Virus record (IMG/VR): IMGVR_UViG_3300031992_000012
Location: 1 to 64,000 of that record
Source of the DNA: a virus
Lineage: Duplodnaviria; Caudoviricetes
Strand: one strand, 5' to 3'
Length of the DNA: 64,000 nucleotides
Part shown: piece by piece, positions 1 to 64,000 of the stretch
Layout: the number at the start of each line of letters is the position of its first letter
Numbering within the stretch: the stretch's first letter is position 1
Notes under the pieces: model-generated
Databases searched by the model: none
Told to the model about the DNA's origin: nothing
The model's input: only the letters and a program-made list of their open reading frames with translations
Position numbers and translations under genes: made by a program

Positions 1-111
1 CTGAAGAAAGCCGCGATCGCCTGGGAGACGGAACGGGGAAAGGAGCCTTTCACGGCAAAGGTTACGGAAAAGACGACGAAGGACGGCAAAACCGTTTACG
101 TTTTTGAATGA
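1..111 (+). CDS. 3' end of a hypothetical protein (partial)
   Basis: Frame 1 is open from the window start to TGA at 109-111 (...KDGKTVYVFE*). Confidence 0.6.
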   Translation: MKKAAIAWETERGKEPFTAKVTEKTTKDGKTVYVFE

Positions 112-139
112 CAGGCATACAACACATAGGAACATCCCG

Positions 140-3100
140 ATGAACATAACAGCCAACGCAGCCAGCCTCGACTGGAGAAGCAACAAACACGGCGTCTGGA
201 AGGCGCTCGTCAAGGACATGGCGCCAAACTCGTCCGTGGCGTTCAGCGCAGGCCTTACGGGCACGGTCGCCGGAAGGCAGGTGACAGTGGAATCCCCGTC
301 CATGCCGACCGGGTTCATGACCTACACCACGGACATCACGGATGGCGTCGTCGGCAGCATGCTGTACGGGGCCGGGAGCGTGTCCGACAGCCTGGAGGTG
401 GTGGGCGGTGAGAAGACCGTCAGGATGGGAAGCTACACGTTCACCGGGAATGAGACGTGGATGGAATATCCATACATAAGTAATGCATGGAGCAGTAAGA
501 CAATTATCACGGATTCTAAATCACACTCAGTTGCCATTGTACCTAATGTGATTCTCCCTGGATATGACATTGTAGGGGTTATTAATGCTTCATCCGCTGG
601 AGATAAATTGTGTTCTTTGAACTCGACTTATAACGCTGCCAATACACTAGCTATACGAGACACAAGTTGCACAACAGCGGAAGAGCTTGCAGCCAAATTA
701 GCTGGTAAGACCATCTATTACGAGCTCGCCGAACCCATGACTTCAACGGAGACCGCCCAGTCGCTCGCTCTCCAGACGGGTGTCAACAACCTGGCGCTGA
801 ACGAACGCGGCTCCTCGTTCACGCTGGACTACACGGGCACCGATTTCACCCTCCAGCTGGACAGCGCCCACAAGTACGCCTTCAGCGACAACGGCGTGAA
901 GTCCGTGCTGACGGGTTCTTCGGAGCAAGCGGTCACGGGCGGCCAGGACATGCTGGTTGACGTCACGAGGATGTTCAACGGCGATACGACCGCCATCAAC
1001 GCCGTCACAAGTTGGGCGGACATGGCGGCTGTCATGCCGGAGTACCTGTCCAACGTTGCCTACAACGAGGGGGAGGTCATCGGCAGAAGCGGTGGAGTGA
1101 CTACGGCGAAGTGGAATCAGTTAGAACAACCGCTAACTGCTACGTACTGGCGCAGTTATAAGATTGTGGGTGCAACTGAAGGTGTAGTGAGTTTTAATAC
1201 GACAAACAATACAGTTACACTTACGACTAACGATGTATCAACACAGGTGGCATGCATATATACCGCGGGCAGTGGTAACTACATTACGTTGCAGCAAGAA
1301 CGGGTATATGTATTCAGGCATGAGGTAAAGGGCCCACAAGGCTATGCATTCGCTTTCAATCTACCAATCGGGGGTATGGCATTCATCAGCAGAGCGACAA
1401 TGGAGGCCACTGATACATGGCAAGTTAATGCCAAGTTGTATAGGACGCCAAAAGATGCTGTTCGTGCCAATTTCTTGTTATATACATATCAAGACGCAAC
1501 GCATGCAGGTATGTCAGCAACGTTCCAGATTCGCAACGTCCAGCTTTTCGACCTCACGGAAATCTACGGCGCGGGGTACGAGCCCTCCACCGTTGAGGAA
1601 TTCGAGGCCGACTGCACCAAGTGGGGCAAAGACCTGTCTCAGTACCAGCCCTATGACGCGGGCACGCCGATGGGAGGCTCCGCGACGTTCAGCGGGTTGC
1701 ACGGGGTCGGCACGACGAAGGACACGCAGGACGTGGTGACGGGTGAGAAGATTGTCAGGATGGCAAGCGTGGATATGGGGACGCTGGCTTATAGTTCTTA
1801 CCAAGCTCCCGATGCTGCGCATCCGTATGGCTTTTGTTCGATAAATAATATAAACAAGGCTTTTGGATACAATAACTTTATAAGCACGCATTATCTGTAT
1901 AATGGCGTTAGCTACGACGGGGACAAAACATTCTTTGGCAGCGCCGTAAACAGATACATCTACCTGATAGACAGTTCGCTGATAGGCAAATCTGCTTCAG
2001 AAGTGGCGTCCGCAATGGCAGGCAGACAGCTGGCCTACGAGCTTGCCGAACCCACCACCTCTTCCGAAACCCCCCAGCCGCTGACAACTATCAAGGGACT
2101 CAACAATGCCCACGAGGAGAACATGTCCATCACGGGCACTCCGCTTACGATGGGCTACACCGGGACAGACCAGACGCTATACGCCGATACCGCATCCAAG
2201 TACCTCGCCAGAATCGACGGCGCGGACTTCGTGCTGGAGAACGTGTCGTCCATCGACGTTCGTGGCGGCAGGGACCGCGTCATTGACCTGACCTACATGT
2301 TCGGCGTGGGCAATGAGCCGGTTACGGCGGCGGACTTCTACAAGCTGTTCCCGACGTGGATGGGCTACGCCATCCCGTATAACAAGGGCAGCCTGCTGAA
2401 TTTCAAGGGCACGGGCCTCAAGAGCGTGGGGTTTAACCTGCTGGATACTGGAAATAGGACTCTAGGCCAGCCGCAAAACACGGTTGGTAGCAATACCACT
2501 GTGCGAGGCGTGTTTGATGAGACCAAGTATTATGTCGGATTTGCAGCAAATAATTATTACTCTCCGGCGCAGGTTCTGTCTCACACCATTTCCAGCTCAG
2601 CGGTGTCTGTAACGAACAGGGATGGCGGGTATGGTGTTGCGTTCCCCATACGAGTTATACCTGGGCGGACGTACTATATAGAAAACTATATTAGTCACGA
2701 CACGCGCTTTGCTTTTTATACATATAATGGAAAATGGATAGGTGGTTACGAATCGAGAGCCATAGAAGCCCCTGCAACGGCGTACTGGGCATTGATAGTT
2801 CTCACTACTCCCGGTAATCAATCCATAACTTGGACCAACCCCTGCGTCCACCTCCAGTGGTCCGGCGGCCGCAACGGCGACTACGAGCCCTACTGGGACT
2901 ACACGCGCCCGCTGCCCACGCTGACCTACTTCCCGTCCGGCATGAACGGTCGAGGCGGCGTCTATGACGAGACTACCTCCCGTCAGGCCGTCACGCGCCT
3001 TACCGAAATCGACATGGAGGACCTGGAGTGGACGGAGTCAAATGGCTCGTGGACGGCCACCGTGTCCGGCATGAAGGCAGACACCGCCGCCATCGTCGCG

Positions 3101-3925
3101 GAGAACGGCCTCAAGCCTGTCGTCAGCGGCACGTCCGTCACCGTCCCGTCCGATGCCTCGCCAGTCGGCAAGCTGGTCTACGAGCTCGCCAGCCAGTCCG
3201 TTGTCACCTTCCCGGAGGAGGTCAACACGACCGCCCAGGTGTCCGACTACGGAACCGAGTCCGTCGTGCCCGTCAACGGCTACGAGCTTGTCACGGCGCC
3301 TTTCCTGGGAATAGTCAAGTACCAGGACAACTACGCACGCACCATCACCAAGCTCCCGGAGAACTACCAGTCGCAGGACTCGATGGCCTCCCTGCAGCTG
3401 GTGCTGGGTCAGTTGCTGAACGTCACGCTGACCTCCAGGTTCAACGCCGACGAACAGGCCTACGGCTACACGGTCACCGGCGATGGCGTCCCGGGATTGA
3501 TTGCGGCGGCACTCACGGCTCTCGCGCCTGTCACGGGACTCACCTTCAGGGGCGGCACCTACATGCCCACGGACGGCATGGTCGCGCTGCCCGACCCCAC
3601 CATACAGGGCATCACGGCGATACCCGCGTCCACGTCCAGCTACACGCTTGGCGAGGGCGTCTACAGCCATGCGCCGAACTCCGTCCCTACGTACACGCTG
3701 CCCGCCGTGGAGGACGCCACGGTCGTCCACAAGGCGAGGCTTACGGTCAAGATGAGCGCAAGCGTCCTGACGGCGAACTTCAGGAACAGTGCCGGCGTCG
3801 CGATAGGCTACGAGCCCCCGGCTGGCGATGTACGTGCCGGCACGCTGGTGGAGTATGTCTGCACGTACGAGCCGCTGGCTGGCGGATGGGCGGTATCCGC
3901 ACGGGTCGTCATGCAGACCGCGTGA
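140..3925 (+). CDS. Tail fibre / receptor-binding-like structural protein with repeated modules
   Basis: ~1260 aa, rich in Thr/Gly/Ser/Tyr. Repeated module borders (GEKxVRM ... YELAEP twice, YELAS once) and alternating GC-rich scaffold with AT-rich cassettes. ATG140 follows AGGAAC. Confidence 0.65.
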   Translation: MNITANAASLDWRSNKHGVWKALVKDMAPNSSVAFSAGLTGTVAGRQVTVESPSMPTGFMTYTTDITDGVVGSMLYGAGSVSDSLEVVGGEKTVRMGSYTFTGNETWMEYPYISNAWSSKTIITDSKSHSVAIVPNVILPGYDIVGVINASSAGDKLCSLNSTYNAANTLAIRDTSCTTAEELAAKLAGKTIYYELAEPMTSTETAQSLALQTGVNNLALNERGSSFTLDYTGTDFTLQLDSAHKYAFSDNGVKSVLTGSSEQAVTGGQDMLVDVTRMFNGDTTAINAVTSWADMAAVMPEYLSNVAYNEGEVIGRSGGVTTAKWNQLEQPLTATYWRSYKIVGATEGVVSFNTTNNTVTLTTNDVSTQVACIYTAGSGNYITLQQERVYVFRHEVKGPQGYAFAFNLPIGGMAFISRATMEATDTWQVNAKLYRTPKDAVRANFLLYTYQDATHAGMSATFQIRNVQLFDLTEIYGAGYEPSTVEEFEADCTKWGKDLSQYQPYDAGTPMGGSATFSGLHGVGTTKDTQDVVTGEKIVRMASVDMGTLAYSSYQAPDAAHPYGFCSINNINKAFGYNNFISTHYLYNGVSYDGDKTFFGSAVNRYIYLIDSSLIGKSASEVASAMAGRQLAYELAEPTTSSETPQPLTTIKGLNNAHEENMSITGTPLTMGYTGTDQTLYADTASKYLARIDGADFVLENVSSIDVRGGRDRVIDLTYMFGVGNEPVTAADFYKLFPTWMGYAIPYNKGSLLNFKGTGLKSVGFNLLDTGNRTLGQPQNTVGSNTTVRGVFDETKYYVGFAANNYYSPAQVLSHTISSSAVSVTNRDGGYGVAFPIRVIPGRTYYIENYISHDTRFAFYTYNGKWIGGYESRAIEAPATAYWALIVLTTPGNQSITWTNPCVHLQWSGGRNGDYEPYWDYTRPLPTLTYFPSGMNGRGGVYDETTSRQAVTRLTEIDMEDLEWTESNGSWTATVSGMKADTAAIVAENGLKPVVSGTSVTVPSDASPVGKLVYELASQSVVTFPEEVNTTAQVSDYGTESVVPVNGYELVTAPFLGIVKYQDNYARTITKLPENYQSQDSMASLQLVLGQLLNVTLTSRFNADEQAYGYTVTGDGVPGLIAAALTALAPVTGLTFRGGTYMPTDGMVALPDPTIQGITAIPASTSSYTLGEGVYSHAPNSVPTYTLPAVEDATVVHKARLTVKMSASVLTANFRNSAGVAIGYEPPAGDVRAGTLVEYVCTYEPLAGGWAVSARVVMQTA

Positions 3926-3975
3926 TACGTTATGAGGTGTGAACGCCAACCAACGCCGTAAATGGAAAGACCCTT

Positions 3976-4314
3976 ATGAAGAGACTACTCTCAATCCTGC
4001 TTTTGCTCTGCACGCTCGGGCTCGCCGGCATCCAGTCGAGGCCCGTCGTGCACGTCACCATCTCCCCCGCCCATATCACCTACTATGCGTCCTCCTTCGA
4101 CGACCCGGCCAAGTTCGACTTCAAGTACGTCGAATGGAACGCCTTCGTGAAGAAGCACAAATACGGCTACACGCTTGTCGAAGGACAGTGGGTGCGGGAA
4201 CGCCTGTCAGGGCAGGAGACCTCCACGCCCGTCCGCTTCTTCGTTCCTCCAAGTGAACGCAGGGGTGGCCTCATAGTGACACCTACAATCTCCCAACCAC
4301 CGAGCAAGAAATGA
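3976..4314 (+). CDS. Small secreted/membrane hypothetical protein
   Basis: Signal-peptide-like N-terminus MKRLLSILLLLCTLGLAG. Confidence 0.6.
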   Translation: MKRLLSILLLLCTLGLAGIQSRPVVHVTISPAHITYYASSFDDPAKFDFKYVEWNAFVKKHKYGYTLVEGQWVRERLSGQETSTPVRFFVPPSERRGGLIVTPTISQPPSKK

Positions 4315-4454
4315 AACACGTCCTTGTAGCGTTCATGATCGTGGGAATATTATGCGTCCTCAGCGCAGTCATCACGGCGATGGTGGTGTTCACGTGCGAT
4401 CCTTCGTACTATGTCAGAAAATTTCGCAAGTGGCTTAATGGATTAGTGCAATGA
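4311..4454 (+). CDS. 47-aa single-TM protein (not in the ORF track)
   Basis: MKHVLVAFMIVGILCVLSAVITAMVVFTCDPSYYVRKFRKWLNGLVQ*; ATGA overlaps with both neighbours. Confidence 0.6.
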   Translation: MKHVLVAFMIVGILCVLSAVITAMVVFTCDPSYYVRKFRKWLNGLVQ

Positions 4455-4924
4455 AGATAACACTGATTGGAACAGACAAGGCCGTCCTGACACCAACGGG
4501 CGGCAAAATCAGGGACAAGCTCACGAACCGCCTCTACGGCGAGGTCTCTATCAAGCCCACCGCCATTTGGCGTTACGAGGACGCGGACTCCGTCACATAC
4601 GAGACCGTCGACCTCGACACCATCCCTGAGGAAGTCAGGGAGGTATTTGACCAGGTCGTAGGCCTTATCGTCAATCTAGCCAGGGGCTATGGCGCGATGG
4701 ACGCCCTCCGTTCCTTGGAGCAGGTCAACATCGCTTCGCTCTTTGGTCTCGCCAATCAGTTCAACGTTGACGAGAAGGATATGCAGAACCTTATAATGCA
4801 AGTCGTTATGCTTAAGACAGATATAGAGGCCAAAGTTCCTCGTTCGTGGTACGACCTGTGGAACGGCAACCTCAAGCCTTATCTGCTTGAAAAGATAATG
4901 ACCGTTACTCGTTCTACTAACTGA
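4451..4924 (+). CDS. Hypothetical protein (possible tail-fibre assembly helper)
   Basis: Translationally coupled ORF downstream of the fibre gene; function inferred from position only. Confidence 0.6.
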   Translation: MKITLIGTDKAVLTPTGGKIRDKLTNRLYGEVSIKPTAIWRYEDADSVTYETVDLDTIPEEVREVFDQVVGLIVNLARGYGAMDALRSLEQVNIASLFGLANQFNVDEKDMQNLIMQVVMLKTDIEAKVPRSWYDLWNGNLKPYLLEKIMTVTRSTN

Positions 4925-4938
4925 AAACCGCCTTCGGG

Positions 4939-4949
4939 CGTGTAATAAT
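4939..4949 (+). promoter_or_regulatory. YGYGTAATAAT motif copy 1 (putative phage-RNAP promoter)
   Basis: CGTGTAATAAT, intergenic; motif recurs at 20220, 35541, 37243, 46452 and 63121. Confidence 0.6.
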
Positions 4950-4967
4950 ATATTAGAACAATTTAGT

Positions 4968-5002
4968 AAGCAGGGATGCAGTTAACTGCATCCCTGCTTT
5001 TT
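4968..5002 (+). terminator. Intrinsic terminator-like hairpin
   Basis: AAGCAGGGATGCAG-TTAA-CTGCATCCCTGCTT followed by a T tract. Confidence 0.75.
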
Positions 5003-5027
5003 CTTTAGCATCAAAAAGGAGGCAAAC

Positions 5028-6377
5028 ATGAAAATGGATTTCAGCTATCTGACAGGAGGCCGACGAATAATAGTAGCCGGACCCGCCGGCAGCAGGCTTT
5101 ACCGGCTCAACAAACCGGAGTCAGACGACGACACGCGGGGAATCGTCCTCGACCGTACCGACGACATCATCGACATCGAGGGGGTGCAGAACCAGGAGCT
5201 GTCCGACGACTCGCAGGACACGAAGTTCTACGGGCTATACAAGTTCCTGCATCTTGCGGCAGGCTGCAACCCGAACATAATCGAGTTGCTCTACCTTCCT
5301 AAAGATGTAATCTACGAGAGCTCCAAGGAATACGAGGAGCTTCTCAAAATCAGGCACCTCTTCATCACCAAACGCGCCCGTTTCACTTTCGGCGCCTACG
5401 CAAACGCCCAAATCAAGCGGGCTCGCGGCAAGGGCAAGAAGGGGAACGACATAGACAAGTATGTCAACGCGGCAGGATTGGAGAAGCTTCGCATGTGGCT
5501 TACCTACGAGCCCGGCGAACTTCCGATATCGAAGCTGTTCAATGGCTCGTCCTGCATTCTCTACACGTTCGGGCATTTCATGCGCGACTACCTGCACAAG
5601 CTGCCTCCGTTCGTATGGACACCGGAGCTCATGGAGGAGTACAAGGACTTCGACTGGCATAACGACCCGGATATCGTGAAAATGAAACCGCCTCGTCGTG
5701 TCGACTACATCCAGTGGCTTCGCACCGACGAGCACGGGTTCCCGTTCCGCCCTGTCCCTTTCTCGGCCAATCCTGACATCCTGGTTGCCTCCACGGCCAA
5801 GGACGCCTCGAAGTACGACGCCGCCCAGGTGGAGGGGTTCAGCAATTTGTACCGGCTTTACCATAACGGGACAGGTTTCATGGCGCCTGACCAGATGCAG
5901 GTTGTCTGTCATTCCATATCGAAAGAGCGGGAGCGCATGGACTTCGCCGGAATAGCCAAGATTGACGTAGAAGGCTATGAGAAGGCCAAGCGCGAATACG
6001 ACTCCTTCTGGGAGTGGATGTCCCAGCGAAACGAGAACCGCTACACCAAGGACTGGGATTCCAATGCGCAGGTGGATTTCAAAAACCTCATGCACACAAT
6101 GAGGCTTCTCATCTGCGCCAAGAACATCGCCGTTAATGGCGAGCCAATCATACGTTTCGACGGCGAACAGCGCGACTACCTGATGTCCATACGCAATGGC
6201 GAAATCAAGTACGAGAAGATACTGGAGACGGCCGAGGAAATGATTCAGGAAATAGACGTCCTGTTCGAGAAGAGCAGTTTGCCGGACCACGCCGACATGC
6301 CACGCATAAAACAGTTCTATCGGGAAATATTCAAGCAAGCATTATTGGAGGAAATCAAGAATGGCAGCAGTAACTGA
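5028..6377 (+). CDS. Pol-beta-superfamily nucleotidyltransferase (Nuc-transf/RlaP-like)
   Basis: GSRLY...SDDDTRG motif, NPNIIELL, C-terminal KNLMHTMRLL...LMSIRNG; GGAGG RBS. Confidence 0.8.
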   Translation: MKMDFSYLTGGRRIIVAGPAGSRLYRLNKPESDDDTRGIVLDRTDDIIDIEGVQNQELSDDSQDTKFYGLYKFLHLAAGCNPNIIELLYLPKDVIYESSKEYEELLKIRHLFITKRARFTFGAYANAQIKRARGKGKKGNDIDKYVNAAGLEKLRMWLTYEPGELPISKLFNGSSCILYTFGHFMRDYLHKLPPFVWTPELMEEYKDFDWHNDPDIVKMKPPRRVDYIQWLRTDEHGFPFRPVPFSANPDILVASTAKDASKYDAAQVEGFSNLYRLYHNGTGFMAPDQMQVVCHSISKERERMDFAGIAKIDVEGYEKAKREYDSFWEWMSQRNENRYTKDWDSNAQVDFKNLMHTMRLLICAKNIAVNGEPIIRFDGEQRDYLMSIRNGEIKYEKILETAEEMIQEIDVLFEKSSLPDHADMPRIKQFYREIFKQALLEEIKNGSSN

Positions 6378-7080
6378 CTTTCCGACCGTGGCGAGCCTGT
6401 TCGCCTTCCTGGAGTCGGAACATGTCTACGCCCTCCGACCGGAGGGTAAAATCCAGGAAATAGTCCAGACGAGCACGTCTCATATAGCGGCCGTTCTGGT
6501 GCGCGGGCGTGAACGGTTCGTTCTTCCAAACGGCGACGAGGAGATTGAACTCTTCAATGACTACATGGAGGCCATGCAGACGACGATAAGACTGCATAGA
6601 GCAGTGCTACAGCGCAAGCTCAAGGAATGCGACGCGGACCTGAAGAAGCTCGACGACCTCAAGACCACAATGGTGAACGACCCCTCCCCGGAGTATTTTG
6701 CCGACGAGGACACCCTGAGAAACTCGCTCAAGTACATGGGTGTCAAGGAGCTTAAGGGACTGCTTCGCTCACTGGACCTCACGGCGCATGACGTTTCCGA
6801 CAAGGAGCGTCTTCTTACGCTTATCGCCGATGCCGCCGTACGAAAGTTCGGCGACGAGGACACTTACTCAAAGCTAAAGAAATGGTGGGCGGATTTTCGC
6901 CCAGTGTTCTACAGCGTCACGCCCAGATTTCAAAAAGGCAACGTCCCTTCAGAGCCGGGTCTTCGCCCCGAGGACACTGCGGCCATAGAGGGAGTTGTGA
7001 AGGACAACACGCCGGCAGGTTTCAGTGTCGACGGATTCGAGGTGCCGATTACACGCGATTATGACCCGGAGGTTGATTGA
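6361..7080 (+). CDS. Hypothetical protein
   Basis: Overlapping coupled ORF with GGAGG RBS and a coiled-coil segment. Confidence 0.7.
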   Translation: MAAVTDFPTVASLFAFLESEHVYALRPEGKIQEIVQTSTSHIAAVLVRGRERFVLPNGDEEIELFNDYMEAMQTTIRLHRAVLQRKLKECDADLKKLDDLKTTMVNDPSPEYFADEDTLRNSLKYMGVKELKGLLRSLDLTAHDVSDKERLLTLIADAAVRKFGDEDTYSKLKKWWADFRPVFYSVTPRFQKGNVPSEPGLRPEDTAAIEGVVKDNTPAGFSVDGFEVPITRDYDPEVD

Positions 7081-7622
7081 TGGTAAAAGCAATTGAAAAC
7101 GCAGGAATTCCAGAGAAACGGGTTCTTACGCCCAACATCGAAGGGGCGTTCAAGTACATGGGCCGACAGTTCTCGAAGGACGAGGGAGAGGGTTTCTTCT
7201 CCCGCGTCATCTTTGAGGACAAGTCAGGCAGCGCCACCTTCGTCCACGAGACAGGAAAGATGTGCGTAATCTTCACCTTCCCGACGTATGACGACAAGCC
7301 TGTTGTCATTCCGGAGGACAGGATGCAGCAGGTTGTGTTTGAAATTACCAAGCTGCTTGCTCCTTACTACCAGTTCCACATAAGGTTCGGGCACGACGGA
7401 CAGCCTGGCCTGTCCACCTTCTGTCCAATCGAGACTTGTTTCGTGCGTAAGCAGTTCGGCGGTGACGACCTGGTAGACAGGTTCCTGGCCAAGTCCATAA
7501 TGGAGGCCGAGCTGGTCACGTCCGTTGTCTCCAATTGCATTCGCCTCCTGCTGGCAGGGGAAAGCATCAAGGACTTCCCGGACGAGGTAAAACGTATTTT
7601 CCTTGACACCGAAGACAACTGA
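7077..7622 (+). CDS. Hypothetical protein, possibly YbjN/T3SS-chaperone-like fold
   Basis: Coupled ORF; the fold guess comes only from the helix/strand pattern. Confidence 0.55.
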   Translation: MMVKAIENAGIPEKRVLTPNIEGAFKYMGRQFSKDEGEGFFSRVIFEDKSGSATFVHETGKMCVIFTFPTYDDKPVVIPEDRMQQVVFEITKLLAPYYQFHIRFGHDGQPGLSTFCPIETCFVRKQFGGDDLVDRFLAKSIMEAELVTSVVSNCIRLLLAGESIKDFPDEVKRIFLDTEDN

Positions 7623-7641
7623 CTATACCTTTAATTTGAAA

Positions 7642-7682
7642 TGCGGAGGGCGCCGGCATTGCCGGTGTTCCCCCGCTCTTTT
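7642..7682 (+). terminator. Terminator-like hairpin
   Basis: GCGG-AGGG-CGCCGGCA/TGCCGGTG-TTCCC-CCGC followed by TCTTTT. Confidence 0.55.
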
Positions 7683-7709
7683 GTTAGTTACCAAAACCTG
7701 TAAGCGAAG

Positions 7710-8105
7710 ATGGAAGATAAGGAATTGACGATCGAATCTAACTCAAAAGTTATAGCGCAGCTCGCGCGTATAGAAGCGCTCTTACAGGAGGACCACAATG
7801 CGCTGCGAGGCAACGGCCACAAGGGAGCCCTGGACAGGCTGACTGATTTGGAGAACAAGGTGGAGTCCCTCGACAGGCGTCAGGCGGAGCTTTCCAGCTT
7901 CATTAGCTGCGTGTCGGACCTCAAGGCCGACATAAAGGTCCTGACCACCACGGTCAACGGGCTTACTGAGCAGGTCAAGGCCATACCACAGATGCTGTCG
8001 GACATCGAGATGCTTAAGGGCAAAAGAGTCTGGTGGCGCGATTTGATAGCGATTTCCATCGCCGCGTTGTCAATGCTGGTTGCAGCGTACGCGGTGTTCA
8101 AATAG
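7710..8105 (+). CDS. Coiled-coil protein with a C-terminal TM helix (holin/XhlA-like)
   Basis: Heptad-rich body followed by LIAISIAALSMLVAAYAVF. Confidence 0.55.
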   Translation: MEDKELTIESNSKVIAQLARIEALLQEDHNALRGNGHKGALDRLTDLENKVESLDRRQAELSSFISCVSDLKADIKVLTTTVNGLTEQVKAIPQMLSDIEMLKGKRVWWRDLIAISIAALSMLVAAYAVFK

Positions 8106-8134
8106 ATGTGTCTACATTACTTTAAGAAGGTGTT

Positions 8135-8596
8135 GTGATGAGCCAATACAGTCTTGAGAAATTTGAGAGCGAGAGAAATCTCGCCACTGGACTTGAGTTT
8201 TCGATGAATTATATTTCCGCTGTCTCCTATGAGACTGCGTCCAAGGTATGCAACGGAATAGGCCCCTCGTGGTTCCCGGAACACCTCAGGAAGCTGATTA
8301 ACGCCTTCAACCCGTCCCTGATTGTCGTGGCGGACAACCACGACCTGGGATACCTGTTCGGGGATGGCTCCAAGGACTACTTCCACCGTTGCAACAAGGC
8401 GTTCAAGGAAAATGGATACAAAGTCGCCAAGCACCACTACAAGGCGTGGGACCCTCGTCGCTACTACGTGATGTTTCAGGCGGCCAAGTTTGCCAGATAC
8501 TGCGACATGGGCGGCCTTCCGGCCTATGAAGCGGCCATAAAGGAAAGGAAGGGTATCATGAAAAAAGAGGAATCGACAAATGAAGAAACTGCTTAG
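8135..8596 (+). CDS. Hypothetical protein with a phospholipase-A2-like motif
   Basis: CNGIGP...ADNHDLGY motif resembles the prokaryotic PLA2-like CNGxG...HDxxY pattern. Confidence 0.5.
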   Translation: MMSQYSLEKFESERNLATGLEFSMNYISAVSYETASKVCNGIGPSWFPEHLRKLINAFNPSLIVVADNHDLGYLFGDGSKDYFHRCNKAFKENGYKVAKHHYKAWDPRRYYVMFQAAKFARYCDMGGLPAYEAAIKERKGIMKKEESTNEETA

Positions 8597-9617
8597 CCTG
8601 TTCCTGATGGCCGCTCTGGCTGTCACTGTCATCACTACCACCGGTTGCACGAGCACCGGCAAGAACTTCTTCGGCATCGTCAAGGGCGTCGTCATCGGCG
8701 ACGACTACGAGGCCGCCGGCCGCATGGTCGGTGAAGCCGGCTACATGGCGTACATCGTCATGAAAGGCGACCCGAAGTATGACAAGTACACCGCCAAGAT
8801 GGAGGAAGTCTACGCCGCCCTCGACGCCGCCGGCGACTTCGACACTGGTTCGCTCAACCAGACCATCCTTGAAGTCGCCCGTGTCGCCCTGACCGCCAAG
8901 TACGGCTATGTCTATGGCACGCTGATTACCGACGGCATTCGCATCGGCGGCGTCATCGCCGACCGTCTCTTCCTCAAGAACGTGTCCGCAACGGACGCCA
9001 CCTTGTATGCCAAGGGCTTGAAGGAAGGTATCGACGAAGCCCGTTCCAAGACCCCGCTCAGCGCGCTGGATGAAGCCGAGAAGGCCCGCCAGGAGAAAAT
9101 CGCCAAGGAGAAGGCCAAGAAGGAGGCCGAGGCCGCCGGCAAGGAATATGTCGAAGTCGACGAATGGGCGGCTCCGAAGTACATCACCTGCAAGCCTGTC
9201 AATACCTGCAGCTACAAGTTCACCGACCGCACGCTTGAAACGCAGAAGCGCATCGCCCAGGAACTCGACAAGTTCGGCTTCCTGGACCCGAACGAGCAAC
9301 CTCCCGACGAATACACCGAAACCAAGTACCACAACGTCCAGGCTCTCATCAAGCGCTGCGAAGAACTCGAGAAGTACGGTGTCAAGAAGCTGGATGTCTG
9401 GGTCAGCGACGTCAAGGTCGACTGCAAGTGGAAGGTCGGAGAGGACGGCAAGGAAGAGCTCGACGAGGAAGGCAACAAGATTGCCGACTGCAAGCTGGTC
9501 GCGATACGCTTCCTCTATGAGGATACCGACGGCGCAATCAAGGAAGCCACATGTGTCGGCTGTGTCACATACACCGAACTTAACGACATACCCGACAGCG
9601 TTCTCTTCGCCAACTGA
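8580..9617 (+). CDS. Lipoprotein with a Cys-containing C-terminal domain
   Basis: Signal peptide MKKLLSLFLMAALAVTVITTTG-C (lipobox-like). Confidence 0.7.
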   Translation: MKKLLSLFLMAALAVTVITTTGCTSTGKNFFGIVKGVVIGDDYEAAGRMVGEAGYMAYIVMKGDPKYDKYTAKMEEVYAALDAAGDFDTGSLNQTILEVARVALTAKYGYVYGTLITDGIRIGGVIADRLFLKNVSATDATLYAKGLKEGIDEARSKTPLSALDEAEKARQEKIAKEKAKKEAEAAGKEYVEVDEWAAPKYITCKPVNTCSYKFTDRTLETQKRIAQELDKFGFLDPNEQPPDEYTETKYHNVQALIKRCEELEKYGVKKLDVWVSDVKVDCKWKVGEDGKEELDEEGNKIADCKLVAIRFLYEDTDGAIKEATCVGCVTYTELNDIPDSVLFAN

Positions 9618-9638
9618 GAATAAGCTGATGTAAGTGTC

Positions 9639-9676
9639 AGGGACGGAATGACAACTCAATGTCTTCCGTCCTTTTT
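9639..9676 (+). terminator. Intrinsic terminator
   Basis: AGGGACGGAA..GACA/TGTC..TTCCGTCCT followed by TTTT. Confidence 0.7.
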
Positions 9677-9688
9677 GTTATAAAATTT

Positions 9689-9707
9689 CAACGCGTTGGA
9701 AAATCAT
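9689..9707 (+). promoter_or_regulatory. CAACGCGTTG-(G/T)AAAATCAT motif copy 1
   Basis: Matches 27676-27694 at 18 of 19 positions; both copies lie between a terminator and an operon start. Confidence 0.6.
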
Positions 9708-11180
9708 ATGGGCAAGATAGCCATAGTAACAAACGCCTGCTACAAACAGACGCCTGGGTACATCAAGTACACAGACGAGCTTAAACGACGCTACTGCGAA
9801 AAATGGGGAATGTCCTATGAACGCACGGACGGAAACCCCCACCCCGGGATGCACGGCGTCTTTTGCAAGTTCCGAAACCTTATCAACGCCATGAAGAAGG
9901 GCTTCGACTGGATAGTATGGATGGACTGCGACGCCGCCCCTGTGACAATGGAGGCGGATTTGCCCGGCTGGCTGGATACCATGCCGCAGAAAGTCGTCAT
10001 GTTGAAGGACGCAATCGGGTGGAACGCCGGAGTCTTCGCTGTTCCCTGCTGCGACCGCGCCATGAAGTGGCTGGAGTGGCTGGACCGTCCGGAAAACCTC
10101 AAGAAGTTCGACAAGGGCTACCGCGACCAGGATGAGATGGCCCACACGTTCGCCACCAGCCATAGTGACTTCATCGTCGATGACGGATACGAGTTCGGAT
10201 TCAACAACTACGACGATTTGTACACGCATGGCAACAAGCCAAACCTGTTTGTAGACGGCAAGTCGTGGTGTCTGCATATACCTGGCTACAACGAGACATA
10301 CCGCGAGGACCGTTTCCGTAACATAATAAGGAAACTTGACGGACTTGGTCCCTTTACTTCCGTTAACAAGAATGACCTGGAAGGGAAGACAGTCTCCGAC
10401 TACATAAAGGAAGGCGCAAAGAGCATACTCGTCAAATACCCCCACGGGCTAGGCGACCTTATCATGTTCTATCCTCACTTCAAGGCCTTCTGCGAGCAGC
10501 ACAAGGAATGCCGTATAGACCTTCAGCCTGCCGACGCCTTCAAGTCACTTCTACCAAAGACGGACAATGAGATGGCCTACGAGGTTTCAATACAGTTCCC
10601 CGCCCGTTTCAACGAGCGCACTTCCAAGCTGATGGAATACACCAAGCCGGAGTGCAACGTCAAGTTCGACCTTGGTGCCGAGTACAATCCGGAACTCGAT
10701 TATACGGAGCCTCTTGTGAAACCCGTTAAAGGGCATGAGCGTGCACCGTTCGTCGGGGTAAACTTCTTCTGCACTCACTTCCCGGCGGAGGGGAACTGTC
10801 CGGAGGCGGTTGCTAGGACAATATGGGACGAATTGCTGGCAAACGGGTTCATCCCGTTTGAGCTGTTCATCCCGAAAATACGCAGGGTGGAAAACATCAA
10901 ATACCCGTTCGTCCGAACCACTATGCGTGATATCGGGCCCGGCATAGACAGGATGATGAACGTGATGGCGTCGTTAAGGGGACTAGCCGCCGTGTCGACC
11001 GGCACATGGCATTACGGGATGGCGGCCTATCCGGAGACTACCCTATACTTGCAAAAAGCCTTCAAGGTGACATCTTATACGCGCAAACCAGCCCTCGTCC
11101 TGGACGTGAACAAGCCAGACACGGCGGTCCTGAACGAGTGGATTGAACGACTTAAGAATGCATCTGAAAAGGAAAAGTAA
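9708..11180 (+). CDS. Two-domain glycosyltransferase: GT34 (GMA12/MNN10-like) plus GT9-like
   Basis: N-half has WIVWMDCDA (DxD), WNAGVF and DQD; C-half has SILVKYPHGLGDLIMF (GT9 GLGD motif). Confidence 0.75.
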   Translation: MGKIAIVTNACYKQTPGYIKYTDELKRRYCEKWGMSYERTDGNPHPGMHGVFCKFRNLINAMKKGFDWIVWMDCDAAPVTMEADLPGWLDTMPQKVVMLKDAIGWNAGVFAVPCCDRAMKWLEWLDRPENLKKFDKGYRDQDEMAHTFATSHSDFIVDDGYEFGFNNYDDLYTHGNKPNLFVDGKSWCLHIPGYNETYREDRFRNIIRKLDGLGPFTSVNKNDLEGKTVSDYIKEGAKSILVKYPHGLGDLIMFYPHFKAFCEQHKECRIDLQPADAFKSLLPKTDNEMAYEVSIQFPARFNERTSKLMEYTKPECNVKFDLGAEYNPELDYTEPLVKPVKGHERAPFVGVNFFCTHFPAEGNCPEAVARTIWDELLANGFIPFELFIPKIRRVENIKYPFVRTTMRDIGPGIDRMMNVMASLRGLAAVSTGTWHYGMAAYPETTLYLQKAFKVTSYTRKPALVLDVNKPDTAVLNEWIERLKNASEKEK

Positions 11181-12449
11181 ATGGCTGACGAAGAAAAGGA
11201 AGTGACGTCTAGCGCAATCGTGTCCGAGGGCTCGCCCGCATCCAGCCCGGTCGAGTCCGGGGAGCCCAAACCGCCGTCGTTCGTGTTCCCGGAGTTCCCA
11301 CCTACTCAATATGGGCCTGACGGGGTTCAGTATGACTTCTGCTACGGCGTGCGTATAAAGACCCCGAAGGGAATGCCCCGCAAACTGCATCTTATTGTGA
11401 TGGACCAGGATAGTGGAAATGTCATCTACGACGGACCCCTCAAGGACGATGGGTGGCTGAACTGTTCCAAAAAGTATTTTATTAGATACAAGATAATGTT
11501 TGGCGAGGAGGAGACCCACAAGATAATCTATGAACACTCCCTCTCGCTCAAGGGCGAGGACGTTCTTGTCCAGATGCCCTACCATGGGGCGGTTGGTGAC
11601 AGCATAGCCTGGTTCTCCTACATCGAGCGTTTCCAGAAAAAGCATGAATGCATCTGCCATGTGGTCTTGCCACCACACATAAGGGAGTTGTTCGAGAAGC
11701 AGTACCCCGACCTGGTATTCGAGACCTTCGAGAGCGCCAAGGACGTCCGTCCGTACGCGAGCTACTACCTCGGCCTCTTCTTTAAGGGGGACGTAGATTG
11801 GCAGCCGTACGACTTCCGGTTGCTTTCCCTTGCCCGGCAGGCAGGTGAGATATTGGGTGTTGAGGATACTACGGAAATACCCCCAAGACTTTCTTTTGGT
11901 GAACGAACTATACAAGAGCCTTATGTCTGTATAGCGTCACAGGCGTCTGCCCATGCCAAGCATTGGTGCAATCCTCACGGATGGCGTGTTCTTATACAGT
12001 GGTTAAAGGAACAGGGGTACCGTGTTCTCTGTATAGATAAAGACACAGAGGTAGGTTGCGGTGACGTGTGGCACCATATCCCCTTTGGCTGCGAGGACTT
12101 TACCGGAAACAGACCGCTGCAGGAAAGGGCGAACCTGATTCATTATGCGAGTGCTTTCATCGGGTTGTCCTCTGGTCTGTCTTGGCTGGCCTGGTGCTGC
12201 AACGTCCCGATTGTCCTCATCTCCGGAATCTGCATGCCGTTCGGCGAGTTCCAGACACCTTACCGTGTACAGACAAGGCACACCTGCCACGGCTGCTGGA
12301 ACGACACGCGCTATGAGTTCGACCACAAGGACTTCATGTGGTGTCCAGTTCATAAGGACTCGCCCAGGGCGTATGAGTGTACCAAGGCCATTTCTCCTGA
12401 TATGGTAATTTCAGCATTAAAGAAAATACCCGGTTTTATAAAGACATGA
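11181..12449 (+). CDS. Autotransporter O-heptosyltransferase family protein (Aah/TibC-like)
   Basis: PTQYGPDGVQYDF, GAVGDSIAWF, KHWCNPHGW, FIGLSSGLSWLAW, and four-Cys iron-finger CHGCWND...WCP...EC. Confidence 0.9.
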   Translation: MADEEKEVTSSAIVSEGSPASSPVESGEPKPPSFVFPEFPPTQYGPDGVQYDFCYGVRIKTPKGMPRKLHLIVMDQDSGNVIYDGPLKDDGWLNCSKKYFIRYKIMFGEEETHKIIYEHSLSLKGEDVLVQMPYHGAVGDSIAWFSYIERFQKKHECICHVVLPPHIRELFEKQYPDLVFETFESAKDVRPYASYYLGLFFKGDVDWQPYDFRLLSLARQAGEILGVEDTTEIPPRLSFGERTIQEPYVCIASQASAHAKHWCNPHGWRVLIQWLKEQGYRVLCIDKDTEVGCGDVWHHIPFGCEDFTGNRPLQERANLIHYASAFIGLSSGLSWLAWCCNVPIVLISGICMPFGEFQTPYRVQTRHTCHGCWNDTRYEFDHKDFMWCPVHKDSPRAYECTKAISPDMVISALKKIPGFIKT

Positions 12450-12453
12450 TGAA

Positions 12454-15400
12454 ATGACGTACGCTTGGCTAGACAGCACAAACCATTATCTCCTCGTTGA
12501 CGACAGCGGGGCGCCTCTAATCTCCTCTGAGTGTCCTTGCGGTTCTACCGCTACCTGCTGGCAGCGATATGAGGCGTCCTGCGTTGATTACTACGGCAGC
12601 CCTGTTTACGGAAACAGCGGTACCGGCAAGACTTCAGAGGCCCACTGGGCAGCTCCGGTGATGGTTGACTGGTCGTGCGGGGGGAAGACTCTCCCCGGCG
12701 TAGCTGTAACTAACGCCTGGGTGCAGGACGCCCCTGGTTTCGCCCACATATGGATAAAGGCTGATATAGGACAGGACGTTCCCAAGAGCGAATGCCCCGC
12801 CAAGTGTTCTGTCCCGACAACAGTTCCGCAACCCGACCTGCCGTGTTCCTGCCAGCCGGTGTGGACAAACGTGAACCACCCCGTGAATGCCGCCAACTAT
12901 TCTTATGTCGTAAGGAAATGGAAGTTCCTTGGATGGGATGTCGGTCCAAACGGGTCGACGTATGTAGACTCTGCTATTCTGCCTATATGGGAATATTCAA
13001 GTTTTGCTTCCAAGTATGACAAAGTGACAGGAAGCCGTTACAGCTCCAACAAGAGCTGGTTCTTCCTGGGCAATTACGTTAAGGGCAGTCTGGATGGTCC
13101 GCAGAGTTTCTGCGGGGAGAGCGCCGTCGAGCAGTCGGCATATAAGAGTTTTCAGGATACCGGGTCGTATCTGGTTTACAGCGTTCGCTCAGCGTCCGGT
13201 GCCAGTGGTGTGTTCGTCAGATTGCCCAATGAGAGCATCTGGGCGCAGCGAAACGGCAGTGACGCATGGATTGAGGACGGCAAGCTGTTCGTCGTTTCCT
13301 CCATGTACAAGGACCCGGACGCAGGGACGTCGACTACAAGCTGCTGCGTTTCCGAGCTGGATACAGCGGAAATAACAACGTCCTGGGTTACATACTCGCG
13401 TGTCCATGAAATGCCTTTTTACACGAGCTTCAACTCCGAGCAGTGGGGGCACATGAGCGTGGATGTCACCACGACTGACGAGCACTTGCACCCCTTCATT
13501 GTCCGGGAGGCCAGGGGGGCGCAAGTCCCCAGGGATGAAATCGACATAACTACAACGCAGTTCGTCACCGGTCGCTATGAGGGCAGCCCTCTATGGTATT
13601 ACAGGACATATGTGACTACCGACTGGGATATTCCACAGCTTAATTGGGACAACTGGAAGTTCGTCATGTCGAGTGAAGGGCAGAATGTGTCGTCGCTTAC
13701 GGCCTATGTGCGTGCGCCTGGTGTGTTCTGTCCGCAATATTGGTTTCTTTATATAACGGAGGCCTGGCAGGCTTGCGTTACCGATACCGACCCTCGTGTC
13801 ATTCCTTTCACAGAGCCCGGGACAGGCACGCCCTGCGCACCCGGTGTTGCGTGCGCTGCCCCTACCTACATGCTTAATGTGGCGGATGACGGTAGATACG
13901 CTCCACCGCCTTATTGGACATCCTACGAACCTACTGAGACAGCGTGGAAGCATGAGGTTGACGAGTCACTCGACCAGAACGGGGAGTACCAAATTGTTCC
14001 CGGTCTTAGAACAATGAACTCCAACACGGATGAGCACGCCTACAAGGTAAGTCGTCTGTCCATAAAGAACTATCCGACTTGGTACGGTTCCGATGTAAAG
14101 TGCGCCTCTGTTCTTGATGGTGCCGCTTGGGAAATACCGAAGATGGACCTGTCCGATGCGGCTTGGTTTAGACGCGGTGGGTGCTATGGGATACCTGAGA
14201 AACGGGAGTGGCCTGATGTGTTCGACACCAGGGCCTACACATCCTGCTCCTGTGCTTTTACAGGCATAGGTTCTGTGACTCCCATATCCGTAATAGAAGC
14301 AGGGAGACCTGCAACTTGGTATTACAAGACTATAGGCTTTCAACAGAACTTATATCAGCAGCAAGACGGTGGCTGGGTATTGCCCCTTGATTATGTTGTC
14401 CAGCTTGGACACGGTTGTCCCGAAAATAGATGGAGCGGTATGCTTTTTCAGACAGGGTACGAGGTGGAGAGCTGCTGCGTAACTTCCGGTGGCGCCTCTG
14501 AATGGGTTGTAACTCCGGGTTCTACCTGGATTAATGTGTATGAGAGCTACCAGGGGCGGGACAATAGATGGGATTGGGGTTTACCGGCAGGTTCGTTTAC
14601 TTGGTTAGGCAACGTTCCGAACTCTGCTATGTATTGCTCCGGTTATGTGACGAGCAATCCGGTCATATATGCAATGGGGAGTGAAGGTGACAGTATAATA
14701 GAGAGCTCTGCCAACCATGTAAAACGTGGATATAGGTCTGCACCTGGCGTATGGCAGTTTGAAATTGCCAAGAGTCCATGTGACCCAGCGTCGTGTGACG
14801 CAGGCATATCCGCCATAGCCAAGTACGCTATCAAATACAATATTGAGGTTATAGACAAGGACAACTGCCCGATCTGCAATACCCTTAAACAAGGAGACGT
14901 TGTTTCTGTAACAGCATGGTATTCTGGTGGTTATCATAAGATAGTCCGTAATGTCGTGGAGGAAACATGGCAGCATGTTAGGGTGGCGGGGGATGTTTTT
15001 TTCCCGAACATGGATGCCACGGGAGAGGTCAGTTCAGGGTATATGGACGGAGATTACGCCGATACGAATATAATTAATGTCTCGTATTCCCTTGAGTGGT
15101 ACGGAGACGCTGTTTTTACATGGGGAGAGGGAACATCAAGTAACATTGCGTTGAGTGGTGCGCACGTAACGAAGGTGTGGGTCATTAACAACAATCGCTC
15201 TACAGAGTATTCATATGACTTGGTAGAGGATACTTTTGTTGAATCAGGACCACCTGACCCTGATACAGGCGAAGTACCGTATTACACCTCCGGGGGTCGA
15301 ATATATAAGAACATAACAAACTCTTACGTCTCGGCCGACGGGCAGCCGGTTATACAAGCAACAACGGCCACGGTTTATGTTGGCGTTGCAACTAAACAGA

Positions 15401-16014
15401 ATGATGATGGGGTGTGTGCTGTTGACGTAACCGCAGTAGACGACATGTATTTTCACGACGATTACATGGATGAGATTAATGCTCCGGGATTGCCTTGGCC
15501 AGGCGTCTATAATTATTCCAGTGAATGGGCTCCAGCCGGCGGTGCATACAATATATCCGTGTGGGGAAATGTAGATTTTTCCGGATATGTAGATGACGGT
15601 GGGAGTGACGGTCGTTACGGCTCAATGTATTGGCATTCGTATATTAATTCGTGGGGAAATACATACAGTAGCCGTGCCTATTCGTTTGGTGATTATGGAT
15701 ACAAGTCATTGACAGATATGAACAGGACGTGGGAATGGGAATACAGACCTGAGCTATTATACCCGTGCTATGCAAGATATGTTGGGGTGGACGTTCTTGA
15801 CTCTGTGCCATACATGATGCTGAGTTCTGCGTCTATAAATAACGCCAGTTGTGCTTTGGAGTCTGGATATAATAGCGGGTCGTGCTACGCGTCTTGGCAG
15901 AGTACGGTAAACAAAGCTCAAGGCAACACATTGTTTATGTCCTACGCGTGGGAGTGGAATACAGAGCTGTCTCGGGGAGTTGGAGTGAATCCTGACTTGG
16001 TTATGGGCAACTAA
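12454..16014 (+). CDS. Large Cys/Trp/Tyr/Ser/Thr-rich protein (putative virion surface or adhesin-like)
   Basis: 1186 aa with many CxC/CC/CxxC motifs and a lower-GC C-terminal half; sits among the glycosyltransferase genes. Confidence 0.65.
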   Translation: MTYAWLDSTNHYLLVDDSGAPLISSECPCGSTATCWQRYEASCVDYYGSPVYGNSGTGKTSEAHWAAPVMVDWSCGGKTLPGVAVTNAWVQDAPGFAHIWIKADIGQDVPKSECPAKCSVPTTVPQPDLPCSCQPVWTNVNHPVNAANYSYVVRKWKFLGWDVGPNGSTYVDSAILPIWEYSSFASKYDKVTGSRYSSNKSWFFLGNYVKGSLDGPQSFCGESAVEQSAYKSFQDTGSYLVYSVRSASGASGVFVRLPNESIWAQRNGSDAWIEDGKLFVVSSMYKDPDAGTSTTSCCVSELDTAEITTSWVTYSRVHEMPFYTSFNSEQWGHMSVDVTTTDEHLHPFIVREARGAQVPRDEIDITTTQFVTGRYEGSPLWYYRTYVTTDWDIPQLNWDNWKFVMSSEGQNVSSLTAYVRAPGVFCPQYWFLYITEAWQACVTDTDPRVIPFTEPGTGTPCAPGVACAAPTYMLNVADDGRYAPPPYWTSYEPTETAWKHEVDESLDQNGEYQIVPGLRTMNSNTDEHAYKVSRLSIKNYPTWYGSDVKCASVLDGAAWEIPKMDLSDAAWFRRGGCYGIPEKREWPDVFDTRAYTSCSCAFTGIGSVTPISVIEAGRPATWYYKTIGFQQNLYQQQDGGWVLPLDYVVQLGHGCPENRWSGMLFQTGYEVESCCVTSGGASEWVVTPGSTWINVYESYQGRDNRWDWGLPAGSFTWLGNVPNSAMYCSGYVTSNPVIYAMGSEGDSIIESSANHVKRGYRSAPGVWQFEIAKSPCDPASCDAGISAIAKYAIKYNIEVIDKDNCPICNTLKQGDVVSVTAWYSGGYHKIVRNVVEETWQHVRVAGDVFFPNMDATGEVSSGYMDGDYADTNIINVSYSLEWYGDAVFTWGEGTSSNIALSGAHVTKVWVINNNRSTEYSYDLVEDTFVESGPPDPDTGEVPYYTSGGRIYKNITNSYVSADGQPVIQATTATVYVGVATKQNDDGVCAVDVTAVDDMYFHDDYMDEINAPGLPWPGVYNYSSEWAPAGGAYNISVWGNVDFSGYVDDGGSDGRYGSMYWHSYINSWGNTYSSRAYSFGDYGYKSLTDMNRTWEWEYRPELLYPCYARYVGVDVLDSVPYMMLSSASINNASCALESGYNSGSCYASWQSTVNKAQGNTLFMSYAWEWNTELSRGVGVNPDLVMGN

Positions 16015-16018
16015 AAAA

Positions 16019-16729
16019 ATGGCGTGTTCTTGTAAAACAGCGAAAACAGAATCCAAGGGCGTTGTCGCGCCTGTTCCTGAACTTCCACATGAAGTGCTGC
16101 CGGGCGAATCGTGCATCTTCTGCGCGGACAAGCATGTGTCCACGGCCTATACGATGCTGCTGTCCGGGGAGCCCCTCTACGCTCTTACCGGGGAACTGGA
16201 GCTCGCAAGGCGTCATACGGTAATCGAGTTCCAGGACGTTTCCCGTGAGATAGCGCTGCTGGAATACAAGGCGCTTCTCCACGACGAGAAAGGCGTAAGA
16301 GCCTCCATAGAGGACGTGGTAAAGAAGACGGCCGAGACCGCCCTTGACAACGACCCGGATGCCAGAAAGGAGGGGGAGCAGTATGTTATAGACTCTGCGG
16401 ACGAAATAGTCCACAACCCCTTCATCGGGGCCCTCCACTATTACGCCGCATGGCGGCTCGCCTTCGAGGTAGGATACATGATGCCCAACCGCTCCATGAT
16501 AATAGGCGACCTCGACCTGGCGAGGGAGCACTTGGTCCGCTTCGACTACGGGCTGAACACCGTCATGCGGGACCTGCGCCACAGGGTGCAGACCATAAGG
16601 GCGGCCGACCTTCACATATACTGGCCATACACGGCCCAGGGGATAGACAAGCTGTTGACAGCGAATTTGCCGGAGTATATCGAGAGGTATTCCGGAGGAC
16701 TTGGAAAGAGAATAGGAATAGATGGATGA
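16019..16729 (+). CDS. Hypothetical protein, CxxCxxKH...GEL..A..H family (duplicated domain)
   Basis: SCIFCADKH...GELELARRH, with a second repeat ...GDLDLAREH. Confidence 0.7.
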   Translation: MACSCKTAKTESKGVVAPVPELPHEVLPGESCIFCADKHVSTAYTMLLSGEPLYALTGELELARRHTVIEFQDVSREIALLEYKALLHDEKGVRASIEDVVKKTAETALDNDPDARKEGEQYVIDSADEIVHNPFIGALHYYAAWRLAFEVGYMMPNRSMIIGDLDLAREHLVRFDYGLNTVMRDLRHRVQTIRAADLHIYWPYTAQGIDKLLTANLPEYIERYSGGLGKRIGIDG

Positions 16730-17615
16730 AAAGTACAGATTCCAGTCGATGAACTGCCGCGAGTGCGTCCTTAAGCATCTCGCGCTGGCGATATCGCTGG
16801 GCAAGGAGATTCTCGACGGCCATGGCAAGGACAAAAGCCCGGACCACAGGCCAGACTTCCTAGGCGAGCTCGTGAACGCCGAGCATCACATGGCGATTGT
16901 CATGCCCGACATGCTAAAGGAGCTGAGGGGCATCCGCGTCGACAAGATTGAGAAGAACGAATACACCCCGACTCCGTTCGACCTGGACCTTCTCCGCCAG
17001 ATGTGGGTGGGTCTGGACGCCCAGTTCAATCTGGATGTCGAGCGCGAGATGCGCGGGGACCTTCCGGAACTGGAGACATTAGGAGGGCCTATCGAGCTTC
17101 CGGAAAGCCTCGGCTTGGATGGACTGCCGGTAAAAGGCGTTCGTTTTCCGGTTCTTGTAGACAAGGCTTGCTGGAACGAGGAAAAGCTTAAGACTCTCCG
17201 CTCCCTGTTTGCCCGATACGCAAGTTTCTATGACGGCGTGTACACGTCCTTCGACGACATAGACACGGACACGGACGGATACATCTGGTACATTCCGAGC
17301 AACGTCTATCCGATAAACACCATCGACCTTCGCAACGACTTCTGCAATCCGGTCAGGGGAAAGAGCAACTGGGAGCAGGTAATGACATTCAGGAACAAGG
17401 ATTTGGCCAAGTTCCTCGAGTTAAACAAGAACGCTTCGTTCAGCACGAAGATTGACCTGCTGGAACCGGTTGTCACAGTAACGGAAAGCCTGCGAACCCG
17501 CATCGTCGACATAAAGGAGCGTCCCTGCTGCTCCGTAACACGTAAATTGCAGGTGTCGTCCTTCGTCCGTCCTCTTACAAAGGAGGCGATGGACTGGGTA
17601 ATCAGCAGAATATAA
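16722..17615 (+). CDS. Hypothetical protein, paralogous CxxCxxKH domain plus C-terminal domain
   Basis: NCRECVLKH...GELVNAEHH. Confidence 0.7.
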   Translation: MDEKYRFQSMNCRECVLKHLALAISLGKEILDGHGKDKSPDHRPDFLGELVNAEHHMAIVMPDMLKELRGIRVDKIEKNEYTPTPFDLDLLRQMWVGLDAQFNLDVEREMRGDLPELETLGGPIELPESLGLDGLPVKGVRFPVLVDKACWNEEKLKTLRSLFARYASFYDGVYTSFDDIDTDTDGYIWYIPSNVYPINTIDLRNDFCNPVRGKSNWEQVMTFRNKDLAKFLELNKNASFSTKIDLLEPVVTVTESLRTRIVDIKERPCCSVTRKLQVSSFVRPLTKEAMDWVISRI

Positions 17616-17626
17616 CAGGAAATATC

Positions 17627-18040
17627 ATGGGCATGCTTTCAAACAACGTGCAGAAAGGTGTTCTCCGCACAGAGGAGAACAAGAACCCGAAGAATGGTGA
17701 GGAGAAGGTCTACCACAAGCTTTTCCTTGAGGCGGACGACAACCTCCACTTCGTGTACGGCCTGCCACAGGCCGGCTGGTACATGTTCACCGAATCGGAA
17801 ATTCGTCGGAACTTCAATGAGCCAGTCAACGTCTCGACGTTCAAGGGTTTCCAGACAGGGCTTCTCCATCTCTTCATTCTCGGCAAGGCCTGCGCAATCA
17901 CAAGGGTCCAGCTCGACGAGAACGAGTACAAGACAGTCCGTCTTTCCCTGAGCCTTCTTCGCAGGGCCCGTGAACGCGCCGACAAGAATGTCGAGGACAA
18001 GGTGAAACCCGGTATTCTCGATGTACTTAACATGTTCTAA
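17627..18040 (+). CDS. Hypothetical protein
   Basis: ORF with AGGA RBS and codon usage typical of this genome. Confidence 0.65.
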   Translation: MGMLSNNVQKGVLRTEENKNPKNGEEKVYHKLFLEADDNLHFVYGLPQAGWYMFTESEIRRNFNEPVNVSTFKGFQTGLLHLFILGKACAITRVQLDENEYKTVRLSLSLLRRARERADKNVEDKVKPGILDVLNMF

Positions 18041-18063
18041 GACAAAGGGTTGAAAAGGGAGCA

Positions 18064-19440
18064 ATGCAGAGGTTTTCCGAACCGGTCAACATGGTCTTCC
18101 CCAGGCAGGACGAGCCGTCAAGCCAGGAGAAGCCAGTTGAGCAGACCAGCGAGGCGTGGAGCGCATCCCCGCTTCTTTGCGTATCCAACAGCATAAGGGT
18201 GGACGCCCTGGCGCAGTCGTGCGCCAATGGTCCCGCCCCCAGGATAATAAGGCGGTTCACGCAGGACGGAAAACCAGGCTCCGGCGACCCGTCGAAATTC
18301 GAGCACGCGTTCGCAATAAAAGACCCCTCCGGCCTCCAGTACGACTTCAGGGAGGGGCCCCGTCTCTTTGTCCCGCCGGACATGCTCGGCGACTACGAGG
18401 TCGAGTTCCAGGATTACGAGACAGGCTTCGTCCATTTCAGGACAGTCCTGAGAGCAGGCGAGAGCGTGGCGTCTCCGAAACGCTGGTACATCCCCTGGAG
18501 GATATTTGTGAAAAAAGACGGGAAGACAGTGTTTGACCACTGTCTTGACCTCAACAACCGCGAGGTCTGCATCCATATCCCCAACGGCGGACTGGGCGAC
18601 TCAATCGCATGGTTCTCCTACGCGGAACCGTTCATGCTCAAGCACAACTGCAAGCTGACGGTCTGCATGGACCTGGAGAGAAGCAGATTGTTCAGGGGCC
18701 AGTATCCGGCGTTTGGCTGGGGGCAGGAGCATGCCTGGAAGACGACTCCTTACTACGCCGTCTACCACATGGGGATATTTTCCCCCGACAATGAGAACTG
18801 CAGTCAGCCGGAGGACTTCAGGATGAAGGGGCTGCACCACAACGCCGCCGCCATCCTAGGACTGCCGGAGAAGGACAACCCGCCACGGGTGGGCGTGTCG
18901 TGGAATCCGGTGAAAGGCGACGGCAGATACGTCTGCATAGCCTCCAGGGCGTCGGCAAGATGCAAGGAATGGCTCAACCCGGCCGGATGGCCCTCCCTTG
19001 TCTCGTGGCTCAAGGACAAGGGCTACAAGGTCATAGACATAGACAAGGAGTTCCTGCGTGGTTATGACGTAATTCCATACGGAGCCGACAATTGCACGGG
19101 CTCGGCGGACTTGCTTGAAAGGGCCAAGATGATTGCGGGCGCCTCGTTCTTCATCGGCGTGTCATCCGGCTTGTCCTGGCTGGCGTGGTGCTGCGGAACA
19201 CCTGTGGTGCTCATTTCCGGCTGGACGCTCCCGTATACGGAGTTCAGCACGCCATACCGTGTCATAAACAGGCAGGTATGCCACGGGTGCTGGAACGACA
19301 TGCGGGAGCAGTTCGACCACTATGACGGCGACTACTGCCCCAGGCACAAGGGGACGCCCAGGGAGCACGAATGCTCTCTGGCGATATCCGCAGAGCAGGT
19401 TATTAATGTAATAAACAGGATGCCGGATTTCGGGAAATGA
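18064..19440 (+). CDS. Second Aah/TibC-like O-heptosyltransferase
   Basis: GLQYDF, GGLGDSIAWF, KEWLNPAGW, FIGVSSGLSWLAW, CHGCWND...YCP...EC. Confidence 0.9.
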   Translation: MQRFSEPVNMVFPRQDEPSSQEKPVEQTSEAWSASPLLCVSNSIRVDALAQSCANGPAPRIIRRFTQDGKPGSGDPSKFEHAFAIKDPSGLQYDFREGPRLFVPPDMLGDYEVEFQDYETGFVHFRTVLRAGESVASPKRWYIPWRIFVKKDGKTVFDHCLDLNNREVCIHIPNGGLGDSIAWFSYAEPFMLKHNCKLTVCMDLERSRLFRGQYPAFGWGQEHAWKTTPYYAVYHMGIFSPDNENCSQPEDFRMKGLHHNAAAILGLPEKDNPPRVGVSWNPVKGDGRYVCIASRASARCKEWLNPAGWPSLVSWLKDKGYKVIDIDKEFLRGYDVIPYGADNCTGSADLLERAKMIAGASFFIGVSSGLSWLAWCCGTPVVLISGWTLPYTEFSTPYRVINRQVCHGCWNDMREQFDHYDGDYCPRHKGTPREHECSLAISAEQVINVINRMPDFGK

Positions 19441-20219
19441 AAAGCGTAAGGGAGATAAGACATCCCGCTACAGAAGGGATAAAGCTGGCGTCGCTGATGC
19501 ACGACGGGATAAAGGTATGCCTGGTGTTCCCTCACGGAATGGGCGACGTCGTCATGTTCCGCCCAGTCCTGAACAAGCTGAGGGACGATTATCCAAACGC
19601 CACGATACACATGATGACAAAGTCAACGCTCAAGGAGCTCGACGACCATGACGAGGATATGGTGTACGACATCTCGTTCTGGCTGGACTACACGGTTGCC
19701 ACATCAGGTCATCCGGGGTTTACCAAGAACACGCTTTGCTGCGCGAACGAGCTTGGAATACAGCCGCCGATGGACGACCTTCCCATAGCCAAGGGAGGGT
19801 TCCGCTCACCTTGGGTGGGCGTAGGATGCACTTCCATCTCCATGCCCCATTACCAGCCGACAGCCTATGAATGCTCCGAAGTCAACCGGGGGATACTGGA
19901 TGCCGGTTTCATCCCGCTGGACTTGTCGTTCAACACTGGCGACTACGCCTTCCCGCCGGTGTCTCCCATGGCCTGCGATGTAAGGAAGGTTAAGGGAAAC
20001 TACGCGATGCTCGCCGGAGCTGTAGAGAGATGCTTCGCGTTCATCGGCACATTCACCGGCTCCTTCCACGTCGCGCAGTCGCTTCTCCCGGGCCGGACGC
20101 TTCTTCTCTGTCCTAGGGCGATGGAGTGGCAGCGTCTTTTCAAGCGGGAGCCTCTGTGCATAAACATGAGGGACATAACCGCCAAGGAGATAACCGACTG
20201 GCTTAAATCCCTCCCTTAG
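19437..20219 (+). CDS. GT9-like glycosyltransferase (paralogue of the C-half of 9708..11180)
   Basis: VCLVFPHGMGDVVMF...FIGTFTGSFHVA. Confidence 0.7.
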   Translation: MKSVREIRHPATEGIKLASLMHDGIKVCLVFPHGMGDVVMFRPVLNKLRDDYPNATIHMMTKSTLKELDDHDEDMVYDISFWLDYTVATSGHPGFTKNTLCCANELGIQPPMDDLPIAKGGFRSPWVGVGCTSISMPHYQPTAYECSEVNRGILDAGFIPLDLSFNTGDYAFPPVSPMACDVRKVKGNYAMLAGAVERCFAFIGTFTGSFHVAQSLLPGRTLLLCPRAMEWQRLFKREPLCINMRDITAKEITDWLKSLP

Positions 20220-20230
20220 CGCGTAATAAT
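20220..20230 (+). promoter_or_regulatory. YGYGTAATAAT motif copy 2
   Basis: CGCGTAATAAT immediately after a stop codon, followed by a 14-bp hairpin at 20258-20296. Confidence 0.6.
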
Positions 20231-20326
20231 AAATTGTGGGCAGAAATTACTCTGCGCAACCCGTCCGTGAGAACTAGCCTCCCTCACGGACGGGTTTATT
20301 TATTTGAGCGGCTGGGAGAAAAAAAT

Positions 20327-20839
20327 ATGACGAAATTGGTCGTTGTATTCGTTGTAGTAATGAGTCTTTATTATTGGTACCTTTCCAGTCCGTTAAAAAA
20401 AGGAGCCCCTAAGGAACAAATTGAGTTCCTTACAAACATCAAGGACTTTTACTGGACAACGGTTGTCCTACTGGGCGTAATTGCCATTTTTTTCAAACCG
20501 TCGGCCTTTGCCGACAAACATCCGGGTATAATCTTTCTCCTCGGCTTGGCTGCGGCCGGACCACTCCTATTACATAGGAGGAAGAAAGACAAAATAACGA
20601 GCATGTTCGGTTCAGCTTCTACAAAATCAGTAGAGGACTTGAAACGGGAGTATGAAGCTGAGAAATTCGCGGTGGAGCTGAGGGCGCGGCTTATTTGCGG
20701 CGTCCATCCAGAAGCCGCCAATCCCTATAATACGGCATATCAAATGACACCAGAACAGCGTGTCGATGTGCACGTAATAAACGACTGGATAGAGGCAGGA
20801 AAGCCGCTAGCCAAGAAACATTTCTGGGAAATGCCATAG
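20327..20839 (+). CDS. AT-rich three-TM membrane protein (moron-like)
   Basis: Three hydrophobic segments; has its own upstream motif and a downstream terminator. ATG20327 follows GGGAG. Confidence 0.65.
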   Translation: MTKLVVVFVVVMSLYYWYLSSPLKKGAPKEQIEFLTNIKDFYWTTVVLLGVIAIFFKPSAFADKHPGIIFLLGLAAAGPLLLHRRKKDKITSMFGSASTKSVEDLKREYEAEKFAVELRARLICGVHPEAANPYNTAYQMTPEQRVDVHVINDWIEAGKPLAKKHFWEMP

Positions 20840-20845
20840 GCATCA

Positions 20846-20882
20846 GGGTCGTCGGGCAACCGGCGGCCCTCTTGCTTTTTTC
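20846..20882 (+). terminator. Intrinsic terminator
   Basis: AGGGTCGTCGG-GCAA-CCGGCGGCCCT followed by a T-rich tail. Confidence 0.7.
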
Positions 20883-20946
20883 TTAGCCCGTAAAGTATAT
20901 TTAAAGGCAAACTCTTTTAACAAGCACACAAAGCACGGATGGTTCT

Positions 20947-21537
20947 ATGACCCTAATAGTTAAACGCGGTATCTGGCATGACGAGTTCCTGGACGTGCCA
21001 GAGAAGATAGCGGCTGAAGCATTGGCGACAGACCCGTCGGTCGTCGAGGCGGGATTCGCCCCGCAGTCACAGCAGCCCCAGCCGGGGCAGCAACAGCAGA
21101 AGCCCCAGGTTCCAAGGATGTCCTTCGACCAGCTCGCCCCGTATGCGCAGCGTGCTATAAGCATGCGCCCAAAGGGCGTCGCCCCGAACCCAAACATGGA
21201 CATCGACATGGAGACAGAGCGCAACAACGAGCAGGCGAAGCAGCTCAAGTCCATGGCGAACAACGTAAAGTCGAAGCAGAAGCTCCAGCAGGCCCAGATG
21301 ACCCTGCAGAGCGCGCAGATGCCCTCTCAGCCGGAGGCCCCTGCGATGTCCCCCGAGCAGCAGATGCAGCCCAAGATGGCCGGTGACAGTTTCGTCTGCA
21401 ATACTACCGAGCGTACACCGAAGGGTCAGTTCCCCAAGGGCCGTCGTGTCGGCAAGAGTGCCATCGAGAGGATTCGTGAGCTGATGGGGGGTGAGAATGG
21501 CCGCCCTTTTCCGGTAAGCAAGCAGCCGGCAAAGTAG
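20947..21537 (+). CDS. Gln/Pro-rich hypothetical protein (putative virion)
   Basis: Low-complexity ORF in the portal neighbourhood. Confidence 0.6.
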   Translation: MTLIVKRGIWHDEFLDVPEKIAAEALATDPSVVEAGFAPQSQQPQPGQQQQKPQVPRMSFDQLAPYAQRAISMRPKGVAPNPNMDIDMETERNNEQAKQLKSMANNVKSKQKLQQAQMTLQSAQMPSQPEAPAMSPEQQMQPKMAGDSFVCNTTERTPKGQFPKGRRVGKSAIERIRELMGGENGRPFPVSKQPAK

Positions 21538-21545
21538 CCTTTGAT

Positions 21546-22367
21546 ATGTCGTCTACTATTGTTGCCCAGCCAGATTTTCACCCTAGCCAGGCAGCTAGAC
21601 CAACGAAAACAATTCAAGGAACTACTCCCGGCACTACCTATCCCAGTGTCGAACAGTGGCGCGGCAAGTCCATAAACACGCATGAGGTCAACCCTTTTAC
21701 CAGAACAGTTACCCCGCGTGTAAATCCTAACGCCAATACTGGTACCGCCGTTGTTGCCTCCAAGGTTCTTAACAACGCTCCTGGAATGACTAACTCCTAT
21801 AACGACCTCATATCCAACGGAACGCTGAACATGAATGGTGTCACCCAGACTCTGCAGCCGCAGACAAAGGGATTCATGCAGGCGCTTCTTCCGGCGTTTA
21901 ACGGGTCGATGTCCCAGGTTCAGATAACGTCAGATATAAGCAACAATGTCAGGAACTGGTATAAGAGCCAGGGAATGATGGACAAGGTGAACGGCTTCAA
22001 GAAGGCGGACGCCGCCGTGGTCCAGGATATAGCCAAGATTAACCAGTACGCCCAGGCGTTGAAGGCGCAAGGCGACACGATAGGCGCCGCCCGTTATGAA
22101 TACATGGCGCAGGTAATGAACAATGTGTTTCAGCAGGCCAGGGCCGAGGCGCAAAAGGAATACCAGGCAACAAAGGCCAAGGTAGGAAATTTCGCCAAGA
22201 ACAACTGGTGGTGGATGGTCCCCGGCGGTCTTATAGCCGCCTCCCGTCTGTTCGGCGGCGGGGCCGGCCAGGAAGCGGCCACTGCTCAAGCCCGGCCACA
22301 AGACCCGTTCCAGACTAGACCGGCAGGCTGGGATGGAACATATAACGAAGGATTGGAATTAGCATGA
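21546..22367 (+). CDS. Hypothetical protein with a C-terminal TM-like segment (putative internal virion protein)
   Basis: NWWWMVPGGLIAAS segment; coupled to the next ORF. Confidence 0.6.
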   Translation: MSSTIVAQPDFHPSQAARPTKTIQGTTPGTTYPSVEQWRGKSINTHEVNPFTRTVTPRVNPNANTGTAVVASKVLNNAPGMTNSYNDLISNGTLNMNGVTQTLQPQTKGFMQALLPAFNGSMSQVQITSDISNNVRNWYKSQGMMDKVNGFKKADAAVVQDIAKINQYAQALKAQGDTIGAARYEYMAQVMNNVFQQARAEAQKEYQATKAKVGNFAKNNWWWMVPGGLIAASRLFGGGAGQEAATAQARPQDPFQTRPAGWDGTYNEGLELA

Positions 22368-23047
22368 ACGGCTGGAGAGACATAAAATTCAGGGAAGGGC
22401 TTCTACGCCCCGCCGTACGCGGCATCGGAAACAATGTCAATGCCGGCTTGCTTGCGGGAACAATCCATTTCCCGATAGCCTATTTTCTGCTCAACCGTAT
22501 ACTGCGCAGGCGTGGGGCCGACAACCCAGAGAGGACGGCGGCGGCTTTATCGGGCCTCGGCTCGGCCGTCGTCGGAGCAGGCGCATGGTGGGGTACGCGC
22601 AACAACTCAGGTCGTCCCTACGTGGACGGGGATGACTTCGCCGACACGCTTCTTGGCGGAAAGAACCAGGGATGGTTCGGCGGCGCCTACAAGAAAGGGA
22701 GCGACCTCGGTTTCTTCGACAAGGGGAATCTCATACAGGGGATAGACGAGATGGACATCACGAACTCCCAGAGGGATTTCCTTACAGAAGGGATATCGCT
22801 TGCGCCTGGCAAATACCAGACTACCTTATGGGGATTGGGCGACGGCTTCTCCAAGGCTGTCGACCATAACACCGGCGGTTTGCTAGGCTACGCGACACGC
22901 GCACTTGAAGGCGGCCTGCTGGGGGGCGCTTTCAGCTCCATGCTGGGTCTTTCACCGCAGAACGCCAAATGGGTCGCCGGAGTAAGCGCGGCCGCCGACG
23001 CCCTCCAGGGCAGCCAGTTGTTCAACGCAATAGGACAGCTCCTATAG
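22364..23047 (+). CDS. Gly/Ala-rich protein with hydrophobic segments (putative virion)
   Basis: ATGA overlap with the previous ORF; glycine-zipper-like hydrophobic segments. Confidence 0.6.
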   Translation: MNGWRDIKFREGLLRPAVRGIGNNVNAGLLAGTIHFPIAYFLLNRILRRRGADNPERTAAALSGLGSAVVGAGAWWGTRNNSGRPYVDGDDFADTLLGGKNQGWFGGAYKKGSDLGFFDKGNLIQGIDEMDITNSQRDFLTEGISLAPGKYQTTLWGLGDGFSKAVDHNTGGLLGYATRALEGGLLGGAFSSMLGLSPQNAKWVAGVSAAADALQGSQLFNAIGQLL

Positions 23048-23088
23048 TCATATAAGGTAAAAAGGGACATTCAAGAAAAGGAAAAGAA

Positions 23089-23928
23089 ATGTCGGAAGAA
23101 GCAACGAATGAAGCAATGAATGTGAACAAGGCGCGCGAGGCTGCGGCCCGTCATGAGCGTGCACGCAGCAACATCTTCAAGACAGTCGACACGCCCTCCA
23201 GTTCCGTCGACAGCAACGCGGCGCAGGCCGATGTCCGCCTACGCCGCGACCACATCGAGGACGTTCTCAACCTGGGTTCCTTCCCGGTGCATGACCTCGC
23301 GCACAACCAGGTTGGCTGGTCAAACCAGCGCCTCGACCTTCTGGTGGCCGCCGAGCAGCGCCGCCTTCTTGACACGTACGACCACACGCCATCCCGTGAG
23401 GAGGCCATTGTCAGCATGCTTCACAGCGTAAAGGGACTCAGCCAGGAGCAGAAGCTGGAGCTGGCCCTCAAGGACAAGAACAGCGACCCTAGCGTCCTTC
23501 GCGCACTGCTCGTCCCGAAACAGCGCCCGGCCCAGAAGGTGGCCCAGGAGTTCGCGCAGCCGGAGTTCCAGCCTGTTCCGCAGACGGCGGAGCCCGTCTA
23601 CAACGAACCTCCCCAGCAGGCGTGGGCGCGTTTCAATCTTCCGTCCATGCCGGCCCAGCAGCCGGCAATGGTCGCCCCGTCGAACGACAAGGTCATTACG
23701 CTTGGCACGCCGATGGGACGCATAAACCTTTCGGTCCTTGACGTGGTCCCCGTTCCCGACAAGGGCTTTGCCGTCATCATCCAGCGCGAGACAGCCCCGT
23801 TCGTTTTCGTCCCCCCTTGCGGGCACGAGAAGTACGTTATCGACGGCATCCCGCATCCTGTGGAGTTCTCCGGCGTCTCCTTCGTGTACAACGGAATCCG
23901 CAGCACCGTGATGGTGATGGTAAATTAA
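23089..23928 (+). CDS. Hypothetical protein
   Basis: AAAAGGAAAAGAA RBS; codon usage typical of this genome. Confidence 0.65.
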   Translation: MSEEATNEAMNVNKAREAAARHERARSNIFKTVDTPSSSVDSNAAQADVRLRRDHIEDVLNLGSFPVHDLAHNQVGWSNQRLDLLVAAEQRRLLDTYDHTPSREEAIVSMLHSVKGLSQEQKLELALKDKNSDPSVLRALLVPKQRPAQKVAQEFAQPEFQPVPQTAEPVYNEPPQQAWARFNLPSMPAQQPAMVAPSNDKVITLGTPMGRINLSVLDVVPVPDKGFAVIIQRETAPFVFVPPCGHEKYVIDGIPHPVEFSGVSFVYNGIRSTVMVMVN

Positions 23929-23956
23929 TTCCTGTACCTAAGGACACGGGAAAACA

Positions 23957-25780
23957 ATGCTTGATACACTATCCAGACACGACCTAATCCAGACCGCCTC
24001 CAGGAAACTCATGCCGAAGACAATCGGCGAGATGTTCGACTGGGCGGACTGGCTATGGTATCATTTCGACACGTACACCAATGCCCTGCGCGGAGCAGTC
24101 CGGTATTTCCTGGGCGATATCGACATCGAATCCAAGCAGGATTCCAGCAATGGCGACGAGCGAAAAAAGATTATCAAGGAGCTCTTCCGCGATTACAACA
24201 TCATGGATTTGCTCGGTCGTGTCGGGGATGAGTTCATACAGTGGGGCAACTGCTTCACGTCCATAGAACCCGAGCGTACGCGCAAGTTCTACTGTCCGAA
24301 CTGCAAGAGCACGATTCTGGCCTCCGAGGTGACAGACCTTCGATTCAAGGAAGGCACGTTCAAGGGGACATGCCCAATATGCGGCCATGACAAGAAAGGC
24401 GGCGAGGTCACCTTCTCCTACACGGACACCATAGACGACAAGCTGCCCCTAAAGATTAACTTCTGGAACCCTCGTCTCATATCCATAGACTACTGCCCGA
24501 CGACGAAGACGTGCGAGTACTACGCCGCCCCGTCCGAGATTTGGAAGGAGTCGTGGTCCAAGAACGACCCCCGTTTCATAGCGGAGACTCCGATCGAGAT
24601 TCTAACCGCCCTGGAGAAGAAGACCCTTATCCACATGAACAAGGACTTCTTCATCCACACGAAGACATGGGCCCCCTCCACACGCGAGGACCTGTTGAAG
24701 GGATGGGGGATGCCGTTGTTCATGAACTGCTTCCCGCGCTGCGTCCAGATTATGCTTCTCGACAAGTTCGACGAAGCCATCAGCTTGGACTATGTCGTTC
24801 CATTCCGTATTTTCTCTCCCCCTCCCCAAGGCGGAGGACAACCAAACGAGGACCCGCTGCGCACCTACAATCTTGGTGGTTTCAGGTCGGAAGTGGAGAA
24901 GATGATTACTCTTCACCGTTCAAACCCGACGCATATCCAGATAGCCCCCTTCCCCCTCCAGTACCAGATAGCCGGCGGCGAGGCCAAGCAGCTTATTCCG
25001 GTCGACCTCCGTCAGCAGAAGGTGCAGGACCTGCTTCAGGCCATGAACATCCTGGACTTCTCCCAGATGCAGGGGACAGGTGGTCCTCCGCCCAACCTGC
25101 GCTTCTTCGAGAAGGTCTGGGGTATGCATGTCAATAACCTCAACCGCTGGGGCCAGTGGCTGTGCGACGCCCGTACCAAGATTCAGGACTCGACACCGGT
25201 CAACTTCAGCCTGGTCAAGTCCTCCATCTACGAGAACGACATGACCGCCGAATACAAGGTCAAGCTTGGAACTGCCCATCAGATTTCCATGGACACCGCG
25301 CTTCGCGCCCTTGGCATCGACTACGAGCTGGAGCAGACGAAGCTGCGTGACGAAGACCAGCGCAACGCGGAAATCGCGCAGGACGAACAGGAGGAGGCGG
25401 CCCGCGCCGAGGAGCTGCAGAACGGCATGTACAGCCCGCAGCCGGGTGTCGACGCCCTCATGGCCTTGCAGCAACAGCAGCAGGGCATGGGCCAGGCTCC
25501 CATGGGTGGTGCGCCAGCCGGACCCGGCGCCCCGATGAGCCCTGGAGCGCAGGGCGTCGCCGCAGGACAGGGCGGAGGGGACATCAACAGCTTGTGGGAC
25601 CAGGCCACTCAGACGGCACAGCAGATTATGACAGAGCCGCCTGAGCAGCGCCGCAGCGATTTGATTGCGTTGAGCAAGGACAACCCGACGCTACACGCGT
25701 TCGTCAAGGCTCAGATAGACCAGATGGAGCAGCAGGCCGCCACGCAGGGCAAGGCCATGATGCGCCAGGGACAAATGTGA
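23957..25780 (+). CDS. Putative portal protein with an inserted Zn ribbon
   Basis: GDEFIQWGNCF (portal-like GNxF), GWGMPL and a Gln/Gly/Pro-rich tail; CPNC...CPIC insert. Confidence 0.5.
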   Translation: MLDTLSRHDLIQTASRKLMPKTIGEMFDWADWLWYHFDTYTNALRGAVRYFLGDIDIESKQDSSNGDERKKIIKELFRDYNIMDLLGRVGDEFIQWGNCFTSIEPERTRKFYCPNCKSTILASEVTDLRFKEGTFKGTCPICGHDKKGGEVTFSYTDTIDDKLPLKINFWNPRLISIDYCPTTKTCEYYAAPSEIWKESWSKNDPRFIAETPIEILTALEKKTLIHMNKDFFIHTKTWAPSTREDLLKGWGMPLFMNCFPRCVQIMLLDKFDEAISLDYVVPFRIFSPPPQGGGQPNEDPLRTYNLGGFRSEVEKMITLHRSNPTHIQIAPFPLQYQIAGGEAKQLIPVDLRQQKVQDLLQAMNILDFSQMQGTGGPPPNLRFFEKVWGMHVNNLNRWGQWLCDARTKIQDSTPVNFSLVKSSIYENDMTAEYKVKLGTAHQISMDTALRALGIDYELEQTKLRDEDQRNAEIAQDEQEEAARAEELQNGMYSPQPGVDALMALQQQQQGMGQAPMGGAPAGPGAPMSPGAQGVAAGQGGGDINSLWDQATQTAQQIMTEPPEQRRSDLIALSKDNPTLHAFVKAQIDQMEQQAATQGKAMMRQGQM

Positions 25781-25792
25781 CAGGACATATAG

Positions 25793-26203
25793 ATGAGAGA
25801 CGTTAGAAAGAGCTACATAGACATGCTTACAGCCACCGCCGAACGCATCCACAAGCCGGTCGCCCGCAAGGAGGCCAGTTGGGGGGCGGTGTTCGGGTGG
25901 CCGGCAGCCGGCGCGGCCTACGGTATCGGAAAGGGCCTTGTCAGCAAGAGTTTTGAATGGGGCATCCCGATGGGCGCCCTGCTGTACTTCACCAAGTATA
26001 TCGGCATCCCTGCCGGCATCGGCTATATCCTGGGCGACACGCTCGCCACAAGCACCTCGCCAAGCAAGGACGACCTGAGGACGGCCGAGAACAACGCGCT
26101 CGCCAAGGAGACAGTCAACAAGACGAAGGAGCTTGAGAACATGCCGTCGGTAAAGCCGATTGACCGCACACCCAAGGACCTCTCCTGGATTGGAGGCATG
26201 TAA
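25793..26203 (+). CDS. Small hydrophobic hypothetical protein (putative virion)
   Basis: KEAS motif followed by Gly-rich hydrophobic segments. Confidence 0.6.
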   Translation: MRDVRKSYIDMLTATAERIHKPVARKEASWGAVFGWPAAGAAYGIGKGLVSKSFEWGIPMGALLYFTKYIGIPAGIGYILGDTLATSTSPSKDDLRTAENNALAKETVNKTKELENMPSVKPIDRTPKDLSWIGGM

Positions 26204-26577
26204 TGCCTGAAAAGGAATTCGCAGATGTCTCGATGGAGATTCCGAAGGGGGCTATTCCGCAGCTAACGCTTTCCGATTTGGACATGGACGGCGTCGACGA
26301 GGACGCCGGCCTTCCTCTGTATAATCCAGAGAAGCCGTCGGAACTGCTTAAGAACGAGGACCCGCAGTCGGTGCGTCCATTCGTCGGAGCCGAGTATGAA
26401 GTCCTTCAGTTCGACCTCTGGAAGGAAGGCGAGATAAAGGCGTACCAGGAGAAGCTTACCGAGGTAGGGACGGACCCCAACAGCTACATCACTTTCCACG
26501 ACCGTATTTCGGACAAGGACCACGGGTCCTGGTCCGTTCTTCTTGAAATAGCCCATAGGGTAAGGGTAAAACGATAA
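26203..26577 (+). CDS. Hypothetical protein
   Basis: TAATG coupling; GGAGG RBS. Confidence 0.65.
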   Translation: MPEKEFADVSMEIPKGAIPQLTLSDLDMDGVDEDAGLPLYNPEKPSELLKNEDPQSVRPFVGAEYEVLQFDLWKEGEIKAYQEKLTEVGTDPNSYITFHDRISDKDHGSWSVLLEIAHRVRVKR

Positions 26578-26589
26578 GGAACAACAGAC

Positions 26590-27609
26590 ATGCCATCAGA
26601 AGGAAACGGGCCCTTTCTTCCGGCCCCTACGATAAACAATTTGTTCAACCCCTTTGAGGAGCATCCCTACGCCCCTGAATGGCTACGCAGGATGGTCGGT
26701 GGCGACGCCAGCAAGCAGATATGGGCGGGCAAGATGACGCAGGCCGTCAACCTTGCTGCTCTTTTGTTCACGCTTGGCTACGGCTCCCGCAAGATGCTGC
26801 GGGGAATGGCTCCTGAAACTCAGGCCGCCCTCAAGGCAATAGACGAGTACGTCCCGTCAGGAATGAATGGCGGAATGCCCAGCGACAAGCGTCTGAAGGA
26901 CAAGCCAATCCCGCGCAAGCAGCGCAAGGCCGCCGCCCTGGAGTCCCAGGGAATCAAGACGGCCGCCGATTTGAACAACGTCGCCTGGACCCTCCCCCCG
27001 GCCGCCGCTTTCATGGCGTGGCTGGTCGGCCAGAAGATGGCCGAGAACGAAATCCATGCTGCGGACCTCAGTGATTCCGAAGCCCGTCTCGCCAAGGCGC
27101 GTTACGACTATGAGCGAGTCCTCGCCTCCAAGATTGACCCGAACGTGCAGTTGCCTGAAAAGGTAATCAAGAAGCGTGTGCAGAATCCTGTCGACTGGGC
27201 CATCGACAAGGGCATCGCCCTGAAGAACAAGATGCTCCATAAGGAAGCGGCCGATACCTACATTGGCTCCGCAGGGACGCCTTCGCCGTATGAAGGCGGT
27301 GTCTCTCCGAAGGAAGGCGGGATGGGAACATACCCAGCCCAGTTCTTCACATACCTGGAGGACAAGATTCCATACTTCAAGCCGCTGGCGACCTTGCTGG
27401 GAGCCCTGACTCTTGTTGGAAGCGCCAAATACGCGTGGAACAACAACCGTGCCCGTGACAAGAACATCCAGAAGGCGCTCGATACGGAAGCCGCGCTCAA
27501 GCAGCACGCGCTCGAGACAAACGACCAGCGCCTTGATATAGATGCTATAACGGGAAAGAAAGACCCGAAGCTCAACACATACCCCGGCGCCCTCGGCTTT
27601 GACAATTAG
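26590..27609 (+). CDS. Hypothetical protein with three hydrophobic segments (putative virion)
   Basis: KAAA, KTAA and KEAA motifs lie between the hydrophobic segments. Confidence 0.6.
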   Translation: MPSEGNGPFLPAPTINNLFNPFEEHPYAPEWLRRMVGGDASKQIWAGKMTQAVNLAALLFTLGYGSRKMLRGMAPETQAALKAIDEYVPSGMNGGMPSDKRLKDKPIPRKQRKAAALESQGIKTAADLNNVAWTLPPAAAFMAWLVGQKMAENEIHAADLSDSEARLAKARYDYERVLASKIDPNVQLPEKVIKKRVQNPVDWAIDKGIALKNKMLHKEAADTYIGSAGTPSPYEGGVSPKEGGMGTYPAQFFTYLEDKIPYFKPLATLLGALTLVGSAKYAWNNNRARDKNIQKALDTEAALKQHALETNDQRLDIDAITGKKDPKLNTYPGALGFDN

Positions 27610-27632
27610 TACAAGGGTCCGATATTACATGT

Positions 27633-27663
27633 GGCCGCCACGACTGAGTACGGGCGGCCTTTT
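27633..27663 (+). terminator. Intrinsic terminator
   Basis: GGCCGCC...GGCGGCC followed by TTTT. Confidence 0.65.
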
Positions 27664-27675
27664 ATTTAAATATTC

Positions 27676-27694
27676 CAACGCGTTGTAAAATCAT
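27676..27694 (+). promoter_or_regulatory. CAACGCGTTG-(G/T)AAAATCAT motif copy 2, upstream of the RNAP gene
   Basis: Near-identical to 9689-9707. Confidence 0.6.
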
Positions 27695-27706
27695 CAGGAC
27701 ATACCG

Positions 27707-30700
27707 ATGCCTATAGATCCAACCCAGCTTTACTCCCCAGGCGATTTCACGGCTGTCAGGAACAGGATATTCCAGGATTCCCTGGACGCTGTCCGCAACC
27801 GTTTCCCGATTGAGAACGACAGATACATCCTGTCGCTCGAGAACGCCGACTACGAGAACCCGAAGGAGTACACCCTCCGAGACCAGAAGAAGGCCGTGCA
27901 GAACGACCAGACGCTTTCGTGGAGAATAAAGGGAAACTGGGTTCTTACCGACAAGGCTTCCGGAAAAGTTATTTCACGCTCCTCCCGTCGGGCGATTATG
28001 GATGTTCCGTACCTTACACAACGAGGCACGTTCATTCGCTCCGGCACGGAGACGACGCTTCCTACGCAGATGCGACTCGTTCCTGGCGTCTACTCCCGCA
28101 TGGGCGAGGATGGACTGGCTAAGGCGCACATAAACGCAAGGCCCGGCACAGGCAACACCGTCATGATGACGCTCAACCCGGCCAAGCCCGTGTTCAAGGT
28201 GTCGGTGGGAACAAGGAACTACGACCTGTTCCCGCTGCTGAAGCATCTTGGCGCTACCGACGAGGACATAAAGAACGCCTGGGGCAAGGAGCTGTTCAAG
28301 GTCAATGAGGACGCCTTTGTCAACGGCGGCGGGTGGTATCGCGCCAAGACGGCCGCCGAAGTGGACCCGAACGACCCGTGGGAGAAGGCCGCAAAGGACG
28401 TCCTCGGCGGTGAGTTGAACGAGGACAATACTACGGCCACGTTCGGTAAGCCCTACAAGAAAGTGGACAAGGATTTGCTTCTGGCCTCCTCGGCGCGTCT
28501 TATCGGACTGGCCAAGGGACAGCATACCGGCGACAACCGTGACTCCATGGAGAACCAGCGGTTCTTCGGCCCTGCTGATTTCATAAGCGAGCGAATCCGG
28601 CTTGACGCGGGTGGCCTTGCCAAGAATCTCCTGTGGCGTGTAAGCCGCTACGGAGACACCGAGAAGATTCCTTCGGCGCCGCTTAGCAAGTATGTGCACG
28701 GGCTGTTCACCGAATCCAATCTAGCGCAGGCCATCGAGGAGACCAACCTGCTGGACGCCTACAAGCGAGCCACAATGGTGACGCGCATGGGCGAAGGAGG
28801 AATCGGCTCACTTGAGTCCGCCCCAATGAGCGCGCGTCTGGTACACAATAGTTATAAGGGATTCATCGACCCAATAGCTGCTCCAGAATGCTGTCACCCT
28901 GACCATTTGGTTTTTACCAAGAGAGGGTGGAAAAAAATAGCTGAGGTGACAACGGATGACTTTGTCGCTTGTTTGCTTGACGGCAGGTTGGAGTATAGGA
29001 AGCCAGACAGGGTGGTGTCTTATGACTTTGATGGCCTGTTATATGGTTTTGAGAACAAAGCCATTAAATACATGGTTACCGGTAACCACAGAATGTGGTG
29101 TGCCAAGGCGCCCGATAGACGCAAAGACAGTAAAAGAAAGTCCAAGGAATACGAATACGCTTTTTCGTATGCCGAGGACGTTCATAATACTAACTGCGTT
29201 ATGTTGTCTGGTGGATATAAGCCACTAATACATGACACAGTAACAAGTAAGACAATTACGGGAGCTAAGGAGTCTTATGTTTTTGATATAAAGGACTGGT
29301 GTGAGTTCCTTGGCTGGTTTGTTTCTGAAGGGTGTGTTGCAAAAGCAGATAACTCAGGTTTAAGCATAGCGCAGGTCATAAAGGTCAATCCCGATAATTG
29401 TGCTCGTATAACGAAACTCCTTAATAGAATGGGACTCCGTTTCAAGTACACTTCCGGGAAAATGTTTAATATCAGGTCGAAGGCTCTTCACGACGAACTG
29501 CTTCCTTTGGGCTACTGCTACGAAAAGTATATCCCGGACGATGTTTTTTCGTCACCCGAGGACGCGCAGAAACTTTTTATAGAGGCGGCGCTTTTAGGGG
29601 ACGGAAGAAAAGAGAAAAACGGTATGGGTGGTTTATGCACAACTAGCCCGAGACTTGCTCATGACTTTGAACGACTGTTGTTTGAGAACGGTATTCCCTG
29701 CAGGGTTTCGTTTGAGCCGGATAACAGGGAAGAAAGGTATAGAGGAATCTTTGTAACTAGACCTATAGTAGGAAAAGAGTTATGGCTTATCCGCAACGGT
29801 AGACTACGCTCTCACAGTGATAAGAGGAGTACGAGTTTCACGACAATTCCGTATAGGGGAAAGGTCTACTGCCTTACTGTTCCTGGAGGATTGTTTTTTA
29901 CAAAGATTGACGGTTTTAGAGGTTTCTGGACGGGCAACTCCCTCCGGGTAGGTCTTGATACCCAGATAGCCCATTCCGCACGCCGTGGACCGGACGGGCT
30001 GGCTTACTCCCCCGTTATCGACGTGACCACTGGTCAGCGCGTATACCTGTCCACCCTTGAGTCCAGCAAGATTCCGATCTCGTTCCCCGAGTACCGCGAC
30101 TCAAAGGACAAGCTTATCCCTGCCATGATAGGCAACGACATCGAGTACCTGCCCAAGAACCAGGTCCGTTATTTCATACCCAACGGCGACACGCTGTTCT
30201 CCACCGCCGCCGACTTCGTCCCGATCAAGTCCGGTATCAAGGCAGGCCGTCTGCTGATGGCGCAGAAGCACCAGACGCAGGCCATGTCCATCAAGGACAG
30301 GATGGCCCCCTATGTCCAGTCGCTGGACCCTGAAGGCTCCGGTAAGTCGGTTGAGGAAGTCTACGCCAACATCCTCGGCGCAGTGCGCTCCGACGCGGAA
30401 GGCAAGGTCGTCAAGGTCACAAAGGACGAAATAGTAGTGGCCGGAACCGATGGAAAGAAGCACTCGTACTCCCTGTACGACAACTACCCGCTCAACAGGA
30501 AGTCGGTTGTCAACAACACCGCTGCGGTCAAGCCCGGCGACATTGTCCGGCCAGGGCAGTTGCTCGCCTCGTCCTCGTACACGGACAAGAACGGCGTGGC
30601 GGCCCTTGGAACACAGCTTCGTTCGGCGTGGCTGTCATACAAGGGCTGGAACTACCTCGACGCTATTGTCGTGTCGGAATCGGCGGCCAAGAAGCTTACC

Positions 30701-33334
30701 TCAGAGCACTTCTACCATGAGGGCATAGACAGGGACGACGGCGTCGACTTCGGGCGTGACCGTTACATAGCGGCATTCCCGTCGCGCTTCAACCGTGAGC
30801 AGCTCTCCACGATAGACGCGAACGGAGCTGTCAAGCCCGGTACGATAGTCCATCACGGCGACCCGCTTGTCCTGGCCATGTCGCTCCGCCCAGGCGGACC
30901 AGGAACAGGATACCGCGCCCTTCACAAGGACATATCCTCCACATGGGAGCACGAGTTCCCGGGCGAGGTAACGGATGTCGTCGAGGGAAAGGACGGCATG
31001 CGCGTCTACGTCAAGAGCTGGGTACCGCTTCAGGTCGGCGACAAGCTGGCGACTCGTTTCGCCAACAAGGGTACGTGCGCGGCCGTCATACCCGACGAGA
31101 AGATGCCGCGAGACGCCGAGGGGCGCCCGCTAGAAATCCTGTTCTCGCCGACCGGTATCGTCAGCCGCTGCTTCGACGAACAGCACCAGTTGCTGACCCG
31201 TCAGGGATGGACCCCCATAGCGATGGTCAAGGGCACCGACGAGATATTCGCATACAACCCGCGTACCGGCAAAGGGGAGTTCCAGCGCCAGATACAGCCA
31301 ATCCATTCTTCCCGCTACTCCGGCAAGATATACATGTGCTCCAACAAGGATGTCGACTTCGCGGTCACGGAGGGCCACCGCATGTGGGCGCTGACCGATT
31401 TGGCGGAGGGTTTCAGGGAGGTCGTCGTCGACGACATCGCCAACACCCATGTCATAATCCCGGCATCCGGCAATGATTTGAAGCCGCTGCCGGTCGCCAT
31501 CCAGCCAAACGACTGGCGCGTCCTGCAGGCCGAGAACGTAAGCGTGCACTGCCCGACCGTACCTAGCGGCTACGTCTTCACAAGGCGCAACGGCGTAATC
31601 ACCTGCCTCGGCAACACCAACAGCGCGGCCCTTATCGAAGCCGCCCTCGGGAAGGTCGCCGAGAAGACCGGCAAGCGGTATGTGATGCCCGGTTTCGGCA
31701 CCGACCTAACGGCGTTCGCCCACAAGGAGCTCGCCGACGCGGGACTAACCGACCGCGAGGACGTCACCGACCCCGACACCGGCAAGAAAATCAAGGGAAT
31801 CTTCACCGGCAACTCCTACGTCACAAAGTTCCACCACACCTCCGAATCCAAGGGCGGCGCGCGCGCCACCGGTTCGTACACCGTCGACGAGCAGCCCGCG
31901 TCCGGCGGACATGACGGCGCCAAGACGCTCGGCGGACTCGTCCTCGGCGCCTTCGCCGGCCATGGCGCCTCCGAGGTCCTCAAGGACATGAAGCTCATAA
32001 AAGGGCAGAAGAACACGGATTTCTGGCGCGACTTCAAGATGGGGAAGAACCCCGTCACGCCCGGCGTCCCGCTCATCTACGAGCGGTTCCTGGCCTCCCT
32101 TGAGGGCTCCGGCATCCACATAACGAAGGACGGCGACAAGACGAACGTCTTCGCCATGACGAACGGCGACGTCGACAAGATAGCCCGCGCCGAACTAAAC
32201 AGCGCGGCCACGTACGACGACAAGCGCTTCCTGCCAATCCGGGGCGGTCTGTTCGACCCCGCCATCTTCGGCCCCGAGGGCAACCAGTGGGCCAAGATCA
32301 AGCTCGACGAACCCGTCCTCAACCCCATAATGGACGATGTCGTCTGCAACTTCCTGAATCTCAAGAAGGCCGAGCTGGACGACGTCCTCGCCGGCAGCAG
32401 GAAGCTTCCCAACGGAATGACCGGCGGCGAAGGCCTACGCCAGCAGCTCGCCCATGTCAACCTCGACTCCCTTATCGAGAACGCCAAGAACACAATCCGC
32501 ACCGGCCCCCCTTCCAGACGCGACAAGGCTGTGAAAACCCTCCGCTGGGCGTCCGCCATGAAGAACCACGACGCCACGCCCGACATGTTCATGCTGGACG
32601 CCGTCCCCGTCCTCCCGCCGAAATACAGGCGCATAACTCGGTCGGGCGACCTCAACATGATTGCCGACGCAAACTACCTCTACAAGCAGCTACTTGACTC
32701 CAGGGACGACCTGAGGCAGGCGAAGAACGCCGGACTGCCGGACGAGCTGCTCGCATACGGACGCAAGCGGATAACGGACTCCTTCCGCGCCATAACCGGA
32801 CTGGCCGACCCGACCGACAGGAAGCTGGTGGACAGCGACGTCACCGGTCTGCTGAAATGGGTGTTCGGGAAAGGTTCGCCAAAAATGGGCGCGGCCCAGC
32901 GGCTGGTCATAGGCGGCAAGCTTGACGTGGCCGGCCGAAGCGTCATCAACATCGACCCCAGGCTCGACTTCGACGAGATAGGGATGCCCGAGAAGCAGGC
33001 GTGGCCGCTGTACAGGGACTTTGTCATACGGAAGCTGGTGCAGGCGGGGATGAACCCGCTGCAGGCGACAAGGGCGACAGTGGAGCACACGCCGTTGGCG
33101 AAACAGGCGTTGATAAAGGCCATGAGCGAACGGCCGGTCATAGCGACACGGGCGCCCGCGCTGCACAAGTTCAGCGTCCAGGCGTTCAAGCCGAAGCTGG
33201 TTAGCGGGGATACACTGAAGCTGAACAGTGTAGTGGAGCATGCGTTTAACGCAGACTTTGACGGGGACCTTCAAATAAACAGCGTATTTGTAAGGTTTTA
33301 TGATAAATCGTCTGAGGGTCAAAAAATAAAATAG
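27707..33334 (+). CDS. Phage RNA polymerase: beta fused to the N-terminal part of beta', ending just after NADFDGD; two cis inteins
   Basis: RpoB motifs VPYLTQRGTFI..PGVY, GWNYLDAIVVSE, GDKLATRFANKG and KFHH..ARATGSY, followed in frame by RpoC motifs GLFDPAIFGP, VPVLPPKYR, AGRSVI, RAPALH and NADFDGD. Confidence 0.95.
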   Translation: MPIDPTQLYSPGDFTAVRNRIFQDSLDAVRNRFPIENDRYILSLENADYENPKEYTLRDQKKAVQNDQTLSWRIKGNWVLTDKASGKVISRSSRRAIMDVPYLTQRGTFIRSGTETTLPTQMRLVPGVYSRMGEDGLAKAHINARPGTGNTVMMTLNPAKPVFKVSVGTRNYDLFPLLKHLGATDEDIKNAWGKELFKVNEDAFVNGGGWYRAKTAAEVDPNDPWEKAAKDVLGGELNEDNTTATFGKPYKKVDKDLLLASSARLIGLAKGQHTGDNRDSMENQRFFGPADFISERIRLDAGGLAKNLLWRVSRYGDTEKIPSAPLSKYVHGLFTESNLAQAIEETNLLDAYKRATMVTRMGEGGIGSLESAPMSARLVHNSYKGFIDPIAAPECCHPDHLVFTKRGWKKIAEVTTDDFVACLLDGRLEYRKPDRVVSYDFDGLLYGFENKAIKYMVTGNHRMWCAKAPDRRKDSKRKSKEYEYAFSYAEDVHNTNCVMLSGGYKPLIHDTVTSKTITGAKESYVFDIKDWCEFLGWFVSEGCVAKADNSGLSIAQVIKVNPDNCARITKLLNRMGLRFKYTSGKMFNIRSKALHDELLPLGYCYEKYIPDDVFSSPEDAQKLFIEAALLGDGRKEKNGMGGLCTTSPRLAHDFERLLFENGIPCRVSFEPDNREERYRGIFVTRPIVGKELWLIRNGRLRSHSDKRSTSFTTIPYRGKVYCLTVPGGLFFTKIDGFRGFWTGNSLRVGLDTQIAHSARRGPDGLAYSPVIDVTTGQRVYLSTLESSKIPISFPEYRDSKDKLIPAMIGNDIEYLPKNQVRYFIPNGDTLFSTAADFVPIKSGIKAGRLLMAQKHQTQAMSIKDRMAPYVQSLDPEGSGKSVEEVYANILGAVRSDAEGKVVKVTKDEIVVAGTDGKKHSYSLYDNYPLNRKSVVNNTAAVKPGDIVRPGQLLASSSYTDKNGVAALGTQLRSAWLSYKGWNYLDAIVVSESAAKKLTSEHFYHEGIDRDDGVDFGRDRYIAAFPSRFNREQLSTIDANGAVKPGTIVHHGDPLVLAMSLRPGGPGTGYRALHKDISSTWEHEFPGEVTDVVEGKDGMRVYVKSWVPLQVGDKLATRFANKGTCAAVIPDEKMPRDAEGRPLEILFSPTGIVSRCFDEQHQLLTRQGWTPIAMVKGTDEIFAYNPRTGKGEFQRQIQPIHSSRYSGKIYMCSNKDVDFAVTEGHRMWALTDLAEGFREVVVDDIANTHVIIPASGNDLKPLPVAIQPNDWRVLQAENVSVHCPTVPSGYVFTRRNGVITCLGNTNSAALIEAALGKVAEKTGKRYVMPGFGTDLTAFAHKELADAGLTDREDVTDPDTGKKIKGIFTGNSYVTKFHHTSESKGGARATGSYTVDEQPASGGHDGAKTLGGLVLGAFAGHGASEVLKDMKLIKGQKNTDFWRDFKMGKNPVTPGVPLIYERFLASLEGSGIHITKDGDKTNVFAMTNGDVDKIARAELNSAATYDDKRFLPIRGGLFDPAIFGPEGNQWAKIKLDEPVLNPIMDDVVCNFLNLKKAELDDVLAGSRKLPNGMTGGEGLRQQLAHVNLDSLIENAKNTIRTGPPSRRDKAVKTLRWASAMKNHDATPDMFMLDAVPVLPPKYRRITRSGDLNMIADANYLYKQLLDSRDDLRQAKNAGLPDELLAYGRKRITDSFRAITGLADPTDRKLVDSDVTGLLKWVFGKGSPKMGAAQRLVIGGKLDVAGRSVINIDPRLDFDEIGMPEKQAWPLYRDFVIRKLVQAGMNPLQATRATVEHTPLAKQALIKAMSERPVIATRAPALHKFSVQAFKPKLVSGDTLKLNSVVEHAFNADFDGDLQINSVFVRFYDKSSEGQKIK
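28889..29938 (+). mobile_element. Intein 1 in RNAP beta (350 aa, LAGLIDADG homing endonuclease)
   Basis: PIAAPE|CCHPDHLV...VTGNH...FLGWFVSEG...VYCLTVP...WTGN|SLRVGL; exteins rejoin as the RpoB PIETPEGPNIGL equivalent. AT-rich. Confidence 0.9.
31169..31615 (+). mobile_element. Mini-intein 2 in RNAP beta (149 aa)
   Basis: PTGIVSR|CFDEQH...VTEGH...VHCPTVP...CLGN|TNSAALIE; exteins match RpoB PLGVPSRMNIGQILE. Confidence 0.9.
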
Positions 33335-33354
33335 GAAAAATATCAAACTCTGCC

Positions 33355-33382
33355 TTGACATTGTTCTTTTCCGCATTATAGT
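33355..33382 (+). promoter_or_regulatory. sigma70-like promoter in the gap of the split RNAP gene
   Basis: TTGACA-16 nt-TATAGT upstream of RBS AAAAGGAAAAG and ATG33439. Confidence 0.65.
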
Positions 33383-33438
33383 AATAGCATGTTCAATCGA
33401 GGAACGTGCTATTAACCCTAATGAAAAGGAAAAGAACA

Positions 33439-35526
33439 ATGAACAGAGTAAAGTTTTTCTCTAACGGCCAGACTTTGATTATGAACCTTGCGGATATTCC
33501 GCATGGTGCCCTTATCGGCTCCAAGGACTTTGACGATGGAAGGCACATTGACTTTTATGAGGCCCTTCCAGGAACACAGGTCATTGCATACGACGAAGCG
33601 ACGGGTAAGCCAAAGTGGGTTGATATCTCCGGTTGGTCGAGGCACACCGGTTCAAAATTGGAGCTGGTGCAGTTGTCCAACGGCGACACGATAACGACGG
33701 ACGACGACCCCCGCGCCGTTTATGGGATGCCTATTGACGCGGTTGGTTTGCAGATGGACAGGGACACGCCCGCTAACGCCAAAAAACGTGCGTTTATAGT
33801 CCCGCTGGTAGGGCAGCTTCCTGAGACTACTCCGGTGTTTTCTTCCGTTGACCTTTTGAACGGCGGTGTTCCTTCAAACGACACGCCAATCCCAAGCAAG
33901 GGAATAATAGCCGCCGACTACAATTTCGGACAGTTCCTTGGTCTTATCGCCGGAGACGGGTGGTGGCATAAGAGTATATACAGTTCTGGTTATAAAAACG
34001 CTGTTCTTTTAGCAGACCTTTACGGCTCAAATGCCGGCTTTATTATAAATTGGGCTAAGGAACTATTCCCTAGTTTTAAATACTACAAGAGCGAGCAGAG
34101 AAAGGAATTATACTCTGATCGGTTTGGTGACTGTATTTCGTGGTCCTTCTACTTCTACGATTCCATGATAATGTGCGACGCCCTGTCCAACATGCTTGAC
34201 GGGCATAGTGACAACAAAACGGCAGGAGCAGGGAACAAGCGTCTTCCTTACTGGTTCCTGTCCATGCCGAAGGAGTTCCGTCTAGGTCTTCTTAATGGTC
34301 TAATGGCTTCCGATGGAACAATAAATTTCAATTCCTCCGGCGACAGAAGCCACCCAGAACTGCAGCTTCAGTTCACATCGACATCCCGGGCGCTTATTGA
34401 CGACGTAAAGGCTTTGTGCACTTCCCTGGACATACGCGCCACAATATTATTCTCGAGGAAAACAGTCCGCGACAATACATCCTGGGTGGTTGTTCTGAGC
34501 TCCCAGGACTGCAAACGAATGGACGTCTTTTCCCGTTGCTGCTGCGACTATAAGCGTGATACGTTCCTGAACGCGGATGTCTCGATGGACGCGCAGTACA
34601 ATCACGGTGACTTTCTGCCGCTTCCGAAGCAGGTGTCCGATACAATGTTCAAATACGTGAAGTGCCGGGCGAAGATTGCCAAGGCGGTTATCGAGGATTG
34701 CCCTCTTCCTGCCTACTGCAAGAGGGGGAACTCCGTCTATCAGTCGTTGTACCAGTATAGGTCCAAGGGGTACATAACGAGGGAATTCGCAGGCCGGCTA
34801 TGCGACTGGCTGGACGATACGACAAGGATGAACCTATGGTTCAATGACTATATCAAGGATTTTACAACGCGTTTGAAAAACGGTGAGCGTGTTTTCAAGG
34901 CGGAGGAGGGGAACACGCTGGTGGAAGCCATAGCCTTCAATGCGGGTTATTTTGACAAACCATCTGTTCTTGAGGCACGGGCCAAGTCAAGCATGCTTCG
35001 TCAGAAGACAAGCAGGTTTCCTGTAAACTTGCCTGAAGCTCTTGAGAAGGTGACGCTGTCTGATGATGCTATCCTGTTCAATCCTGTCGAGAAGGACCCA
35101 GTGCTAAGGGCCTGGTTGGAACTGTCGGCGTGTCCGATAAAATGGGCTTACATAGAGGATGTCCAGAAAACAGGGCAGGAGGAGGAAGGATATGACCTTA
35201 CTGTTCCCGGATATGAGACCTTTGCGTCCGCCAGCGGAATAATCCTTTCCAACACAATGACATACTACGTGCCTGTCTCCAAGAAGGCCGTGCAGGAGGC
35301 ATACGACCTCATGCTTCCTTCCAAGAACCAGTTGGCGGCCCGTGACTTCAAGGCCCTTCCCGAGCTTCAGGAGGAGCTGGTCTCCGGGGCGTGGCTGGCG
35401 TCTCATAAGAAGAACGCGCCTGTAAAGGCCGTGTTCAACACCCGCGCCGAAGCCATAGCGGCCTACCGCGCAGGAGAAATAGACATAGACGACAATGTGG
35501 TAATAAAGGAAGACCAGCACCGCTGA
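33439..35526 (+). CDS. Intein C-fragment (Hint + LAGLIDADG, ~605 aa) fused to a 90-aa beta' segment that continues from NADFDGD
   Basis: FLGLIAGDG, LLNGLMASDG, EGYDLTVPGYETF...ILSN|TMTYYVPVSKKAVQEAYDLMLPSKN; the part after the bar matches RpoC [25 protein letters not shown]. Confidence 0.9.
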   Translation: MNRVKFFSNGQTLIMNLADIPHGALIGSKDFDDGRHIDFYEALPGTQVIAYDEATGKPKWVDISGWSRHTGSKLELVQLSNGDTITTDDDPRAVYGMPIDAVGLQMDRDTPANAKKRAFIVPLVGQLPETTPVFSSVDLLNGGVPSNDTPIPSKGIIAADYNFGQFLGLIAGDGWWHKSIYSSGYKNAVLLADLYGSNAGFIINWAKELFPSFKYYKSEQRKELYSDRFGDCISWSFYFYDSMIMCDALSNMLDGHSDNKTAGAGNKRLPYWFLSMPKEFRLGLLNGLMASDGTINFNSSGDRSHPELQLQFTSTSRALIDDVKALCTSLDIRATILFSRKTVRDNTSWVVVLSSQDCKRMDVFSRCCCDYKRDTFLNADVSMDAQYNHGDFLPLPKQVSDTMFKYVKCRAKIAKAVIEDCPLPAYCKRGNSVYQSLYQYRSKGYITREFAGRLCDWLDDTTRMNLWFNDYIKDFTTRLKNGERVFKAEEGNTLVEAIAFNAGYFDKPSVLEARAKSSMLRQKTSRFPVNLPEALEKVTLSDDAILFNPVEKDPVLRAWLELSACPIKWAYIEDVQKTGQEEEGYDLTVPGYETFASASGIILSNTMTYYVPVSKKAVQEAYDLMLPSKNQLAARDFKALPELQEELVSGAWLASHKKNAPVKAVFNTRAEAIAAYRAGEIDIDDNVVIKEDQHR

Positions 35527-35532
35527 AACAAC

Positions 35533-35566
35533 ACCCTTCCCGCGTAATAATTCATTAAGGAAGGGT
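35533..35566 (+). promoter_or_regulatory. YGYGTAATAAT motif copy 3, in the 18-nt loop of an 8-bp inverted repeat
   Basis: ACCCTTCC-CGCGTAATAATTCATTAA-GGAAGGGT. Confidence 0.65.
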
Positions 35567-35635
35567 TACCTAGCCCGCTCCCGCCCGGCTTTTACGCCGG
35601 GCTTTTCATTTCGTTACATCACAGGAGGCAAAAAC

Positions 35636-35812
35636 ATGTTTTTCATCATCGACCTTTTCCTGGCGGTAATCGCCGCCCTGTCCGAACCCGCCCCGCAGCC
35701 GGCGCCGCCAATCCAGGAGGAGCATATATGGGTTGAGAGGCGCATGGAGATGCGGCATCACGACCATCTGATACGAACGCCGACGATAAGCGGCGACGCA
35801 GTTAAACGCTGA
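35636..35812 (+). CDS. 58-aa protein with a hydrophobic N-terminus (not in the ORF track)
   Basis: AGGAGG RBS; MFFIIDLFLAVIAALSEPAPQPAPP...; followed by a terminator at 35818-35852. Confidence 0.6.
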   Translation: MFFIIDLFLAVIAALSEPAPQPAPPIQEEHIWVERRMEMRHHDHLIRTPTISGDAVKR

Positions 35813-35879
35813 AGAAGCGCCCGGGTCTTCATCCGAAAGACCCGGGCTTTTTGTTGTCGATTTTTAACAAGGAGAAACG

Positions 35880-36632
35880 ATGGGTCATTTCATGGAAACC
35901 GACGGGCTCACGAAGCTGCCCGTCTACCCCGGCGACGACGTGCATATGTTCATTGGCTACTACGACAAAGGGGACGACGGAAAGAAAGCGCTGAACCCGC
36001 TGCTTGTTATGGAGACCTGGGAGCCCCGTGACTGGGCGGCCAGCATAGAGGTTCTCAGGGGCGAGTACGATTCCTACGGCTGGCTTGAGGGTGTCGAACG
36101 GATAGCCAAAGAAAGCGGAACGTCATTCGAGACGGTGTTCTTCCGTCATTCGACCGTGCTCTGGGCGCGCAGGCTTTACGCCAACCGCAAGGACGACATG
36201 TCGGACTACTGGAGGAAGAAGGAGCTCGAGGACAGGACGGAGCTTCGCGCCACCATGTCCGAATGGGACAAGGAGCTTGGCGACCTCTATTGGAACCACG
36301 GGCGCAACGCCGCCAACTACGCAATCGACATGTACTGCCGCAAGGACCCCGGCAAGTTCGGCGCCGACCATATGGAGTTCTTCTCCATGTTCATGAACGG
36401 GCTGTCGTCGAAGGACGTGTACTGGTCGGTGCTGAACCATCTTGCCGGTCATGTATACCGGAAGATAATAGTGCCGGTATTCTACGCCGCCAAGGCGTGC
36501 AGGACGTCCATCTGGCCCAACCCCTACGGCGACCAGGATGGATTCGACATCACCGAAAACAGGAAGCTGGCAAAGTTCACGCTCGGTCAGGCGGAAGCAA
36601 TAATAAAGGAGCGCAGGAAGCGCTTGAAGTAA
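35880..36632 (+). CDS. Hypothetical protein
   Basis: AAGGAG RBS; 250 aa. Confidence 0.7.
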   Translation: MGHFMETDGLTKLPVYPGDDVHMFIGYYDKGDDGKKALNPLLVMETWEPRDWAASIEVLRGEYDSYGWLEGVERIAKESGTSFETVFFRHSTVLWARRLYANRKDDMSDYWRKKELEDRTELRATMSEWDKELGDLYWNHGRNAANYAIDMYCRKDPGKFGADHMEFFSMFMNGLSSKDVYWSVLNHLAGHVYRKIIVPVFYAAKACRTSIWPNPYGDQDGFDITENRKLAKFTLGQAEAIIKERRKRLK

Positions 36633-36654
36633 CAACAACCAATGGAGAAAACAG

Positions 36655-37236
36655 ATGAAAAAGACAGAAACCAAGAAAGAAACAGTAAAGAAGCCGAAGG
36701 CCGCAAGCCTCACCCTCTCACTGGTTCCCAACAAGATGATGCGGGCAACGCTGTCATGCAAGACGGTGCAGGAGCGCATTGCCCGCGTGATGCTGGACAA
36801 GGCGAACGAGACAACAGCCGGCCTACCAGGAGCCCTTGTCAATTCCGAGCTTTTCGAGGCGGCCGTCGCTTGGTGGGAAGGCGGAAAGGAAAGCGGGGCG
36901 TACCCGCTGTTCCAGGCCCTTTCCGACAGTGTCCCTGGTCTGGTGGCCATGCCAGTCGATACAGCCGACGGCGAAGACACCGCCGTCATCGTGGCCCTTC
37001 CTGACGACTTTTTCCCGGTCGACATGTGGCTGGCAATGTTCCTTATGAAGGAGCAGGGCATACACAAGGGCTATTCGCTTTATCGTAGCAGACAGGCGGT
37101 CAAGGTAGGGCAAGGGCGCTTCGGTGTCCTTAACCGGAACTACCATGTCGTAAGATTTACGGACAAGAAGATGGACGACGCGTGGACCAAGGTCAACCCT
37201 GTCTTCACTATTTCTCCGGAAGCGCTGAAACACTGA
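36655..37236 (+). CDS. Hypothetical protein
   Basis: GGAG RBS; codon usage typical of this genome. Confidence 0.65.
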   Translation: MKKTETKKETVKKPKAASLTLSLVPNKMMRATLSCKTVQERIARVMLDKANETTAGLPGALVNSELFEAAVAWWEGGKESGAYPLFQALSDSVPGLVAMPVDTADGEDTAVIVALPDDFFPVDMWLAMFLMKEQGIHKGYSLYRSRQAVKVGQGRFGVLNRNYHVVRFTDKKMDDAWTKVNPVFTISPEALKH

Positions 37237-37242
37237 TTGTTT

Positions 37243-37253
37243 TGCGTAATAAT
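37243..37253 (+). promoter_or_regulatory. YGYGTAATAAT motif copy 4, upstream of the ncRNA/tRNA unit
   Basis: TGCGTAATAAT followed by a hairpin at 37261-37307. Confidence 0.6.
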
Positions 37254-37323
37254 TAATTGAAAGGACGGCCGTAGCACTGAAACAATGAAGTGCCATACAC
37301 CGTCCTTTCTTAGCGCATTGATT

Positions 37324-37871
37324 TCCTATGACCAAGACCATTGGCGATGATACGTATGGCGTTTCCATTTCTGGATAGCCACAGGGACAGTAACCCTGCG
37401 TTCTCGCTGCTGGAGGAGGTGGCCTAGCGGCTCCCGTGTGGATCTGGGGTCCCTTTCAGGGAGTTCCAAGTAGCGGGGTGACAGGAAGGTGTCGTCGTGA
37501 CAGGACGGCAGAATCCGTGCGTGAAGCTTCACATGTACTTTGCCGTCTCGGCACCGTGTCCGGCATGTGGAGGCTATCAGGACGATGGACGAGCCAAGGA
37601 CTCAGGCATTGTGTGCGCTATGCGCCACTATACCCTCGCTTGGGTGCGAGGGGTCGGTATCCATTCCGGCGTGCCTTCCTGGGTTATCTGAAAGGTCCTA
37701 TCGGAACCGGTTGGTCGCGGGCATTGTAGGCTGCGTGTCCGCGCCTGGAAACCACTGGTGGTTAAAAGAGAGTACGTTTGGCGTCCATAGGAGGGCGGCC
37801 GGTTTGTCTGGCCGCTGACGTCACCGCCAGGGGCGGCAAAAACCTACAGCCGGGGAGTCGTGCACCCTGGC
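37324..37871 (+). ncRNA. Candidate large ornate structured ncRNA (~550 nt; ROOL/GOLLD-like context)
   Basis: No credible ORF; five nested long-range helices, many local hairpins and a potential pseudoknot; abuts a tRNA. Confidence 0.65.
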
Positions 37872-37876
37872 ATTTC

Positions 37877-37949
37877 GTCCGGGTAGCATAATGGATAATG
37901 CATCTGATTTCTAATCAGACGATTGCGGGTTCGAGTCCCGCCCCGGACA
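37877..37949 (+). tRNA. tRNA-Arg(UCU); CCA not encoded
   Basis: Acceptor GTCCGGG/CCCGGAC, D-arm GCAT/ATGC, anticodon arm TCTGA-TTTCTAA-TCAGA, T-arm GCGGG-TTCGAGT-CCCGC. Confidence 0.95.
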
Positions 37950-38049
37950 TCTGTTTGTTTTGTAAATGGAAGGCGGGTCTGCGTGAGCGGCCGCCTCGCC
38001 TTCCGGGTTTTTCCTTAGGCCGCAAAGTTTTTGTAAGGAGGCTAGTAAC

Positions 38050-38901
38050 ATGTACCTTAAACTCCACGTTGAGCGTGAAATCTCCAGTGCGGAACTGGAG
38101 GCATTTACAAAGATTCTACCCTTTCTCAAGAAGGGCATTGACACGGGCGAGCTGACGTTGTCCGACAACTCGGAACCGGTCAGGACACTTGAACTCCCAG
38201 AGGCCAAGATTGTCCCGGCGACAGCCGAGATTCGGCTGAAACCTGTCCGCAAGCCACACCGTCCTTGGCGTGTTCGCGTCGACCAGGCCATTCGGGCCTG
38301 CAAAGAATTCCGCGAAGGGAAATTCGCGGAAAACGTCGACATGATGCTTGAGACCTTTGCTTGGCAGGTCTCCGACATGGCCGAGTGGGTGCCATACACC
38401 CGCGAGGAAATAGCCGATGCACTGGTAATCGACAAGAGCGACGTTGACCCTCTGATGAAGACCTTCTACAGGGTTCTGAACCGCTCGTCCGCTCTAGCAA
38501 CCAACTGCTTCATGCTTCCGCCAACGCTGGCCGAGGCCGTCAAGAAGGAGGAGGCCAATACGGCGGAACGGGAGGCCCAGAACAAGGAGCAGACGGGTGA
38601 CGAGCACATCGGGTTTGAGCAGAACACAAAGAGAGCCATCACCGAGTCCCTGATGAAACTCGATTGGGATTCCCCGGACAGGTACGAGATGAAAATCTCT
38701 GACTTCCTGTTGTGGGGCAAGGTGAAGGACGCCAACAACATCAACGTCATCCGGAGTTTCATGCCTATCGCCCGGGGCATGAAATTGAGCATTCAACGTC
38801 TCCGTGCAGAGCGGGACTCCAAGAACAGAATCGTGGGAATCTACGCGTTCCCGCCGCCACGAAACGGAGCGTTCTGGAAGAGCGCGAAGAAAGTGGAATA
38901 A
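38050..38901 (+). CDS. Hypothetical protein
   Basis: AAGGAGG RBS; 283 aa. Confidence 0.7.
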   Translation: MYLKLHVEREISSAELEAFTKILPFLKKGIDTGELTLSDNSEPVRTLELPEAKIVPATAEIRLKPVRKPHRPWRVRVDQAIRACKEFREGKFAENVDMMLETFAWQVSDMAEWVPYTREEIADALVIDKSDVDPLMKTFYRVLNRSSALATNCFMLPPTLAEAVKKEEANTAEREAQNKEQTGDEHIGFEQNTKRAITESLMKLDWDSPDRYEMKISDFLLWGKVKDANNINVIRSFMPIARGMKLSIQRLRAERDSKNRIVGIYAFPPPRNGAFWKSAKKVE

Positions 38902-39082
38902 TTTGCAATTTGATAGTGGCGGGAGGAGAAACAACGCTTATATTAATTAGCGTTGTCTTCGCCCCGCCTCCATTTTTTGGGGGAGGAAAACTACTAACAA
39001 ACACAACGGCAAAGCATGTCCGTCCGCATCTCACGGGAGGTGCGGGAAGTGGCCCAAGACGGCCTCGCGTGCTCTTTTTTAG

Positions 39083-42000
39083 ATGGAAGAAATCAGATTC
39101 TTTAGGAAGCGGTCCGGCCGTCTCGTGAACTTCAAACTGCAGAAGATTGCGGACGCGGTCGGGAAAGCCCTCGTCGAGGCGTGCGCAGCGTCGGGGAAGT
39201 CATTGGATGTCAAGGCCGTTTCCACGGCAATCGCCGAAAAGGTAAGGGCGTTGCTGGATGACAAGGACTCGCAGTTTTTCGTTCAGCCGGACAGGATGGG
39301 TTCGCGGGTCCCCCATCTGGAAGGCGTGCAGGACGCGGTTGTCAGCGTCCTCAAATCATCGCATGAAGATATAGAGGGGTATGACGCGAACATGGCCGAG
39401 CTCACGGGCCGTCTGTACGCCGACTACCGGAAGAAGAGGGACGAGGCCAGGAAGCAGCTCAAAGTCCGCAGCAGCAAGGACAACGCCGATGTGACTGACA
39501 AGGCCCTTCTCCTTGGGGACAGCAAGAACGTCCTCAACGGGTGGGACCGCGAGCGCATAGTCTCCGATCTCAAGGAGCACAACGTCGACGACGAAATAGC
39601 CGAGAAGGTCGCAAAGGAGACAGAAAGCGCTCTCCTGAAGACCGGCCTGTCTAGTGTGTCGTCCGACCTTGTCTCCGAATTGGTGAACAGTGTCATGGCC
39701 GACAACGGTCTTCCCATAAGACTCGCCGCCGGGAAGGGATACATAGTCGACAAGGATTTCGTCGAAGGGCTTATCAAGGAGAAGTCCGTAGAGAACAGCA
39801 ACATCGTCGGCAACAACCCTGAAGCGGTGGCCTTTGACATTGCCAGCAACGTTTTCAAGCAATACGCCCTTGACAACGTTTTCTCGAAGGACATCGGGGA
39901 AGCTCATATGAGGGGAGCAATACACCTTCATGATTTAAACTTTGTCATACGTGGCTACTGTGGTTCCCACAGCATCGAATACATCAAGAAGTGGGGGCTG
40001 AAGGGTCTGGTAAACCTGAACACGGAAAGCAAGCCTGCCAAGACCGCATCGGTCCTGACCGGCCATCTGAACACGTTCCTGGCTTCCATGCAGGCTTACT
40101 ACGCCGGAGCGCTGGGCCTGGGGTATCTTAACGTCCTCTATGCTCCGTTGATGACGGGAATGGACGACAAACAAATGCACCAGGTGGCTCAGGAACTTGT
40201 GTTCAACGGTTCTCAGAATGCGTTCAGCCGTGGTGGTCAATCACTGCATCCTTCCGAACCTATATGGATTAAAAAGGATGGTAGATATAAGAGTGTCCTT
40301 ATTGGTGAGTTTATCGACGAATATCTTGCCAGAAGGGCAGAGGCTGTTGAGAAGCGAGACGAATACGAGCTGCTCCAAACAGGAGACGAGGGTATCGAAA
40401 CAATAAGCTTCGACGGCCTAAGCGGAAAGGTACTGGACAAGACGGTTACTTTCCTTGCACGCATGCCTCATAAAGGCAAGATGTACCGTATTCACACGTC
40501 TAACGGAATTGTCAATGTTACAGGTGACCACTCGGTGTTCACTTTCCGGGGAAAGCAGGACATAGCTGATGTAAAAGCCAAGGACCTTAAGAGGGGCGAT
40601 TTTGTAGTCATACCCCACAGAGTTCCCCTCAAGGAGGAGAAGACAACAGTAAATGTTGTCGATTACGTTCCTGAGAAATGGCTATCGGTTAGTGGCTTTG
40701 AAAATTTCCTGTCCAAGGTGTCAGCTAAGGGCACCCCGGCAAAGGTCCTCGAGGAAGTCGGAGCTACCCGCTTTATCTTGAAAGATGGAAAGAAGACAAA
40801 CAAAGTAAGGATTTCCTTGGCTAAACATTTTGTTGATGTCAGGAATAGCGTTTTGTGTCTGAAGGGTGATAGCCAGTCGTTGTTGCCCGCAGAGATTCCT
40901 CTGACACGGGAGCTGGGCTATATAGCCGGTATGTTCTGCGCGGAGGGGTATAAAACTCTTAAGAAGGTTCTTATCAGCAATACTGATATAAAGCTTCTGG
41001 AGAAGGTACGGTCATGTCTGGATAAAATAGGGTACTCAGGATATTCCTATTACAACGGCATGATGCACGGAATGACGACGGACCATATAGAAATAGGCGG
41101 TGTTTTCGGGGCTTTCCTGCAATCTTCGTGTACATCCGGAAAGAAGACAAAAGTAGTTCCGGATTGGTTGTTCAACGCACCAATGGTTTGTCGTGAGGGG
41201 TTCCTTGATGGTTTCTTCGACGGTGAAGGCTCCAATAGGAAAGACTGCCCGGACGAATGGAGCGTCTCCAACACAAGCACACGGGTAGTGGCCGGTATAA
41301 GCTTGCTTTTACTGAACTACGGTAGAGAAACATATGTTTACGAAACCAAGCATGACAATGGCTGGTCTGACGTATATGAAGTCCGGGAAGCGCAGCGCAG
41401 AAAGGTCAATCCGTTTGACGAGTACACAACGGAAGAAGGGTTCCGCACATACAGCAAGCATCTGTCAAAGGATGTCAGGGATGCCGTGGAATGGCTCATA
41501 GAGTCAGACTTGTCGGTGTCTATCATCAAACGCATTGAGGAATACGATTATGATGGTCCTGTCTATGACATAAGCGTCCCAGGCACAGAGGCTTTCCTTG
41601 GTGGAACAGGGAATGTGTTTTTGCACAATACGCTTTTCATTGACTTCAATGTCCACAGCGGCGTCCCGTCGTATCTGAAGGATGTCCCCGCTATTGGACC
41701 TGGCGGAAAGTACATGGTTCAGGTCTTCCACTGCGGCGAACCCTTCATCAAGGAGCTCACCGAAGTCAAGGACGAGAAGACAGGCGACTGGGACCTCTAC
41801 CTTGACTGGGGCAACGAACATCCTGTCCGCATGCTTCATGAACACGACGGAAAGCAGGTGTTCGAGAACGAAAACACCGAGCGCCATGTCATGCGCTACG
41901 GCGACTACGCCGAGGATACCGCCCGTTTCGCCGAGGCGTTGCTCGACGTCTGGAAGGAAGGCGACGCCAATGGCCATGTTTTCGAGTTCCCCAAGTGCGA

Positions 42001-44113
42001 CTTCCATGTCTCCTCCGAGACATTCACGGACGCCCGCCAGTACCAGGTGTTCAGGAAGGCCTGCGAAGTGGCGAGTCACAATGGTTCGACCTACTTCGTG
42101 TTCGACCGCGATTCCGTGTCTTTGGCGAGTTGCTGCTTCACAGGAGACACCAGGATTCTTATTGGCGAGGACCGCGACCCGTCGCTTACATGTTTCCGCG
42201 ACGCCTATGACAAGTACGGAATCCACAACAGGACAATCCGTGTATACGACAGGGGCTCGTGGAGGAAGGCGAAGGTAATCCGCCTTTCCGGCAAGAACCG
42301 CCGAATGCTGTCGGTGAATCTGGCCTGCGGTAAGCACGTCTGCGTCACCGCCGACCATGAGTTCCCGACAACGCGCGGAGTGCTCAAGGCCTACGAGCTT
42401 ACCCCCGACGACGCAGTCCTGCTGTCCAGCAGCATGGCCGAAGGGCATCGCCGGTGCGAGGGAAAGGACAAGGCGCAGGTCTACGGAATCATAGCAGGCG
42501 CCTACCTGCTGTCCGGGCATTGCACCTCCACAGGCAAGACGATAGTCGTTGGAAACAGCCTTCCCGGCCTTGAAAACACGTTCTCGGAGACAATGAACAG
42601 CGCGCTTGAATCGGCAGGTTTCGACAAAGGCGTGTGCATGGTCGAGGAGGACGGCAACCGTCAAATGTGGGTCGTCACTAATCCTGAAATCCTCAACGGC
42701 GTTGAAAAATTGCTCAAGCGGACGGAGAACGGCGTATTCCTGTCCGATGCCATATATCGTGAGAGCCCGGCTGCCAGGGCCGCTGTCCTTATAGGACTCC
42801 TCGCGGCCTCCGCCGTCGAGTGCGAAGTGACTCCCGGCAGGATGGAGCTTCTTCTGGAGCAGATTGAGGCTATGGCCACGACCATCGGCGTAATCTGCAA
42901 AAAGCGAGTCGACGGGGATGACGTGTGCTTCTCCTTCGCCCCCGCAAGCATTGGGATGGAGGGCGAGACCATCGTCAAGGACGGTGAGAGCTATCTCAAG
43001 GTCCTGTCGGTAAAGGAAGTGCTGGAGCCCGAATGGGTCTACTGCTTCACTATGCTCGACACCAAGGACCCGTTCTTCACGCTGCCAAACGGTATCGTCA
43101 CGCACAACTGTCGATTGAAAGTGCAGATAACTGATATGTCGCTGTTGCAACATCCTGAAAGACTGAGAACACTAGGCTTTCAGAATGTCACAATAAACAT
43201 CCCTCAGTGCGCATACCGCGCCAAGCACAGGTACGACAGGGAAGGGGAAGGAAACATTGACAAGCTCAATGAATTCTTCCTTGCCGAAATCGACAGTATG
43301 ATGGACATATGCAAGGCCGCCCATCTCCAGAAGAAGGCGTTCGTCGAGACGCTGATGCGTCCCGGAGCGCCCATGTGGCAGATGGCCAAACCGTCCAACG
43401 ACGGCAATCCGTATCTCGACCTGAACACGGCCGTGTACATAATCGGCATGATTGGCCTCAACGACGCCGTCCACTATCTGACCGGAGAGGAGATGCACGA
43501 GTCCGACGCCGCCATGGACTACGCCCTCAACGTGATGACTCACATGTACCTGCGCTCCAAGGAATACACCAAGGAGACAGGCCTGACGTTCAAGCTCGAG
43601 GAAAGCCCGGCTGAATCGGCGGCTCGCCGTCTGGCGAAGGCCGACCTCGCCCTTTACAGGGAGGACGCGCTCAAGGTGTTCAAAGGCACCGAGGACGCCG
43701 CCTACTATACGAATTCCATACATCTGTCGGCCGACGCGCCGGTGGACATAGTGGAGCGTATCAGGAAGCAGTCGATGTTCCATAGCATCATCGAGAGCGG
43801 GGCGATTATTCATGTCTTCCTGGGCGAGTCCCGCCCCACGTCCGGAGCCATAGAGGAGCTTATACGCAATGTGTTCCTGCGTACCCAGTGCGCCCAGCTT
43901 GTCTTCAGCCCGGAGTTCACCTACTGCAACGAGTGCGGAAGGGAACAGGCCGGATTGAAGGACACATGCGATCAATGTGGTTCTTCTAACGTAATAGGTA
44001 TAACACGCGTTGTAGGTTACTACTCTGTCGTGCAGAATTGGAACAAGAGCAAGCGTTATGGCGAGCTCAAGGCACGCCAGCGCGGCAACTACAACGTGGA
44101 GGAGGCGAAATGA
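39083..44113 (+). CDS. nrdD: Anaerobic (class III) ribonucleotide reductase with N-terminal ATP-cone(s) and two inteins
   Basis: KRSGRLVNF..KIADAV (ATP cone), IHLHDL..YC, SRGGQ|T, SC|CRL, EESPAES, YYTNS, CNEC..CDQC and RVVGYY glycyl-radical motif. Confidence 0.95.
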   Translation: MEEIRFFRKRSGRLVNFKLQKIADAVGKALVEACAASGKSLDVKAVSTAIAEKVRALLDDKDSQFFVQPDRMGSRVPHLEGVQDAVVSVLKSSHEDIEGYDANMAELTGRLYADYRKKRDEARKQLKVRSSKDNADVTDKALLLGDSKNVLNGWDRERIVSDLKEHNVDDEIAEKVAKETESALLKTGLSSVSSDLVSELVNSVMADNGLPIRLAAGKGYIVDKDFVEGLIKEKSVENSNIVGNNPEAVAFDIASNVFKQYALDNVFSKDIGEAHMRGAIHLHDLNFVIRGYCGSHSIEYIKKWGLKGLVNLNTESKPAKTASVLTGHLNTFLASMQAYYAGALGLGYLNVLYAPLMTGMDDKQMHQVAQELVFNGSQNAFSRGGQSLHPSEPIWIKKDGRYKSVLIGEFIDEYLARRAEAVEKRDEYELLQTGDEGIETISFDGLSGKVLDKTVTFLARMPHKGKMYRIHTSNGIVNVTGDHSVFTFRGKQDIADVKAKDLKRGDFVVIPHRVPLKEEKTTVNVVDYVPEKWLSVSGFENFLSKVSAKGTPAKVLEEVGATRFILKDGKKTNKVRISLAKHFVDVRNSVLCLKGDSQSLLPAEIPLTRELGYIAGMFCAEGYKTLKKVLISNTDIKLLEKVRSCLDKIGYSGYSYYNGMMHGMTTDHIEIGGVFGAFLQSSCTSGKKTKVVPDWLFNAPMVCREGFLDGFFDGEGSNRKDCPDEWSVSNTSTRVVAGISLLLLNYGRETYVYETKHDNGWSDVYEVREAQRRKVNPFDEYTTEEGFRTYSKHLSKDVRDAVEWLIESDLSVSIIKRIEEYDYDGPVYDISVPGTEAFLGGTGNVFLHNTLFIDFNVHSGVPSYLKDVPAIGPGGKYMVQVFHCGEPFIKELTEVKDEKTGDWDLYLDWGNEHPVRMLHEHDGKQVFENENTERHVMRYGDYAEDTARFAEALLDVWKEGDANGHVFEFPKCDFHVSSETFTDARQYQVFRKACEVASHNGSTYFVFDRDSVSLASCCFTGDTRILIGEDRDPSLTCFRDAYDKYGIHNRTIRVYDRGSWRKAKVIRLSGKNRRMLSVNLACGKHVCVTADHEFPTTRGVLKAYELTPDDAVLLSSSMAEGHRRCEGKDKAQVYGIIAGAYLLSGHCTSTGKTIVVGNSLPGLENTFSETMNSALESAGFDKGVCMVEEDGNRQMWVVTNPEILNGVEKLLKRTENGVFLSDAIYRESPAARAAVLIGLLAASAVECEVTPGRMELLLEQIEAMATTIGVICKKRVDGDDVCFSFAPASIGMEGETIVKDGESYLKVLSVKEVLEPEWVYCFTMLDTKDPFFTLPNGIVTHNCRLKVQITDMSLLQHPERLRTLGFQNVTINIPQCAYRAKHRYDREGEGNIDKLNEFFLAEIDSMMDICKAAHLQKKAFVETLMRPGAPMWQMAKPSNDGNPYLDLNTAVYIIGMIGLNDAVHYLTGEEMHESDAAMDYALNVMTHMYLRSKEYTKETGLTFKLEESPAESAARRLAKADLALYREDALKVFKGTEDAAYYTNSIHLSADAPVDIVERIRKQSMFHSIIESGAIIHVFLGESRPTSGAIEELIRNVFLRTQCAQLVFSPEFTYCNECGREQAGLKDTCDQCGSSNVIGITRVVGYYSVVQNWNKSKRYGELKARQRGNYNVEEAK
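40241..41629 (+). mobile_element. Intein in NrdD (463 aa, LAGLIDADG)
   Basis: RGGQ|SLHPSE...VTGDH...YIAGMFCAEG...FLDGFFDGEG...VYDISV...FLHN|TLF. Confidence 0.92.
42134..43108 (+). mobile_element. Intein in NrdD between the paired active-site cysteines (325 aa, degenerate endonuclease)
   Basis: ASC|CFTGDT...VTADH...VYCF...VTHN|CRL; the LAGLIDADG-like helices lack their acidic residues. Confidence 0.9.
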
Positions 44114-44469
44114 TAAAGGCTGTCGTTTTCGGCAAGGGGCACGGCTGCTCCAAGTGCGACGCCCTAAAGCGCCGTCTCCATGTGTTTCTTTCACAGGACA
44201 AGTACAAGGACATACAGCTTGTCTTTAACGACGTCCTGACAGAGGCCGGCCTTAGGGAGTTCCTGAAGGCCGAGGTCCTGAACCCAAACCGGATACCAGC
44301 CCTTCTGATGGCCGACGACAACGGCTATATGACGGACACCCGGTGCATAGACGACTACGCGATGTCTGCCACGCCGGGAATTCTCGGTGTACAGACCGAC
44401 TACAACAAGGGGGGCGGAATCCTGCCTCCTCCCGTGATTCAAGAATTGCTCGACACTGCGTTGGGCTAG
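44110..44469 (+). CDS. Thioredoxin/glutaredoxin-like CxxC protein (NrdH-like partner of NrdD)
   Basis: VVFGKGHGCSKC..., RIPAL cis-Pro motif; ATGA-coupled to nrdD. Confidence 0.75.
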   Translation: MIKAVVFGKGHGCSKCDALKRRLHVFLSQDKYKDIQLVFNDVLTEAGLREFLKAEVLNPNRIPALLMADDNGYMTDTRCIDDYAMSATPGILGVQTDYNKGGGILPPPVIQELLDTALG

Positions 44470-44590
44470 TCTGGCCAAGGCCCGGGGGAGACCCCGGGCC
44501 GTAAAGCAAAAGGAGGAATAAAATGTTTGGTTTTGTTCTAGTATTGGCGATTTTCTGCTCGGCCATGGGGTCGGTATATCGGAAGCCGAA

Positions 44591-44818
44591 ATGACACAAG
44601 AGGAATACAACAGTTTGCAGCCTAATGCACGCGTCAGGCTCGACGTGGACCTGGTGATGCTTCCCGGAAAAGTCGTACCGTCCAGGCACTACGGAACCCC
44701 CGGATTCTGCTGGTGGGTAGTGGTTGTCAAGGAAGGGCGCGGGGAGTACCATTACATGCCCGCAGGCGTCGAGACATTTCTGCGCGATGTTGAACTGTTC
44801 AGGGAACCGGAGGACTAA
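44591..44818 (+). CDS. Hypothetical protein
   Basis: Short ORF, TAATG-coupled to the next one. Confidence 0.5.
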   Translation: MTQEEYNSLQPNARVRLDVDLVMLPGKVVPSRHYGTPGFCWWVVVVKEGRGEYHYMPAGVETFLRDVELFREPED

Positions 44819-45063
44819 TGAAGACTTTCAGAGCGTTGTGCATGTCGATGACCGCTTTGTGGTTCATCGTAGGTTTCGGGGAGCTGATGGAGCATCTGCG
44901 TTCGGTCACGGACGCCGAGGCCGGGTCCGACGCCATGCGCGCGCTGGACATGCTGGACAGCATAGGCCTGGCCTTCCTGTCGGTCCTGTTCGTGGCCTCC
45001 CTGGCGTATCTTTTCAGTTGTGTTGAGAACTCTGTAAAAAAAGGGAAAAATGGAAGAGCTTGA
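44818..45063 (+). CDS. Small two-TM protein
   Basis: Two hydrophobic segments; GGAGG RBS. Confidence 0.55.
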   Translation: MKTFRALCMSMTALWFIVGFGELMEHLRSVTDAEAGSDAMRALDMLDSIGLAFLSVLFVASLAYLFSCVENSVKKGKNGRA

Positions 45064-45427
45064 TATTCTACGTAACGCAATCTCCGCGCTGGACGACATA
45101 GCCCGTACGCCGGAGATACCGTTTTCCGCGTATTTCACCCATCTGAAGCGGGACCTTGCCTCCCACTTCTGGAGCGAGTACATGACGCGGAGATGTGTGA
45201 AGAAGGTGATGGCCCCTGCCGAGCTCACATCGCTGGTATCCACGGAGGACCCGCGCTATGCCGAACTGTCGGCTATTGTCGACCAGATTCTGGCAGGGTA
45301 CACCCCGGCGGCATACGCCACGGGTTCGCGTCCCCTTATCGGCGGCATACAGGTCTGGGAGCCCGATTCCCTGACGGAGGAAAACCTTAAGGTCATGGAC
45401 TCCTATCTGGAGGATTTGCTGAAATGA
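45050..45427 (+). CDS. Hypothetical protein
   Basis: Coupled ORF. Confidence 0.6.
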   Translation: MEELDILRNAISALDDIARTPEIPFSAYFTHLKRDLASHFWSEYMTRRCVKKVMAPAELTSLVSTEDPRYAELSAIVDQILAGYTPAAYATGSRPLIGGIQVWEPDSLTEENLKVMDSYLEDLLK

Positions 45428-45547
45428 AGAGGCTTCTGAGAAAACTCCGCGAATGGCTGGCGAAGATTCTCGCGCCCTGGGGCGAGGGGGTCAGCACCGG
45501 CAAGGGGATCAAGACCTTCATGGTTGAAGTCGACTGCGGAGGAAACG

Positions 45548-45919
45548 ATGGAAAGGAAAACGCCGGAGAAGCTGGGGTTCGCCCAGGGGACTGACGGACG
45601 CTGGACCAGGAGACGCGGCACGATGACCACCGAGCTGTCGTTCACGCCAGACGGAGTAAAGGTCAAGGTGACCGTCCCTTTGAGGGCCCTCGTGGGTTCC
45701 GTGTGCGAAGTCAAGGTGCTCGCGCCGGATATTGAGGAAGGGATCGCTGCAGTGCAGGTCGAGCTTGGTTTGCTGGCCTCCAGGCTCGAGGACGAGTTAA
45801 GGACGGCCAGGGGAGTATTGCGGAATGACATAAACATGGAGGCAATAGATGTGGTTGACCGTAAAGCAAGTGCTGGCGAAGGTGACACTGTCGGCATCGG
45901 CGGCCCGACGTCGACTTGA
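45548..45919 (+). CDS. Hypothetical protein
   Basis: GGAGG before ATG45548. Confidence 0.55.
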   Translation: MERKTPEKLGFAQGTDGRWTRRRGTMTTELSFTPDGVKVKVTVPLRALVGSVCEVKVLAPDIEEGIAAVQVELGLLASRLEDELRTARGVLRNDINMEAIDVVDRKASAGEGDTVGIGGPTST

Positions 45920-46427
45920 GAAGTTCGCCACCAATGAAAGAAGGACGACCGGGATGTACGCCGAGAAGGAATACGACATCCCCGACGTATGCCTGGACGA
46001 TTTGTTCAACCCCCAGCTAGTGATTAAGCCGGAGGGTACGATGACCGTGTTGCAGTTGGCTGACAAGTTCAGTCTTTCGCTCCCGACGATACGCCGTCGT
46101 CTGGAGGGCGCCGGAATAAAGCCCGTCGCCAGGATACGCAATGGCAGGCAGAGCGTGTATGTCCTTACGGAGGAGGTGAGGTTGGCCATAGGCAACCCGC
46201 CGCCGGAAAAGCCTAGAAAGAAGTACGAGTCGCCTCCGGTCATGGACGAGGAGGAGACGGAGCTGGTGCGCGAGGAGCGCATCAAGAAGACATGGGTCGG
46301 ACGGCAGGGCTATTTCCTTGTCGAAGGACGCAGGCTTGTCACGGGCACGATAACCCATGTGTCCATGATGGGATGCTACATAGGCAAGCAGCTTGGCACT
46401 ATGGAGTCCCTGCATTTGATTAAATGA
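45849..46427 (+). CDS. Putative DNA-binding protein with two HTH-like repeats
   Basis: LTVKQVLAKVTLSASAARRRLE and MTVLQLADKFSLSLPTIRRRLE; GGAGG RBS. Confidence 0.6.
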   Translation: MWLTVKQVLAKVTLSASAARRRLEKFATNERRTTGMYAEKEYDIPDVCLDDLFNPQLVIKPEGTMTVLQLADKFSLSLPTIRRRLEGAGIKPVARIRNGRQSVYVLTEEVRLAIGNPPPEKPRKKYESPPVMDEEETELVREERIKKTWVGRQGYFLVEGRRLVTGTITHVSMMGCYIGKQLGTMESLHLIK

Positions 46428-46451
46428 CCGCTTCTAAAAGAAGGGTCAAAA

Positions 46452-46462
46452 TGCGTAATAAT
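46452..46462 (+). promoter_or_regulatory. YGYGTAATAAT motif copy 5
   Basis: TGCGTAATAAT followed by hairpin TGTGGAGG/CCTCCACA. Confidence 0.6.
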
Positions 46463-46528
46463 TAGGTGTGGAGGAACAATAGCCTCCACAATCGATCGAT
46501 TCTTAACTGTTAAAAAAGGAGGCCCCTG

Positions 46529-47626
46529 ATGAAGGAATTTTTGGAGAACCTGTTCACGAAGCTGAACTACCCGTACGAGGTAGTCTCGGTGCGTGACCCG
46601 GCGATACTGGAAAGATTGACTGACTCCGCCTTGCGCGGAACCGGCGATTGGTACAAGGTGTTGGTCGATACCAACAACACAATCGTCCACCTGTACATCG
46701 CTTTCACTGATGATGTGAACGGGCAGGGAGACGGTGTCTGCATCGTCACCGAAAACATGTATGGAGAAGGTTCGTTCATCCAGCTCTCGAAGGAAGGAGT
46801 CGAGAAGTGGCTGAAGGATTTTGTGGAGAAGCTGGACGTCCTCTACGAAAAATACTTCAACGACGAAGAATTCGCCGAGACTTTCGAGCCGACCGGGGAG
46901 GATAAGTCCCGCGACGAAGAGCAGGCCGTTCCCGCCCCCGAGGAACCGGAGGAGGTCACGGATTCGGAGGCGGACTCCGACGACGATGATGATGAAGATG
47001 ACGATGATGACGACGAGTCATATGAGGACGAAGACGACGAATCAGACGAAGACGACGAGTCTGACGACGACTCCGACGATGAGGAGGACGACGAAGACGA
47101 TGACGAAGACGACGAGTCTCTTCCAGAGGAAGACGAAGACGACGAGGAAGAGTCGCCGAATCCGCCAAAAGCGGAAGAACCCCGTGCCAAGGTAACCACT
47201 CCGAAAGCCGGCGCTCCAGCTCCATTCTCCGTCGACGTCCCGCCGACGGTTGTCCCGTTCTCCGTCGACGCCCAGCCTCCAAAGGCTTCGGCGCCGCTCG
47301 GCAATGCCGGCCCTTCCACATCGAAGATGCCGGTCGTCCCGTCCCCTGACCCTCGCGTAGCATTCATCCACGGTTTGAAGAAAGCAATCGTGGATATCGG
47401 CTTCCCCGGATACAACAAATACAACTGGGCGTCAACCGACACCGACGGAATCATTGAGTTCTCCCCGATTCCGCCGGCCACCATCTGTGAGACTCCGCGA
47501 ATCGGCCTGACGTTGTATTTCAACAACGGCAAGTGGTCCGCCAATCTCGCCGTCGGCGGCGACCACTACAAGTCCACCGGTCCCACGCTCGCCAATGTGC
47601 GCGAGGACTATTGTTCCCTGTTATAA
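46529..47626 (+). CDS. Protein with a long Asp/Glu tract and a Pro-rich linker
   Basis: ~60-residue stretch that is almost pure D/E; AGGAGG RBS. Confidence 0.7.
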   Translation: MKEFLENLFTKLNYPYEVVSVRDPAILERLTDSALRGTGDWYKVLVDTNNTIVHLYIAFTDDVNGQGDGVCIVTENMYGEGSFIQLSKEGVEKWLKDFVEKLDVLYEKYFNDEEFAETFEPTGEDKSRDEEQAVPAPEEPEEVTDSEADSDDDDDEDDDDDDESYEDEDDESDEDDESDDDSDDEEDDEDDDEDDESLPEEDEDDEEESPNPPKAEEPRAKVTTPKAGAPAPFSVDVPPTVVPFSVDAQPPKASAPLGNAGPSTSKMPVVPSPDPRVAFIHGLKKAIVDIGFPGYNKYNWASTDTDGIIEFSPIPPATICETPRIGLTLYFNNGKWSANLAVGGDHYKSTGPTLANVREDYCSLL

Positions 47627-47717
47627 CCAAATGTCTAGTCCCAGAAGCAAAAGTAGGTCCGGCCGCCTAACGAATGCGATGGGTTTGTTGCAACAAAAAA
47701 AGAAAAGGAAAAAGAAA

Positions 47718-48830
47718 ATGCTGGAAAAAATTCATCCCGCAGTGAACGTCGACGATTTCAAGGCTCCCGCCCAGGGCGCCGTCCTCAACCCGTTCGCCCA
47801 GGTCGGCGCGACGTTGAAGGAATTGGTCAAGCCGGTCAACCCGGCCTTGTTCAAGATGGACGAAGAGGGTAACCTCAGCGTCGCGCTCGGAAACAAGGCC
47901 GTCCGCTACGACGCCACGGCCGGCACGGCTGTCGACGTCACCGGCACTGTCCTCTCCATCCCCGGCAACGCCATCCTGGCCATCCCCGGCACCAAGCTGG
48001 AACCCGGCGACCTCTTCGTGAACAACGAAGTGGTCTTCCAGGCCATCGAAGACGACGGCAAGACCGTCAAGGCGTACAACTTCGCCGAGTCGAAGATTGA
48101 AACGCTGTGCCCGACGGTCCTCGCCATCTGCCCCGACCTCCGCGACATCCAGAAGGTCATCTTCGTCTACAAGGAAATCTTTGACGACGCCCTCGAAGGC
48201 ATCATCATGGGTTCCCTGATGTCCGGCAAGGCCATCGACTTCCAGGCGCTGCTCCAGGGCCGCCTCGTGAAGTCCGCCAAGTTCGGCGGCGGCAGCGACA
48301 TCAGCAAGTTCGCCCTCTTCAGCATGCTGGGCCAGCAGGGCGGCGCCGACGGCGCGAACATGCTGCCCATGTTGCTCCTGCTCGGCAAGGACAAGGCCAA
48401 GGACGATGACATGAAGACCCTCATGCTCATCAGCACGCTCGGCCAGCAGGGCGGCAACACCAACATGCAGTCCTTGCTCCCGTTGCTCTTCCTGGGCGGC
48501 GAAGGCAAGAAAGGCAGCCTGTTGCCCCTGGTCATGTGCATGGGAATGTTCGGCCAGCAGGCGGGCGACGCCACGGCGAACCCGCTTCAGGCCATTCTCC
48601 CGCTGGCTCTCCTCCGCAAGGGCAAGACTGAAGGCGGCGTCGCCGGCGGTCTTGGCGGCCTGACGAAGGACCCGCTCCTGCTCATGGCCATGATGGGTGG
48701 CTTCGGCGGCGCCCAGACCGGCAACAACATGCTCCCCATGCTGCTGCTCCTGAAAGGCGGCCTCCTCGGTGAGGAAACTGCTCCGGCAGCTCCTGCCGAA
48801 CCGACTGCCCCTGCCGCTCCCCAGGCCTAA
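47718..48830 (+). CDS. Hypothetical protein with Gly/Leu/Met-rich repeats (MLPMLLL)
   Basis: Repeated GQQGG..NMLPMLLL units; highly biased codon usage. Confidence 0.7.
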   Translation: MLEKIHPAVNVDDFKAPAQGAVLNPFAQVGATLKELVKPVNPALFKMDEEGNLSVALGNKAVRYDATAGTAVDVTGTVLSIPGNAILAIPGTKLEPGDLFVNNEVVFQAIEDDGKTVKAYNFAESKIETLCPTVLAICPDLRDIQKVIFVYKEIFDDALEGIIMGSLMSGKAIDFQALLQGRLVKSAKFGGGSDISKFALFSMLGQQGGADGANMLPMLLLLGKDKAKDDDMKTLMLISTLGQQGGNTNMQSLLPLLFLGGEGKKGSLLPLVMCMGMFGQQAGDATANPLQAILPLALLRKGKTEGGVAGGLGGLTKDPLLLMAMMGGFGGAQTGNNMLPMLLLLKGGLLGEETAPAAPAEPTAPAAPQA

Positions 48831-48849
48831 CCTGAGAAAGTAAGCCGTT

Positions 48850-48901
48850 GGGCCCCCGTGTACGATCTGCTGCGTCGTACACGGGGGCCCTTTTCTTTTT
48901 T
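48850..48901 (+). terminator. Strong intrinsic terminator
   Basis: 16-bp perfect stem GGGCCCCCGTGTACGA/TCGTACACGGGGGCCC followed by TTTTCTTTTTT. Confidence 0.85.
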
Positions 48902-48929
48902 AACATTAGCTCACAGAGGAACAAGACAA

Positions 48930-49814
48930 ATGCCAAATACAAAACTCTTCTTCGTACCCGAACTGTCCGCCAAGTACCACAAGCCTGTCTCCACCATTCT
49001 CCGTCTTTTCAACTTCGAGGCTCCCGACACCCCGGAAGGCAAGTACAAGCTGACGACTTCCCGTGTGCACCGGCTTTGCGTCAAGGCGCCCTTCACCACT
49101 CCCCGTCTCAAGGGCATCGTGTCGGAGGACGGGAAGCTGTGGCTTTCGCCGCGCGTGCTGCTGGACATCACAATGGGCAAGATGTTTATCGACGCCATGG
49201 AAAATTGTCTCAAGAGCAACGACTTCGTACGCGGCCTTGCCTATGTCGGACGCGACACAGTGTTCGTATACCGTATCGACGACATAAACCTACTGGCCGG
49301 ACGCATCGCCGTCTGGCAATACTTCCATCGACCGGTAAAGAGCATGGAGGTGTTCGGTGGCGCAGTCCCGGAAGGAATGCCGGACATGGTCCGTGAATAT
49401 CACAGACGCCTGGAACTCCTCGTGGCGGAATACCGACGTGAGTTCGAACTGGGTCTCGGTTACGAACATGCGGAAATACAGGTTGTCGATTCCACGGGAA
49501 AAAAGCCGGAGGAAATCCCGGAGCCGAAGGAAGCGCCTGAGGGAGATACCGGTGAACAGCCCGAGGGCAACGTCCGCATCAACAGAATCGACATTCGTAC
49601 GGAGACCGGTGAAATCCGTATTGACCAGCCCCAAGGCGAGACCAAAGCAGCGGGCTGTCCGTGCGAGAACGAGTGCCCGAACAAGAAGGACAAAAGTACT
49701 GACGCCCCCGAGGAGGACGGGACCGAAGAGGTCGTCGAAATCGTAATCAAGGCACGCATCTCCAAGACCATCATGGGACTGCTCAAGTCCGTCTCGTCGC
49801 TGCTGCCGGAATAA
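48930..49814 (+). CDS. Hypothetical protein
   Basis: GAGGA RBS before ATG48930. Confidence 0.65.
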   Translation: MPNTKLFFVPELSAKYHKPVSTILRLFNFEAPDTPEGKYKLTTSRVHRLCVKAPFTTPRLKGIVSEDGKLWLSPRVLLDITMGKMFIDAMENCLKSNDFVRGLAYVGRDTVFVYRIDDINLLAGRIAVWQYFHRPVKSMEVFGGAVPEGMPDMVREYHRRLELLVAEYRREFELGLGYEHAEIQVVDSTGKKPEEIPEPKEAPEGDTGEQPEGNVRINRIDIRTETGEIRIDQPQGETKAAGCPCENECPNKKDKSTDAPEEDGTEEVVEIVIKARISKTIMGLLKSVSSLLPE

Positions 49815-49831
49815 AAAAAAGGAAAAGACAA

Positions 49832-50692
49832 ATGAACACAAAAACAGAATCGCTGACGGTACGCCAGTTTTGCGACCTGACCGGATACAAGCCGGCTGCG
49901 GTGGTCGCGTGTCTCTCCAGCAGCGGTGTCCCGGACGGAGCCGAACGCTGGCTGCTGACGCCCCATTTGAAGAACAAGTTCAAGAACCCAGGGTTCACTC
50001 CGTCCGCACAGGACATCAAGATCGTAACCAACGAAGCTGTCAACGGAAACGACAGCATGGTTCTTATCTCATCGTCCAGCCTGCGCGACCTCTGCGAAGG
50101 GTTGTTCACAACGGAAGGCATTTATTGGACAATGGGTCGTGGCAACTTCGTGAAGCATGTATTCAACAACGTCGCGTATTGGGAAGTGAGAGCCACCCCG
50201 GAGAAGCTGCTGAGCCTGGGGGCCTGGCTTCGCTGGTGTGCTAGCAACACAAGAATCTCCACGCGCCGTTTCACGCTCTCTTCCGAAATCAAGGCGGCGC
50301 TGTCGCAGAAGCTCGCCCTGAACATCGCCCACGCCATCCAGGGTACGTTCGCCGATGTCGAGGGAGCCTCCGACGCGCTTCGCTTCTGCGGTCGCATCAT
50401 GCAGGACAAGCTGTCCCGGATGTCCGGTGTGAAACGCCAAGACAAGGGGGAGGAAGTCCTCGGCGCGCTCGACAGCATACGCAAGAACCGGCTCGCGAAG
50501 GAAAAGCAGCTTGAACTCGACCTTCCCGAACCCGAAGCCCCTCCGGCGCCCAAGGACCGCCATGTCCTGACAGTCTCCGAAGGCGACGGCAATAATGACA
50601 AGATTGAGCTGTCCCTGAAAGTCAGCGGCGACTCCATCAAGGAAGTCCTGGCACGTTTCCACGAATTCATCCAGCACTTCGGCACATGCTGA
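49832..50692 (+). CDS. Hypothetical protein (possible N-terminal HTH)
   Basis: LTVRQFCDLTGYKPAAV; AAGGAAAAG RBS. Confidence 0.6.
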   Translation: MNTKTESLTVRQFCDLTGYKPAAVVACLSSSGVPDGAERWLLTPHLKNKFKNPGFTPSAQDIKIVTNEAVNGNDSMVLISSSSLRDLCEGLFTTEGIYWTMGRGNFVKHVFNNVAYWEVRATPEKLLSLGAWLRWCASNTRISTRRFTLSSEIKAALSQKLALNIAHAIQGTFADVEGASDALRFCGRIMQDKLSRMSGVKRQDKGEEVLGALDSIRKNRLAKEKQLELDLPEPEAPPAPKDRHVLTVSEGDGNNDKIELSLKVSGDSIKEVLARFHEFIQHFGTC

Positions 50693-50868
50693 TTAACGCG
50701 CTTCTTATCATCATAATGGTCCTGTCTCTCCTGTCGCTGGCAAGACAGATAGGGCGCAAAGTCCGCCCGCTCGTTAAAGCCCATGTCTATGAGGACAACG
50801 AGCGGCGGGAGGAGGAACAAGAATGTTCGGAATCACCTGGGAAGGCGTCCTTAAGACCGCCGGAGTAA
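50686..50868 (+). CDS. Small single-TM protein
   Basis: Hydrophobic N-terminus. Confidence 0.5.
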   Translation: MLINALLIIIMVLSLLSLARQIGRKVRPLVKAHVYEDNERREEEQECSESPGKASLRPPE

Positions 50869-51164
50869 TAATAGTCCTGTTCCTGTTGGCCGCCTTCATG
50901 GTGTTTATGCTCCTAGGGGATGTAATCAGCCTGTTCACTTCGAAGACCAGGCTTTTCATCGCCGACAAGGAGAGGAGCCTGTTGTACGGCCATTACTACA
51001 TTCACCTTGTTCCGGCCGGGAAGGGGATGGACTACTACCTTCACGACACGGAATGCGAAACATGTCTCGAGGAGGCGAGAAATGGAAGACAATCCAGTGG
51101 CGTCAGCCATATACCAGGGTCGAGCGTTGCGCCAGATGCAGGCGGCGGCGCGGTACGCAAGTAA
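50823..51164 (+). CDS. Small membrane protein
   Basis: N-terminal TM segment; GGAGG RBS. Confidence 0.55.
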   Translation: MFGITWEGVLKTAGVIIVLFLLAAFMVFMLLGDVISLFTSKTRLFIADKERSLLYGHYYIHLVPAGKGMDYYLHDTECETCLEEARNGRQSSGVSHIPGSSVAPDAGGGAVRK

Positions 51165-51354
51165 GGGCGACGTGTTCGCCGCCATGCGTTCCGTGATTCT
51201 GGCCGACCGCAACATGCGCAAGGCGCAGCGTCCGCCCAAAAGAAGAAAGCCGGTGAACGCCGGTTCAATAATCAGCACGTCGGTAAAATCCGCTGTCAGA
51301 CGTGTTGTGTTGAGAAGTCTTGAGGACAGCGGGAATCCACAAAACAAGGAGTAA
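51082..51354 (+). CDS. Basic hypothetical protein
   Basis: GGAGG before ATG51082. Confidence 0.5.
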   Translation: MEDNPVASAIYQGRALRQMQAAARYASKGDVFAAMRSVILADRNMRKAQRPPKRRKPVNAGSIISTSVKSAVRRVVLRSLEDSGNPQNKE

Positions 51355-51358
51355 GAAA

Positions 51359-51727
51359 GTGGAAATCATCGCACGTTTGTTGTTGGATGCGTCTTCGGCG
51401 CTCCTGATCGCGTTCAGCGTCCTGCTGGCTGGTCTGTTCCTCTCTGTCGTTGTCCTGTTCCTGTTGCCGACGTCCGGCAGCAAGAAGGACCTGGGCGGTA
51501 TTCTGCTTCGGCTGTTCAGCATCACGGCTTTGCTCAAGATGATCGGCGTCAGCGCCGCCAGGGCCGTTGTCGTGACAATCATCGTAACCGCGCTCTTCGT
51601 CTGCGCCTTCACATGGGCTGGCAAGAGGTGCCTTGACATCGTCGTCACCGAAAGGGGCGCCATCCAGCAGGTGCAGCCACCCGCCGCGCCCGTCCTGCCT
51701 GGCACCACGTCGGAGGCTTCGCTGTGA
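51359..51727 (+). CDS. Multi-TM membrane protein
   Basis: AAGGAG RBS, GTG start, three hydrophobic segments. Confidence 0.55.
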   Translation: MEIIARLLLDASSALLIAFSVLLAGLFLSVVVLFLLPTSGSKKDLGGILLRLFSITALLKMIGVSAARAVVVTIIVTALFVCAFTWAGKRCLDIVVTERGAIQQVQPPAAPVLPGTTSEASL

Positions 51728-52848
51728 AGTACTACCGCGACGGGCTGAACTTCCACCCCATGCCCGACGACGCCGACGTCCTGGATTCGCTTCCCGGAGG
51801 ATACTACCGGCCTGTATTCGACAAGATGTCCGGCTGGAGAATCTGCATGACCGGCGGAATCCAGGACGTCGTGCCCTTGTTCGGCCCCATGGCCGGCAAG
51901 GTGGACAAGGTGATAAAGGCGTTCAAGCGGCGCCCGGGGAACACCGGCGTGCTCCTGTCGGGGGAGAAGGGTCTTGGAAAGAGCCTTTTCCTCCGGCATG
52001 TGGCGGCCCGGCTTGTCTCGGAAGGAATGCCGGTGATAATGGTGACGCAGAACATCCCAGGTATTGTCGACTTCCTCGGGCAGATTACGCAGCCTGTCGT
52101 AATCCTGCTTGACGAGTTCGACAAGAACTTCCTCGACCGCTCTCGCGACAGCGACTCCGACGACCCCAAGGACGAGCAGAACAAGTTTCTGCTAATCCTG
52201 GACGGGATTCTTGGCGTCAAGCGTCTTATCCTCGCGACATGCAACGAGCTCGACAGCGTCAGCTCCTACTTCATAAACCGGCCCGGGCGCTTCCATTACC
52301 ATTTCCGATTCGAGTGCCCGGACGGAAAGACGGCCGTAGAATACATGCGCTGGCTAGGGACAGATCCTTCAATTGACCTGTCAAAGCTTGAACACTTGTG
52401 CGACATCCGTGAAATCAACTACGACTGCCTTCGGGCCGTCGCGGAGGAGCTCGCCAATGGCGAGAGCATGGAGGACACTCTGAACGACCTCAACATCGAC
52501 CTGGACGAGTGCGGCCATTGTACGCTGATTGCGAATGTGGTCACCAGGAAAGGGGTGCACTACACCTGCCAGGTGGACTGGAACGACATGCAGCTAGACG
52601 ACGATGACCCGTACATCGAGGTGCATCTGGCCGACGCCAGGACGAAGGACGCCCCTCCGAAGCTATGGACAAGGGTCACGCGCGACATCATACATCCATC
52701 CGGCAAGCTTGGCGTGTACAATGTCGACGTGAAGGAGATGGTATCCGACCGCAACGAGGGCGCCGTGCCAATCAAGGAGTTCACCATCACCATAAGGAAA
52801 GCACACCGCAGGGCGATGTTCCCTGTGCTAACCCAAGACTTGGTATAA
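51724..52848 (+). CDS. AAA+ ATPase
   Basis: Walker A GEKGLGKS, Walker B ILLDEFD, and ATCN...NRPGRF (second region of homology). Confidence 0.88.
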   Translation: MKYYRDGLNFHPMPDDADVLDSLPGGYYRPVFDKMSGWRICMTGGIQDVVPLFGPMAGKVDKVIKAFKRRPGNTGVLLSGEKGLGKSLFLRHVAARLVSEGMPVIMVTQNIPGIVDFLGQITQPVVILLDEFDKNFLDRSRDSDSDDPKDEQNKFLLILDGILGVKRLILATCNELDSVSSYFINRPGRFHYHFRFECPDGKTAVEYMRWLGTDPSIDLSKLEHLCDIREINYDCLRAVAEELANGESMEDTLNDLNIDLDECGHCTLIANVVTRKGVHYTCQVDWNDMQLDDDDPYIEVHLADARTKDAPPKLWTRVTRDIIHPSGKLGVYNVDVKEMVSDRNEGAVPIKEFTITIRKAHRRAMFPVLTQDLV

Positions 52849-52849
52849 A

Positions 52850-53650
52850 ATGAGCGACAACGAACGCCCCACGGGAAGCGAGACGTCCGAAGCACGAGAC
52901 GCCACGCCATCGTGGAGGCATACATTCGCGGGGCTGCGGGACTTTTTCCAGACCTACAGTCACCAGGATCATACGGAAGCGCCCGAGACGGCATCTGCCA
53001 CGCGTACGCCAAGCCCGTCTTTTGCCGAGTGGCTCGAGACGGCCAGAGGGGCTCCCACTTCCGACGCCTCGAGCCCATCCCCGCAAAGCGACGACAGGAT
53101 GCATGGTGTTTCCCAATATCCGCGTGCAATCGGCAGCTCGGTCCACGGGAATTTCGCGGGCGACGTCCGTGTCAACCCGCCTGGGGCTGCCTGGGCTGGA
53201 ATAAGTACGGACCACGGCGGTACACTGGGCGATTATTTCGATGAACTGCGACGTTCAACGCTGGAGGCCAGGCGCCGGAACATGCACGCCAACTGGGCCG
53301 GGTACGACTTCGACGGTGACGTGTTCGCATACAGCGAGGCGGCACGTCCGTCGACCCCGTCCGATGAAGTCATACAACGAAGGTTTCGAGACCTCCGCTA
53401 CTGGGGGATAGTCGTGTACGCGATATTCGAGCCGGAGCTCGAGGATGCGCTCAGACGCTATGTAACCACTGGCGGGCATACCTCCTTCGTCAAGCTCTAC
53501 AAGAACTTGATGAAGAATGGGGAACTGTCCGGAGTCCTGTTCTACGACCACTGTCGCAGGGCGAAACTGCTGACGAAATCGGCCATGTACAGTTTCCTAG
53601 GCCGGGCCGATTCCGTCGTTAATTGTCTACGGGCCATGGAAACAGCTTGA
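52850..53650 (+). CDS. Hypothetical protein
   Basis: Coupled ORF with a disordered N-terminal half. Confidence 0.55.
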   Translation: MSDNERPTGSETSEARDATPSWRHTFAGLRDFFQTYSHQDHTEAPETASATRTPSPSFAEWLETARGAPTSDASSPSPQSDDRMHGVSQYPRAIGSSVHGNFAGDVRVNPPGAAWAGISTDHGGTLGDYFDELRRSTLEARRRNMHANWAGYDFDGDVFAYSEAARPSTPSDEVIQRRFRDLRYWGIVVYAIFEPELEDALRRYVTTGGHTSFVKLYKNLMKNGELSGVLFYDHCRRAKLLTKSAMYSFLGRADSVVNCLRAMETA

Positions 53651-53689
53651 TTTTTTAGACAACTGGACAAAACAAAAAGGAAGACAAAA

Positions 53690-54562
53690 ATGAATTGTGA
53701 AAAAGTTGTGAACGAAATTGTATCCTGGATTAAGAACTATTGGAAAAACAACGGCATGGAGAACGCCGTCATCGGCATGTCCGGTGGAAAGGACTCCACG
53801 GTGGCGGCCGCCCTGCTCATCAAGGCGCTTGGCGTCGACCACGTCTTCGGCCTGAGCATGCCCGACTCCGACGAGCGCGTGCTTCCGGCCGCCAGCGATA
53901 CCATGACGGCCGTCCGGGCGGTTGGCATGTACCAGTTTGAGGTGTTCCCGCTGGGCGGCGTCAAGACGCTCATGCGGGGCACCTTCGTCGACTGCACCCT
54001 CCAGACGCCAAGCCATCAGGCCGACCTGAACATCATGCCCCGCCTGCGCATGGCGGCCCTGTATCAATATTCACAGACGATCGGCAAGTCGCTGGTGGCC
54101 TGCAACGCCAACCTGTCCGAAATCATCGCCGGATATGGCACGCTGTTCGGGGACACCGCCGGCGACTTCGCCCTTCTCGCCAACCTTCTTGTCAACGAGG
54201 TCGTCGAAATAGGCGAGTACCTCGGGATACCGGCCGACATCGTCAGACGCCCTCCGGCCGACGGGCTTACCGGAAGGACGGACGAGGAGGTCCTCGGTTT
54301 CAGATACGACGACGTGGCCTCCCTATATTGGCGTATCGCCAAGGAGTTCGATTGCGAATATCCCTGCGACGTCATGTTCACGCTTTCCGTAATCAAGTCC
54401 GGCCTTCCGGACGAAGAGGAGGAGAAGCCTTATGTGGACTTCCGCAACTCCCTGCCGGAAAACGAGAAGAAGGTCCTGGCGGCGTACGCCCGCAACGAGT
54501 TCAAGCGCAACATGCTGTTCATTCCCGGACCGGAATTCCTTCTTGCGGATCTGGAGGGCTGA
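53690..54562 (+). CDS. nadE: NH3-dependent NAD+ synthetase
   Basis: IGMSGGKDS PP-loop, NIMPRLRM, NLSE..GYGTLFGD and PPADGL..TDE. Confidence 0.92.
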   Translation: MNCEKVVNEIVSWIKNYWKNNGMENAVIGMSGGKDSTVAAALLIKALGVDHVFGLSMPDSDERVLPAASDTMTAVRAVGMYQFEVFPLGGVKTLMRGTFVDCTLQTPSHQADLNIMPRLRMAALYQYSQTIGKSLVACNANLSEIIAGYGTLFGDTAGDFALLANLLVNEVVEIGEYLGIPADIVRRPPADGLTGRTDEEVLGFRYDDVASLYWRIAKEFDCEYPCDVMFTLSVIKSGLPDEEEEKPYVDFRNSLPENEKKVLAAYARNEFKRNMLFIPGPEFLLADLEG

Positions 54563-54565
54563 CAC

Positions 54566-55777
54566 ATGATTATCAACTCATTGCTTAGAAACGACTTATA
54601 CAAATTCTCCATGTTCGACGTAGTGGACCGCTACTACTCCGACATGGAGGTTGAGATAACCTTCAAGTGCCGGAGCGACGCCAAGATTGGCTATCTTCTC
54701 CCTTATGTGGCTGAGGAAGCCGACCGGCTTTGCCAGCTTCGCTTCACGCCGGAGGAAATGCTGTACATCAAGAACACTCTTCGCTGGCTGTCCCCGAGCT
54801 GCATCAGTTTCCTATGCCGTCTGCAGCTCAACCGCGAGCAACTGCATATCAGCGTCGACCCGGACGGCCAGCTAGTCATCAAGGCGATTGGCCCATGGAG
54901 AGACGTAATCTGGTTTGAAGTCCCGGTACTCGCCATCGTCGAGGAACTGTACATGGAATACCAGTTGCACGAGCTCAAGAAGTCCATAGGAGCAGACGCC
55001 TTCCACCAGAGACTCCAGCAGGAGCGCGACAACCTCGACAGGAAAATCGACGCCCTCAACGCAATCAACGACGAGTTCCCGTTCCGCCTGTCGGAGTTCG
55101 GCCTCCGCCGCCGTCGTTCCGCCGAATGGCAGGACTACGTTGTCGGCCGCATGAAGGAACGCGCCAGATTCTTCGCCGGGACCTCGGACGTCTACCTGGC
55201 CATGAAACATGGGGTCAAGCCTTCCGGCACGATGGCGCACGAAATCTACATGGGCGTGCAGGGCGACGACAACACGTCGCTCCGCAATGTCCAGCGAAAG
55301 ACGTGGGACCTCTGGATGAAGACGTTCCACGGCGACAACGGCATCATGCTCACCGACATCTTCGGAGCCAATGCCTGCTTCCGCGACATGGACTGGCTGG
55401 TCGCCCACTCGTTCACGGGTTTCCGCCATGACAGCGGCGACCCGATTGCATGGGGCGACAAGCTGATCGCCCGTTTGACCGAACTGGGCATAGACCCCAA
55501 GGAGAAGGTCGGCGTCTGGAGCGACTGCCTCGACGTCGACGCAATCCGTGAAATCGCCATGCACTTCTCCGGCCGCATCAAGGTCTCATTCGGTGTGGGC
55601 ACGAACCTGGTCAACATGTTCCCCGGCGTCAAGCCGCTGAGCATCGTCATGAAGATGACGAAGGCCAACGGACGGGCCGTTCTGAAACTGTCCGACGACG
55701 AAGGGAAGGGCATGTGCCCAGACCCGACCTTGGTTGAGTACGCCAAGAGCCTTTTCGACTTCCAACCTGTCAAATAA
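54566..55777 (+). CDS. pncB: Nicotinate phosphoribosyltransferase
   Basis: SLLRNDLYKFSM, EFGLRRR, GTSDV, GTMAHE, RHDSGDP, SFGVGTNL and KLSDDEGK. Confidence 0.93.
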   Translation: MIINSLLRNDLYKFSMFDVVDRYYSDMEVEITFKCRSDAKIGYLLPYVAEEADRLCQLRFTPEEMLYIKNTLRWLSPSCISFLCRLQLNREQLHISVDPDGQLVIKAIGPWRDVIWFEVPVLAIVEELYMEYQLHELKKSIGADAFHQRLQQERDNLDRKIDALNAINDEFPFRLSEFGLRRRRSAEWQDYVVGRMKERARFFAGTSDVYLAMKHGVKPSGTMAHEIYMGVQGDDNTSLRNVQRKTWDLWMKTFHGDNGIMLTDIFGANACFRDMDWLVAHSFTGFRHDSGDPIAWGDKLIARLTELGIDPKEKVGVWSDCLDVDAIREIAMHFSGRIKVSFGVGTNLVNMFPGVKPLSIVMKMTKANGRAVLKLSDDEGKGMCPDPTLVEYAKSLFDFQPVK

Positions 55778-55790
55778 AGGAGAAACATTT

Positions 55791-56597
55791 ATGAAAAGCT
55801 TTTCACAATGCCTCAACGCCGACGAGGCCGAGGCCTTCCGCCGTTCCAACTCACCGGTCGTCCTTGTCAAGGACTGCGCGGTAGTCGGCCAGTCCCTGTC
55901 GGGGCAGCTTATTCGTGATGAAAAGGACGGGGCGGTGACGCTGTCCTGCGTCCTCATGAACGACGAGAACACCACAATCCCGATTGATGACGCGTTCACG
56001 TCGTTTAACGACGCCGAGAGCTACATCGAGGAAACTCTCTCCGAACAGCACGCCCACGACATCCTCGTCATCATCGACGCCCAGATTGGCTTCATCACGG
56101 GGAGTCTTGCGAACAAGACGGCCCAGGAGAAAATCGGGCAGTACCCGCATCTCATCCGCTGCTTCTCCAAGTCGCTCATCGTGGCAACCCAGGATACGCA
56201 CGGCGAGAACTATCTTGAGACGCTCGAAGGCAAAAAGCTCCCGGTTCCGCACTGCATGTACAAGACGCGCGACTGGGAACTAGAGCCCGGCGTGGTGAAG
56301 GCCCTGGCCGCCGTCGGCAACCACGCGTGGGGTGTCAACAAGCCCACCTTCGGCCATGTCGGATGGGCCGAGACCTTCAACGTGGCGAAGTCCGTCTCGG
56401 GCTGCCCGGCGGACGGCGACATCTACGTGGCCGGTTTCTGCACTGACATCTGCGTAATCAGCAACTTGCTGATTTTGCGCGCATTGTACCCCGACCGCCG
56501 CATTGTGTGCCTCGGCGCCTACTGCGCCGGCACTTCCAAGAAGGCCCACGACGCCGCCGTCTTTGTCATGACCTCCAGCCAGATTGAAGTGGCATGA
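55791..56597 (+). CDS. pncA: Nicotinamidase (isochorismatase-family cysteine hydrolase) with an extra N-terminal domain
   Basis: LVIIDAQIGF, TQDTH, PHC, KPTFG and GFCTDICV; adjacent to pncB. Confidence 0.8.
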   Translation: MKSFSQCLNADEAEAFRRSNSPVVLVKDCAVVGQSLSGQLIRDEKDGAVTLSCVLMNDENTTIPIDDAFTSFNDAESYIEETLSEQHAHDILVIIDAQIGFITGSLANKTAQEKIGQYPHLIRCFSKSLIVATQDTHGENYLETLEGKKLPVPHCMYKTRDWELEPGVVKALAAVGNHAWGVNKPTFGHVGWAETFNVAKSVSGCPADGDIYVAGFCTDICVISNLLILRALYPDRRIVCLGAYCAGTSKKAHDAAVFVMTSSQIEVA

Positions 56598-57208
56598 TGG
56601 AATGGGAGCGGCACAGCCCGCTGTGCGTCCTCGTGCGCAAGGGCCATCAGGTCTTCGCGTACGAGGACAAGGATAAGCTCCCGAAGACCTACGGGAGCGA
56701 GAGTTTCAAGTGCAGCGTGAACACCGGATTCCAGGACCTCAGCCCGGCGGCCTATGTCGTCGGGCAGGCGAGGGACAAGAACTGGCTTGCGCTTGTATTC
56801 ACGGGCAGGCAGCTTGTGCTCTACGACCGTCGTTGCGAGAGATACCTAGGTAGGTACACCGACCCGTTCGGCGGTTTCCCCTGGTATCCGAAAAAAGCCA
56901 TAGACGAGTGGGGCATAGGCTACGCCCTGGATTACTTCCGAAACATAGGCGGACGTCTTTTCGAGGAATACCAGGATGCCTTCATACCGGCGCCGTACGT
57001 CTGGACGTTCACGTCCAAATGGACGAGCGCGATTGTGAGGGCAATCAAGCTCATTCCCGAGGAAAAGGTGGAGCGTCTATCCTGGAAGGAAGACCTGGTC
57101 ACCATACGCATGTCCAGCCCAGGGCAGCGTCTGCTCAATAAACTGGCCGAGATAGATGAAGGCTCGACATGGAGGGACGATGTCCGCGTGGATAGACGGT
57201 GTTGGTAA
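56594..57208 (+). CDS. Hypothetical protein
   Basis: ATGA-coupled to pncA. Confidence 0.6.
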   Translation: MMEWERHSPLCVLVRKGHQVFAYEDKDKLPKTYGSESFKCSVNTGFQDLSPAAYVVGQARDKNWLALVFTGRQLVLYDRRCERYLGRYTDPFGGFPWYPKKAIDEWGIGYALDYFRNIGGRLFEEYQDAFIPAPYVWTFTSKWTSAIVRAIKLIPEEKVERLSWKEDLVTIRMSSPGQRLLNKLAEIDEGSTWRDDVRVDRRCW

Positions 57209-57290
57209 TCCCTACAGGATTTACCACAGCTCGGAGGAGGAGACCGGGCCTTCGGGCCCGGCCCCTTCTCCTGATTTAGCAGGTAGAAAC

Positions 57291-57644
57291 ATGGAAAAGG
57301 AATTCACAGACAATTTCGTGATGGCCGTAGAGAGCCTTACTAGCGACTTCCTCATGACCTACTGGGGCTCGAGGGATAGCTGGGAGTTCACGCCTCCCCT
57401 GAAAATGGCCAGCGTGGAACGTCTAAACATGTTGCAACTTGACATAAAGGACGACCTTAGATGGGTAAGGGACAGGATTGAGGACGGGGCCGTGTTCTTC
57501 GTTATGAGCCAGGGGTCTGACGGGAGATGGTCCGTCTCGCGTTCCGTTCCCATCAAGGACCTGCTCGATCTTCATAGCATCATGATTGACACAGGTTTGT
57601 TTCCAAAGGAGGGCAAATGGACGAGCATAGCGATACTCTCGTGA
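57291..57644 (+). CDS. Member of the tandem paralogue family
   Basis: TPPLKMASVE...DLRWVRDRIEDGAVFF. Confidence 0.6.
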   Translation: MEKEFTDNFVMAVESLTSDFLMTYWGSRDSWEFTPPLKMASVERLNMLQLDIKDDLRWVRDRIEDGAVFFVMSQGSDGRWSVSRSVPIKDLLDLHSIMIDTGLFPKEGKWTSIAILS

Positions 57645-57970
57645 AAACTCTCGAGGAGATGAAGAGTGAACGCTGCGTGACCATGTTGTGCGAGGCGCTC
57701 GAGGACGACCCGGAGGACTACAACTACGGAGATGGCTGTAAAGTCGTAATCCGATATGTGGAAAACGCGTTTGATCTTATTCGCAGATGCTGCAAGTCCG
57801 ACACGAGGTGGCTTCTCGGCTATGTGCGCGTAGGATGCGCTTTCTCCGTGTTCGTCCTGTACGGGACGGGCACCGTGTCGCTTGTCCGCGTCTTGGGGCC
57901 GCAGCAAATGCGGAAACTTAAGGCCTGGCTTCACTTGGGCCTGACAGAGGAGGAAAACCATGCCACTTGA
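57617..57970 (+). CDS. Member of the tandem paralogue family
   Basis: DTRWLLGYVRVGCAF. Confidence 0.6.
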   Translation: MDEHSDTLVKTLEEMKSERCVTMLCEALEDDPEDYNYGDGCKVVIRYVENAFDLIRRCCKSDTRWLLGYVRVGCAFSVFVLYGTGTVSLVRVLGPQQMRKLKAWLHLGLTEEENHAT

Positions 57971-58304
57971 CGGAAAATTCATGGACATCCTCGAGAGTCT
58001 TACACCCGAGGAATGTCGTCAACTGAGAAGCGCGCTGGGAGAGAGCTACGGTCCACCCCACGCAACAAGATTCGTGCACGCCGAAAGGCTGCTTCCATGT
58101 CTGGAAAACAGGAAGACCATAAGGTGGTGTCTCGATCGTGTGCGCGGAGGGTACGAGTTCTTCCAGATGGCGCTGCCCACCAAGGATGACCCGCACTACT
58201 ATGTCCACCGTTCCTTCCACCACACCCTGAGGGAGCCGTTGCTCAAATGGCTTCTTGGTCATAACAAGATTACCCAGGAGGAATACAAGAGATGGTTGAT
58301 CTGA
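57960..58304 (+). CDS. Member of the tandem paralogue family
   Basis: TIRWCLDRVRGGYEFF. Confidence 0.6.
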   Translation: MPLDGKFMDILESLTPEECRQLRSALGESYGPPHATRFVHAERLLPCLENRKTIRWCLDRVRGGYEFFQMALPTKDDPHYYVHRSFHHTLREPLLKWLLGHNKITQEEYKRWLI

Positions 58305-58666
58305 GAGACCAGGTGGAGATAATGATGGGGCGCGACGAGGACGACCTTCCGGTCTCCTCCAAACTCGTCAGAGAGCTGGAGGAGCTGTCATCGGCGGATT
58401 TGCACAAGATGTTCTACGCGCTCACAGGACACGGATACGAGGGTAGGCTTTTCGTCCGTCATATAGAGCATATCGGCGACATCCTTCCGAGATGCGAAAG
58501 GGAGTCGATAGAATGGATTATGAGGAAGATACATCTCAACATCCAGATGGTGTTGTTCCGTTTCCACTTTGACGTACAGCTCGAGGCCGTCCGCGTTGTG
58601 CTGACGGACGACCTCGATAAACTCGATGACGCCTTGCACAAACTAAGAAGAGGAGAACTTGAATGA
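58292..58666 (+). CDS. Member of the tandem paralogue family
   Basis: SIEWIMRKIHLNIQMV. Confidence 0.55.
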   Translation: MVDLRDQVEIMMGRDEDDLPVSSKLVRELEELSSADLHKMFYALTGHGYEGRLFVRHIEHIGDILPRCERESIEWIMRKIHLNIQMVLFRFHFDVQLEAVRVVLTDDLDKLDDALHKLRRGELE

Positions 58667-59079
58667 GCAACATACTCTACGACGATGTTGTCAAGACCAG
58701 GGCTCTCCTTGAAAGGCTATACCGGATCAAGGACGACCCGAGGGTGATCAGCATCCTGAAAGGCTGCATGCACCTCGACCCTGCGTCCGAGGTGCATCTT
58801 CTATCGCTTGTCGACCGACCGGAACTCGTCTATGGCGAAATCCGGAGGCTCAAGGCCACCGACGCGGACGCCCGCGAAACACTTAACTGGCTTGTAAGAA
58901 GCTACTGCCAGCAGATGTGCGTGGACAGACGCGGAGGACGAGGGACGGAATTCCTTATAGCCGAGAAAAACGGCGGGGACCGTTTCTGCATTCACAGCGA
59001 CTGGGGTCTCAGCGCAACGGCGCTATGGGACGCCTGCCGGAACTCGTTGCCCGACGTTACAGAAGGGCTGAGGAGATAG
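58663..59079 (+). CDS. Hypothetical protein (possible divergent family member)
   Basis: TLNWLVRSY; coupled ORF. Confidence 0.55.
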   Translation: MSNILYDDVVKTRALLERLYRIKDDPRVISILKGCMHLDPASEVHLLSLVDRPELVYGEIRRLKATDADARETLNWLVRSYCQQMCVDRRGGRGTEFLIAEKNGGDRFCIHSDWGLSATALWDACRNSLPDVTEGLRR

Positions 59080-59080
59080 G

Positions 59081-59500
59081 ATGAAGGAAATTTTCGAGAT
59101 AGAGGAAATCCCTGTCGAGGACGAACAGGACGTGACCTATATGGAGGAGATATGCAGGCAGCCGGGAGACTGGCATAGCGGGTTTGTCAGAAGTGTGTAC
59201 ACGCACACGTTTGACAACTTCGACAGCCTTGAATTGACCCCTCCCCTGAGGATAGCGAGCGTCGAAGGCGTATCCGCTTTCCTCGCGGAGGGGTTCCCAG
59301 GACCGAGGTACGACCTTTACTACCTGCTTGACAGAATCCGCCGTGGCTACCGCTACTTCATAGCGTACTCGCGTTCAATGCCTTATGACAGGTATATCGC
59401 AGTTCCATGGAAAGGCGTGCACCCCTTCAACGTGTACAACTTCGTCCGTATTTACCTTGAAACAAAAGCAGACACGGCCGGCGAGAGCCATCCGTGCTAG
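59081..59500 (+). CDS. Member of the tandem paralogue family
   Basis: TPPLRIASVE...DLYYLLDRIRRGYRYF. Confidence 0.6.
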   Translation: MKEIFEIEEIPVEDEQDVTYMEEICRQPGDWHSGFVRSVYTHTFDNFDSLELTPPLRIASVEGVSAFLAEGFPGPRYDLYYLLDRIRRGYRYFIAYSRSMPYDRYIAVPWKGVHPFNVYNFVRIYLETKADTAGESHPC

Positions 59501-59522
59501 GAACATTGGAGGGCAATCCAAA

Positions 59523-59969
59523 TTGGAAAGAACATGGACATTCAGGTCTCCCGATCCGGGTAGCACCATTGCCCGAATCAACGAGAAAGTAGACTTCATC
59601 TCAGGACTGGGCGACGACCTGAACGAGAAGCTGGCGCAGGACGTCAACAACCACCAGATATTCAGTGGAGGGAGTGAGAAGGGCCCCAGAAGGTTCGTCT
59701 CCGTCTATACGCGGTCTCTCGAAAGGATGATCGCCCATATAATGACGTACCCTTCATGCCCCGACAAGCATCATACTATTCTGTGGATTCTCCGCAGGGT
59801 AAGGGACATAGTCGAGGCCAGAAAGTGCGACGGGTTAATCTACGAGCTTGAGCCGGAGAAAAACGGACGGCAGATTCCTGTCATATGGGGTTTCTCTCCC
59901 TCGTCCGACATTGCGGACGCGTTTTCACGCTCCATTGAACGTGTGACCGGAACACGGGGAGGATCGTGA
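59523..59969 (+). CDS. Member of the tandem paralogue family (TTG start)
   Basis: GGAGG upstream; TILWILRRVRD. Confidence 0.55.
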   Translation: MERTWTFRSPDPGSTIARINEKVDFISGLGDDLNEKLAQDVNNHQIFSGGSEKGPRRFVSVYTRSLERMIAHIMTYPSCPDKHHTILWILRRVRDIVEARKCDGLIYELEPEKNGRQIPVIWGFSPSSDIADAFSRSIERVTGTRGGS

Positions 59970-60373
59970 TGAGCAATCCGCCTCCCTTAAGAAACATGCG
60001 ACAACTCGAGCTGGAGGAGGAGATGCACCGGCTGGTGCGTGCCCTTCCAAAGCGGGTTGTCAAACGCGCGATATTCGACATTCTTGGAGTTGCCGCCTTC
60101 GGGGGTTCCATCAACAATTGCCGGATACTTGATATGACCAGGAGGGAAGACGCCGTGTGGCTGATACACAAGTTCAGCGGCATGAGCAGGGCGAACAGGA
60201 GATGGAGCATACAGATGCTTCTGTACACGATGCGAAAGGGCGTGTGGCTGTTCCTCACCCAGGGGCTCGGAGGCCAGGAGCATATCTACCACGGACAGGC
60301 TACAATGGACAGCAAGACGCTAAGGTCGTTTTGCTCGCTTCTAAGACAGAAACTTAAAGAACAGGAGGCATAA
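59966..60373 (+). CDS. Member of the tandem paralogue family
   Basis: SIQMLLYTMRKGVWLF. Confidence 0.55.
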   Translation: MMSNPPPLRNMRQLELEEEMHRLVRALPKRVVKRAIFDILGVAAFGGSINNCRILDMTRREDAVWLIHKFSGMSRANRRWSIQMLLYTMRKGVWLFLTQGLGGQEHIYHGQATMDSKTLRSFCSLLRQKLKEQEA

Positions 60374-61474
60374 ATGAGCGAAAGAAAACTATGCTACAAA
60401 GTCTTGATTGACGAAATAACCCCGATTCCCGAATCGGACAACCTTGAGCTGGCGCGAATAACCGGCTGGCGATGCGTTGTGCAGAAGGGAGAGTTCAAGG
60501 TCGGCGACACTGCCTTGTACTTTGAAATCGACAGCGCGCTTAACCCGCACGACGACCGGTTCGCCTTCCTGAAGGAGCGTTGCTACAAGAAGTTCCTGGA
60601 CGCCTCGAAGAACCTGTTCGACGAGTGCATCCGCATACGTACCATCAAGCTGCGCGGCCAGTTGTCGCAAGGCCTGCTGATTCCGGTCAAGGACTTCTGC
60701 GAAGTGCGCAACAAGAAAATCGGCGAAAGCTGCGCCGACGTCCTCTGCGTCCGCCACTACGACGAAGTGGCGGAACGCGCCGTCCGCGAGACAACGCCGT
60801 TCATCGCCCCCAACCAGAAGGGACTGTTCCCTGCCTGGGCGGGTCCGAAGACTGACGAAGAGCGTGTGCAGAACCTTACGGACCAGGACCTTGACGAACA
60901 CTGGGACGACGAGCTGGAAGTCACGGAGAAGATTGACGGCACCTCGATGACCGTCGCCTACTCCGCCGTCAACCGCCCCGACGACCCGGTTGCCGTCTGC
61001 AGCCGCAACTTCGAGCTGAAGGACATGCCGAGCGCCTACTGGGACATGGTGCATGAGCTGAACCTCGACGTCAAGTTGAAGGAGTGGTGCGAGACGCACG
61101 GAACCGAAATAACAATACAGGGCGAGCTCAACGGCCAGGGCATCCAGAACAACCGCGATTGCAAGCCGGGGCGCAGCTTCGACGTGTTCCGTATCTGGAA
61201 CATCACGGAGGGCCGCTGGATTCCGCCGAGCGAACGCTACGTAATTGTGAAGGAACTCGGTCTGAACCACGTCCCGGTTCTCGAGACACGCCGTATCAGC
61301 AGCTTCGACGACGGCTCGCGCGACTTCGTGAAGGTCCGCGACGCCATCCTGTCGTACGCCGAAGGCAAGACCGCCAACGGGAACGAGCGGGAAGGCATCG
61401 TGTTAAAGGAGCTGAACGGCAACGGCTTCAGCTTCAAGGCCGTGTCCAACGCGTATCTGCTTAAACTGAAATGA
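60374..61474 (+). CDS. ATP-dependent RNA ligase (DRB0094/Rnl5-like family)
   Basis: N-terminal OB-like PIPESDNLE..GW..VVQKGEF..YFEIDS; motif I EKIDGTS; QGEL, EGIV and FKAVSN. Confidence 0.9.
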   Translation: MSERKLCYKVLIDEITPIPESDNLELARITGWRCVVQKGEFKVGDTALYFEIDSALNPHDDRFAFLKERCYKKFLDASKNLFDECIRIRTIKLRGQLSQGLLIPVKDFCEVRNKKIGESCADVLCVRHYDEVAERAVRETTPFIAPNQKGLFPAWAGPKTDEERVQNLTDQDLDEHWDDELEVTEKIDGTSMTVAYSAVNRPDDPVAVCSRNFELKDMPSAYWDMVHELNLDVKLKEWCETHGTEITIQGELNGQGIQNNRDCKPGRSFDVFRIWNITEGRWIPPSERYVIVKELGLNHVPVLETRRISSFDDGSRDFVKVRDAILSYAEGKTANGNEREGIVLKELNGNGFSFKAVSNAYLLKLK

Positions 61475-62226
61475 AAGACGAACCCGGATGCGCGTTCCTG
61501 CTGGTACCCGCGTTTCTGCTGTACATAACCATCGTCTGCGTCGGCAGCTCGAACCCTGTGCTTGACGCTGTGTTCGTGTCGTGCGTTGTGACGATGTTTG
61601 TAAACGCGGTCCGGGTTCTCATGACAGACAGCGAGGATGGCAGAATGACCGAAAGGGAAGCTGCAAGAACCTATGTCGCCGCCCCGGCGGAGACTGCGGA
61701 GGAGCCGGCGGAGACAGCCGAGAACGCATCGGAAACCGTGACATCGACCTCGGGCGCCACGCCCGACCACATGGTGTTCACGGCCGGCCCCGACGAGAGG
61801 ATGCTCGAGGAGAACGCCATAAAGGAGAGGCTCAAGACGATGTCCCCCGAGGACACCGCCGAGCTGATCCGCGACGTCATTTGGGGGTTTGCCGAGAGGA
61901 TGCCAAATACCGTCGGCAGCGGTGACGACATACAGGTGCTGTTCGTTCGCGGGCAGCCTGTGGACAAGTCGGTTTTGACCGACGGCCGGATGACTCATGA
62001 TGATCTGGTAGACGTAGTCAAAGCTGTGCGCGATCCAGCCTGCGTGTGCGTCGTAAGAAGCGACCACTTCACATTCTCCGTGGACGATGACCTGACTTCC
62101 TCCGGATGGCAGGACGTGGTCATAGAATGGCTGTCCGGCGCGTACCGCGATCACCAGAAGAAAATAGCCCTTCTGAAAAAACTCGGATTGATAGTTCCAA
62201 GCTGGATTTCACATGGAGACGAATAA
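61471..62226 (+). CDS. Membrane-anchored hypothetical protein
   Basis: Two N-terminal hydrophobic segments. Confidence 0.6.
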   Translation: MKDEPGCAFLLVPAFLLYITIVCVGSSNPVLDAVFVSCVVTMFVNAVRVLMTDSEDGRMTEREAARTYVAAPAETAEEPAETAENASETVTSTSGATPDHMVFTAGPDERMLEENAIKERLKTMSPEDTAELIRDVIWGFAERMPNTVGSGDDIQVLFVRGQPVDKSVLTDGRMTHDDLVDVVKAVRDPACVCVVRSDHFTFSVDDDLTSSGWQDVVIEWLSGAYRDHQKKIALLKKLGLIVPSWISHGDE

Positions 62227-62878
62227 CAGGATAAAGACGACGACGGCCTTGTTGCTGTTCGTACTTCAGATTTTTGTCGGATGGTATCTTGTGTATTCGG
62301 TCGGCTTCGGGATTCCCGGTCGAATCTACACCGGAGTCGTGATGACTGGCATGTCCCTGCAGTTTTTACTGTTAATCGCACCTGGGGCGAACCTGGTGTC
62401 GGCGGTGAAGAGCTACTGGAAGGTGCCTGAATGTAAAAGGCATGGATGGGCGCCCGATGAAGTAATCATCTACGTCTACAACACGAAGCTGCCTTTAAAC
62501 CTGGACATAAAGAGCCGGTACAGTACCATCGTCCCGTTGTACGCGCTGACGGACAAGCTCATAAAGCAGACCGACAAAATTGAGCTCAGGCTTCTAATCC
62601 ATGCCTGCAGGCATGGGGAGGGTCTTGGCCTGCTTGTCGGACACGGCATGAAGCCAGTCGCTTGCGTGCCCAACTGTGGGTTCGAGTACATAGGATGGTA
62701 TCGGGACATGGAACTGAACCCGAGTTTTGAACCCGTATTGGCGGGCGTAAGAACATGGTTGTACCGTGAGAAGCCGGATCTTGTGCCATGGCCCGTGTTC
62801 AGAAGGCAGCTCGAAAGTGAAGCCAGGGAGTACCTGAAATACTATGACAAGCACCATTGGACGAAATGTTCTACGTAA
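62213..62878 (+). CDS. Two-TM protein with a C-terminal domain resembling the paralogue family
   Basis: ELRLLIHACRHGEGLGLL. Confidence 0.55.
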   Translation: METNNRIKTTTALLLFVLQIFVGWYLVYSVGFGIPGRIYTGVVMTGMSLQFLLLIAPGANLVSAVKSYWKVPECKRHGWAPDEVIIYVYNTKLPLNLDIKSRYSTIVPLYALTDKLIKQTDKIELRLLIHACRHGEGLGLLVGHGMKPVACVPNCGFEYIGWYRDMELNPSFEPVLAGVRTWLYREKPDLVPWPVFRRQLESEAREYLKYYDKHHWTKCST

Positions 62879-63089
62879 GGTCGTAAGGCCTATACTTGTT
62901 CGTCTGCTGGAGAGGATAGACCGGGACGCGCCCGCAAAGAAACGGACGTGCACCGAGCATGTCGATCCCCTTCCTGTGGACACCGAAAGCCTCGAGCCGA
63001 TTGCACGCGCTTCCGAATGGAGGCCCGGCGTGCCCGAGAAGCTAAGCCACGCCTGGATGGTCCAGACTGAACAGGCAAAACGCAAATGA
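62844..63089 (+). CDS. Small hypothetical protein
   Basis: Overlapping ORF that ends just before the promoter motif. Confidence 0.4.
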   Translation: MTSTIGRNVLRKVVRPILVRLLERIDRDAPAKKRTCTEHVDPLPVDTESLEPIARASEWRPGVPEKLSHAWMVQTEQAKRK

Positions 63090-63109
63090 CTTCGATTAGT
63101 TGTTAAAAA

Positions 63110-63149
63110 GAACATCCCCGCGCGTAATAATATTGTAACGGGGATGTTC
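63110..63149 (+). promoter_or_regulatory. YGYGTAATAAT motif copy 6, in the 18-nt loop of an 11-bp inverted repeat
   Basis: GAACATCCCCG-CGCGTAATAATATTGTAA-CGGGGATGTTC. Confidence 0.65.
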
Positions 63150-63188
63150 CCCATGAAATTTTCAACTCAATGTAGGAGAAAAAAGAAA

Positions 63189-63632
63189 ATGAAAATTGAA
63201 GTCAAAAAACACGATTACATGTACCTCTACAATGACGGCGCCCAGACTGTGGCCGGCATGAACATGCACGGTGAGAGTATCCAGGAGCTTGAAGACAAAC
63301 TTCATGCAGATTGGAAAAAGAAAGCCTCAGACTTGGAGGCCAACCAAAACTTCATTGCCGGCCTTCCCGACATCTCCTTGATGTCCGTATTTGAGTTTCG
63401 GGACGGAGCGGTTTCCCTTGTAGTCAAGGACGGTAAGTGGACAAGCTGCGGACGCAGTTTCGACACGCGTGAAGAACTTCTTAACTATATAGCCGAGGCG
63501 ATGGGTGAAACGGAACATGCAATCTCGATAGCCGAGGCTAATTGGAAAGATTTTAAAGAAACAGTTGATAAAGCCATCGCGCCGTTCCGCGAGGCAATAG
63601 ACAAAGGGGTAGCCAACCACATTGATTGGTAA
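63189..63632 (+). CDS. Hypothetical protein
   Basis: AGGAG RBS before ATG63189; followed by a terminator at about 63648-63680. Confidence 0.65.
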   Translation: MKIEVKKHDYMYLYNDGAQTVAGMNMHGESIQELEDKLHADWKKKASDLEANQNFIAGLPDISLMSVFEFRDGAVSLVVKDGKWTSCGRSFDTREELLNYIAEAMGETEHAISIAEANWKDFKETVDKAIAPFREAIDKGVANHIDW

Positions 63633-63767
63633 TCTTAAAAGGCCACGGGCCCGGCGCGAAAGCGTCCGGGCCTTTTTCTTATTTGTTAGCATGTGGAGGG
63701 TTGGCAGGCCCCTCCGCGAAAATCTTCAACGGCCCTCCTGCGGGCTTAAGCAAAAGGAGCTTAAAGA

Positions 63768-64000
63768 ATGAACATCACGCAACGCAACTACCTCAAGCAG
63801 AAGGTCGATGCAATCATGGGACGGTTGAACTCCGACGTGCAGATCGCACGCTCGAAGGCAATCTCCGAAATCCTGGCTTCCACCTTTGAGGAAAACCTTC
63901 GCACCAATATCGTCGAGATGACCCACGCCCTCGACGCCATGTCGGCCGACCCCAAGGGGTTCGTCGACGAAGCCATGCGCACGTGGAGCGAGCAGAACCA
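63768..64000 (+). CDS. Hypothetical protein (partial, runs off the window)
   Basis: AAGGAG RBS; MNITQRNYLKQK... open to the window end. Confidence 0.6.
   Translation, partial: MNITQRNYLKQKVDAIMGRLNSDVQIARSKAISEILASTFEENLRTNIVEMTHALDAMSADPKGFVDEAMRTWSEQN

Follow-up and report, generated by a model that had tools for sequence, protein, structure and literature searches.

A beta–beta' fusion encoded in two reading frames

How does a phage complete a bacterial-type RNA polymerase when the gene for the large catalytic subunit is a fusion, is interrupted by inteins, and breaks off directly after the magnesium-binding loop? The question is raised by an uncultured phage with a 205 kb genome that encodes its own bacterial-type RNA polymerase. 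The window analyzed here comprises the first 64,000 nucleotides of the IMG/VR record IMGVR_UViG_3300031992_000012; positions 27707–35526, on the plus strand as are all features of the locus described below, encode an RNA polymerase beta subunit that is directly continuous with the N-terminal part of beta', with inteins interrupting the sequence. Two open reading frames, not one, encode this fused module: ORF1 (27707–33334, 1875 aa) and ORF2 (33439–35526) are separated by a TAG stop codon (33332–33334), a 104-nt spacer and a change of frame. A megablast search with the locus against 50,697 phage records returned no matches.

The single frame of ORF1 matches both Pfam Rpb2_6 (E 3e-34; 119 bits, cut-off 23.4) and the NADFDGD-containing Rpb1_2 (E 5e-19; 69.5 bits, cut-off 25.3), with the beta/beta' junction at approximately residue 1470. 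AlphaFold confidently models this junction (pLDDT 87.7) as a hairpin in which the last beta-subunit strand pairs with the first strand of beta'. A preliminary description of this DNA had proposed that beta runs straight into beta', and the presence of both domains in one frame together with the continuity of the modeled junction bears this out.

Once inteins are removed, the beta portion is 971 aa long and divided among three exteins. Extein 1 (aa 1–394; 27707–28888) was delineated by alignment to bacterial beta, which covers residues 41–195 and 251–394; it harbors the protrusion, the fork/Rif region and a lobe that is approximately 125 aa shorter than that of bacteria, those residues having no counterpart in the alignment. 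Extein 2 (aa 745–1154; 29939–31168), assigned using Pfam Rpb2_6, alignment to PDB entries, and an AlphaFold model (pLDDT 86.5), contributes a flap with a truncated tip (aa 1059–1070) and part of the catalytic double-psi barrel; in the PDB alignment, beta matches Thermus beta at E 8e-31. Extein 3 (aa 1304–1470; 31616–32116) represents the C-terminal clamp part of beta. The intervening inteins are both canonical, with Cys1, TxxH at block B, and a terminal Asn that precedes a Ser or Thr: intein 1 (aa 395–744, 350 aa; 28889–29938) bears a LAGLIDADG endonuclease, a TGNH block B and a +1 Ser, while intein 2 (aa 1155–1303; 31169–31615) is a 149-aa mini-intein with a TEGH block B and a +1 Thr. The flap tip is 8 residues short of Thermus beta in the PDB alignment and is modeled as a 10-residue loop between two strands (pLDDT 85–89), in agreement with the earlier proposal that the flap-tip helix is missing.

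The beta' N-terminal part follows (aa 1471–1854; 32117–33268), with the catalytic NADFDGD motif at its end; structurally it matches bacterial beta' and cyanobacterial gamma best (E 1e-24). The beta' clamp helices, which are the docking site of sigma region 2, are kept: they are covered by the alignment and appear as two long helices at model positions 351–394. The alignment reveals no N-terminal four-cysteine zinc ribbon, the corresponding segment being devoid of Cys. Only 4 residues connect the conserved GLF..FGP motif to the next strand, where bacteria have approximately 35 residues with 4 Cys, and the segment is 24–26 aa long and Cys-free in 55/55 family members; the deletion of this domain had been correctly anticipated. 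Anticipated likewise was an end point about 90 aa after NADFDGD, near the cyanobacterial RpoC1/RpoC2 break. There are 90 residues after the motif, though carried on ORF2, and the break lies some 20–35 residues away; intein-free relatives end 86–93 aa past the same motif. The fused module holds only the first 474 residues of beta', and all catalytic motifs are intact.

Remaining subunits and Arash-type relatives

The remainder of beta' had been predicted to reside in a third gene outside the window, and a genome search for Rpb1_4 and Rpb1_5 located this gene 70 kb from the fused locus. This one gene, with both domains (G000:C1:105538–107829), encodes a 763-aa beta'C that carries the bridge helix, the second zinc site, and a trigger loop into which a 140-aa mini-intein is inserted. 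Across the 205 kb, a single, unsplit beta and a single beta' set were detected. The search for alpha and sigma homologues succeeded in one half. No alpha homologue was detectable by Pfam search of the genome, and it is possible that an alpha-like assembly factor has diverged beyond the reach of Pfam. A sigma-70-family-like protein is encoded at 134861–135595 (PHROG 351 ‘RNA polymerase sigma factor’, E 3e-12); it was located via region 2, PHROGs and its homology to Arash gp10, and displays weak matches to regions 2, 3 and 4, with no match to Sigma70_r4 in a six-frame search of the genome.

The closest relatives of the fused protein are Salmonella phage Arash gp206 (WGL32657.1, 1525 aa) and Vibrio phage D69 0261 (1527 aa). 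As is the case here, gp206 and its homologues in Vibrio phages D69, D181 and D148 hold beta and beta'N in one ORF, end approximately 90 aa past the catalytic Asp triad, and lack the zinc ribbon, and these phages possess separate beta'C and sigma-like genes with a portal gene just upstream of the polymerase gene. In the present genome, too, a homologue of the Arash portal (E 8e-46) lies upstream of the polymerase locus; PHROGs returned no family for the four genes between portal and ORF1, nor for the two genes after ORF2. The Arash/D69-type proteins differ in being intein-free and are only 28–34% identical to the protein described here; their flap-tip segment is 45 aa long and may still form a helix, as compared to 39 aa here. 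At least 119 related clusters have beta and beta' domains in one protein. With the fusion, the end point (the last 90 aa residing on ORF2), the beta'C and sigma-like genes, and the upstream portal all found, we consider the locus likely to encode the large catalytic subunit of a phage multisubunit RNA polymerase of the Arash-type fused design. The Arash-type homologues are annotated merely as ‘beta subunit’ or ‘hypothetical protein’, and, in the passages of the Arash paper that were searched, gp206 is named only ‘beta subunit’ (PMC10585845). We found no description of the fused architecture in the searchable literature.

Promoters and virion packaging

The preliminary description had envisaged an enzyme that is independent of the -35 element and served by a single short promoter motif. 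Neither view is supported: the genome has a sigma-like gene, the clamp helices are kept, and the ORF2 promoter has a consensus TTGACA box; the recurrent GTAATAAT promoter motif is itself bipartite, with an upstream [CT]T[GA]AAA element at a fixed position relative to it (7/12 sites, 0.07 expected). Loss of canonical sigma-4 docking is possible.

The pattern TTGAC[AT]-N15-18-[TG]ATAN[ATG] has only two matches in 205 kb, one before each polymerase ORF. The match upstream of ORF1 (TTGACA-N16-GATATT, 27599–27626) is weak because a terminator-like hairpin stands between it and the start codon. The spacer upstream of ORF2 (33335–33438) contains a TTGACA-N16-TATAGT promoter (33355–33382) and the ribosome-binding site of ORF2, with the promoter's own spacer base-paired to the latter in a hairpin. 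Two promoters of this type could mean host-driven expression, not a late virion-loading program; the enzyme would then be a non-virion polymerase, made early by the host RNA polymerase in a T7-like takeover. The conservation of the promoter before ORF2 is in line with this scenario, as is the single polymerase set, phiKZ having a virion and non-virion pair. We nevertheless regard it as unlikely. The genome-wide pattern search found no TTGACA-type promoter in front of the beta'C and sigma-like genes, the terminator-like hairpin intervenes between the first promoter match and ORF1, and the fused gene adjoins the portal gene, as in Arash. Moreover, purified Arash virions contain the homologous proteins in abundance: mass spectrometry gave gp206 the top spectral count and also detected gp216 (beta') and gp10 (sigma) (PMC10585845). 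By analogy to Arash, the enzyme described here would be packaged in the virion.

A split Hint element at the catalytic loop

Immediately downstream of NADFDGD, ORF1 terminates with a 21-aa tail and the TAG stop (33269–33334); residue 1 of this tail is Leu, a non-nucleophile, and the tail is homologous to the first Hint-element strand of unsplit relatives. ORF2 begins with a 605-aa Hint and LAGLIDADG element (33439–35253), in which both LAGLIDADG Asp residues are kept and which ends with Ser-Asn. Behind it, the final 90 aa of the beta'N module (35254–35526, stop codon included) start at Thr+1 and continue the barrel strand after NADFDGD. The catalytic-loop site is a hot spot for mobile elements.

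The ORF2 element is without Cys1 and has TDDD at block B in place of TxxH, while three other inteins of the same enzyme have both features. Position 1 varies across relatives (L, K, S, F, D, Q, E, A); TDxD is invariant at block B among aligned relatives, with TxxH nowhere in the ORF2 element; and block F has an invariant Tyr-Asp where the class 3 Cys (position 4, WCT triplet) would stand. Ser-Asn followed by Thr occurs without exception in the alignment (14/14 proteins) and at each element-bearing locus that was read.

Set against the three known intein mechanisms, the element fits class 1 in its terminal Asn and +1 nucleophile and fails it at position 1 and block B; classes 2 and 3 are out because there is neither a Cys+1 nor a block-F Cys. 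As the N-terminal nucleophile and block-B His that the splicing classes need are absent, ligation of the pieces is putative; an anhydride formed by the Asp at -1 and attacked by Thr+1 is pure speculation on our part. Querying positions 33150–33600 against Rfam returned chance-level matches only, neither intron nor ribozyme, and RNA-level joining of ORF1 and ORF2 is thus unsupported. A modeled complex of ORF2 aa 12–706 with the last 90 aa of ORF1 (score 0.01, mark 0.32) weighs neither way.

Phage genes also harbor atypical split inteins, such as AceL-TerL, GOS-TerL and VidaL, in which a short N fragment is paired with a long C piece; their first residue is Cys or Ser, and they are not known to carry an endonuclease domain. 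The element described here resembles them in its very short N piece (21–24 aa) and long C piece, and differs in the variable residue 1, the replacement of the block-B His by Asp, and the LAGLIDADG domain within the C piece.

With neither Cys1 nor TxxH, and with the cut directly after the Mg-binding Asp triad, the element might be read as a dead intein that cut the catalytic loop and left a decaying gene for a nonfunctional polymerase. We judge such decay very unlikely, as every catalytic motif is intact and no state is commoner in the clade than the split form; furthermore, clear constraint is evident for the tail, the Hint blocks, the terminal Ser-Asn and Thr+1 in a 14-protein alignment reaching down to 37% identity, and the wider set of element-bearing alleles keeps Ser-Asn and Thr+1. 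That ORF1 and ORF2 are really one continuous intein-bearing ORF, broken by a frameshift error in assembly or sequencing, as the possibility of indels in metagenome assemblies and the unbroken versions of this element on other contigs (P0019, P0020, L015–L021) might suggest, is hardly credible because at least 53 independent related protein clusters (45–99% identity) are cut at NADFDGD, all with a homologous 21–24-aa tail; in addition, the contigs read (L009, L010, L014 and five relatives) have a stop, a 54–140-nt gap, a ribosome-binding site and the ATG of a separate ORF2, the -35 and -10 boxes of the gap promoter are invariant in five relatives while their spacer varies, and the frame relation of ORF1 and ORF2 differs between loci.

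Comparison with other multisubunit polymerases

Natural rpoB-rpoC fusions are known from Helicobacter and Wolbachia, in which the beta C-terminus is joined to the N-terminus of a full-length beta' and the cells keep alpha, omega and the zinc ribbon; the same termini are joined here, with the first 474 residues of beta' only. The break after the catalytic barrel is shared with the cyanobacterial and plastid RpoC1 (gamma)/RpoC2 pair. Cyanobacterial gamma ends 154 aa after NADFDGD as compared to 90 aa here, and beta'C begins approximately 22 residues earlier than RpoC2; gamma also retains the zinc ribbon and is a protein separate from beta, the opposite of the arrangement here. Rhizobium phage RHph_Y65 (1127 aa) and Vibrio phage 150E35-1 likewise encode a bacterial-type beta' with NADFDGD but, unlike here, one that keeps the four-cysteine zinc ribbon and is not fused to beta.

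The phiKZ/AR9 polymerases are phage-encoded, have no alpha or omega, and have a beta' that is split after the double-psi barrel (PMC7598289). They share with the present enzyme the phage origin, the lack of a detectable alpha and the position of the beta' break. Their beta, however, is made of two to three unfused polypeptides, whereas beta here is unsplit and fused to beta'N, and their genomes encode two enzyme sets and no sigma homologue in place of one set and a sigma-like protein. Judged by E-values and TM-scores only, the phiKZ/AR9 enzymes are much more diverged: structural matches are weak (TM 0.23–0.39), and no phiKZ-like phage was present among the tblastn matches listed at E 1e-5. Another phage lineage, the mReC (RNA-polymerase-encoding Caudovirales), is also found in metagenomes and also possesses bacterial-like beta and beta' alignable to cellular enzymes. 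In their description by Weinheimer and Aylward in 2020, beta and beta' are treated as separate markers, ‘fused/fusion’ is used only of crAssphage, and ‘intein’ is absent from the text (PMC7481178). A search for the Pfam Gp23 capsid, the T4-type family reported for mReC, gave no match here, and the controls were likewise without a match.

A model for the fused polymerase

In bacteria, the flap tip, zinc ribbon and lobe hold sigma region 4 and the upstream and downstream DNA. A model can be proposed in which beta is tethered covalently to the beta' segment bearing the clamp helices and the Mg-binding NADFDGD loop, and in which this tether may assume some of what the alpha dimer does in assembly. 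The enzyme, trimmed at flap tip and zinc ribbon and in part of the lobe, would be packed in the virion together with the sigma-like factor and would start phage transcription, as Arash suggests. The mature subunit would require excision of the two canonical inteins; ORF2 would be expressed from its own promoter, and the non-canonical, naturally split Hint element may join, or would at least deliver, the last 90 residues. In its boldest form, which we put forward as possible though doubtful, the model amounts to a third viral multisubunit RNA polymerase design: a sigma-dependent, virion-packed enzyme without flap tip or zinc ribbon, with a tether in place of alpha, and with a catalytic loop completed post-translationally by a Cys1-less, split, endonuclease-bearing Hint element through splicing chemistry that belongs to none of the three intein classes described so far.

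Detailed knowledge of phage multisubunit polymerases is confined to the phiKZ/AR9 type, an enzyme built of many pieces and lacking a sigma homologue. The opposite route appears to have been taken here, with beta joined to beta'N, a sigma-like factor retained, and the modules that position sigma region 4 and the flanking DNA lost. Should the tether indeed stand in for alpha, the enzyme would be a natural minimal bacterial-type core, useful for probing the need for alpha, zinc ribbon and flap tip. The catalytic-loop elements point to unusual chemistry, with polymerase maturation hinging on protein-level events. The fused Arash-type architecture appears to have gone unremarked until now, also in cultured phages, and it is these cultured members, Arash on Salmonella and D69 on Vibrio, that make the enzyme design directly testable.

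Beta and beta' share one chain with trimmed modules

The window covers the initial 64 kb of an IMG/VR virus record that is 205,081 bp long and 94% complete by CheckV. ORF1 (27707-33334, + strand, 1875 aa) matched the Pfam domains Rpb2_6 (E 3e-34) and Rpb1_2 (E 5e-19), with an Rpb1_1 match under its Pfam cut-off; ORF2 (33406 or 33439 to 35526, + strand, 706 or 695 aa), which lies in a different frame, carries a LAGLIDADG_3 match and an Intein_splicing match under cut-off. Two inteins interrupt beta (ORF1 aa 395-744 and 1155-1303), both of them canonical: Cys first, a TxxH block B, a terminal Asn, and Ser or Thr at +1. Their removal leaves a beta of 971 aa, to which 384 aa of beta' are fused up to the catalytic NADFDGD motif (ORF1 aa 1848-1854).

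The bacterial beta C-terminus aligns to the end of the phage beta, and the very next residues align to the first conserved beta' strand, with ~15 N-terminal residues of beta' missing at the junction. In an AlphaFold model of ORF1 aa 1304-1854 built with 55 relatives (mean pLDDT 87.7, pTM 0.77), the final strand of beta and the initial strand of beta' form one hairpin; the best Foldseek matches of this model were cyanobacterial gamma and bacterial beta' (E 1e-24, TM 0.6). The genome holds only one beta and one beta'N. The domains in one ORF, the alignments and the models together confirm the fusion with trimmed modules proposed in the preliminary description.

The predicted absence of the beta' zinc finger and the flap tip was likewise borne out. 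Aligned to solved beta' chains, the ribbon site reads GLF..FGP, four residues, and then the strand that follows the four-cysteine ribbon in bacteria; this segment is Cys-free and 24-26 aa long in 55/55 family members and in Salmonella phage Arash and Vibrio phage D69. Since the beta' proteins of Rhizobium phage RHph_Y65 and Vibrio phage 150E35-1, which are unfused to beta, retain all four ribbon cysteines, the loss is specific to the fusion clade. The flap tip lacks 8 residues relative to Thermus, and in a model of ORF1 aa 745-1154 (pLDDT 86.5) it takes the form of a 10-residue loop joining two strands; the segment has an identical length of 39 aa in 46 of 52 relatives, as compared to 45 aa in Arash and D69. 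In the beta lobe, aa 195-251 replace ~180 residues of bacterial beta, a shortening absent from the preliminary description. The clamp helices, which dock sigma region 2, are kept, as are the second zinc site, bridge helix and trigger loop, all three in beta'C.

The remainder of beta' is encoded by a distant gene

A third gene had been postulated outside the window, and beta'C was found at G000:C1:105538-107829 of the whole record (763 aa; Rpb1_5 and Rpb1_4 matches), bringing total beta' to ~1097 aa. A canonical 140-aa mini-intein (G000:C1:106513-106932) lies inside its trigger loop. Two Intein_splicing and two LAGLIDADG matches were also observed in the anaerobic ribonucleotide reductase NrdD (39083-44113, 1676 aa); inteins thus reside in at least three genes of this phage (ORF1, beta'C and NrdD), in addition to the non-canonical ORF2 element.

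The alignment of beta'C to mycobacterial beta' begins at residue 664, where NADFDGD ends at 539. Cyanobacterial gamma ends 154 aa past this motif, and phage beta'C starts ~22 residues before the cyanobacterial RpoC2 start. With these offsets, and with the phiKZ beta' break as a further comparison point (PMC7598289), the phage break lies near, rather than at, the cyanobacterial and phiKZ break.

A non-canonical element splits beta' at the catalytic loop

ORF1 stops 21 codons beyond NADFDGD and ORF2 starts 104 nt after its end, encoding a 605-aa Hint and LAGLIDADG element followed by 90 aa that continue beta'. Stand-alone ORF2 homologues (n = 14, 96-37% identity) have a beta-beta'N gene directly upstream in every contig with readable genes. 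Among 120 family members, a homologous 21-24-aa tail forms the C-terminal end in 53, the element is unsplit in 6, a different element is present in 12 and the site is empty in ~33. In unsplit elements the first strand is the homologue of the ORF1 tail, whose own first residue is variable rather than a conserved nucleophile. Block B of the ORF2 element is TDxD, and its terminus is an invariant Ser-Asn followed by Thr. The +1 residue is T, A, N, Q or V in empty alleles and is Thr whenever the element is present, which suggests that Thr+1 may act as a nucleophile.

In other phages, the relatives P0021, P0024, P0026, P0102, P0104, P0114, P0117, P0119 and P0135, this site is filled by a second, homologous element; one of these carriers is 99% identical. 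The element possesses a canonical Cys1, is preceded by the catalytic motif D-x-D-G-N and ends in Asp, not Asn (9/9), so that the third Mg-binding Asp would be replaced by Asn if splicing were canonical. In Vibrio phage 150E35-1 (L050 6974-11776), the cut in the beta' gene falls within the catalytic motif: two small ORFs separate the pieces, the second of which starts M-HDGD-TMAVH. The same site thus seems to be a hot spot for insertions of a further kind, perhaps introns.

Promoter architecture and partner subunits

The ORF1-ORF2 gap contains TTGACA-N16-TATAGT, with both boxes invariant and the spacer varying in five relatives; only two TTGACA-type patterns occur genome-wide, each before a polymerase ORF. 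The promoter call at 27599 is weakened by a GC-rich hairpin and subsequent T run (27627-27706), which separate this promoter-like match from the ORF1 start and probably terminate the upstream gene.

Elsewhere, of the 12 sites of the recurrent phage motif GTAATAAT, 7 have [CT]T[GA]AAA 12-16 nt upstream, where 0.07 would be expected (window 4921, 35523, 37225, 46434 and 63103; genome 71466 and 83536). The distance amounts to a canonical 17-bp spacing, and the two boxes make up a bipartite promoter-like motif. Every copy lies on the + strand, and the two that were checked (35523, 37225) are intergenic. A sigma-like protein (134861-135595, 244 aa) matched PHROG 351 'RNA polymerase sigma factor' (E 3e-12), showed weak matches to regions 2, 3 and 4, and has a homologue in Arash gp10 (E 8e-10); a six-frame search found no alpha homologue. 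The upstream box and the sigma-like gene argue against, without disproving, the -35-independence and single short promoter motif previously put forward, which are left unsupported.

A long hairpin (-56.5 kcal/mol, z -6.3) is predicted in the ORF1-ORF2 spacer (33347-33449), in which the ribosome-binding site and start codon of ORF2 pair with the promoter spacer; comparison of five relatives shows seven of its base pairs changed on both sides. The hairpin would block translation of ORF2 from a read-through transcript, and translation would be free on a transcript that starts at the gap promoter itself.

Relatives of the fused polymerase

Arash gp206 (1525 aa) and D69 0261 (1527 aa) share this fusion but are intein-free, and end 93 aa past the Asp triad. 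The Arash portal is homologous to the gene upstream of the fusion locus (E 8e-46). In Arash virions, gp206, named only 'beta subunit' in the searched passages of that study, has the top spectral count, and gp216 (beta') and gp10 were also detected (PMC10585845). At least 119 clusters in the protein database combine beta and beta' domains in one chain of 1413-2931 aa, the length depending on how much intein sequence it carries; their contigs reach 209 kb. The jumbo-phage literature searched describes only phiKZ/AR9-type enzymes, together with the RNAP-encoding mReC lineage, given without architecture. This enzyme adds a further variant to the phage multisubunit polymerases, one whose cultured members already exist, unrecognised.

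Follow-up and report, generated by a model that had tools for sequence, protein, structure and literature searches.

The jumbo phage whose genome contains our window (the whole 64,000-nt stretch of DNA analysed here) has its sole RNA polymerase interrupted, exactly at the Mg-binding catalytic loop, by an intein-like element that occupies two genes. The element belongs to a large family of mobile inteins confined to the NADFDGD|Thr site of phage multisubunit RNA polymerases and is split by nature; as for what it does, our best reading, to which we give a probability of about 0.5, is protein trans-splicing by a route that dispenses with a residue-1 nucleophile. To our knowledge, all inteins studied start splicing via Cys, Ser or Thr at position 1, via a block-F Cys, or via a +1 Cys aided by the block-B His. 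Because the family is without these residues, the polymerase probably relies on a kind of protein processing that is so far unstudied.

Anatomy of the interrupted polymerase gene

The N-extein (27707-33268; all features described here lie on the plus strand) comprises RNA polymerase beta and the N-terminal part of beta', as recognized by the Pfam domains Rpb2_6, Rpb1_1 and Rpb1_2, and ends with NADFDGD (33248-33268). It also houses two canonical class 1 inteins, one spanning residues 395-744 (Cys1, TGNH, N|S) and the other starting with Cys at residue 1155 and featuring TEGH. The ORF itself (27707-33334) stops 21 codons past NADFDGD, and a second ORF (ORF2) opens in a different frame at ATG 33439 and ends with a stop codon at 35524-35526, which confirms the coordinates given by the initial annotation. 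The N-fragment of the element (33269-33334) consists of the 21-residue tail LQINSVFVRFYDKSSEGQKIK (33269-33331, beginning LQINSVFVRF) and the stop codon (33332-33334); the family logo and an AF2 model of a contiguous family member both identify it as a block A without the nucleophile.

ORF2 starts with the N-terminal half of a Hint domain (33439-33813), delimited by invariant motifs and structural alignment and including a strand of its own at the N-terminus (residues 3-8, 33445-33462), the motif WSRH (33634-33645) and block B, TDDDPR (33697-33714). Nested behind it are a LAGLIDADG homing endonuclease with two motifs and then a helical domain (together 33814-35139; PF14528 and alignment with I-DmoI), the acidic residues of the endonuclease being Asp173 (33955-33957) and Asp292 (34312-34314). 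The C-terminal Hint half (35140-35253) contains block F, GYDLTVPGYETF, and block G, ...ILSN, whose last residue, Asn605 (35251-35253), is followed by Thr+1 (Thr606, 35254-35256). The latter opens the C-extein, a 90-residue continuation of beta' starting TMTYYVPVS (35254-35523, or 35254-35526 with the stop codon). Pfam detected LAGLIDADG_3 (PF14528) with an E-value of 5.7e-7, and the Intein_splicing match was weak, as were the profile matches of the C-extein to residues ~466-496 of bacterial beta'. The earlier assignment of a Hint domain, a LAGLIDADG endonuclease and an exact beta' continuation after ...LSN|T is borne out by Pfam and by the colinearity of the C-extein with the intein-less relative L002 after DFDGD. 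The junctions are exact, because L002 reads DFDGD|TVTYYVPVS without a break. An alternative parse, in which the element would run from Asp to Ser and leave DFDGN as the product, was rejected for this family in view of the intein-less alleles (DFDGD|[TAQI]) and because the Asp|...Asn|Thr parse restores two canonical intein features together. In structural alignments the ends of the element carry a one-residue ambiguity at both termini. With two separately translated fragments and a break shortly after block A, the element has the layout of an atypically split intein.

Reality and expression of the split

The two ORFs lie in different frames, just ~104 nt apart (33335-33438), in an AT-rich stretch, and one might thus suspect an artefact, decay or repair at the nucleic-acid level, be it a faulty assembly, an intein degenerating in a gene that the phage can spare, an intron, a frameshift or a ribosome hop. 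We regard this explanation as extremely improbable and largely refuted. An identical split recurs in L003 (40% identity), L053 (96%) and L054 (57%), i.e. in three more assemblies from other samples, which disposes of the assembly error that the initial annotation had allowed for; a gap of ~104 nt is likewise shared with independent assemblies. Neither ORF has an open frame across 33335-33387, where both frames are closed, so a frameshift or read-through joining them is excluded, and an Rfam search of the whole window at gathering thresholds returned one tRNA and no group I or II intron. The gap contains a promoter-like site (TTGACA at 33355-33360, 16 nt, TATAGT at 33377-33382; 11 of 12 consensus matches) and a Shine-Dalgarno sequence, AAGGA (33426-33430), upstream of ATG 33439. 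The -35 and -10 elements and the ribosome-binding site AAAAGGAAAAGA are kept in L053 and L054, and a comparison with these two relatives reveals the gap signals to be more conserved than the flanking tail codons. This conservation shows that ORF2 would be expressed from a promoter-like site and a ribosome-binding site of its own.

All parts of the locus are under purifying selection (dN/dS ~0.1). The Hint and endonuclease parts have ratios of 0.09-0.11 (0.09 for the endonuclease) and the C-extein one of 0.088, and the C-terminal Hint half differs from that of L053 by nine synonymous and no non-synonymous changes (dN/dS 0). Rpb1_2 with its NADFDGD is present in a single copy in the 205-kb genome (94% complete according to CheckV), so the interrupted site is the only polymerase catalytic centre encoded; random decay beside an intact polymerase gene elsewhere, another outcome that could have undone the initial proposal, is contradicted by these results. 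Contiguous members of the family, moreover, are likewise without Cys1 and the His residues.

A large family with a fixed set of residues

Clustered at 50% identity, the family falls into more than 150 groups, every one of them from uncultured phages and inserted at NADFDGD|T; it was sampled as 39 homologues, 45 IMG/VR loci and 652 representatives at E<=1e-30. Contiguous members form the majority, split ones also occur, the window being one lineage, and the N-fragment has 13 residues in relatives as against 21 in the window. The Hint motifs are kept across contiguous, split and endonuclease-less mini forms, one of the latter (L039) having an extra gene between the halves, and a conserved internal start in contiguous members provides for the C-part also as a separate protein. 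DNA and protein searches of 50,697 GenBank phage records retrieved no family member, only weak matches at the level of the endonuclease. Papers on crAss-like phages, mReC and jumbo phages mention inteins or these polymerases, and none of them describes a NADFDGD intein or its residue set.

Every unusual residue reported initially (Leu1, TTDDDP for TxxH, the Ser-Asn end, the Asp of YDLTV and no block-F Cys) was found as stated. As for conservation among homologues, about which the initial annotation had asked, the missing His proved to be fixed family-wide, whereas residue 1 varies and most members are not split at all. Position 1, which is Cys, Ser or Thr in class 1 inteins, is Leu in the window, and the 112 members compared have, among other residues, Gln (40%), Asp (15%), Ala (12%), Glu (12%), Leu (5%), Cys (3%) or Ser (3%). 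The tails of the same 112 members conform to a block A pattern, x-Q-I-[GN]-x-V-h-h-x-h (h, hydrophobic). Of 149 members scored for block B, the best-conserved motif of the family, 148 have [TS]D[DN]D[PE]R and one has TDDH; the Thr of the class 1 TxxH is thus kept and its His replaced by Asp, as in TDDDPR of the window. The motif [WYF]SxH, with its His ~21 residues ahead of block B, is invariant, and so is GYDLTVP, which provides the block-F Asp at the position of the Cys of the class 3 WCT signature. The window's block F aligns with FDLTVPGPHNF of the Ssp DnaB intein, Glu taking the place of the F-block His; in the whole family this His is replaced, ETF or DTF standing opposite HNF. The penultimate residue, His in class 1, is Ser in 164 of 166 members, which alone is not disqualifying because DnaE split inteins have a penultimate Ser as well. 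The Asn-Thr junction, corresponding to the class 1 terminal Asn and +1 nucleophile, is present in all 166, and both LAGLIDADG acidic residues are almost invariant. Judging from these alignments, the non-canonical residues have become fixed in a large family under selection and do not represent decay, and the odd chemistry belongs to the family rather than to the split, because most members are contiguous.

The +1 position is variable where the element is missing: 65 intein-less alleles have Thr in 43 cases (66%), Ala in 17, Gln in four and Ile in one (Thr+1 with versus without the element, Fisher p<1e-11). In the NLDYDGD subgroup, six intein-less alleles have Ala and three Thr, while all seven identified intein-bearing members have Thr. 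We take this contrast as a sign that Thr+1 may be catalytic; part of its invariance could come from co-conversion or from the target preference of the endonuclease. The block A logo and the conservation of block B are, in turn, signs that the N-side probably matters.

Predicted fold of the element

The AF2 model of a contiguous member (pLDDT 82.5) matches mini-inteins with Z-scores of 15-18 and an rmsd of ~2 A. The first residue after DFDGD corresponds to intein residue 1 in most of the matches, a few of which start one residue earlier, and the tail is modelled as a beta strand. The model of ORF2 from the window (pLDDT 82.7) matches the TliVMA intein with a Z-score of 29.9, placing Asn605 opposite the terminal Asn and ORF2 residue 1 opposite canonical intein residue 5, and its residues 157-379 match I-DmoI (Z ~15, rmsd ~3 A). 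The models predict a Hint fold with termini at the insertion boundaries of a conserved host site, as befits an intein, and the LAGLIDADG endonuclease, with its two motifs, acidic residues and I-DmoI-like fold, is apparently intact. The anatomy proposed in the initial annotation stands, with the corrections that the case is not unique and that, according to the model, ORF2 would by itself provide all that lies beyond canonical intein residue 4. A complex prediction for the last 200 residues of the N-ORF together with ORF2 scored 0.13, which is under the mark and constitutes evidence neither way.

Possible mechanism and its alternatives

If trans-splicing takes place, the upstream ORF would bring the N-extein with the 21-residue block A strand, and ORF2 the remaining Hint domain, the endonuclease and the C-extein. 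The tail would dock in the Hint domain of ORF2, probably displacing the look-alike strand at the N-terminus of ORF2, and docking would place the Asp(-1)-Leu1 bond at the active site. The N-extein would then be transferred without a residue-1 (thio)ester, either by a direct, class 2-like attack of Thr+1 on that bond or after activation of the carbonyl by neighbouring carboxylates, e.g. as an Asp(-1) anhydride. Cyclisation of Asn605 would leave a continuous DFDGD-TMTYY catalytic loop and a free Hint-endonuclease, and RNA polymerase activity would therefore wait on the meeting and reaction of two separately expressed proteins. Somewhat more hesitantly, we suggest that the family may represent a further mechanistic class of splicing, in which the N-extein is transferred without a residue-1 or block-F nucleophile or a block-B His. 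The Asp(-1) carbonyl would here be attacked directly by Thr+1 or be activated as a cyclic anhydride, possibly aided by a putative cluster of intein carboxylates and by the Mg-binding DFDGD loop. The form in the window would be one that acts in trans by nature, its N-fragment having 21 residues and its C-fragment caging itself with the look-alike strand.

The evidence leans towards splicing in that Thr+1 is invariant only when the element is present and in that the tail conserves the block A pattern. What speaks against it is that no obvious substitute nucleophile for step 1 can be discerned, residue 1 being Cys or Ser in only ~5% of members and Thr being a much weaker nucleophile than Cys, and that the His residues normally assisting Asn cyclisation are lost as well. 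Trans-splicing and cleavage only, between which the initial annotation had left the choice, remain the two live explanations.

Cleavage only, the main rival and in our view the less likely of the two, would mean that splicing has been lost and Asn605 cyclisation kept, the freed 90-residue beta' piece completing the double-psi barrel non-covalently and the 21-residue tail, whether kept or hydrolysed off, merely recruiting ORF2 to the right partner. The absence of both the residue-1 nucleophile and the block-B His agrees with it, and so does the model of ORF2 alone, in which the Hint domain is almost complete and has an N-terminal strand to itself; ORF2 might therefore cleave its own C-terminus without the N-fragment. 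Completion of the polymerase by a released piece, as envisaged initially, fits the fact that the enzyme is already a multi-piece one, the C-terminal half of beta' being anyway encoded by a separate gene at ~106 kb in the genome; a separate C-part would, owing to the conserved internal start, arise even in contiguous members. However, the many contiguous members would be left with a domain of 500-600 residues directly behind the third catalytic Asp if the N-junction stayed unbroken, and its breakage again requires unexplained chemistry. C-terminal cleavage requires no +1 nucleophile, yet Thr+1 is universal with the element (166/166) and present in only 66% of alleles without it, and the block A tail and block B are the most conserved parts of the family. 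Nor did we find a Hint-less polymerase split at this site, although mini forms show that the endonuclease can be lost; the search for such splits or for stand-alone C-extein genes yielded nothing convincing, an absence that is weak evidence given that the search requires shared 5-mers. C-extein matches of 87-92 aa are cut gene calls: their contigs measure 0.6-1.4 kb, and their first residue is the internal Met of TMTYY or that of MSNT.

It is improbable that no chemistry is involved and that the split Hint domain serves as a non-covalent clamp or permanent insertion joining the polymerase pieces, with the endonuclease domain staying on and perhaps serving to bind DNA. In favour of this reading, none of the three canonical catalytic His residues is left, the Hint N- and C-termini adjoin each other, so the exteins would be juxtaposed, and the fold matches include WhiA (8dy7, 8dy9), a LAGLIDADG-derived protein that binds RNAP-promoter complexes. 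A clamp, however, needs neither Asn605 nor Thr+1, both invariant (166/166); so large a domain next to the third catalytic Asp would, by analogy with bacterial RNAP structures, occupy the active centre; and mini forms lose the endonuclease yet keep every Hint motif.

The significance of the locus lies in a selected family of this size (>150 clusters) sitting where an essential enzyme is most tightly constrained, with Asn and Thr+1 kept and the other catalytic residues turned into fixed carboxylates. Trans-splicing would amount to a new protein-ligation chemistry, cysteine-free and independent of residue 1, and the natural N-fragment of 21 residues (13 in relatives) would be attractive for protein semi-synthesis, whereas cleavage only would mean that the catalytic double-psi barrel can be put together at the Asp triad without a covalent link between the pieces. 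In both cases, transcription in the phage would hinge on the encounter of two separately expressed proteins.

Comparison with known inteins

The element resembles atypically split inteins in its break near the N-terminus (in the window, the N-fragment has 21 aa and the C-fragment is long), in its phage or metagenomic origin and in being cysteine-less. The atypically split PolB16 OarG intein, which can do without its block-B His but depends critically on an upstream His, that of motif NX (PMC10189870), provides a precedent for a relocated catalytic His, to which the invariant [WYF]SxH His (His69) may be analogous. Atypically split inteins, however, start with Ser or Cys and follow the class 1 route, whereas the window has Leu1 and residue 1 varies in the family; further differences are the fixed Asp at block-B position 10, the Glu or Asp in place of the block-F His and the LAGLIDADG endonuclease nested in the C-fragment of the window.

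With class 2 (Mja KlbA) and class 3 (MP-Be DnaB; PMC2807308) inteins the element shares the absence of Cys, Ser and Thr from position 1, so the usual acyl shift cannot be step 1, and the retention of the terminal Asn and a +1 nucleophile. The ORF2 fold matches both the KlbA precursor (2jmz) and the AceL NrdHF class 3 intein (6zgq) with Z ~14. Class 3 inteins nevertheless require the block-F Cys of WCT, where the window has Asp (YDLTV), combined with Thr at +1 and Asp for the block-B His. Class 2 inteins have Ala1, Cys+1 and a block-B His, and the known ones reportedly use Cys+1 and keep that His; the window has the lack of a residue-1 nucleophile in common with them but differs in its Thr+1 and in the absence of the block-B His.

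The best matches to the Hint domain and endonuclease combined are LAGLIDADG class 1 inteins, namely TliVMA (7qss/7qsu), PI-PkoII (2cw7), PI-PfuI (1dq3) and PI-SceI, with Z-scores of 20-30 and an rmsd of 3-5 A over 340-400 residues at 14-21% identity. They have the same two-domain layout and occupy a conserved site of an essential enzyme, but are contiguous and have Cys1, TxxH and His-Asn. Finally, fractured genes, in which a split intein and a homing endonuclease break a host gene, have been described from environmental phage-like DNA (Dassa et al. 2009, PMC2677866). Our locus is similar to them in that the host gene is in two ORFs, and the mini form mentioned above also has a gene between the halves; in fractured genes, however, a free-standing endonuclease lies between canonical intein halves, whereas that of the window is nested in-frame in the C-fragment.

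An RNA polymerase gene interrupted at its catalytic loop

The RNA polymerase of the virus is encoded by an ORF at 27707-33334 (1875 aa; Pfam domains Rpb2_6, Rpb1_1 and Rpb1_2), a fusion of the beta subunit with the N-terminal portion of beta'. The catalytic motif NADFDGD (33248-33268) lies near the C-terminal end of this ORF and is followed by only 21 codons (LQINSVFVRFYDKSSEGQKIK, here called the tail) and a stop. A gap of 104 nt separates this stop from the start of a second ORF (ORF2; ATG at 33439, stop at 35526; 695 aa), in which Pfam recognizes LAGLIDADG_3 and, with a weak match, Intein_splicing. ORF2 ends with ...GIILSN followed by TMTYYVPVSKK..., the latter piece comprising 90 residues in total. 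The polymerase of an intein-less relative, L002, reads straight through this site as DFDGD/TVTYYVPVSK and stops ~90 residues further on, so the boundaries of the insertion are exact and the 90-aa piece (the C-extein) is the natural end of the subunit. The remaining part of beta' is a distinct gene at ~106 kb of the genome; the window spans the initial 64 kb of a record of 205 kb (completeness 94% by CheckV), and no second NADFDGD motif or Rpb1_2 domain occurs elsewhere in the 205 kb. ORF translation, Pfam and the comparison with L002 bear out every residue-level statement of the initial annotation, which had described the locus as a split intein devoid of the usual nucleophile.

Two inteins of the ordinary class-1 type, with Cys1 and TxxH, lie within the beta part of this polymerase ORF, one at 28889-29938 (ending N/S) and the other from ~31169 (ending GN/T, as read from the ORF translation); the unusual residues are therefore peculiar to the NADFDGD element. 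Relatives carry inteins at other sites nearby. Judging from the ORF translation, a 1676-aa anaerobic ribonucleotide reductase-like ORF (39083-44113) apparently also contains two large intein-like insertions, one of which begins CFTGDTRILIG and closes THN/C.

The reading frames of both ORFs are closed between 33335 and 33387, and Rfam detected no intron; at gathering thresholds its only hit across the window is a tRNA gene (37877-37949). The two-ORF layout recurs in L003 (an IMG/VR locus), in L053 (Logan run SRR23823294; ORF2 identity 96%) and in L054 (SRR29277954; ORF2 identity 57%). The gap contains a promoter-like TTGACA-16-TATAGT (11 of 12 positions as in the consensus) and a ribosome-binding site, AAAAGGAAAAGA, both kept in L054 above the conservation of the adjoining tail codons. 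Compared with L053, dN/dS is 0.11 for the N-half of the Hint domain, 0.09 for the endonuclease with linker, 0 for the Hint C-half (nine synonymous changes), 0.09 for the C-extein and 0.04 for the N-extein. The element is neither an artefact nor a decaying remnant, the assembly error or random decay envisaged in the initial annotation being contradicted by the recurrent layout and the low dN/dS values; that the split is artefactual or repaired at the RNA level is highly improbable.

A family of split and contiguous members

When 1.84 billion representatives were searched with a profile, 652 proteins scored E<=1e-30; the top 150 all match across the full profile at E<1e-145, mainly within polymerase ORFs of 1000-3700 aa. 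Of 39 homologues of ORF2 (identity 28-96%), ~30 have the split form, with an ORF of ~690 aa, and in six the element is continuous with the N-part of beta'. The majority of the 45 IMG/VR loci are contiguous; some are 300-aa mini forms without an endonuclease, with a 13-residue tail and another gene separating the halves. All Hint motifs are kept in members whose endonuclease is dead or missing, a classic sign of a Hint part needed by its host protein. No member was found in cultured phages (GenBank phage records), and a literature search found no paper on an intein at the NADFDGD site or with such a residue set. In one mini form, L039, the 13-residue tail of the N-ORF reads CQWGHVFVCIRNS, and two small ORFs of unassigned function (74 and 158 aa; 1846-2533) lie between the N-ORF and the Hint ORF, which are ~1.26 kb apart.

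All 19 contiguous loci compared (from the set L009-L050) have an in-frame ATG, GTG or TTG in the disordered linker where ORF2 of the window starts (linker column 84 of alignment A2). In 15 of these loci the start codon is preceded by a Shine-Dalgarno match of 4 nt or more (background 19%, p=3e-8) and in 11 by one of 5 nt or more (background 4.4%, p=7e-11), these p-values overstating independence because the loci are related. Given this conserved start, the part comprising Hint, endonuclease and C-extein seems across the family to be translated as a protein of its own, and the split lineage of the window is probably one in which the upstream frame was merely closed and a promoter added.

Fold and residue set of the element

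The AlphaFold2 model of a contiguous member, L033 (pLDDT 82.5), matches the endonuclease-bearing inteins TliVMA, PI-PkoII and PI-PfuI with Z ~20 and mini-inteins with Z 15-18 (rmsd ~2 Å). Most of these matches equate the first residue after DFDGD with intein residue 1 (a few begin one residue earlier), and the alignments extend as far as the Ser-Asn end. ORF2 modelled alone (pLDDT 82.7) matches TliVMA with Z 29.9, its residue 1 corresponding to canonical residue 5 and Asn605 to the terminal Asn. The element is predicted by both models to have a true Hint/intein fold.

In the L033 model the tail past DFDGD forms a beta strand followed by ~25 disordered residues, and in the ORF2 model residues 3-8 (RVKFFS) form a strand placed where the contiguous model puts the tail strand. 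The block-A position in the window is contested in these two models by RVKFFS (33445-33462) and the tail strand SVFVRF (33281-33298). The block-A strand therefore seems, as far as two predicted models go, to occur in two copies, one per fragment. This arrangement may reflect natural self-caging by the strand, or a partial duplication that has left its trace. The two copies in L003 are alike (RVIVRFK and NVIMRDK).

The residue set of the family is fixed and departs from the canonical one. Position 1 is occupied by Q (40%), D (15%), A (12%), E (12%), L (5%), C (3%) or S (3%). The tail follows the pattern x-Q-I-[GN]-x-V-h-h-x-h (h, hydrophobic), which reads as block A minus its nucleophile. Block B is [TS]D[DN]D[PE]R with the sole exception of TDDH, and a [WYF]SxH motif lies ~21 residues upstream. 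The TDDH member, P0100, has His at block-B position 10 and also at position 1, and its sequence suggests a natural revertant. Block F, GYDLTVPxx[ED]TF, aligns with FDLTVPGPHNF of the Ssp DnaB intein, and the element ends Ser-Asn/Thr, with Asn and Thr present in 166 of 166 members. A DFNGD or DHNGD catalytic loop occurs in P0035, L012 and 11 of 93 contiguous representatives (~12% of intein-bearing members) and in none of 63 tabulated intein-less alleles; in these loops Asn is encoded in place of the second 'universal' Mg-binding Asp and is followed by Gly, a context prone to deamidation.

Does the element splice?

We favour, at a probability of about one half, trans-splicing without a nucleophile at residue 1. 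Thr+1, the first residue of the C-extein, would attack at the N-junction, either directly or on an activated carbonyl of Asp(-1), the last residue of NADFDGD, and cyclization of Asn605 would follow. What the analysis establishes is the element's anatomy, its conservation and the selection acting on it; the chemistry is entirely inferred. Thr+1 is fixed in members with the element and found in 43 of 65 distinct intein-less alleles of the polymerase group (Ala in 17, Gln in 4, Ile in 1; Fisher p<1e-11). In the NLDYDGD subgroup the intein-less alleles have mainly Ala+1, and all seven identified intein-bearing members have Thr+1. A further, close intein-less allele, P0185 (C-extein identity 71%), reads NADSDGD/VMTYY, with Ser replacing Phe in the loop and Val at +1. 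Since C-terminal cleavage does not require a +1 nucleophile, the fixation of Thr+1 points to its acting as one, with co-conversion and target preference as confounders.

A Hint domain that only cleaves, leaving the polymerase pieces unligated, is a possible though less likely alternative. ORF2 may, from its model, fold and cleave alone; no obvious replacement for the step-1 nucleophile is visible in the family, and Thr is a weak nucleophile, all of which counts against splicing. The block-A tail and block B, however, show some of the strongest conservation in the family, which is hard to explain if the N-junction is inert. Moreover, unless this junction breaks, contiguous members would be left with a domain of 500-600 residues attached just past the third catalytic Asp. 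Homologue searches also found no Hint-less polymerase split at the NADFDGD site, which is weak evidence for splicing. That the element serves merely as a non-covalent clamp is improbable.

As regards how trans-splicing might proceed with such a residue set, a parallel is offered by the PolB16 OarG intein, which is atypically split and cysteine-less; it does not need its block-B His but cannot do without a His further upstream (PMC10189870). By analogy, the invariant His69 of the element may play the same part as that upstream His.

Follow-up and report, generated by a model that had tools for sequence, protein, structure and literature searches.

A sigma-type motif that is probably a promoter of non-structural gene and RNA blocks in a giant rumen phage, enclosed by inverted repeats at two sites

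The repeated motif YGYGTAATAAT of a giant rumen phage is most likely a promoter that heads blocks of non-structural genes and RNAs. The window analysed here comprises positions 1 to 64,000 of the 205,081-bp virus record IMGVR_UViG_3300031992_000012. All six copies reported in the initial annotation (4939, 20220, 35541, 37243, 46452 and 63121) were found again in the window on the + strand, with none on the − strand; dinucleotide shuffling of the window (n = 100) gave a mean of 0.06 copies, with a maximum of one. A seventh copy was found at 153519 in the whole record, all seven lying on the gene (+) strand, and the − strand of the 205,081 bp contained none. We then scanned the 205 kb with a position-weight matrix (PWM) built from nine sites, with 92542, 79957 and 77068 left out. 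On the + strand, 10 sites reached at least 20 bits (strong sites) and 12 at least 8 bits, the two weak ones being 79957 and 77068; no site was found on the − strand. Site 92542 scored 34.2 bits, even though it was outside the training set. When T and A runs were set aside, GTAATAAT was the top 8-mer of intergenic DNA plus 25 nt, a fraction of about 9% of the record that held 10 of its 12 + strand copies. At nine of the 10 strong sites, an ORF of 80 aa or longer stopped 4–35 nt upstream of the G of GTAATAAT. The proposal that each copy heads non-structural genes or RNAs held wherever a downstream function could be named (RNA-repair nucleotidyltransferase, RNAP, NrdD, NAD enzymes, RNA ligase, and a non-coding RNA with tRNA-Arg), but many downstream ORFs carry no annotation. 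Relatives with 42–61% RNAP identity were without the motif.

The six cassettes of the window and their associated elements were as follows:

4921..4955, + strand: predicted promoter cassette 1, with a CTGAAA −35-like element, CGTGTAATAAT and predicted start A 4955 (PWM 37.4 bits)
4968..4999, + strand: terminator-like 14-bp hairpin and T run, between the predicted start and the Shine-Dalgarno sequence and ATG of ORF 5028
20202..20236, + strand: predicted promoter cassette 2, with CTTAAA, 14 nt, CGCGTAATAAT and predicted start G 20236 (43.1 bits)
20259..20295, + strand: 13-bp hairpin and T-rich tail, past the predicted start and ahead of ATG 20327
35523..35557, + strand: predicted promoter cassette 3, with CTGAAA, CGCGTAATAAT and predicted start A 35557 (42.6 bits)
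35533..35566, + strand: 8-bp stem ACCCTTCC/GGAAGGGT, whose 18-nt loop (35541-35558) is promoter positions −16 to +2
35583..35602, + strand: intrinsic-terminator-like hairpin and TTTTCATTT, 26 nt past the predicted start and ahead of a 58-aa ORF (35636-35812)
37225..37259, + strand: predicted promoter cassette 4, with CTGAAA, TGCGTAATAAT and predicted start G 37259 (44.1 bits)
37259..37949, + strand: transcribed non-coding region (~37259-37872), then tRNA-Arg(TCT) at 37877-37949
46434..46468, + strand: predicted promoter cassette 5, with CTAAAA, TGCGTAATAAT and predicted start G 46468 (36.0 bits)
46468..46489, + strand: 5' hairpin GTGGAGG/CCTCCAC found by folding, beginning at +1 of the predicted transcript
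63103..63137, + strand: predicted promoter cassette 6, with TTAAAA, CGCGTAATAAT and predicted start A 63137 (37.6 bits)
63110..63149, + strand: 11-bp stem GAACATCCCCG/CGGGGATGTTC, whose 18-nt loop (63121-63138) is −16 to +2

Several cassettes overlapped the upstream gene: the ORF preceding cassette 1 stops at 4924, within the −35-like element, the CTGAAA of cassette 3 includes the stop codon of ORF 33406-35526, and the −35 element and spacer of cassette 2 overlap the 3' end of ORF 19437-20219. The spacer of cassette 1 holds a small GC hairpin. Cassette 4 heads the non-coding RNA and tRNA-Arg. The single other sample covering site 35544 was identical there (0 other letters). A single strain-level indel affects site 37246 on its −35 side; its far end lies away from any cassette.

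The sites shared a two-part, sigma-70-shaped layout, consisting of C-T-n-A-A-A, 14 nt, GYGTAATAAT, 4 nt and an invariant pyrimidine-purine step. Positions −33 (T) and −31 to −29 (AAA) did not vary in the alignment, and CTGAAA-17-AATAAT at 35523 and 37225 was also listed by an independent consensus scan. All 10 strong sites had T and a purine 4 nt past the motif; this step, 5–6 nt after the extended −10 block GYG-TAATAAT, was taken from the sequence as the predicted transcription start. A Shine-Dalgarno sequence and start codon were present at +53 to +94 in 9 of the 12 sites. Windows of 45 nt from the predicted-start purine had a mean ΔG of −15.4 kcal/mol, versus −9.85 in 3000 random windows, and a value as low as that observed did not occur among 20,000 resampled means (12 windows each). 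A stable 5' hairpin begins at the predicted start: pairing sets in between +1 and +4 at 10 of the 12 sites. This signal was maximal at shift 0, where 9 of the 12 windows had a first paired base no later than +4 and a ΔG of −8 or lower, as compared with only 0–5 of 12 at shifts from −40 to +20. Strand and intergenic specificity, two-part geometry, the start step, the in-register 5' hairpin, the Shine-Dalgarno sequence and RNA contig ends thus support well the designation of the motif as a promoter.

The RNA evidence consisted of assembled contigs from two metatranscriptome studies, which cannot show starts or short RNAs. At cassette 4 (predicted start 37259), contigs from the two studies start at 37281 and 37321, with depths of 13.5 and 64 versus 2–5 for neighbouring contigs, and RNA contig 46474-47146 starts 6 nt past the predicted start at 46468. 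A DNA contig (45960-47010) spans the 46455 promoter; among the RNA pieces listed, none crosses either promoter (37246 or 46455). We consider these contig ends a weak hint in favour of promoters. They also bear on a reading in which the motif is no promoter at all, but an RNA-level signal, processing or termination-associated, in the 3' untranslated region of the upstream gene. Such a signal could well lie within 35 nt of a stop codon and be AU-rich, hairpin-flanked and often followed by a terminator, as the motif is. However, RNA abundance goes up, not down, past the two sites, the two-part spacing is that of a promoter, and the −35-like element is retained even inside coding sequence (20223). 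Since, in addition, 21 of the 27 strong terminators listed have no motif ahead, this reading appears barely credible.

The simple promoter model does leave the downstream terminators unexplained. A canonical hairpin and T run followed the predicted start in at least 7 of the 12 cassettes (4942, 20223, 35544, 71487, 77068, 83556 and 153522), and should stop the promoter's own transcripts. By arithmetic from the approximately 30 + strand terminator-like sites in 205 kb, about 0.2 such arrangements between start and ribosome site would be expected. The cassettes could thus be units similar to PR'-tR' of lambda, or small-RNA genes, in which a constitutively active promoter would run into a terminator close by and yield an RNA of 40–110 nt, with the genes beyond served by a terminator-resistant polymerase or by upstream read-in; indeed, two sites (37246 and 153522) head pure RNA genes. 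We judge this unlikely: no antiterminator candidate was identified in the phage, both RNA-supported sites are among those without a strong T run, and the downstream hairpins are also explicable as 5' stabilisers.

Two of the promoters were bracketed by inverted repeats, exactly as had been described: ACCCTTCC (35533-35540) pairs with GGAAGGGT (35559-35566), and GAACATCCCCG (63110-63120) with CGGGGATGTTC (63139-63149). Both 18-nt loops open with CGCGTAATAAT and close with TAA. Counting perfect stems of 8 bp or more that close a loop of 14–22 nt, the record had 37 and five Markov controls had 20–27; an 18-nt loop was present in 8 of the 37, two of which were those at 35541 and 63121, both in one register with respect to the motif. 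When the flanks of the 12 sites were shuffled with composition kept (4000 trials), stems of 8 bp or more arose at two or more sites in 0.05% of trials, and a stem of that length in the exact register in none. Flanking repeats therefore exceeded the chance level in both kinds of control, and both stems are real. Folded as RNA, they gave −11.5 kcal/mol (z −2.67) for the stem at 35533 and −19.9 kcal/mol (z −5.26) for that at 63110; the right arm of the latter could alternatively form a 5' hairpin, GGGGA-TGT-TCCCC (63140-63152), in RNA from 63137. The other four copies, reported as lacking such a stem, did lack one in that register, with at most two consecutive Watson-Crick pairs from the loop, but looser bracketing stems were present: those at 37246 (7 bp) and 4942 (6 bp) each close a 37-nt loop and, outside the window, a 5-bp stem at 83556 closes one of 20 nt. 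Moreover, stem-loops over the upstream promoter half were significant at 46455 (z −3.75), where the CTAAAA of cassette 5 lies at the tip of an upstream hairpin, at 79957 (z −3.46) and at 83556 (z −4.45).

The equal loop length despite unlike stems is explained by the repeats enclosing exactly the invariant part of the promoter, from −16 to +2. At 35533..35566, the left arm spans −24 to −17 and the right arm +3 to +10. Because the left arms lie upstream of the start, the hairpin would form only in RNA reading through from upstream; of the possibilities first raised for these structures, structure in read-through RNA best fits this geometry. A terminator role is doubtful, since no T run comes after either stem and a loop of 18 nt is ill-suited to intrinsic termination. 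Capping or attenuation by the bracketing stems is our guess.

Recognition of the promoter as a cruciform or single-stranded DNA hairpin, proposed by analogy with phage N4, was not supported. Such a structure at 35541 and 63121 would either present the promoter core, activating it as in N4, or hide it in a supercoil-dependent manner. In its favour, DNA folding of both strands gave −6.2 to −11.6 kcal/mol (z −2.4 to −5.3), the loop corresponds to the region melted by a sigma holoenzyme plus the extended −10 element, and its AT-richness would favour opening. N4, in the available text of PMC4496689, shows that supercoil-driven promoter hairpins exist, and it resembles this phage in having inverted repeats around a conserved promoter block ending at the start; this phage may also inject its own polymerase. 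However, the N4 hairpins described there are small, with a GC-rich heptamer centred at −11, occur at all three early promoters and serve a single-subunit enzyme that contacts stem and loop bases, with gyrase and SSB required. Here, the loop is 18 nt and AT-rich, the two stems share no sequence, and a stem present at 2 of the 12 sites cannot be the recognition feature; an 8-bp stem with an 18-nt loop would also be costly to extrude. The N4 single-subunit enzyme family had no match in this phage, although the control genomes were unmatched too. According to the same portion of PMC4496689, an N4 hairpin extruded within a sigma-70 promoter abolished its activity, so that occlusion would be expected at best. 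Either form of DNA hairpin is very improbable.

The closest known kind of structure is the PeSL (promoter-early stem-loop) cassette of T4-type phages, described for RB49/phi1, PST and nt-1, where, in the available parts of the reports, the stem-loops are interpreted, and in one case tested, as terminators or attenuators of incoming upstream transcription (PMC2839356, PMC4122927). As far as those parts extend, the two share an upstream stop codon, an A/T-rich stretch, sigma-70-like −35 and −10 boxes, a Shine-Dalgarno sequence and a start codon, a G-run/C-run stem-loop of variable position (over either box or in the interval separating them) and a location at the joints between small accessory genes. 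They differ in consensus and in number (about 12 cassettes here versus dozens). Furthermore, this phage is not T4-like and has its own multisubunit RNAP and sigma, and its predicted starts are regularly followed by a hairpin, in many cases one with a T run.

Judging from its genes, the phage has a single multisubunit RNAP set together with a sigma-like factor of its own:

27707..33334, + strand: phage RNA polymerase gene, β fused to the N-terminal part of β' (Pfam RNA_pol_Rpb2_6, 3.3e-34; Rpb1_2, 5.3e-19)
134861-135595 of the record: sigma-like ORF of 244 aa (phrog_351 'RNA polymerase sigma factor', 3.2e-12)

The former was the sole match to the RNA_pol_Rpb2_6/Rpb1_2 families in the record, and the C-terminal part of β' lies near 106 kb. 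Against PDB, the matches of the sigma-like ORF were nearly all to sigma factors (best SigA, 4e-4); against Pfam, regions 2, 3 and 4 appeared in the correct order, below threshold; and BLASTP against Gp10 of Salmonella phage Arash gave 8e-10. With this set of proteins, the proposal that the motif is the promoter of the phage RNAP is plausible, and the phage enzyme is probably its reader rather than the host enzyme.

The host RNAP with its primary sigma could instead read these promoters, as with T4-type early promoters, the phage RNAP and sigma serving another promoter class. CTGAAA-17-AATAAT has sigma-70-type geometry, a conserved G lies two bases ahead of AATAAT at the extended −10 TG position, and YGYG-n-AATAAT resembles the TRTG '−16 region' of Gram-positive promoters; strong AAGGAGG ribosome sites likewise suggest a Gram-positive-type host. 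Given its resemblance to a primary-sigma extended −10 promoter, the motif may be read by host RNAP. Gene layout would suit early expression of the phage RNAP by the host enzyme, with the β/β'-N gene in the operon downstream of 20223 and the sigma and β'-C genes in the late/structural part. Several observations point the other way. The −35-like element is without TTG, normally its best conserved part, and the near-invariant block of 10–11 nt common to ten sites is tighter than in usual host-type promoters. Separate near-consensus TTGACA-16-TATAGT and TTGACA-16-GATATT sequences lie ahead of ORF 33406 and the RNAP gene, so that a canonical class seems distinct from the motif class, and Arash, which infects Salmonella, has a non-consensus motif of its own, with no −35 element evident. 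We therefore hold reading by the host enzyme to be possible but rather unlikely.

Reading by the phage enzyme has parallels in jumbo phages. Early promoters of their virion RNAP are described, in the available text of PMC7598289, as highly conserved AT-rich motifs of about 10 nt centred near −10. The phages phiKZ, AR9 and phiR1-37 resemble this phage, as far as the text of PMC7598289 and PMC5312081 available to us shows, in the conserved AT-rich block of about 10 nt near −10, a start about 6 nt later and a motif found by over-representation ahead of early operons, as well as in a phage-encoded multisubunit RNAP related to cellular enzymes. In those accounts, they have two RNAP sets, split subunits and a virion enzyme without a sigma-70-family factor, whereas this phage has one set, a β/β'-N fusion, a sigma-like protein and a −35-like element.

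By RNAP (about 30% amino-acid identity) and by sigma, Arash (OQ632216) was the closest relative in culture. Its own intergenic sense-strand motif, GGTATAA(G)-6N-GTA, lies ahead of non-structural genes, with 11 gene-strand copies in the 18.5–50 kb block and, in the 50 kb covered, one on the opposite strand; it differs in sequence, leaders are short, and bracketing stems of more than 6 bp were looked for and none seen. In the available part of PMC10585845, mass spectrometry detected the RNAP β, β' and sigma proteins in the Arash virion; the word 'promoter' does not appear in the main text of that paper. Of the two phages, a virion-packaged RNAP is known only for Arash, at about 30% RNAP identity.

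We moderately favour the motif as the core of a family of 10–12 sigma-type promoters that head non-structural operons and RNA-gene arrays, are read by the phage RNAP with its sigma-like factor, and at two sites carry stems acting on read-through RNA. Each cassette follows directly on the upstream gene's stop codon and has a −35-like C-T-n-A-A-A and an extended −10 GYG-TAATAAT separated by 16–17 bp; from the predicted start onwards come a stable 5' hairpin, in many cases a complete one with a T run, and further on AAGGAGG and a start codon. The phage multisubunit RNAP and sigma-like factor would initiate there, possibly delivered by the virion as in the distant relative Arash. By analogy with PeSL, the bracketing hairpin may block, attenuate or cap transcripts incoming from the upstream operon, whereas those born at the promoter would escape it; in other cassettes, equivalent stem-loops cover the −35 element or occupy the spacer. 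The two hairpins with the promoter in their loop are most likely a local variant of the promoter/stem-loop cassettes already known in T4-like phages.

The record (205,081 bp, IMG/VR, estimated to be 94% complete and classed as linear), of which the window is the first 64 kb, has a GC content of ~55% and carries nearly all of its long ORFs on the + strand. The runs containing this sequence were gut metagenomes of sheep, cattle and goat. The majority of the proteins had no match in PHROGs or Pfam, and those of the window that could be named were all non-structural. An Rfam search of the window yielded nothing beyond the tRNA, with no family at 37259-37872. The 706-aa ORF that follows the RNA polymerase (RNAP) gene (33406-35526) also holds a LAGLIDADG domain, and RNAP homologues elsewhere range from ~1100 to 3250 aa, with assorted intein and homing-endonuclease domains.

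Named features of the window
27707-33334, RNA polymerase beta and N-terminal part of beta' joined in one protein, 1875 aa (Rpb2_6, 3.3e-34; Rpb1_2, 5.3e-19)
37877-37949, tRNA-Arg, the single tRNA of the window
39083-44113, intein-bearing NrdD (Intein_splicing, 8.6e-28), interrupted by intein and LAGLIDADG domains
In the window, RlaP-type nucleotidyltransferase (PHROGs/Pfam searches)
In the window, TibC-like glycosyltransferases (PHROGs/Pfam searches)
In the window, NAD synthase, NAPRTase and RNA ligase (PHROGs/Pfam searches)

A pattern search bore out the six copies of YGYGTAATAAT reported in the initial annotation (4939, 20220, 35541, 37243, 46452 and 63121), together with its two hairpins of 8 bp (35533-35566) and 11 bp (63110-63149), each of which holds the motif in an 18-nt loop. 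The window contained 6 matches, all on the + strand, versus a mean of 0.06 and a maximum of 1 in 100 shuffles; the whole record contained 7, again on the + strand only, and 0 matches to the reversed control pattern. Apart from T/A runs, the top intergenic 8-mer was GTAATAAT, with 10 of its 12 + strand copies located in the ~9% of the record that is intergenic. Enrichment of 8-mers over 94 intergenic regions revealed no second promoter motif, only ribosome sites and T/A runs besides.

Alignment of the 7 motif copies and two further GTAATAAT sites, on which a weight matrix was built, showed that C-T-n-A-A-A is conserved as well, its end separated by 14 nt from GYGTAATAAT, and that a T-purine step, with the T invariant, stands 4 nt past the motif. 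When the record was scanned with this matrix, 10 sites reached at least 20 bits and 12 reached at least 8 bits on the + strand, with none on the - strand. The high scores of the nine seed sites are built in, and 92542 (34.2 bits, GTAAGAAT), 79957 and 77068 are independent finds. The motif could have been as common on the opposite strand or within genes; the 12 sites on the + strand versus 0 on the - strand, and the intergenic location of most GTAATAAT copies, speak for the initial annotation on this point. A separate consensus scan found CTGAAA-17-AATAAT at two sites, with a score of 9/12.

Sites of the weight-matrix scan, named by the position of the G of GTAATAAT in the record
4942, + strand, strong site (at least 20 bits)
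20223, + strand, strong site (at least 20 bits)
35544, + strand, strong site (at least 20 bits)
37246, + strand, strong site (at least 20 bits)
46455, + strand, strong site (at least 20 bits)
63124, + strand, strong site (at least 20 bits)
71487, + strand, strong site (at least 20 bits)
83556, + strand, strong site (at least 20 bits)
92542, + strand, strong site (at least 20 bits)
153522, + strand, strong site (at least 20 bits)
77068, + strand, weak site (at least 8 bits)
79957, + strand, weak site (at least 8 bits)

The purine of the conserved T-purine step was taken as the predicted start (+1). Counted from it, the upstream element lies at -34 to -29, GYG at -16 to -14 and the A/T block at -13 to -6, and the two-part layout (CT.AAA, 14 nt, GYGTAATAAT) was present in all 10 strong sites. 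Judged from these base positions, the layout is that of a putative promoter of the sigma-70 family with an extended -10 region.

The surroundings of the sites were also similar. At 9 of the 10 strong sites, the G of GTAATAAT comes 4-35 nt after the end of an ORF of 80 aa or more; the stop codon falls inside the -35-like element at three sites (4942, 35544 and 153522), and at 20223 the coding sequence runs through this element. A translation-coupled element, in which the -35 element would be the upstream stop codon, was considered and dropped, as exact coordinates showed the overlap in only 3 of the 10 sites. The TAA-TAA of the motif is in frame because the spacing is fixed at 21 nt. Downstream, a Shine-Dalgarno sequence (usually AAGGAGG) and a start codon were found at +53 to +94 in 9 of the 12 sites and at +202 in one, and RNA genes take their place at 37246 and 153522. 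The longest perfect inverted repeat of the record (28 bp with a 19-nt loop, 153844-153918) lies ~300 nt past promoter 153522.

Predicted folding of the RNA gave a signal centred on the predicted starts. The 45-nt windows beginning at the conserved purine had a mean of -15.4 kcal/mol versus -9.85 kcal/mol in 3000 random windows, and the observed mean was reached by 0 of 20,000 resampled means of 12. The signal peaked at the predicted start, where the first paired base was at or before +4 and dG was at or below -8 in 9 of the 12 windows, versus 0-5 of 12 by the same measure when the windows were shifted by -40 to +20. At least 7 of the 12 cassettes exhibited a 5' hairpin followed by a T run, similar to a terminator, that lies past the predicted start and ahead of the ribosome site.

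Terminator-like hairpins with a T run, downstream of predicted starts
4968-4999 of the window
20259-20295 of the window
35583-35602 of the window
71573-71597 of the record
77085-77115 of the record
83590-83633 of the record
153586-153605 of the record

A plain promoter model leaves this order, promoter then terminator, unexplained. The hairpins could be 5' stabilisers that merely resemble terminators, they could provide an attenuation that is relieved by a further factor, or they could mark small-RNA genes.

Contigs from four runs were aligned to 33000-48000 for RNA evidence, bearing in mind that assembled contigs cannot prove starts. At site 37246 (predicted start 37259), RNA contigs from two studies covered 37281-37854 (depth 13.5) and 37321-37852 (depth 64), with neighbouring RNA contigs at depth 2-5. 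At site 46455 (predicted start 46468), an RNA contig covered 46474-47146, and a DNA contig of another sample (45960-47010) spans the site. The RNA contigs nearest to the two predicted starts thus begin 22 nt (37246) and 6 nt (46455) downstream of them, contig ends being no proof of a start, and among the pieces listed no RNA piece spans promoter 37246 or 46455. These contig ends are a hint that points toward the predicted starts. At site 35544, the RNA depth was ~0.6 on either side in the one run covering the site, which is uninformative. The non-coding stretch 37259-37872, which follows promoter 37246, corresponds to an abundant RNA in the sheep-gut metatranscriptomes of two studies. Both contigs at this site are 574 nt long, yet on the reference they are displaced by 40 nt from each other, and in one of them 20-22 letters are left unaligned at either end. 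ORF 46529-47626 contains, at 46978-47116, an acidic coding repeat of low complexity (GAT/GAC/GAA runs) that draws contigs of many organisms, which results in false joints and in spikes that raise the depth to as much as 2956. Overall, the feature is real, and its reading as a promoter, as initially proposed, is well supported by the two-part geometry, the strand and intergenic placement, the T-purine step and the 5' hairpin.

The two bracketing stems, at 35544 and 63124, are not due to chance. Perfect stems of at least 8 bp with loops of 14-22 nt numbered 37 in the record versus 20-27 in controls; loops of 18 nt occurred in 8 of the 37, two of these eight being the motif sites 35544 and 63124, in the same register. 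When the flanks of all 12 sites were shuffled with composition preserved, stems of 8 bp or longer arose at two or more sites in 0.05% of 4000 trials, and one of this length in the exact register in 0 of 4000. Flanking repeats, which could have been no commoner than expected by chance, exceeded both the controls and the flank shuffles. The initial annotation had also remarked that the shape was conserved while the stem sequences were not. This was observed, and it is accounted for by the loop, which extends from -16 to +2 and is the very block conserved at all sites: loop lengths would be equal and stems different if the stems were selected to close tightly round a core that cannot change.

The left arms lie at -24 to -17 and -27 to -17, upstream of the predicted start, so that an RNA born at the promoter would lack them and fold otherwise. 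At 63124 the predicted fold of such an RNA is GGGGA-TGT-TCCCC, and at 35544 it is a small 5' hairpin followed by the terminator. Folded as RNA, the long stems are predicted to reach -11.5 and -19.9 kcal/mol, and by their position they could be formed only by RNA arriving from the upstream gene. Neither is followed by a T run, which makes the term 'terminator' doubtful for them; our guesses are that they attenuate transcription, cap the 3' end of upstream messages, or insulate.

Other significant stem-loops were found over the -35 element or the spacer at 46455 (z -3.75), 79957 (z -3.46) and 83556 (z -4.45). Moreover, a weaker, small GC hairpin occupies the spacer at 4942, and a strong terminator abuts the -35 element at 92542. 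A built-in or adjoining stem-loop is thus significant at 5 of the 12 sites, upstream at 46455, 79957 and 83556 and straddling the start at 35544 and 63124. A promoter-embedded stem-loop at variable positions is a trait of about half of the family, and the bracketing stems are one variant of it.

Concerning the polymerase that reads these promoters, the record encodes one RNAP set, consisting of beta and the N-terminal part of beta' (27707-33334) and a beta' C-terminal ORF near 106 kb, with one match each to Rpb2_6, Rpb1_2 and Rpb1_5 across the record. It also contains a sigma-like ORF of 244 aa (134861-135595), with a baseplate-wedge-like gene two genes downstream. This ORF matches phrog_351 'RNA polymerase sigma factor' (3.2e-12) and is similar to the virion-detected Gp10 of the Salmonella phage Arash (8e-10). 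Against PDB, it gave 58 sequences with an E value of 1 or less, almost all of them sigma factors (best, SigA regions 2-3, 4e-4), and Pfam regions 2, 3 and 4 were found in the right order, all sub-threshold. PF00940, the family of single-subunit, T7-like RNAPs, had no match in the record, but as 14 control genomes also gave none, this search is uninformative. A phage sigma factor with a region 4 as the reader fits the -35-like element.

The attribution of the motif to the phage RNAP in the initial annotation is plausible given this RNAP set and sigma-like gene; reading by the host enzyme is possible, since the motif is near to an extended -10 promoter. The phage RNAP acting with the phage sigma would be the likelier reader, as judged from these genes together with the comparisons to Arash and jumbo phages given below. 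Near-consensus sites of another type, TTGACA-16-GATATT (27599-27626) and TTGACA-16-TATAGT (33355-33382), lie in the gaps before the RNAP gene (27707) and ORF 33406, and 4 of the 12 near-consensus TTGACA-type matches on the + strand of the whole record were intergenic versus ~9% expected. These sites may represent a host-type promoter class.

The closest known design is that of the promoter-early stem-loop (PeSL) cassettes of T4-type phages. According to excerpts of two papers (PMC2839356, PMC4122927), these comprise, in order, a stop codon, an A/T-rich stretch, sigma-70-like boxes, a Shine-Dalgarno sequence and a start codon, with G/C-run stem-loops located between the boxes or over the -35 or -10 box; the stem-loops terminate or attenuate incoming transcription, which was tested in one case. 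In T4-type phages, PeSL cassettes also lie where indels between close relatives end, a pattern of modular shuffling. The cassettes described here share this composite order, as well as a stable stem-loop at variable positions in or beside the promoter (the 5 significant sites of 12). In contrast, PeSL cassettes belong to T4-type phages with host sigma-70 early promoters, whereas this phage encodes an RNAP and a sigma of its own, and the cultured phages nearest to it are Arash and Vibrio jumbo phages. The cassettes are alike in design and not by descent; the phage has no relation to T4.

The initial annotation had suggested presentation of the promoter as a hairpin, as in phage N4, and this is not supported. 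In N4, no promoter of the class lacks its hairpin, versus 2 sites of 12 with a stem here; the enzyme is a single-subunit, T7-like virion RNAP, and the present phage encodes a multisubunit RNAP. In excerpts of PMC4496689, the N4 hairpin is described as small, centred on a GC-rich heptamer at -11 and conserved in bases of both stem and loop, whereas the present loops are of 18 nt and AT-rich and the stems have no common sequence. The same source reports, in the part available, that a sigma-70 promoter lost its activity when a hairpin was extruded within it; at the level of DNA, the stems would thus more likely occlude the promoter than activate it.

Each of the jumbo phages with such RNAPs is described, in excerpts of the review PMC7598289, as having a highly conserved, AT-rich motif of ~10 nt near -10, ahead of its early operons; for AR9 it is AAATATATATTAT-6N-G, with the start at a fixed distance after the motif (PMC5312081, in part). 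The early promoters of phiKZ and AR9, with an AT-rich block of ~10 nt and a start ~6 nt further on, resemble the present arrangement of GTAATAAT, 5 nt and a purine. These phages differ in having two split beta/beta' sets (virion and non-virion), versus one set here. Their virion carries a polymerase, and early transcription does not depend on newly made protein. Arash is the nearest cultured relative by RNAP (~30% identity), and in its purified virions, according to an excerpt of PMC10585845, RNAP beta had the most spectra and beta' and a sigma factor were also detected. Of the two phages, a virion-packaged polymerase is known, by mass spectrometry of virions, for Arash alone. The word 'promoter' is absent from the main text of the Arash paper (PMC10585845). 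The first 50 kb of Arash contain an analogous motif, GGTATAA(G)-6N-GTA, with 11 copies on the gene strand of the non-structural block and 1 on the other strand; all 6 TGGTATAA copies in this block are intergenic. The Arash motif lies ~25-45 nt before the ribosome sites of non-structural genes (18.5-50 kb, minus strand). The neighbourhood of the sigma gene showed no synteny with Arash, sigma itself being the sole match.

Among other relatives, megablast of 35000-47000 against phage records gave no match, and the 706-aa ORF gave neither a tblastn match nor, in a separate search, related loci. The RNAP C-terminal query found only 2 IMG/VR loci, with 42% identity, and 6 loci of JGI metagenomes, with 34-61%, and the motif was absent from the sense strand of all of these. 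Searched across IMG/VR, the two-part pattern matched 55 loci, with a single match each and no multi-match contig, which looks like noise. RNAP homologues at 70-98% identity are present in other assemblies. One other sample covers site 35544, and its sequence is identical there. A diverged relative (run X8) lacks a 602-bp segment, 36616-37217, which holds ORF 36655-37236; on its downstream side this gap stops 7 nt short of the -35 element of 37246, no cassette lies at its other end, and the two joints share a direct repeat of 9 nt, GGAAGCGCT. Among the matches listed in a literature search for the motif strings, as far as the sources were available, none concerned phage promoters.

These results provide a testable promoter consensus and predicted starts for an uncultured clade of giant rumen phages with a single cellular-type RNAP and a sigma-like factor. 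They split ~95 kb, in which most genes lack annotation, into about a dozen transcription units, and name promoters for two non-coding RNA loci, one of them abundant in sheep-gut metatranscriptomes. They also add two examples of a promoter whose core is the loop of a stem available to read-through RNA alone; current understanding stands, because composite promoter/stem-loop cassettes have already been described for T4-type phages. Taken jointly, the two bracketed sites might be 'self-insulating' promoters for the phage sigma-RNAP holoenzyme, with the core from -16 to +2 in the loop and the structure met only by upstream polymerases or RNAs, or, alternatively, a DNA form might switch the promoter via supercoiling or passing transcription; we consider this joint reading unlikely. 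Arash-like phages, with one multisubunit RNAP and their own sigma, are little studied, and the self-insulating reading, if true, would suggest, together with the promoter-then-terminator order seen at 7 other cassettes, that these phages have a logic of operon insulation or antitermination specific to them.

Follow-up and report, generated by a model that had tools for sequence, protein, structure and literature searches.

Large structured RNAs are rare in bacteria and their phages, and the two phage-associated classes are ROOL and GOLLD. ROOL RNAs average 581 nt, are borne by phages and prophages, and often lie beside tRNAs, with which they are possibly co-transcribed (PMC5737381). Both ROOL and GOLLD form RNA-only nanocages, and in GOLLD tRNAs can be embedded in, or covalently linked to, the RNA (bioRxiv 10.1101/2024.12.08.627333). 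The locus described here comes from a jumbo phage with a genome of 205 kb and its own RNA polymerase. It resembles ROOL in being a putative phage RNA gene of similar size next to a tRNA, so that the two share their genomic context. It differs from ROOL in that the ROOL model finds no match, and in that ROOL spans several phyla, whereas the core RNA of this locus has been found in one small phage lineage only. The comparison with GOLLD is similarly mixed. Here, too, a large phage RNA would lie by tRNAs, with a tRNA-Gly and a tRNA-Arg flanking the core; however, GOLLD is often longer than 800 nt and carries a universally conserved 3' domain, and no Rfam family apart from tRNA matches the present locus at E<=10.

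A third point of reference is provided by tRNA maturation, in which RNase P and the enzymes that form tRNA 3' ends also cut non-tRNA transcripts that are punctuated by tRNAs. The core is likewise bounded by a tRNA at its 3' side and, in one variant, at both sides, so that maturation of the tRNAs would give it defined ends. Unlike in those transcripts, its processing is presumed only, and one natural variant (L009) is without a tRNA, so processing by tRNA enzymes is not obligatory.

The promoter-to-terminator unit and its surroundings

The stretch of DNA that was analysed (the window) comprises positions 1 to 64,000 of a virus record of 205,081 bp, for which CheckV estimates a completeness of 94%. 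Between an ORF at 36655-37236 and another at 38050-38901, 813 nt are without a credible gene. The initial annotation had pointed to a long ORF-free stretch at this place, and 37369-37910 is indeed the window's longest interval without an ORF of at least 100 aa in any frame. A single tRNA, tRNA-Arg(TCT), was found in the 813-nt gap by both ARAGORN and Rfam; its start at 37877 lies five nt past 37871, the spacing that had been noted earlier. The elements of the unit follow one another in this order:

37225..37253, + strand: promoter-like element, CTGAAA-N17-AATAAT within GCGTAATAAT; matched in a consensus scan
37259..37311, + strand: 5' hairpin, dG -24.4 kcal/mol, z -5.96
37312..37374, + strand: leader, its 3' part dispensable, with 37360-37374 replaced by tRNA-Gly(GCC) in L004/L010
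37375..37876, + strand: constant core of about 500 nt, a probable ncRNA, present in all four variants
37877..37949, + strand: tRNA-Arg(TCT), an accessory that differs between variants; detected by ARAGORN and by Rfam (74 bits)
37968..38012, + strand: GC-rich hairpin plus U-run, probable intrinsic terminator, dG -26.5 kcal/mol, z -2.74

The upstream motif had been described as repeated and promoter-like, and this description is borne out by the genome as a whole. Seven copies of GCGTAATAAT are present in the 205-kb genome (the local one at 37225-37253), invariably on the + strand and in intergenic positions, with sites at 20221, 35542, 37244, 46453 and 63122 in the window and at 83554 and 153520 beyond it. 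An A-rich element of the CTGAAA/TAAAA type lies 5' of each copy, most copies are directly followed by a hairpin, and the distant relative L037 carries GCGTAATAAT too (2011-2020). Taken together, GCGTAATAAT and its upstream element look like a promoter class of the phage group. Because the hairpin at 37259-37311 directly follows the -10, as hairpins do at other promoter copies, it would most likely form the transcript's 5' end and not serve the upstream gene as terminator. One of its pairs, 37266/37302, changes from C-G to U-A in variant L002, a compensatory exchange. At the other end of the unit, the hairpin and U-run at 37968-38012 went unflagged in a simple terminator scan. As a separate observation, the motif copy at 153520 is located about 1 kb upstream of an island of seven tRNAs.

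Homing elements are abundant around the genes for NrdD and the RNA polymerase. NrdD, the anaerobic ribonucleotide reductase (39083-44113 of the window), contains intein as well as LAGLIDADG domains; LAGLIDADG and intein-splicing matches are also found in the ORF that comes after the RNA polymerase (33406-35526). Elsewhere in the same genome, stretches without ORFs of at least 100 aa occur at 73841-74789, 155823-156254, 156693-157449 and 190791-191313; in these four stretches, only tRNAs and chance-level matches were returned by Rfam. For the genome window that starts at 190501, folding is much more stable on both strands than expected from the G+C content (residual about -65 kcal/mol), and a long inverted repeat is suggested by this.

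A conserved non-coding core with variable flanking tRNAs

Relatives were located by flanking-protein searches in metagenome assemblies, and four distinct versions of the locus were obtained. The version in the window is also represented, without any difference, by L005. In L002, to which L003 is identical, the core is followed by a tRNA-Arg(CCT) (5827-5900), the acceptor and T arms of which are as in the window, while its D and anticodon arms differ. The L009 version is without a tRNA. Instead, an insert of about 540 nt after the core encodes an HNH endonuclease (2988-3392; Pfam HNH_3, E 4.5e-8), and the core is still ~93% identical; the leader shows several substitutions and two 1-nt deletions. 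L009 is also without the upstream 193-aa gene (36655-37236 in the window), a 248-aa gene being followed directly by the promoter (L009 2189-2230), and the 193-aa gene is thus dispensable within the lineage. The fourth version, L004/L010, was joined for analysis from two contigs with a 15-nt overlap, both from the same sample. There, a tRNA-Gly(GCC) takes the place of window positions 37360-37374 and is followed by the core and by an Arg-like tRNA (L010 561-634), which has an 8-nt anticodon loop and could not be typed by ARAGORN.

The flanking tRNAs accordingly vary among relatives, and comparison of the four locus versions delimits a constant element of about 37375-37876. The RNA had initially been drawn from 37324 onwards; this start has to be given up, as the constant unit begins near 37375 instead. 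The slot that adjoins the core is a swap site, in which tRNAs figure as interchangeable accessories. Since the flanks change and the core stays, the RNA would be the constant product of the unit and not the leader of a tRNA.

Sequence conservation sets the core apart from its surroundings. Each of the six pairwise comparisons among the variants gives 92.7-94.5% identity for the core, compared with 77.6-86.1% for the adjacent gene, orf283. Between the window and L002, the RNA is identical at 94.6% of positions, orf193 at 85.7%, orf283 at 82.4% and the tRNA at 64.9%. The core is, in short, conserved better than the neighbouring protein genes. It is also non-coding. Indels of 1-2 nt each are found at nine separate sites among the four variants, and internal ORFs are frame-shifted from one variant to another. 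Substitutions in the core are distributed over the three positions (mod 3) as 11/16/22 (p=0.16), compared with 54/34/175 in the orf283 control. Small indels together with absent codon periodicity indicate a sequence that is non-coding and constrained. A conserved coding signal, which would have counted against the initial annotation, is therefore absent, given indels that shift the frame and third positions without bias. The proposal of an ncRNA gene beside the tRNA is upheld by the indels, the aperiodic substitutions, the shared promoter-to-terminator unit and purifying selection.

Known RNA families account for the tRNA only. When 37100-38100 was searched by cmscan with the 4227 families of Rfam 15, using permissive filters and E<=10, nothing came up besides the tRNA but antisense-tRNA artefacts and two matches at chance level; GOLLD, OLE, HEARO, RNase P RNA, group I and group II introns and 6S were unmatched at that threshold. 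The ROOL model (RF03087) gave no match at E<=10 anywhere in the 205-kb genome, and was equally silent on control genomes. Membership of ROOL is defined by a gathering score of 99.1 bits, which this locus does not reach. No tmRNA was detected by ARAGORN. The locus had been left without assignment to a known class, and Rfam, with ROOL, RNase P, tmRNA, introns and HEARO among the families without a match, gives no cause to change this.

The known distribution of the RNA is narrow. A blastn search of 50,697 phage records matched the tRNA alone, and IMG/VR yielded neither a homologue of the locus via flanking proteins nor an exact k-mer of the RNA. In JGI metagenomes, the sole 20-mer match (L013), 44 nt inside a soil contig, was dismissed as chance. 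Fifteen matches of a GC-rich 20-mer in GTDB genomes were likewise rejected; each extends over 21-29 nt between dissimilar flanks, and, as the 20-mer translates to A-P-C-P-A-C-G when read as codons, they are attributed to chance, made more frequent by GC-rich codon usage. Thus, in phage records, IMG/VR, JGI and GTDB, the searches returned no homologue of the RNA outside the small lineage.

More distant phages keep the gene order RNAP ... orf283-homologue-NrdD. In L016, the RNA polymerase of which is 57% identical, there is no gap and no copy of the RNA, as judged by blastn on the whole record and nhmmer on the locus. In L036 and L037, where the orf283 homologues are ~30% identical, ORF-free stretches of 0.5-1.3 kb are present (196-1512 and 1996-2565, respectively), and the one in L036 embeds a tRNA-Thr and a tRNA-Pro, while the one in L037 bears the GCGTAATAAT promoter motif. 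Neither stretch has detectable similarity to the RNA core by nhmmer, blastn or shared k-mers, nor a match in Rfam. These stretches may be analogous ncRNA loci.

Folding of the core

The initial annotation had drawn an ornate architecture for 37324-37871, in which long-range helices (numbered here from the outermost inwards) are properly nested and joined by a pseudoknot. All 11 of the complementarities listed there are present where they were placed, counting Watson-Crick and G-U pairs. Over the 548 nt, however, complementarities of seven bp (Watson-Crick plus G-U) number 263, versus 257 ± 19 in dinucleotide shuffles. With complementarities at chance level, any sequence of this kind would allow a nested set to be chosen. 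Natural variation contradicts three of the helices. Uncompensated losses of pairs affect helix 1 (37324-30/37786-92) in both L009 and L004/L010. For helix 3 (37361-67/37746-52), L009 shows two mismatches, and tRNA-Gly sequence replaces the 5' strand in L004/L010. In helix 4 (37373-80/37682-89), a mismatch arises in each of L002, L009 and L010. In L004/L010, the 5' strands of helices 1, 3 and 4 are either replaced or cut off from the core by the tRNA-Gly. Helix 5 shows one compatible and one disruptive change among the variants, and helix 2 and both pseudoknot strands are invariant in 4/4 variants. The nested architecture with its pseudoknot is, as a whole, not sustained.

What does emerge is a more modest folding signal. 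Minimum free energies compared with shuffles give z -2.49 on the + strand and -1.08 on the - strand for 37324-37871, and z -1.99 on the + strand for the core (37375-37876). The better-than-shuffled energy that had been sought is thus found, but the margin is small. Among 274 genome windows of 502 nt, with energies regressed on G+C content, the + strand of the core ranks 11th (z -1.9), while the - strand has z +1.0. The folding excess is thus real, moderate and strand-specific.

Patterns of variation are consistent with this. Of 60 variable columns, 32 fall in unpaired positions, which make up 36% of columns (Fisher p=0.0024), according to a fold predicted from the window sequence alone. Substituted pairs remain paired in all variants in 14 of 24 cases, a count that sliding the partner by 1-3 columns lowers to 4-11 of 24, and the pairs that are kept mostly switch between G-U and G-C or between G-U and A-U. 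Such G-U switches are sensible only for an RNA of the + strand. A single pair of the core, 37751/37762, is fully compensatory (A-U to G-C), and one-sided changes compatible with pairing affect 12-14 pairs; four sequences that share 92.7% identity or more, however, give no statistical power for covariation, and comparative determination of the structure is blocked for now.

Local hairpins are predicted robustly, for example at 37503-37548 (z -4.2) and 37779-37836 (z -2.9), and substitutions and indels concentrate in the loops of the local hairpins. Predicted long-range helices, on the other hand, receive base-pair probabilities close to 0 and are not the same from one variant to the next. Overall, the evidence for a fold of the core is modest. 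The palindrome AAGCUU in the loop at 37524-37531 was considered as a kissing loop and rejected, as the other variants do not keep AAGCUU. A search for antisense targets in the phage genome gave nothing beyond chance.

Competing explanations and a proposed pathway

The observations are best explained by a dedicated, constrained ncRNA gene, the product of which would be released from a tRNA-containing precursor and act in trans as a stable RNA; this reading is considered reasonably probable. Its main rival holds that conservation has causes at the level of DNA, either repeated gene conversion between co-infecting phages, which would keep a recombination or homing hot spot homogeneous, or an origin or protein-binding DNA element. 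Recombination at the locus is suggested by the exchange of the adjoining tRNA, by the homing-type HNH gene in the tRNA slot of L009, by the complete identity (100%) of 37950-38049 between the window and L002, and by the frequency with which assemblies break at the locus, and homing-linked conversion could partly explain the high identity. Recent conversion should nevertheless leave some pairs near-identical, and the six pairs of the core are uniform. Further points against this rival are variation that avoids predicted stems, stem changes that are mostly G-U-compatible and on the + strand only, the strand asymmetry of folding stability, and a position exactly between promoter and terminator, and it is regarded as unlikely. 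Alternatively, the stretch could belong to the tRNA precursor as a long 5' leader or spacer that acts in cis on tRNA transcription, processing or stability and has no function of its own; its place between promoter and tRNA, which it approaches to within 0-5 nt, would fit. This is harder to reconcile with a variant that retains the RNA when the tRNA is gone, with tRNA identities that switch beside an unchanged RNA, or with the L004/L010 version, in which a tRNA stands in front of the core as well. A leader that outconserves its own tRNA, moreover, by 94.6% to 64.9%, is hard to explain, and a role of this kind appears quite improbable.

The two remaining alternatives concern the identity of the product. 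A highly divergent ROOL, or another known large RNA missed by the Rfam models, would agree with the length of 500-615 nt (near the ROOL average), the phage origin and the neighbouring tRNAs. The ROOL model is silent genome-wide, although its silence on the controls leaves its sensitivity unproven, and the 1 kb searched with all 4227 families gave the tRNA and chance-level matches only; such an identity is judged very improbable. Small proteins are the least credible product, and are hardly credible at all. The + strand has ORFs of 63-97 aa, and a 64-aa ORF with a GTG start (37497-37691) and a CPAC motif is preceded, 7 nt upstream, by a Shine-Dalgarno-like AGGAAGG. The 1-nt indels at 37594 and 37650, however, shift its frame and leave C-terminal halves that are unrelated between variants, and the internal ORFs show neither codon periodicity nor a Pfam match at E<=1.

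That the dedicated ncRNA gene is transcribed, and that its RNA is processed, folds stably and acts in trans, is what we infer, and a pathway can be outlined. The promoter at 37225-37253 would drive a single transcript that ends at the hairpin and U-run of 37968-38012. Release of the core would then fall to the host's tRNA-processing enzymes. RNase P would cut directly before the downstream tRNA, and where a tRNA-Gly lies upstream, the enzyme that matures tRNA 3' ends would in addition set free the core's 5' end. An RNase P-made 3' end had been suggested from the outset. It is plausible for three of the variants, but it is not general, as L009 keeps the RNA without a tRNA and has the HNH gene in its place. 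Once freed, the core would form a stable RNA with many local hairpins that acts in trans during infection, and by analogy of context it may work like ROOL and GOLLD. As a guess, it might bind or sequester a macromolecule of the host or the phage, possibly as a multimeric RNA particle. It is tempting to go further and to suggest the first member of a third class of large phage RNA, unrelated in sequence to ROOL and GOLLD, which is cut from a tRNA-punctuated precursor and folds, or perhaps self-assembles, into a defined particle with a role in jumbo-phage infection, with the promoter-bearing stretches of L036 and L037 as fast-evolving counterparts; this extension is tentative and rather doubtful.

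Taken as a whole, the RNA is probably a real and new large phage ncRNA of narrow known distribution. The unit offers a compact test case, in that it has a clear promoter and terminator, and natural variants keep the RNA as tRNAs come and go. The phenomenon would extend beyond ROOL and GOLLD with a further tRNA-linked large RNA that is unrelated to them in sequence and is encoded by a jumbo phage equipped with an RNA polymerase. As the tRNA is dispensable here, the locus also bears on the question of why such RNAs neighbour tRNAs.
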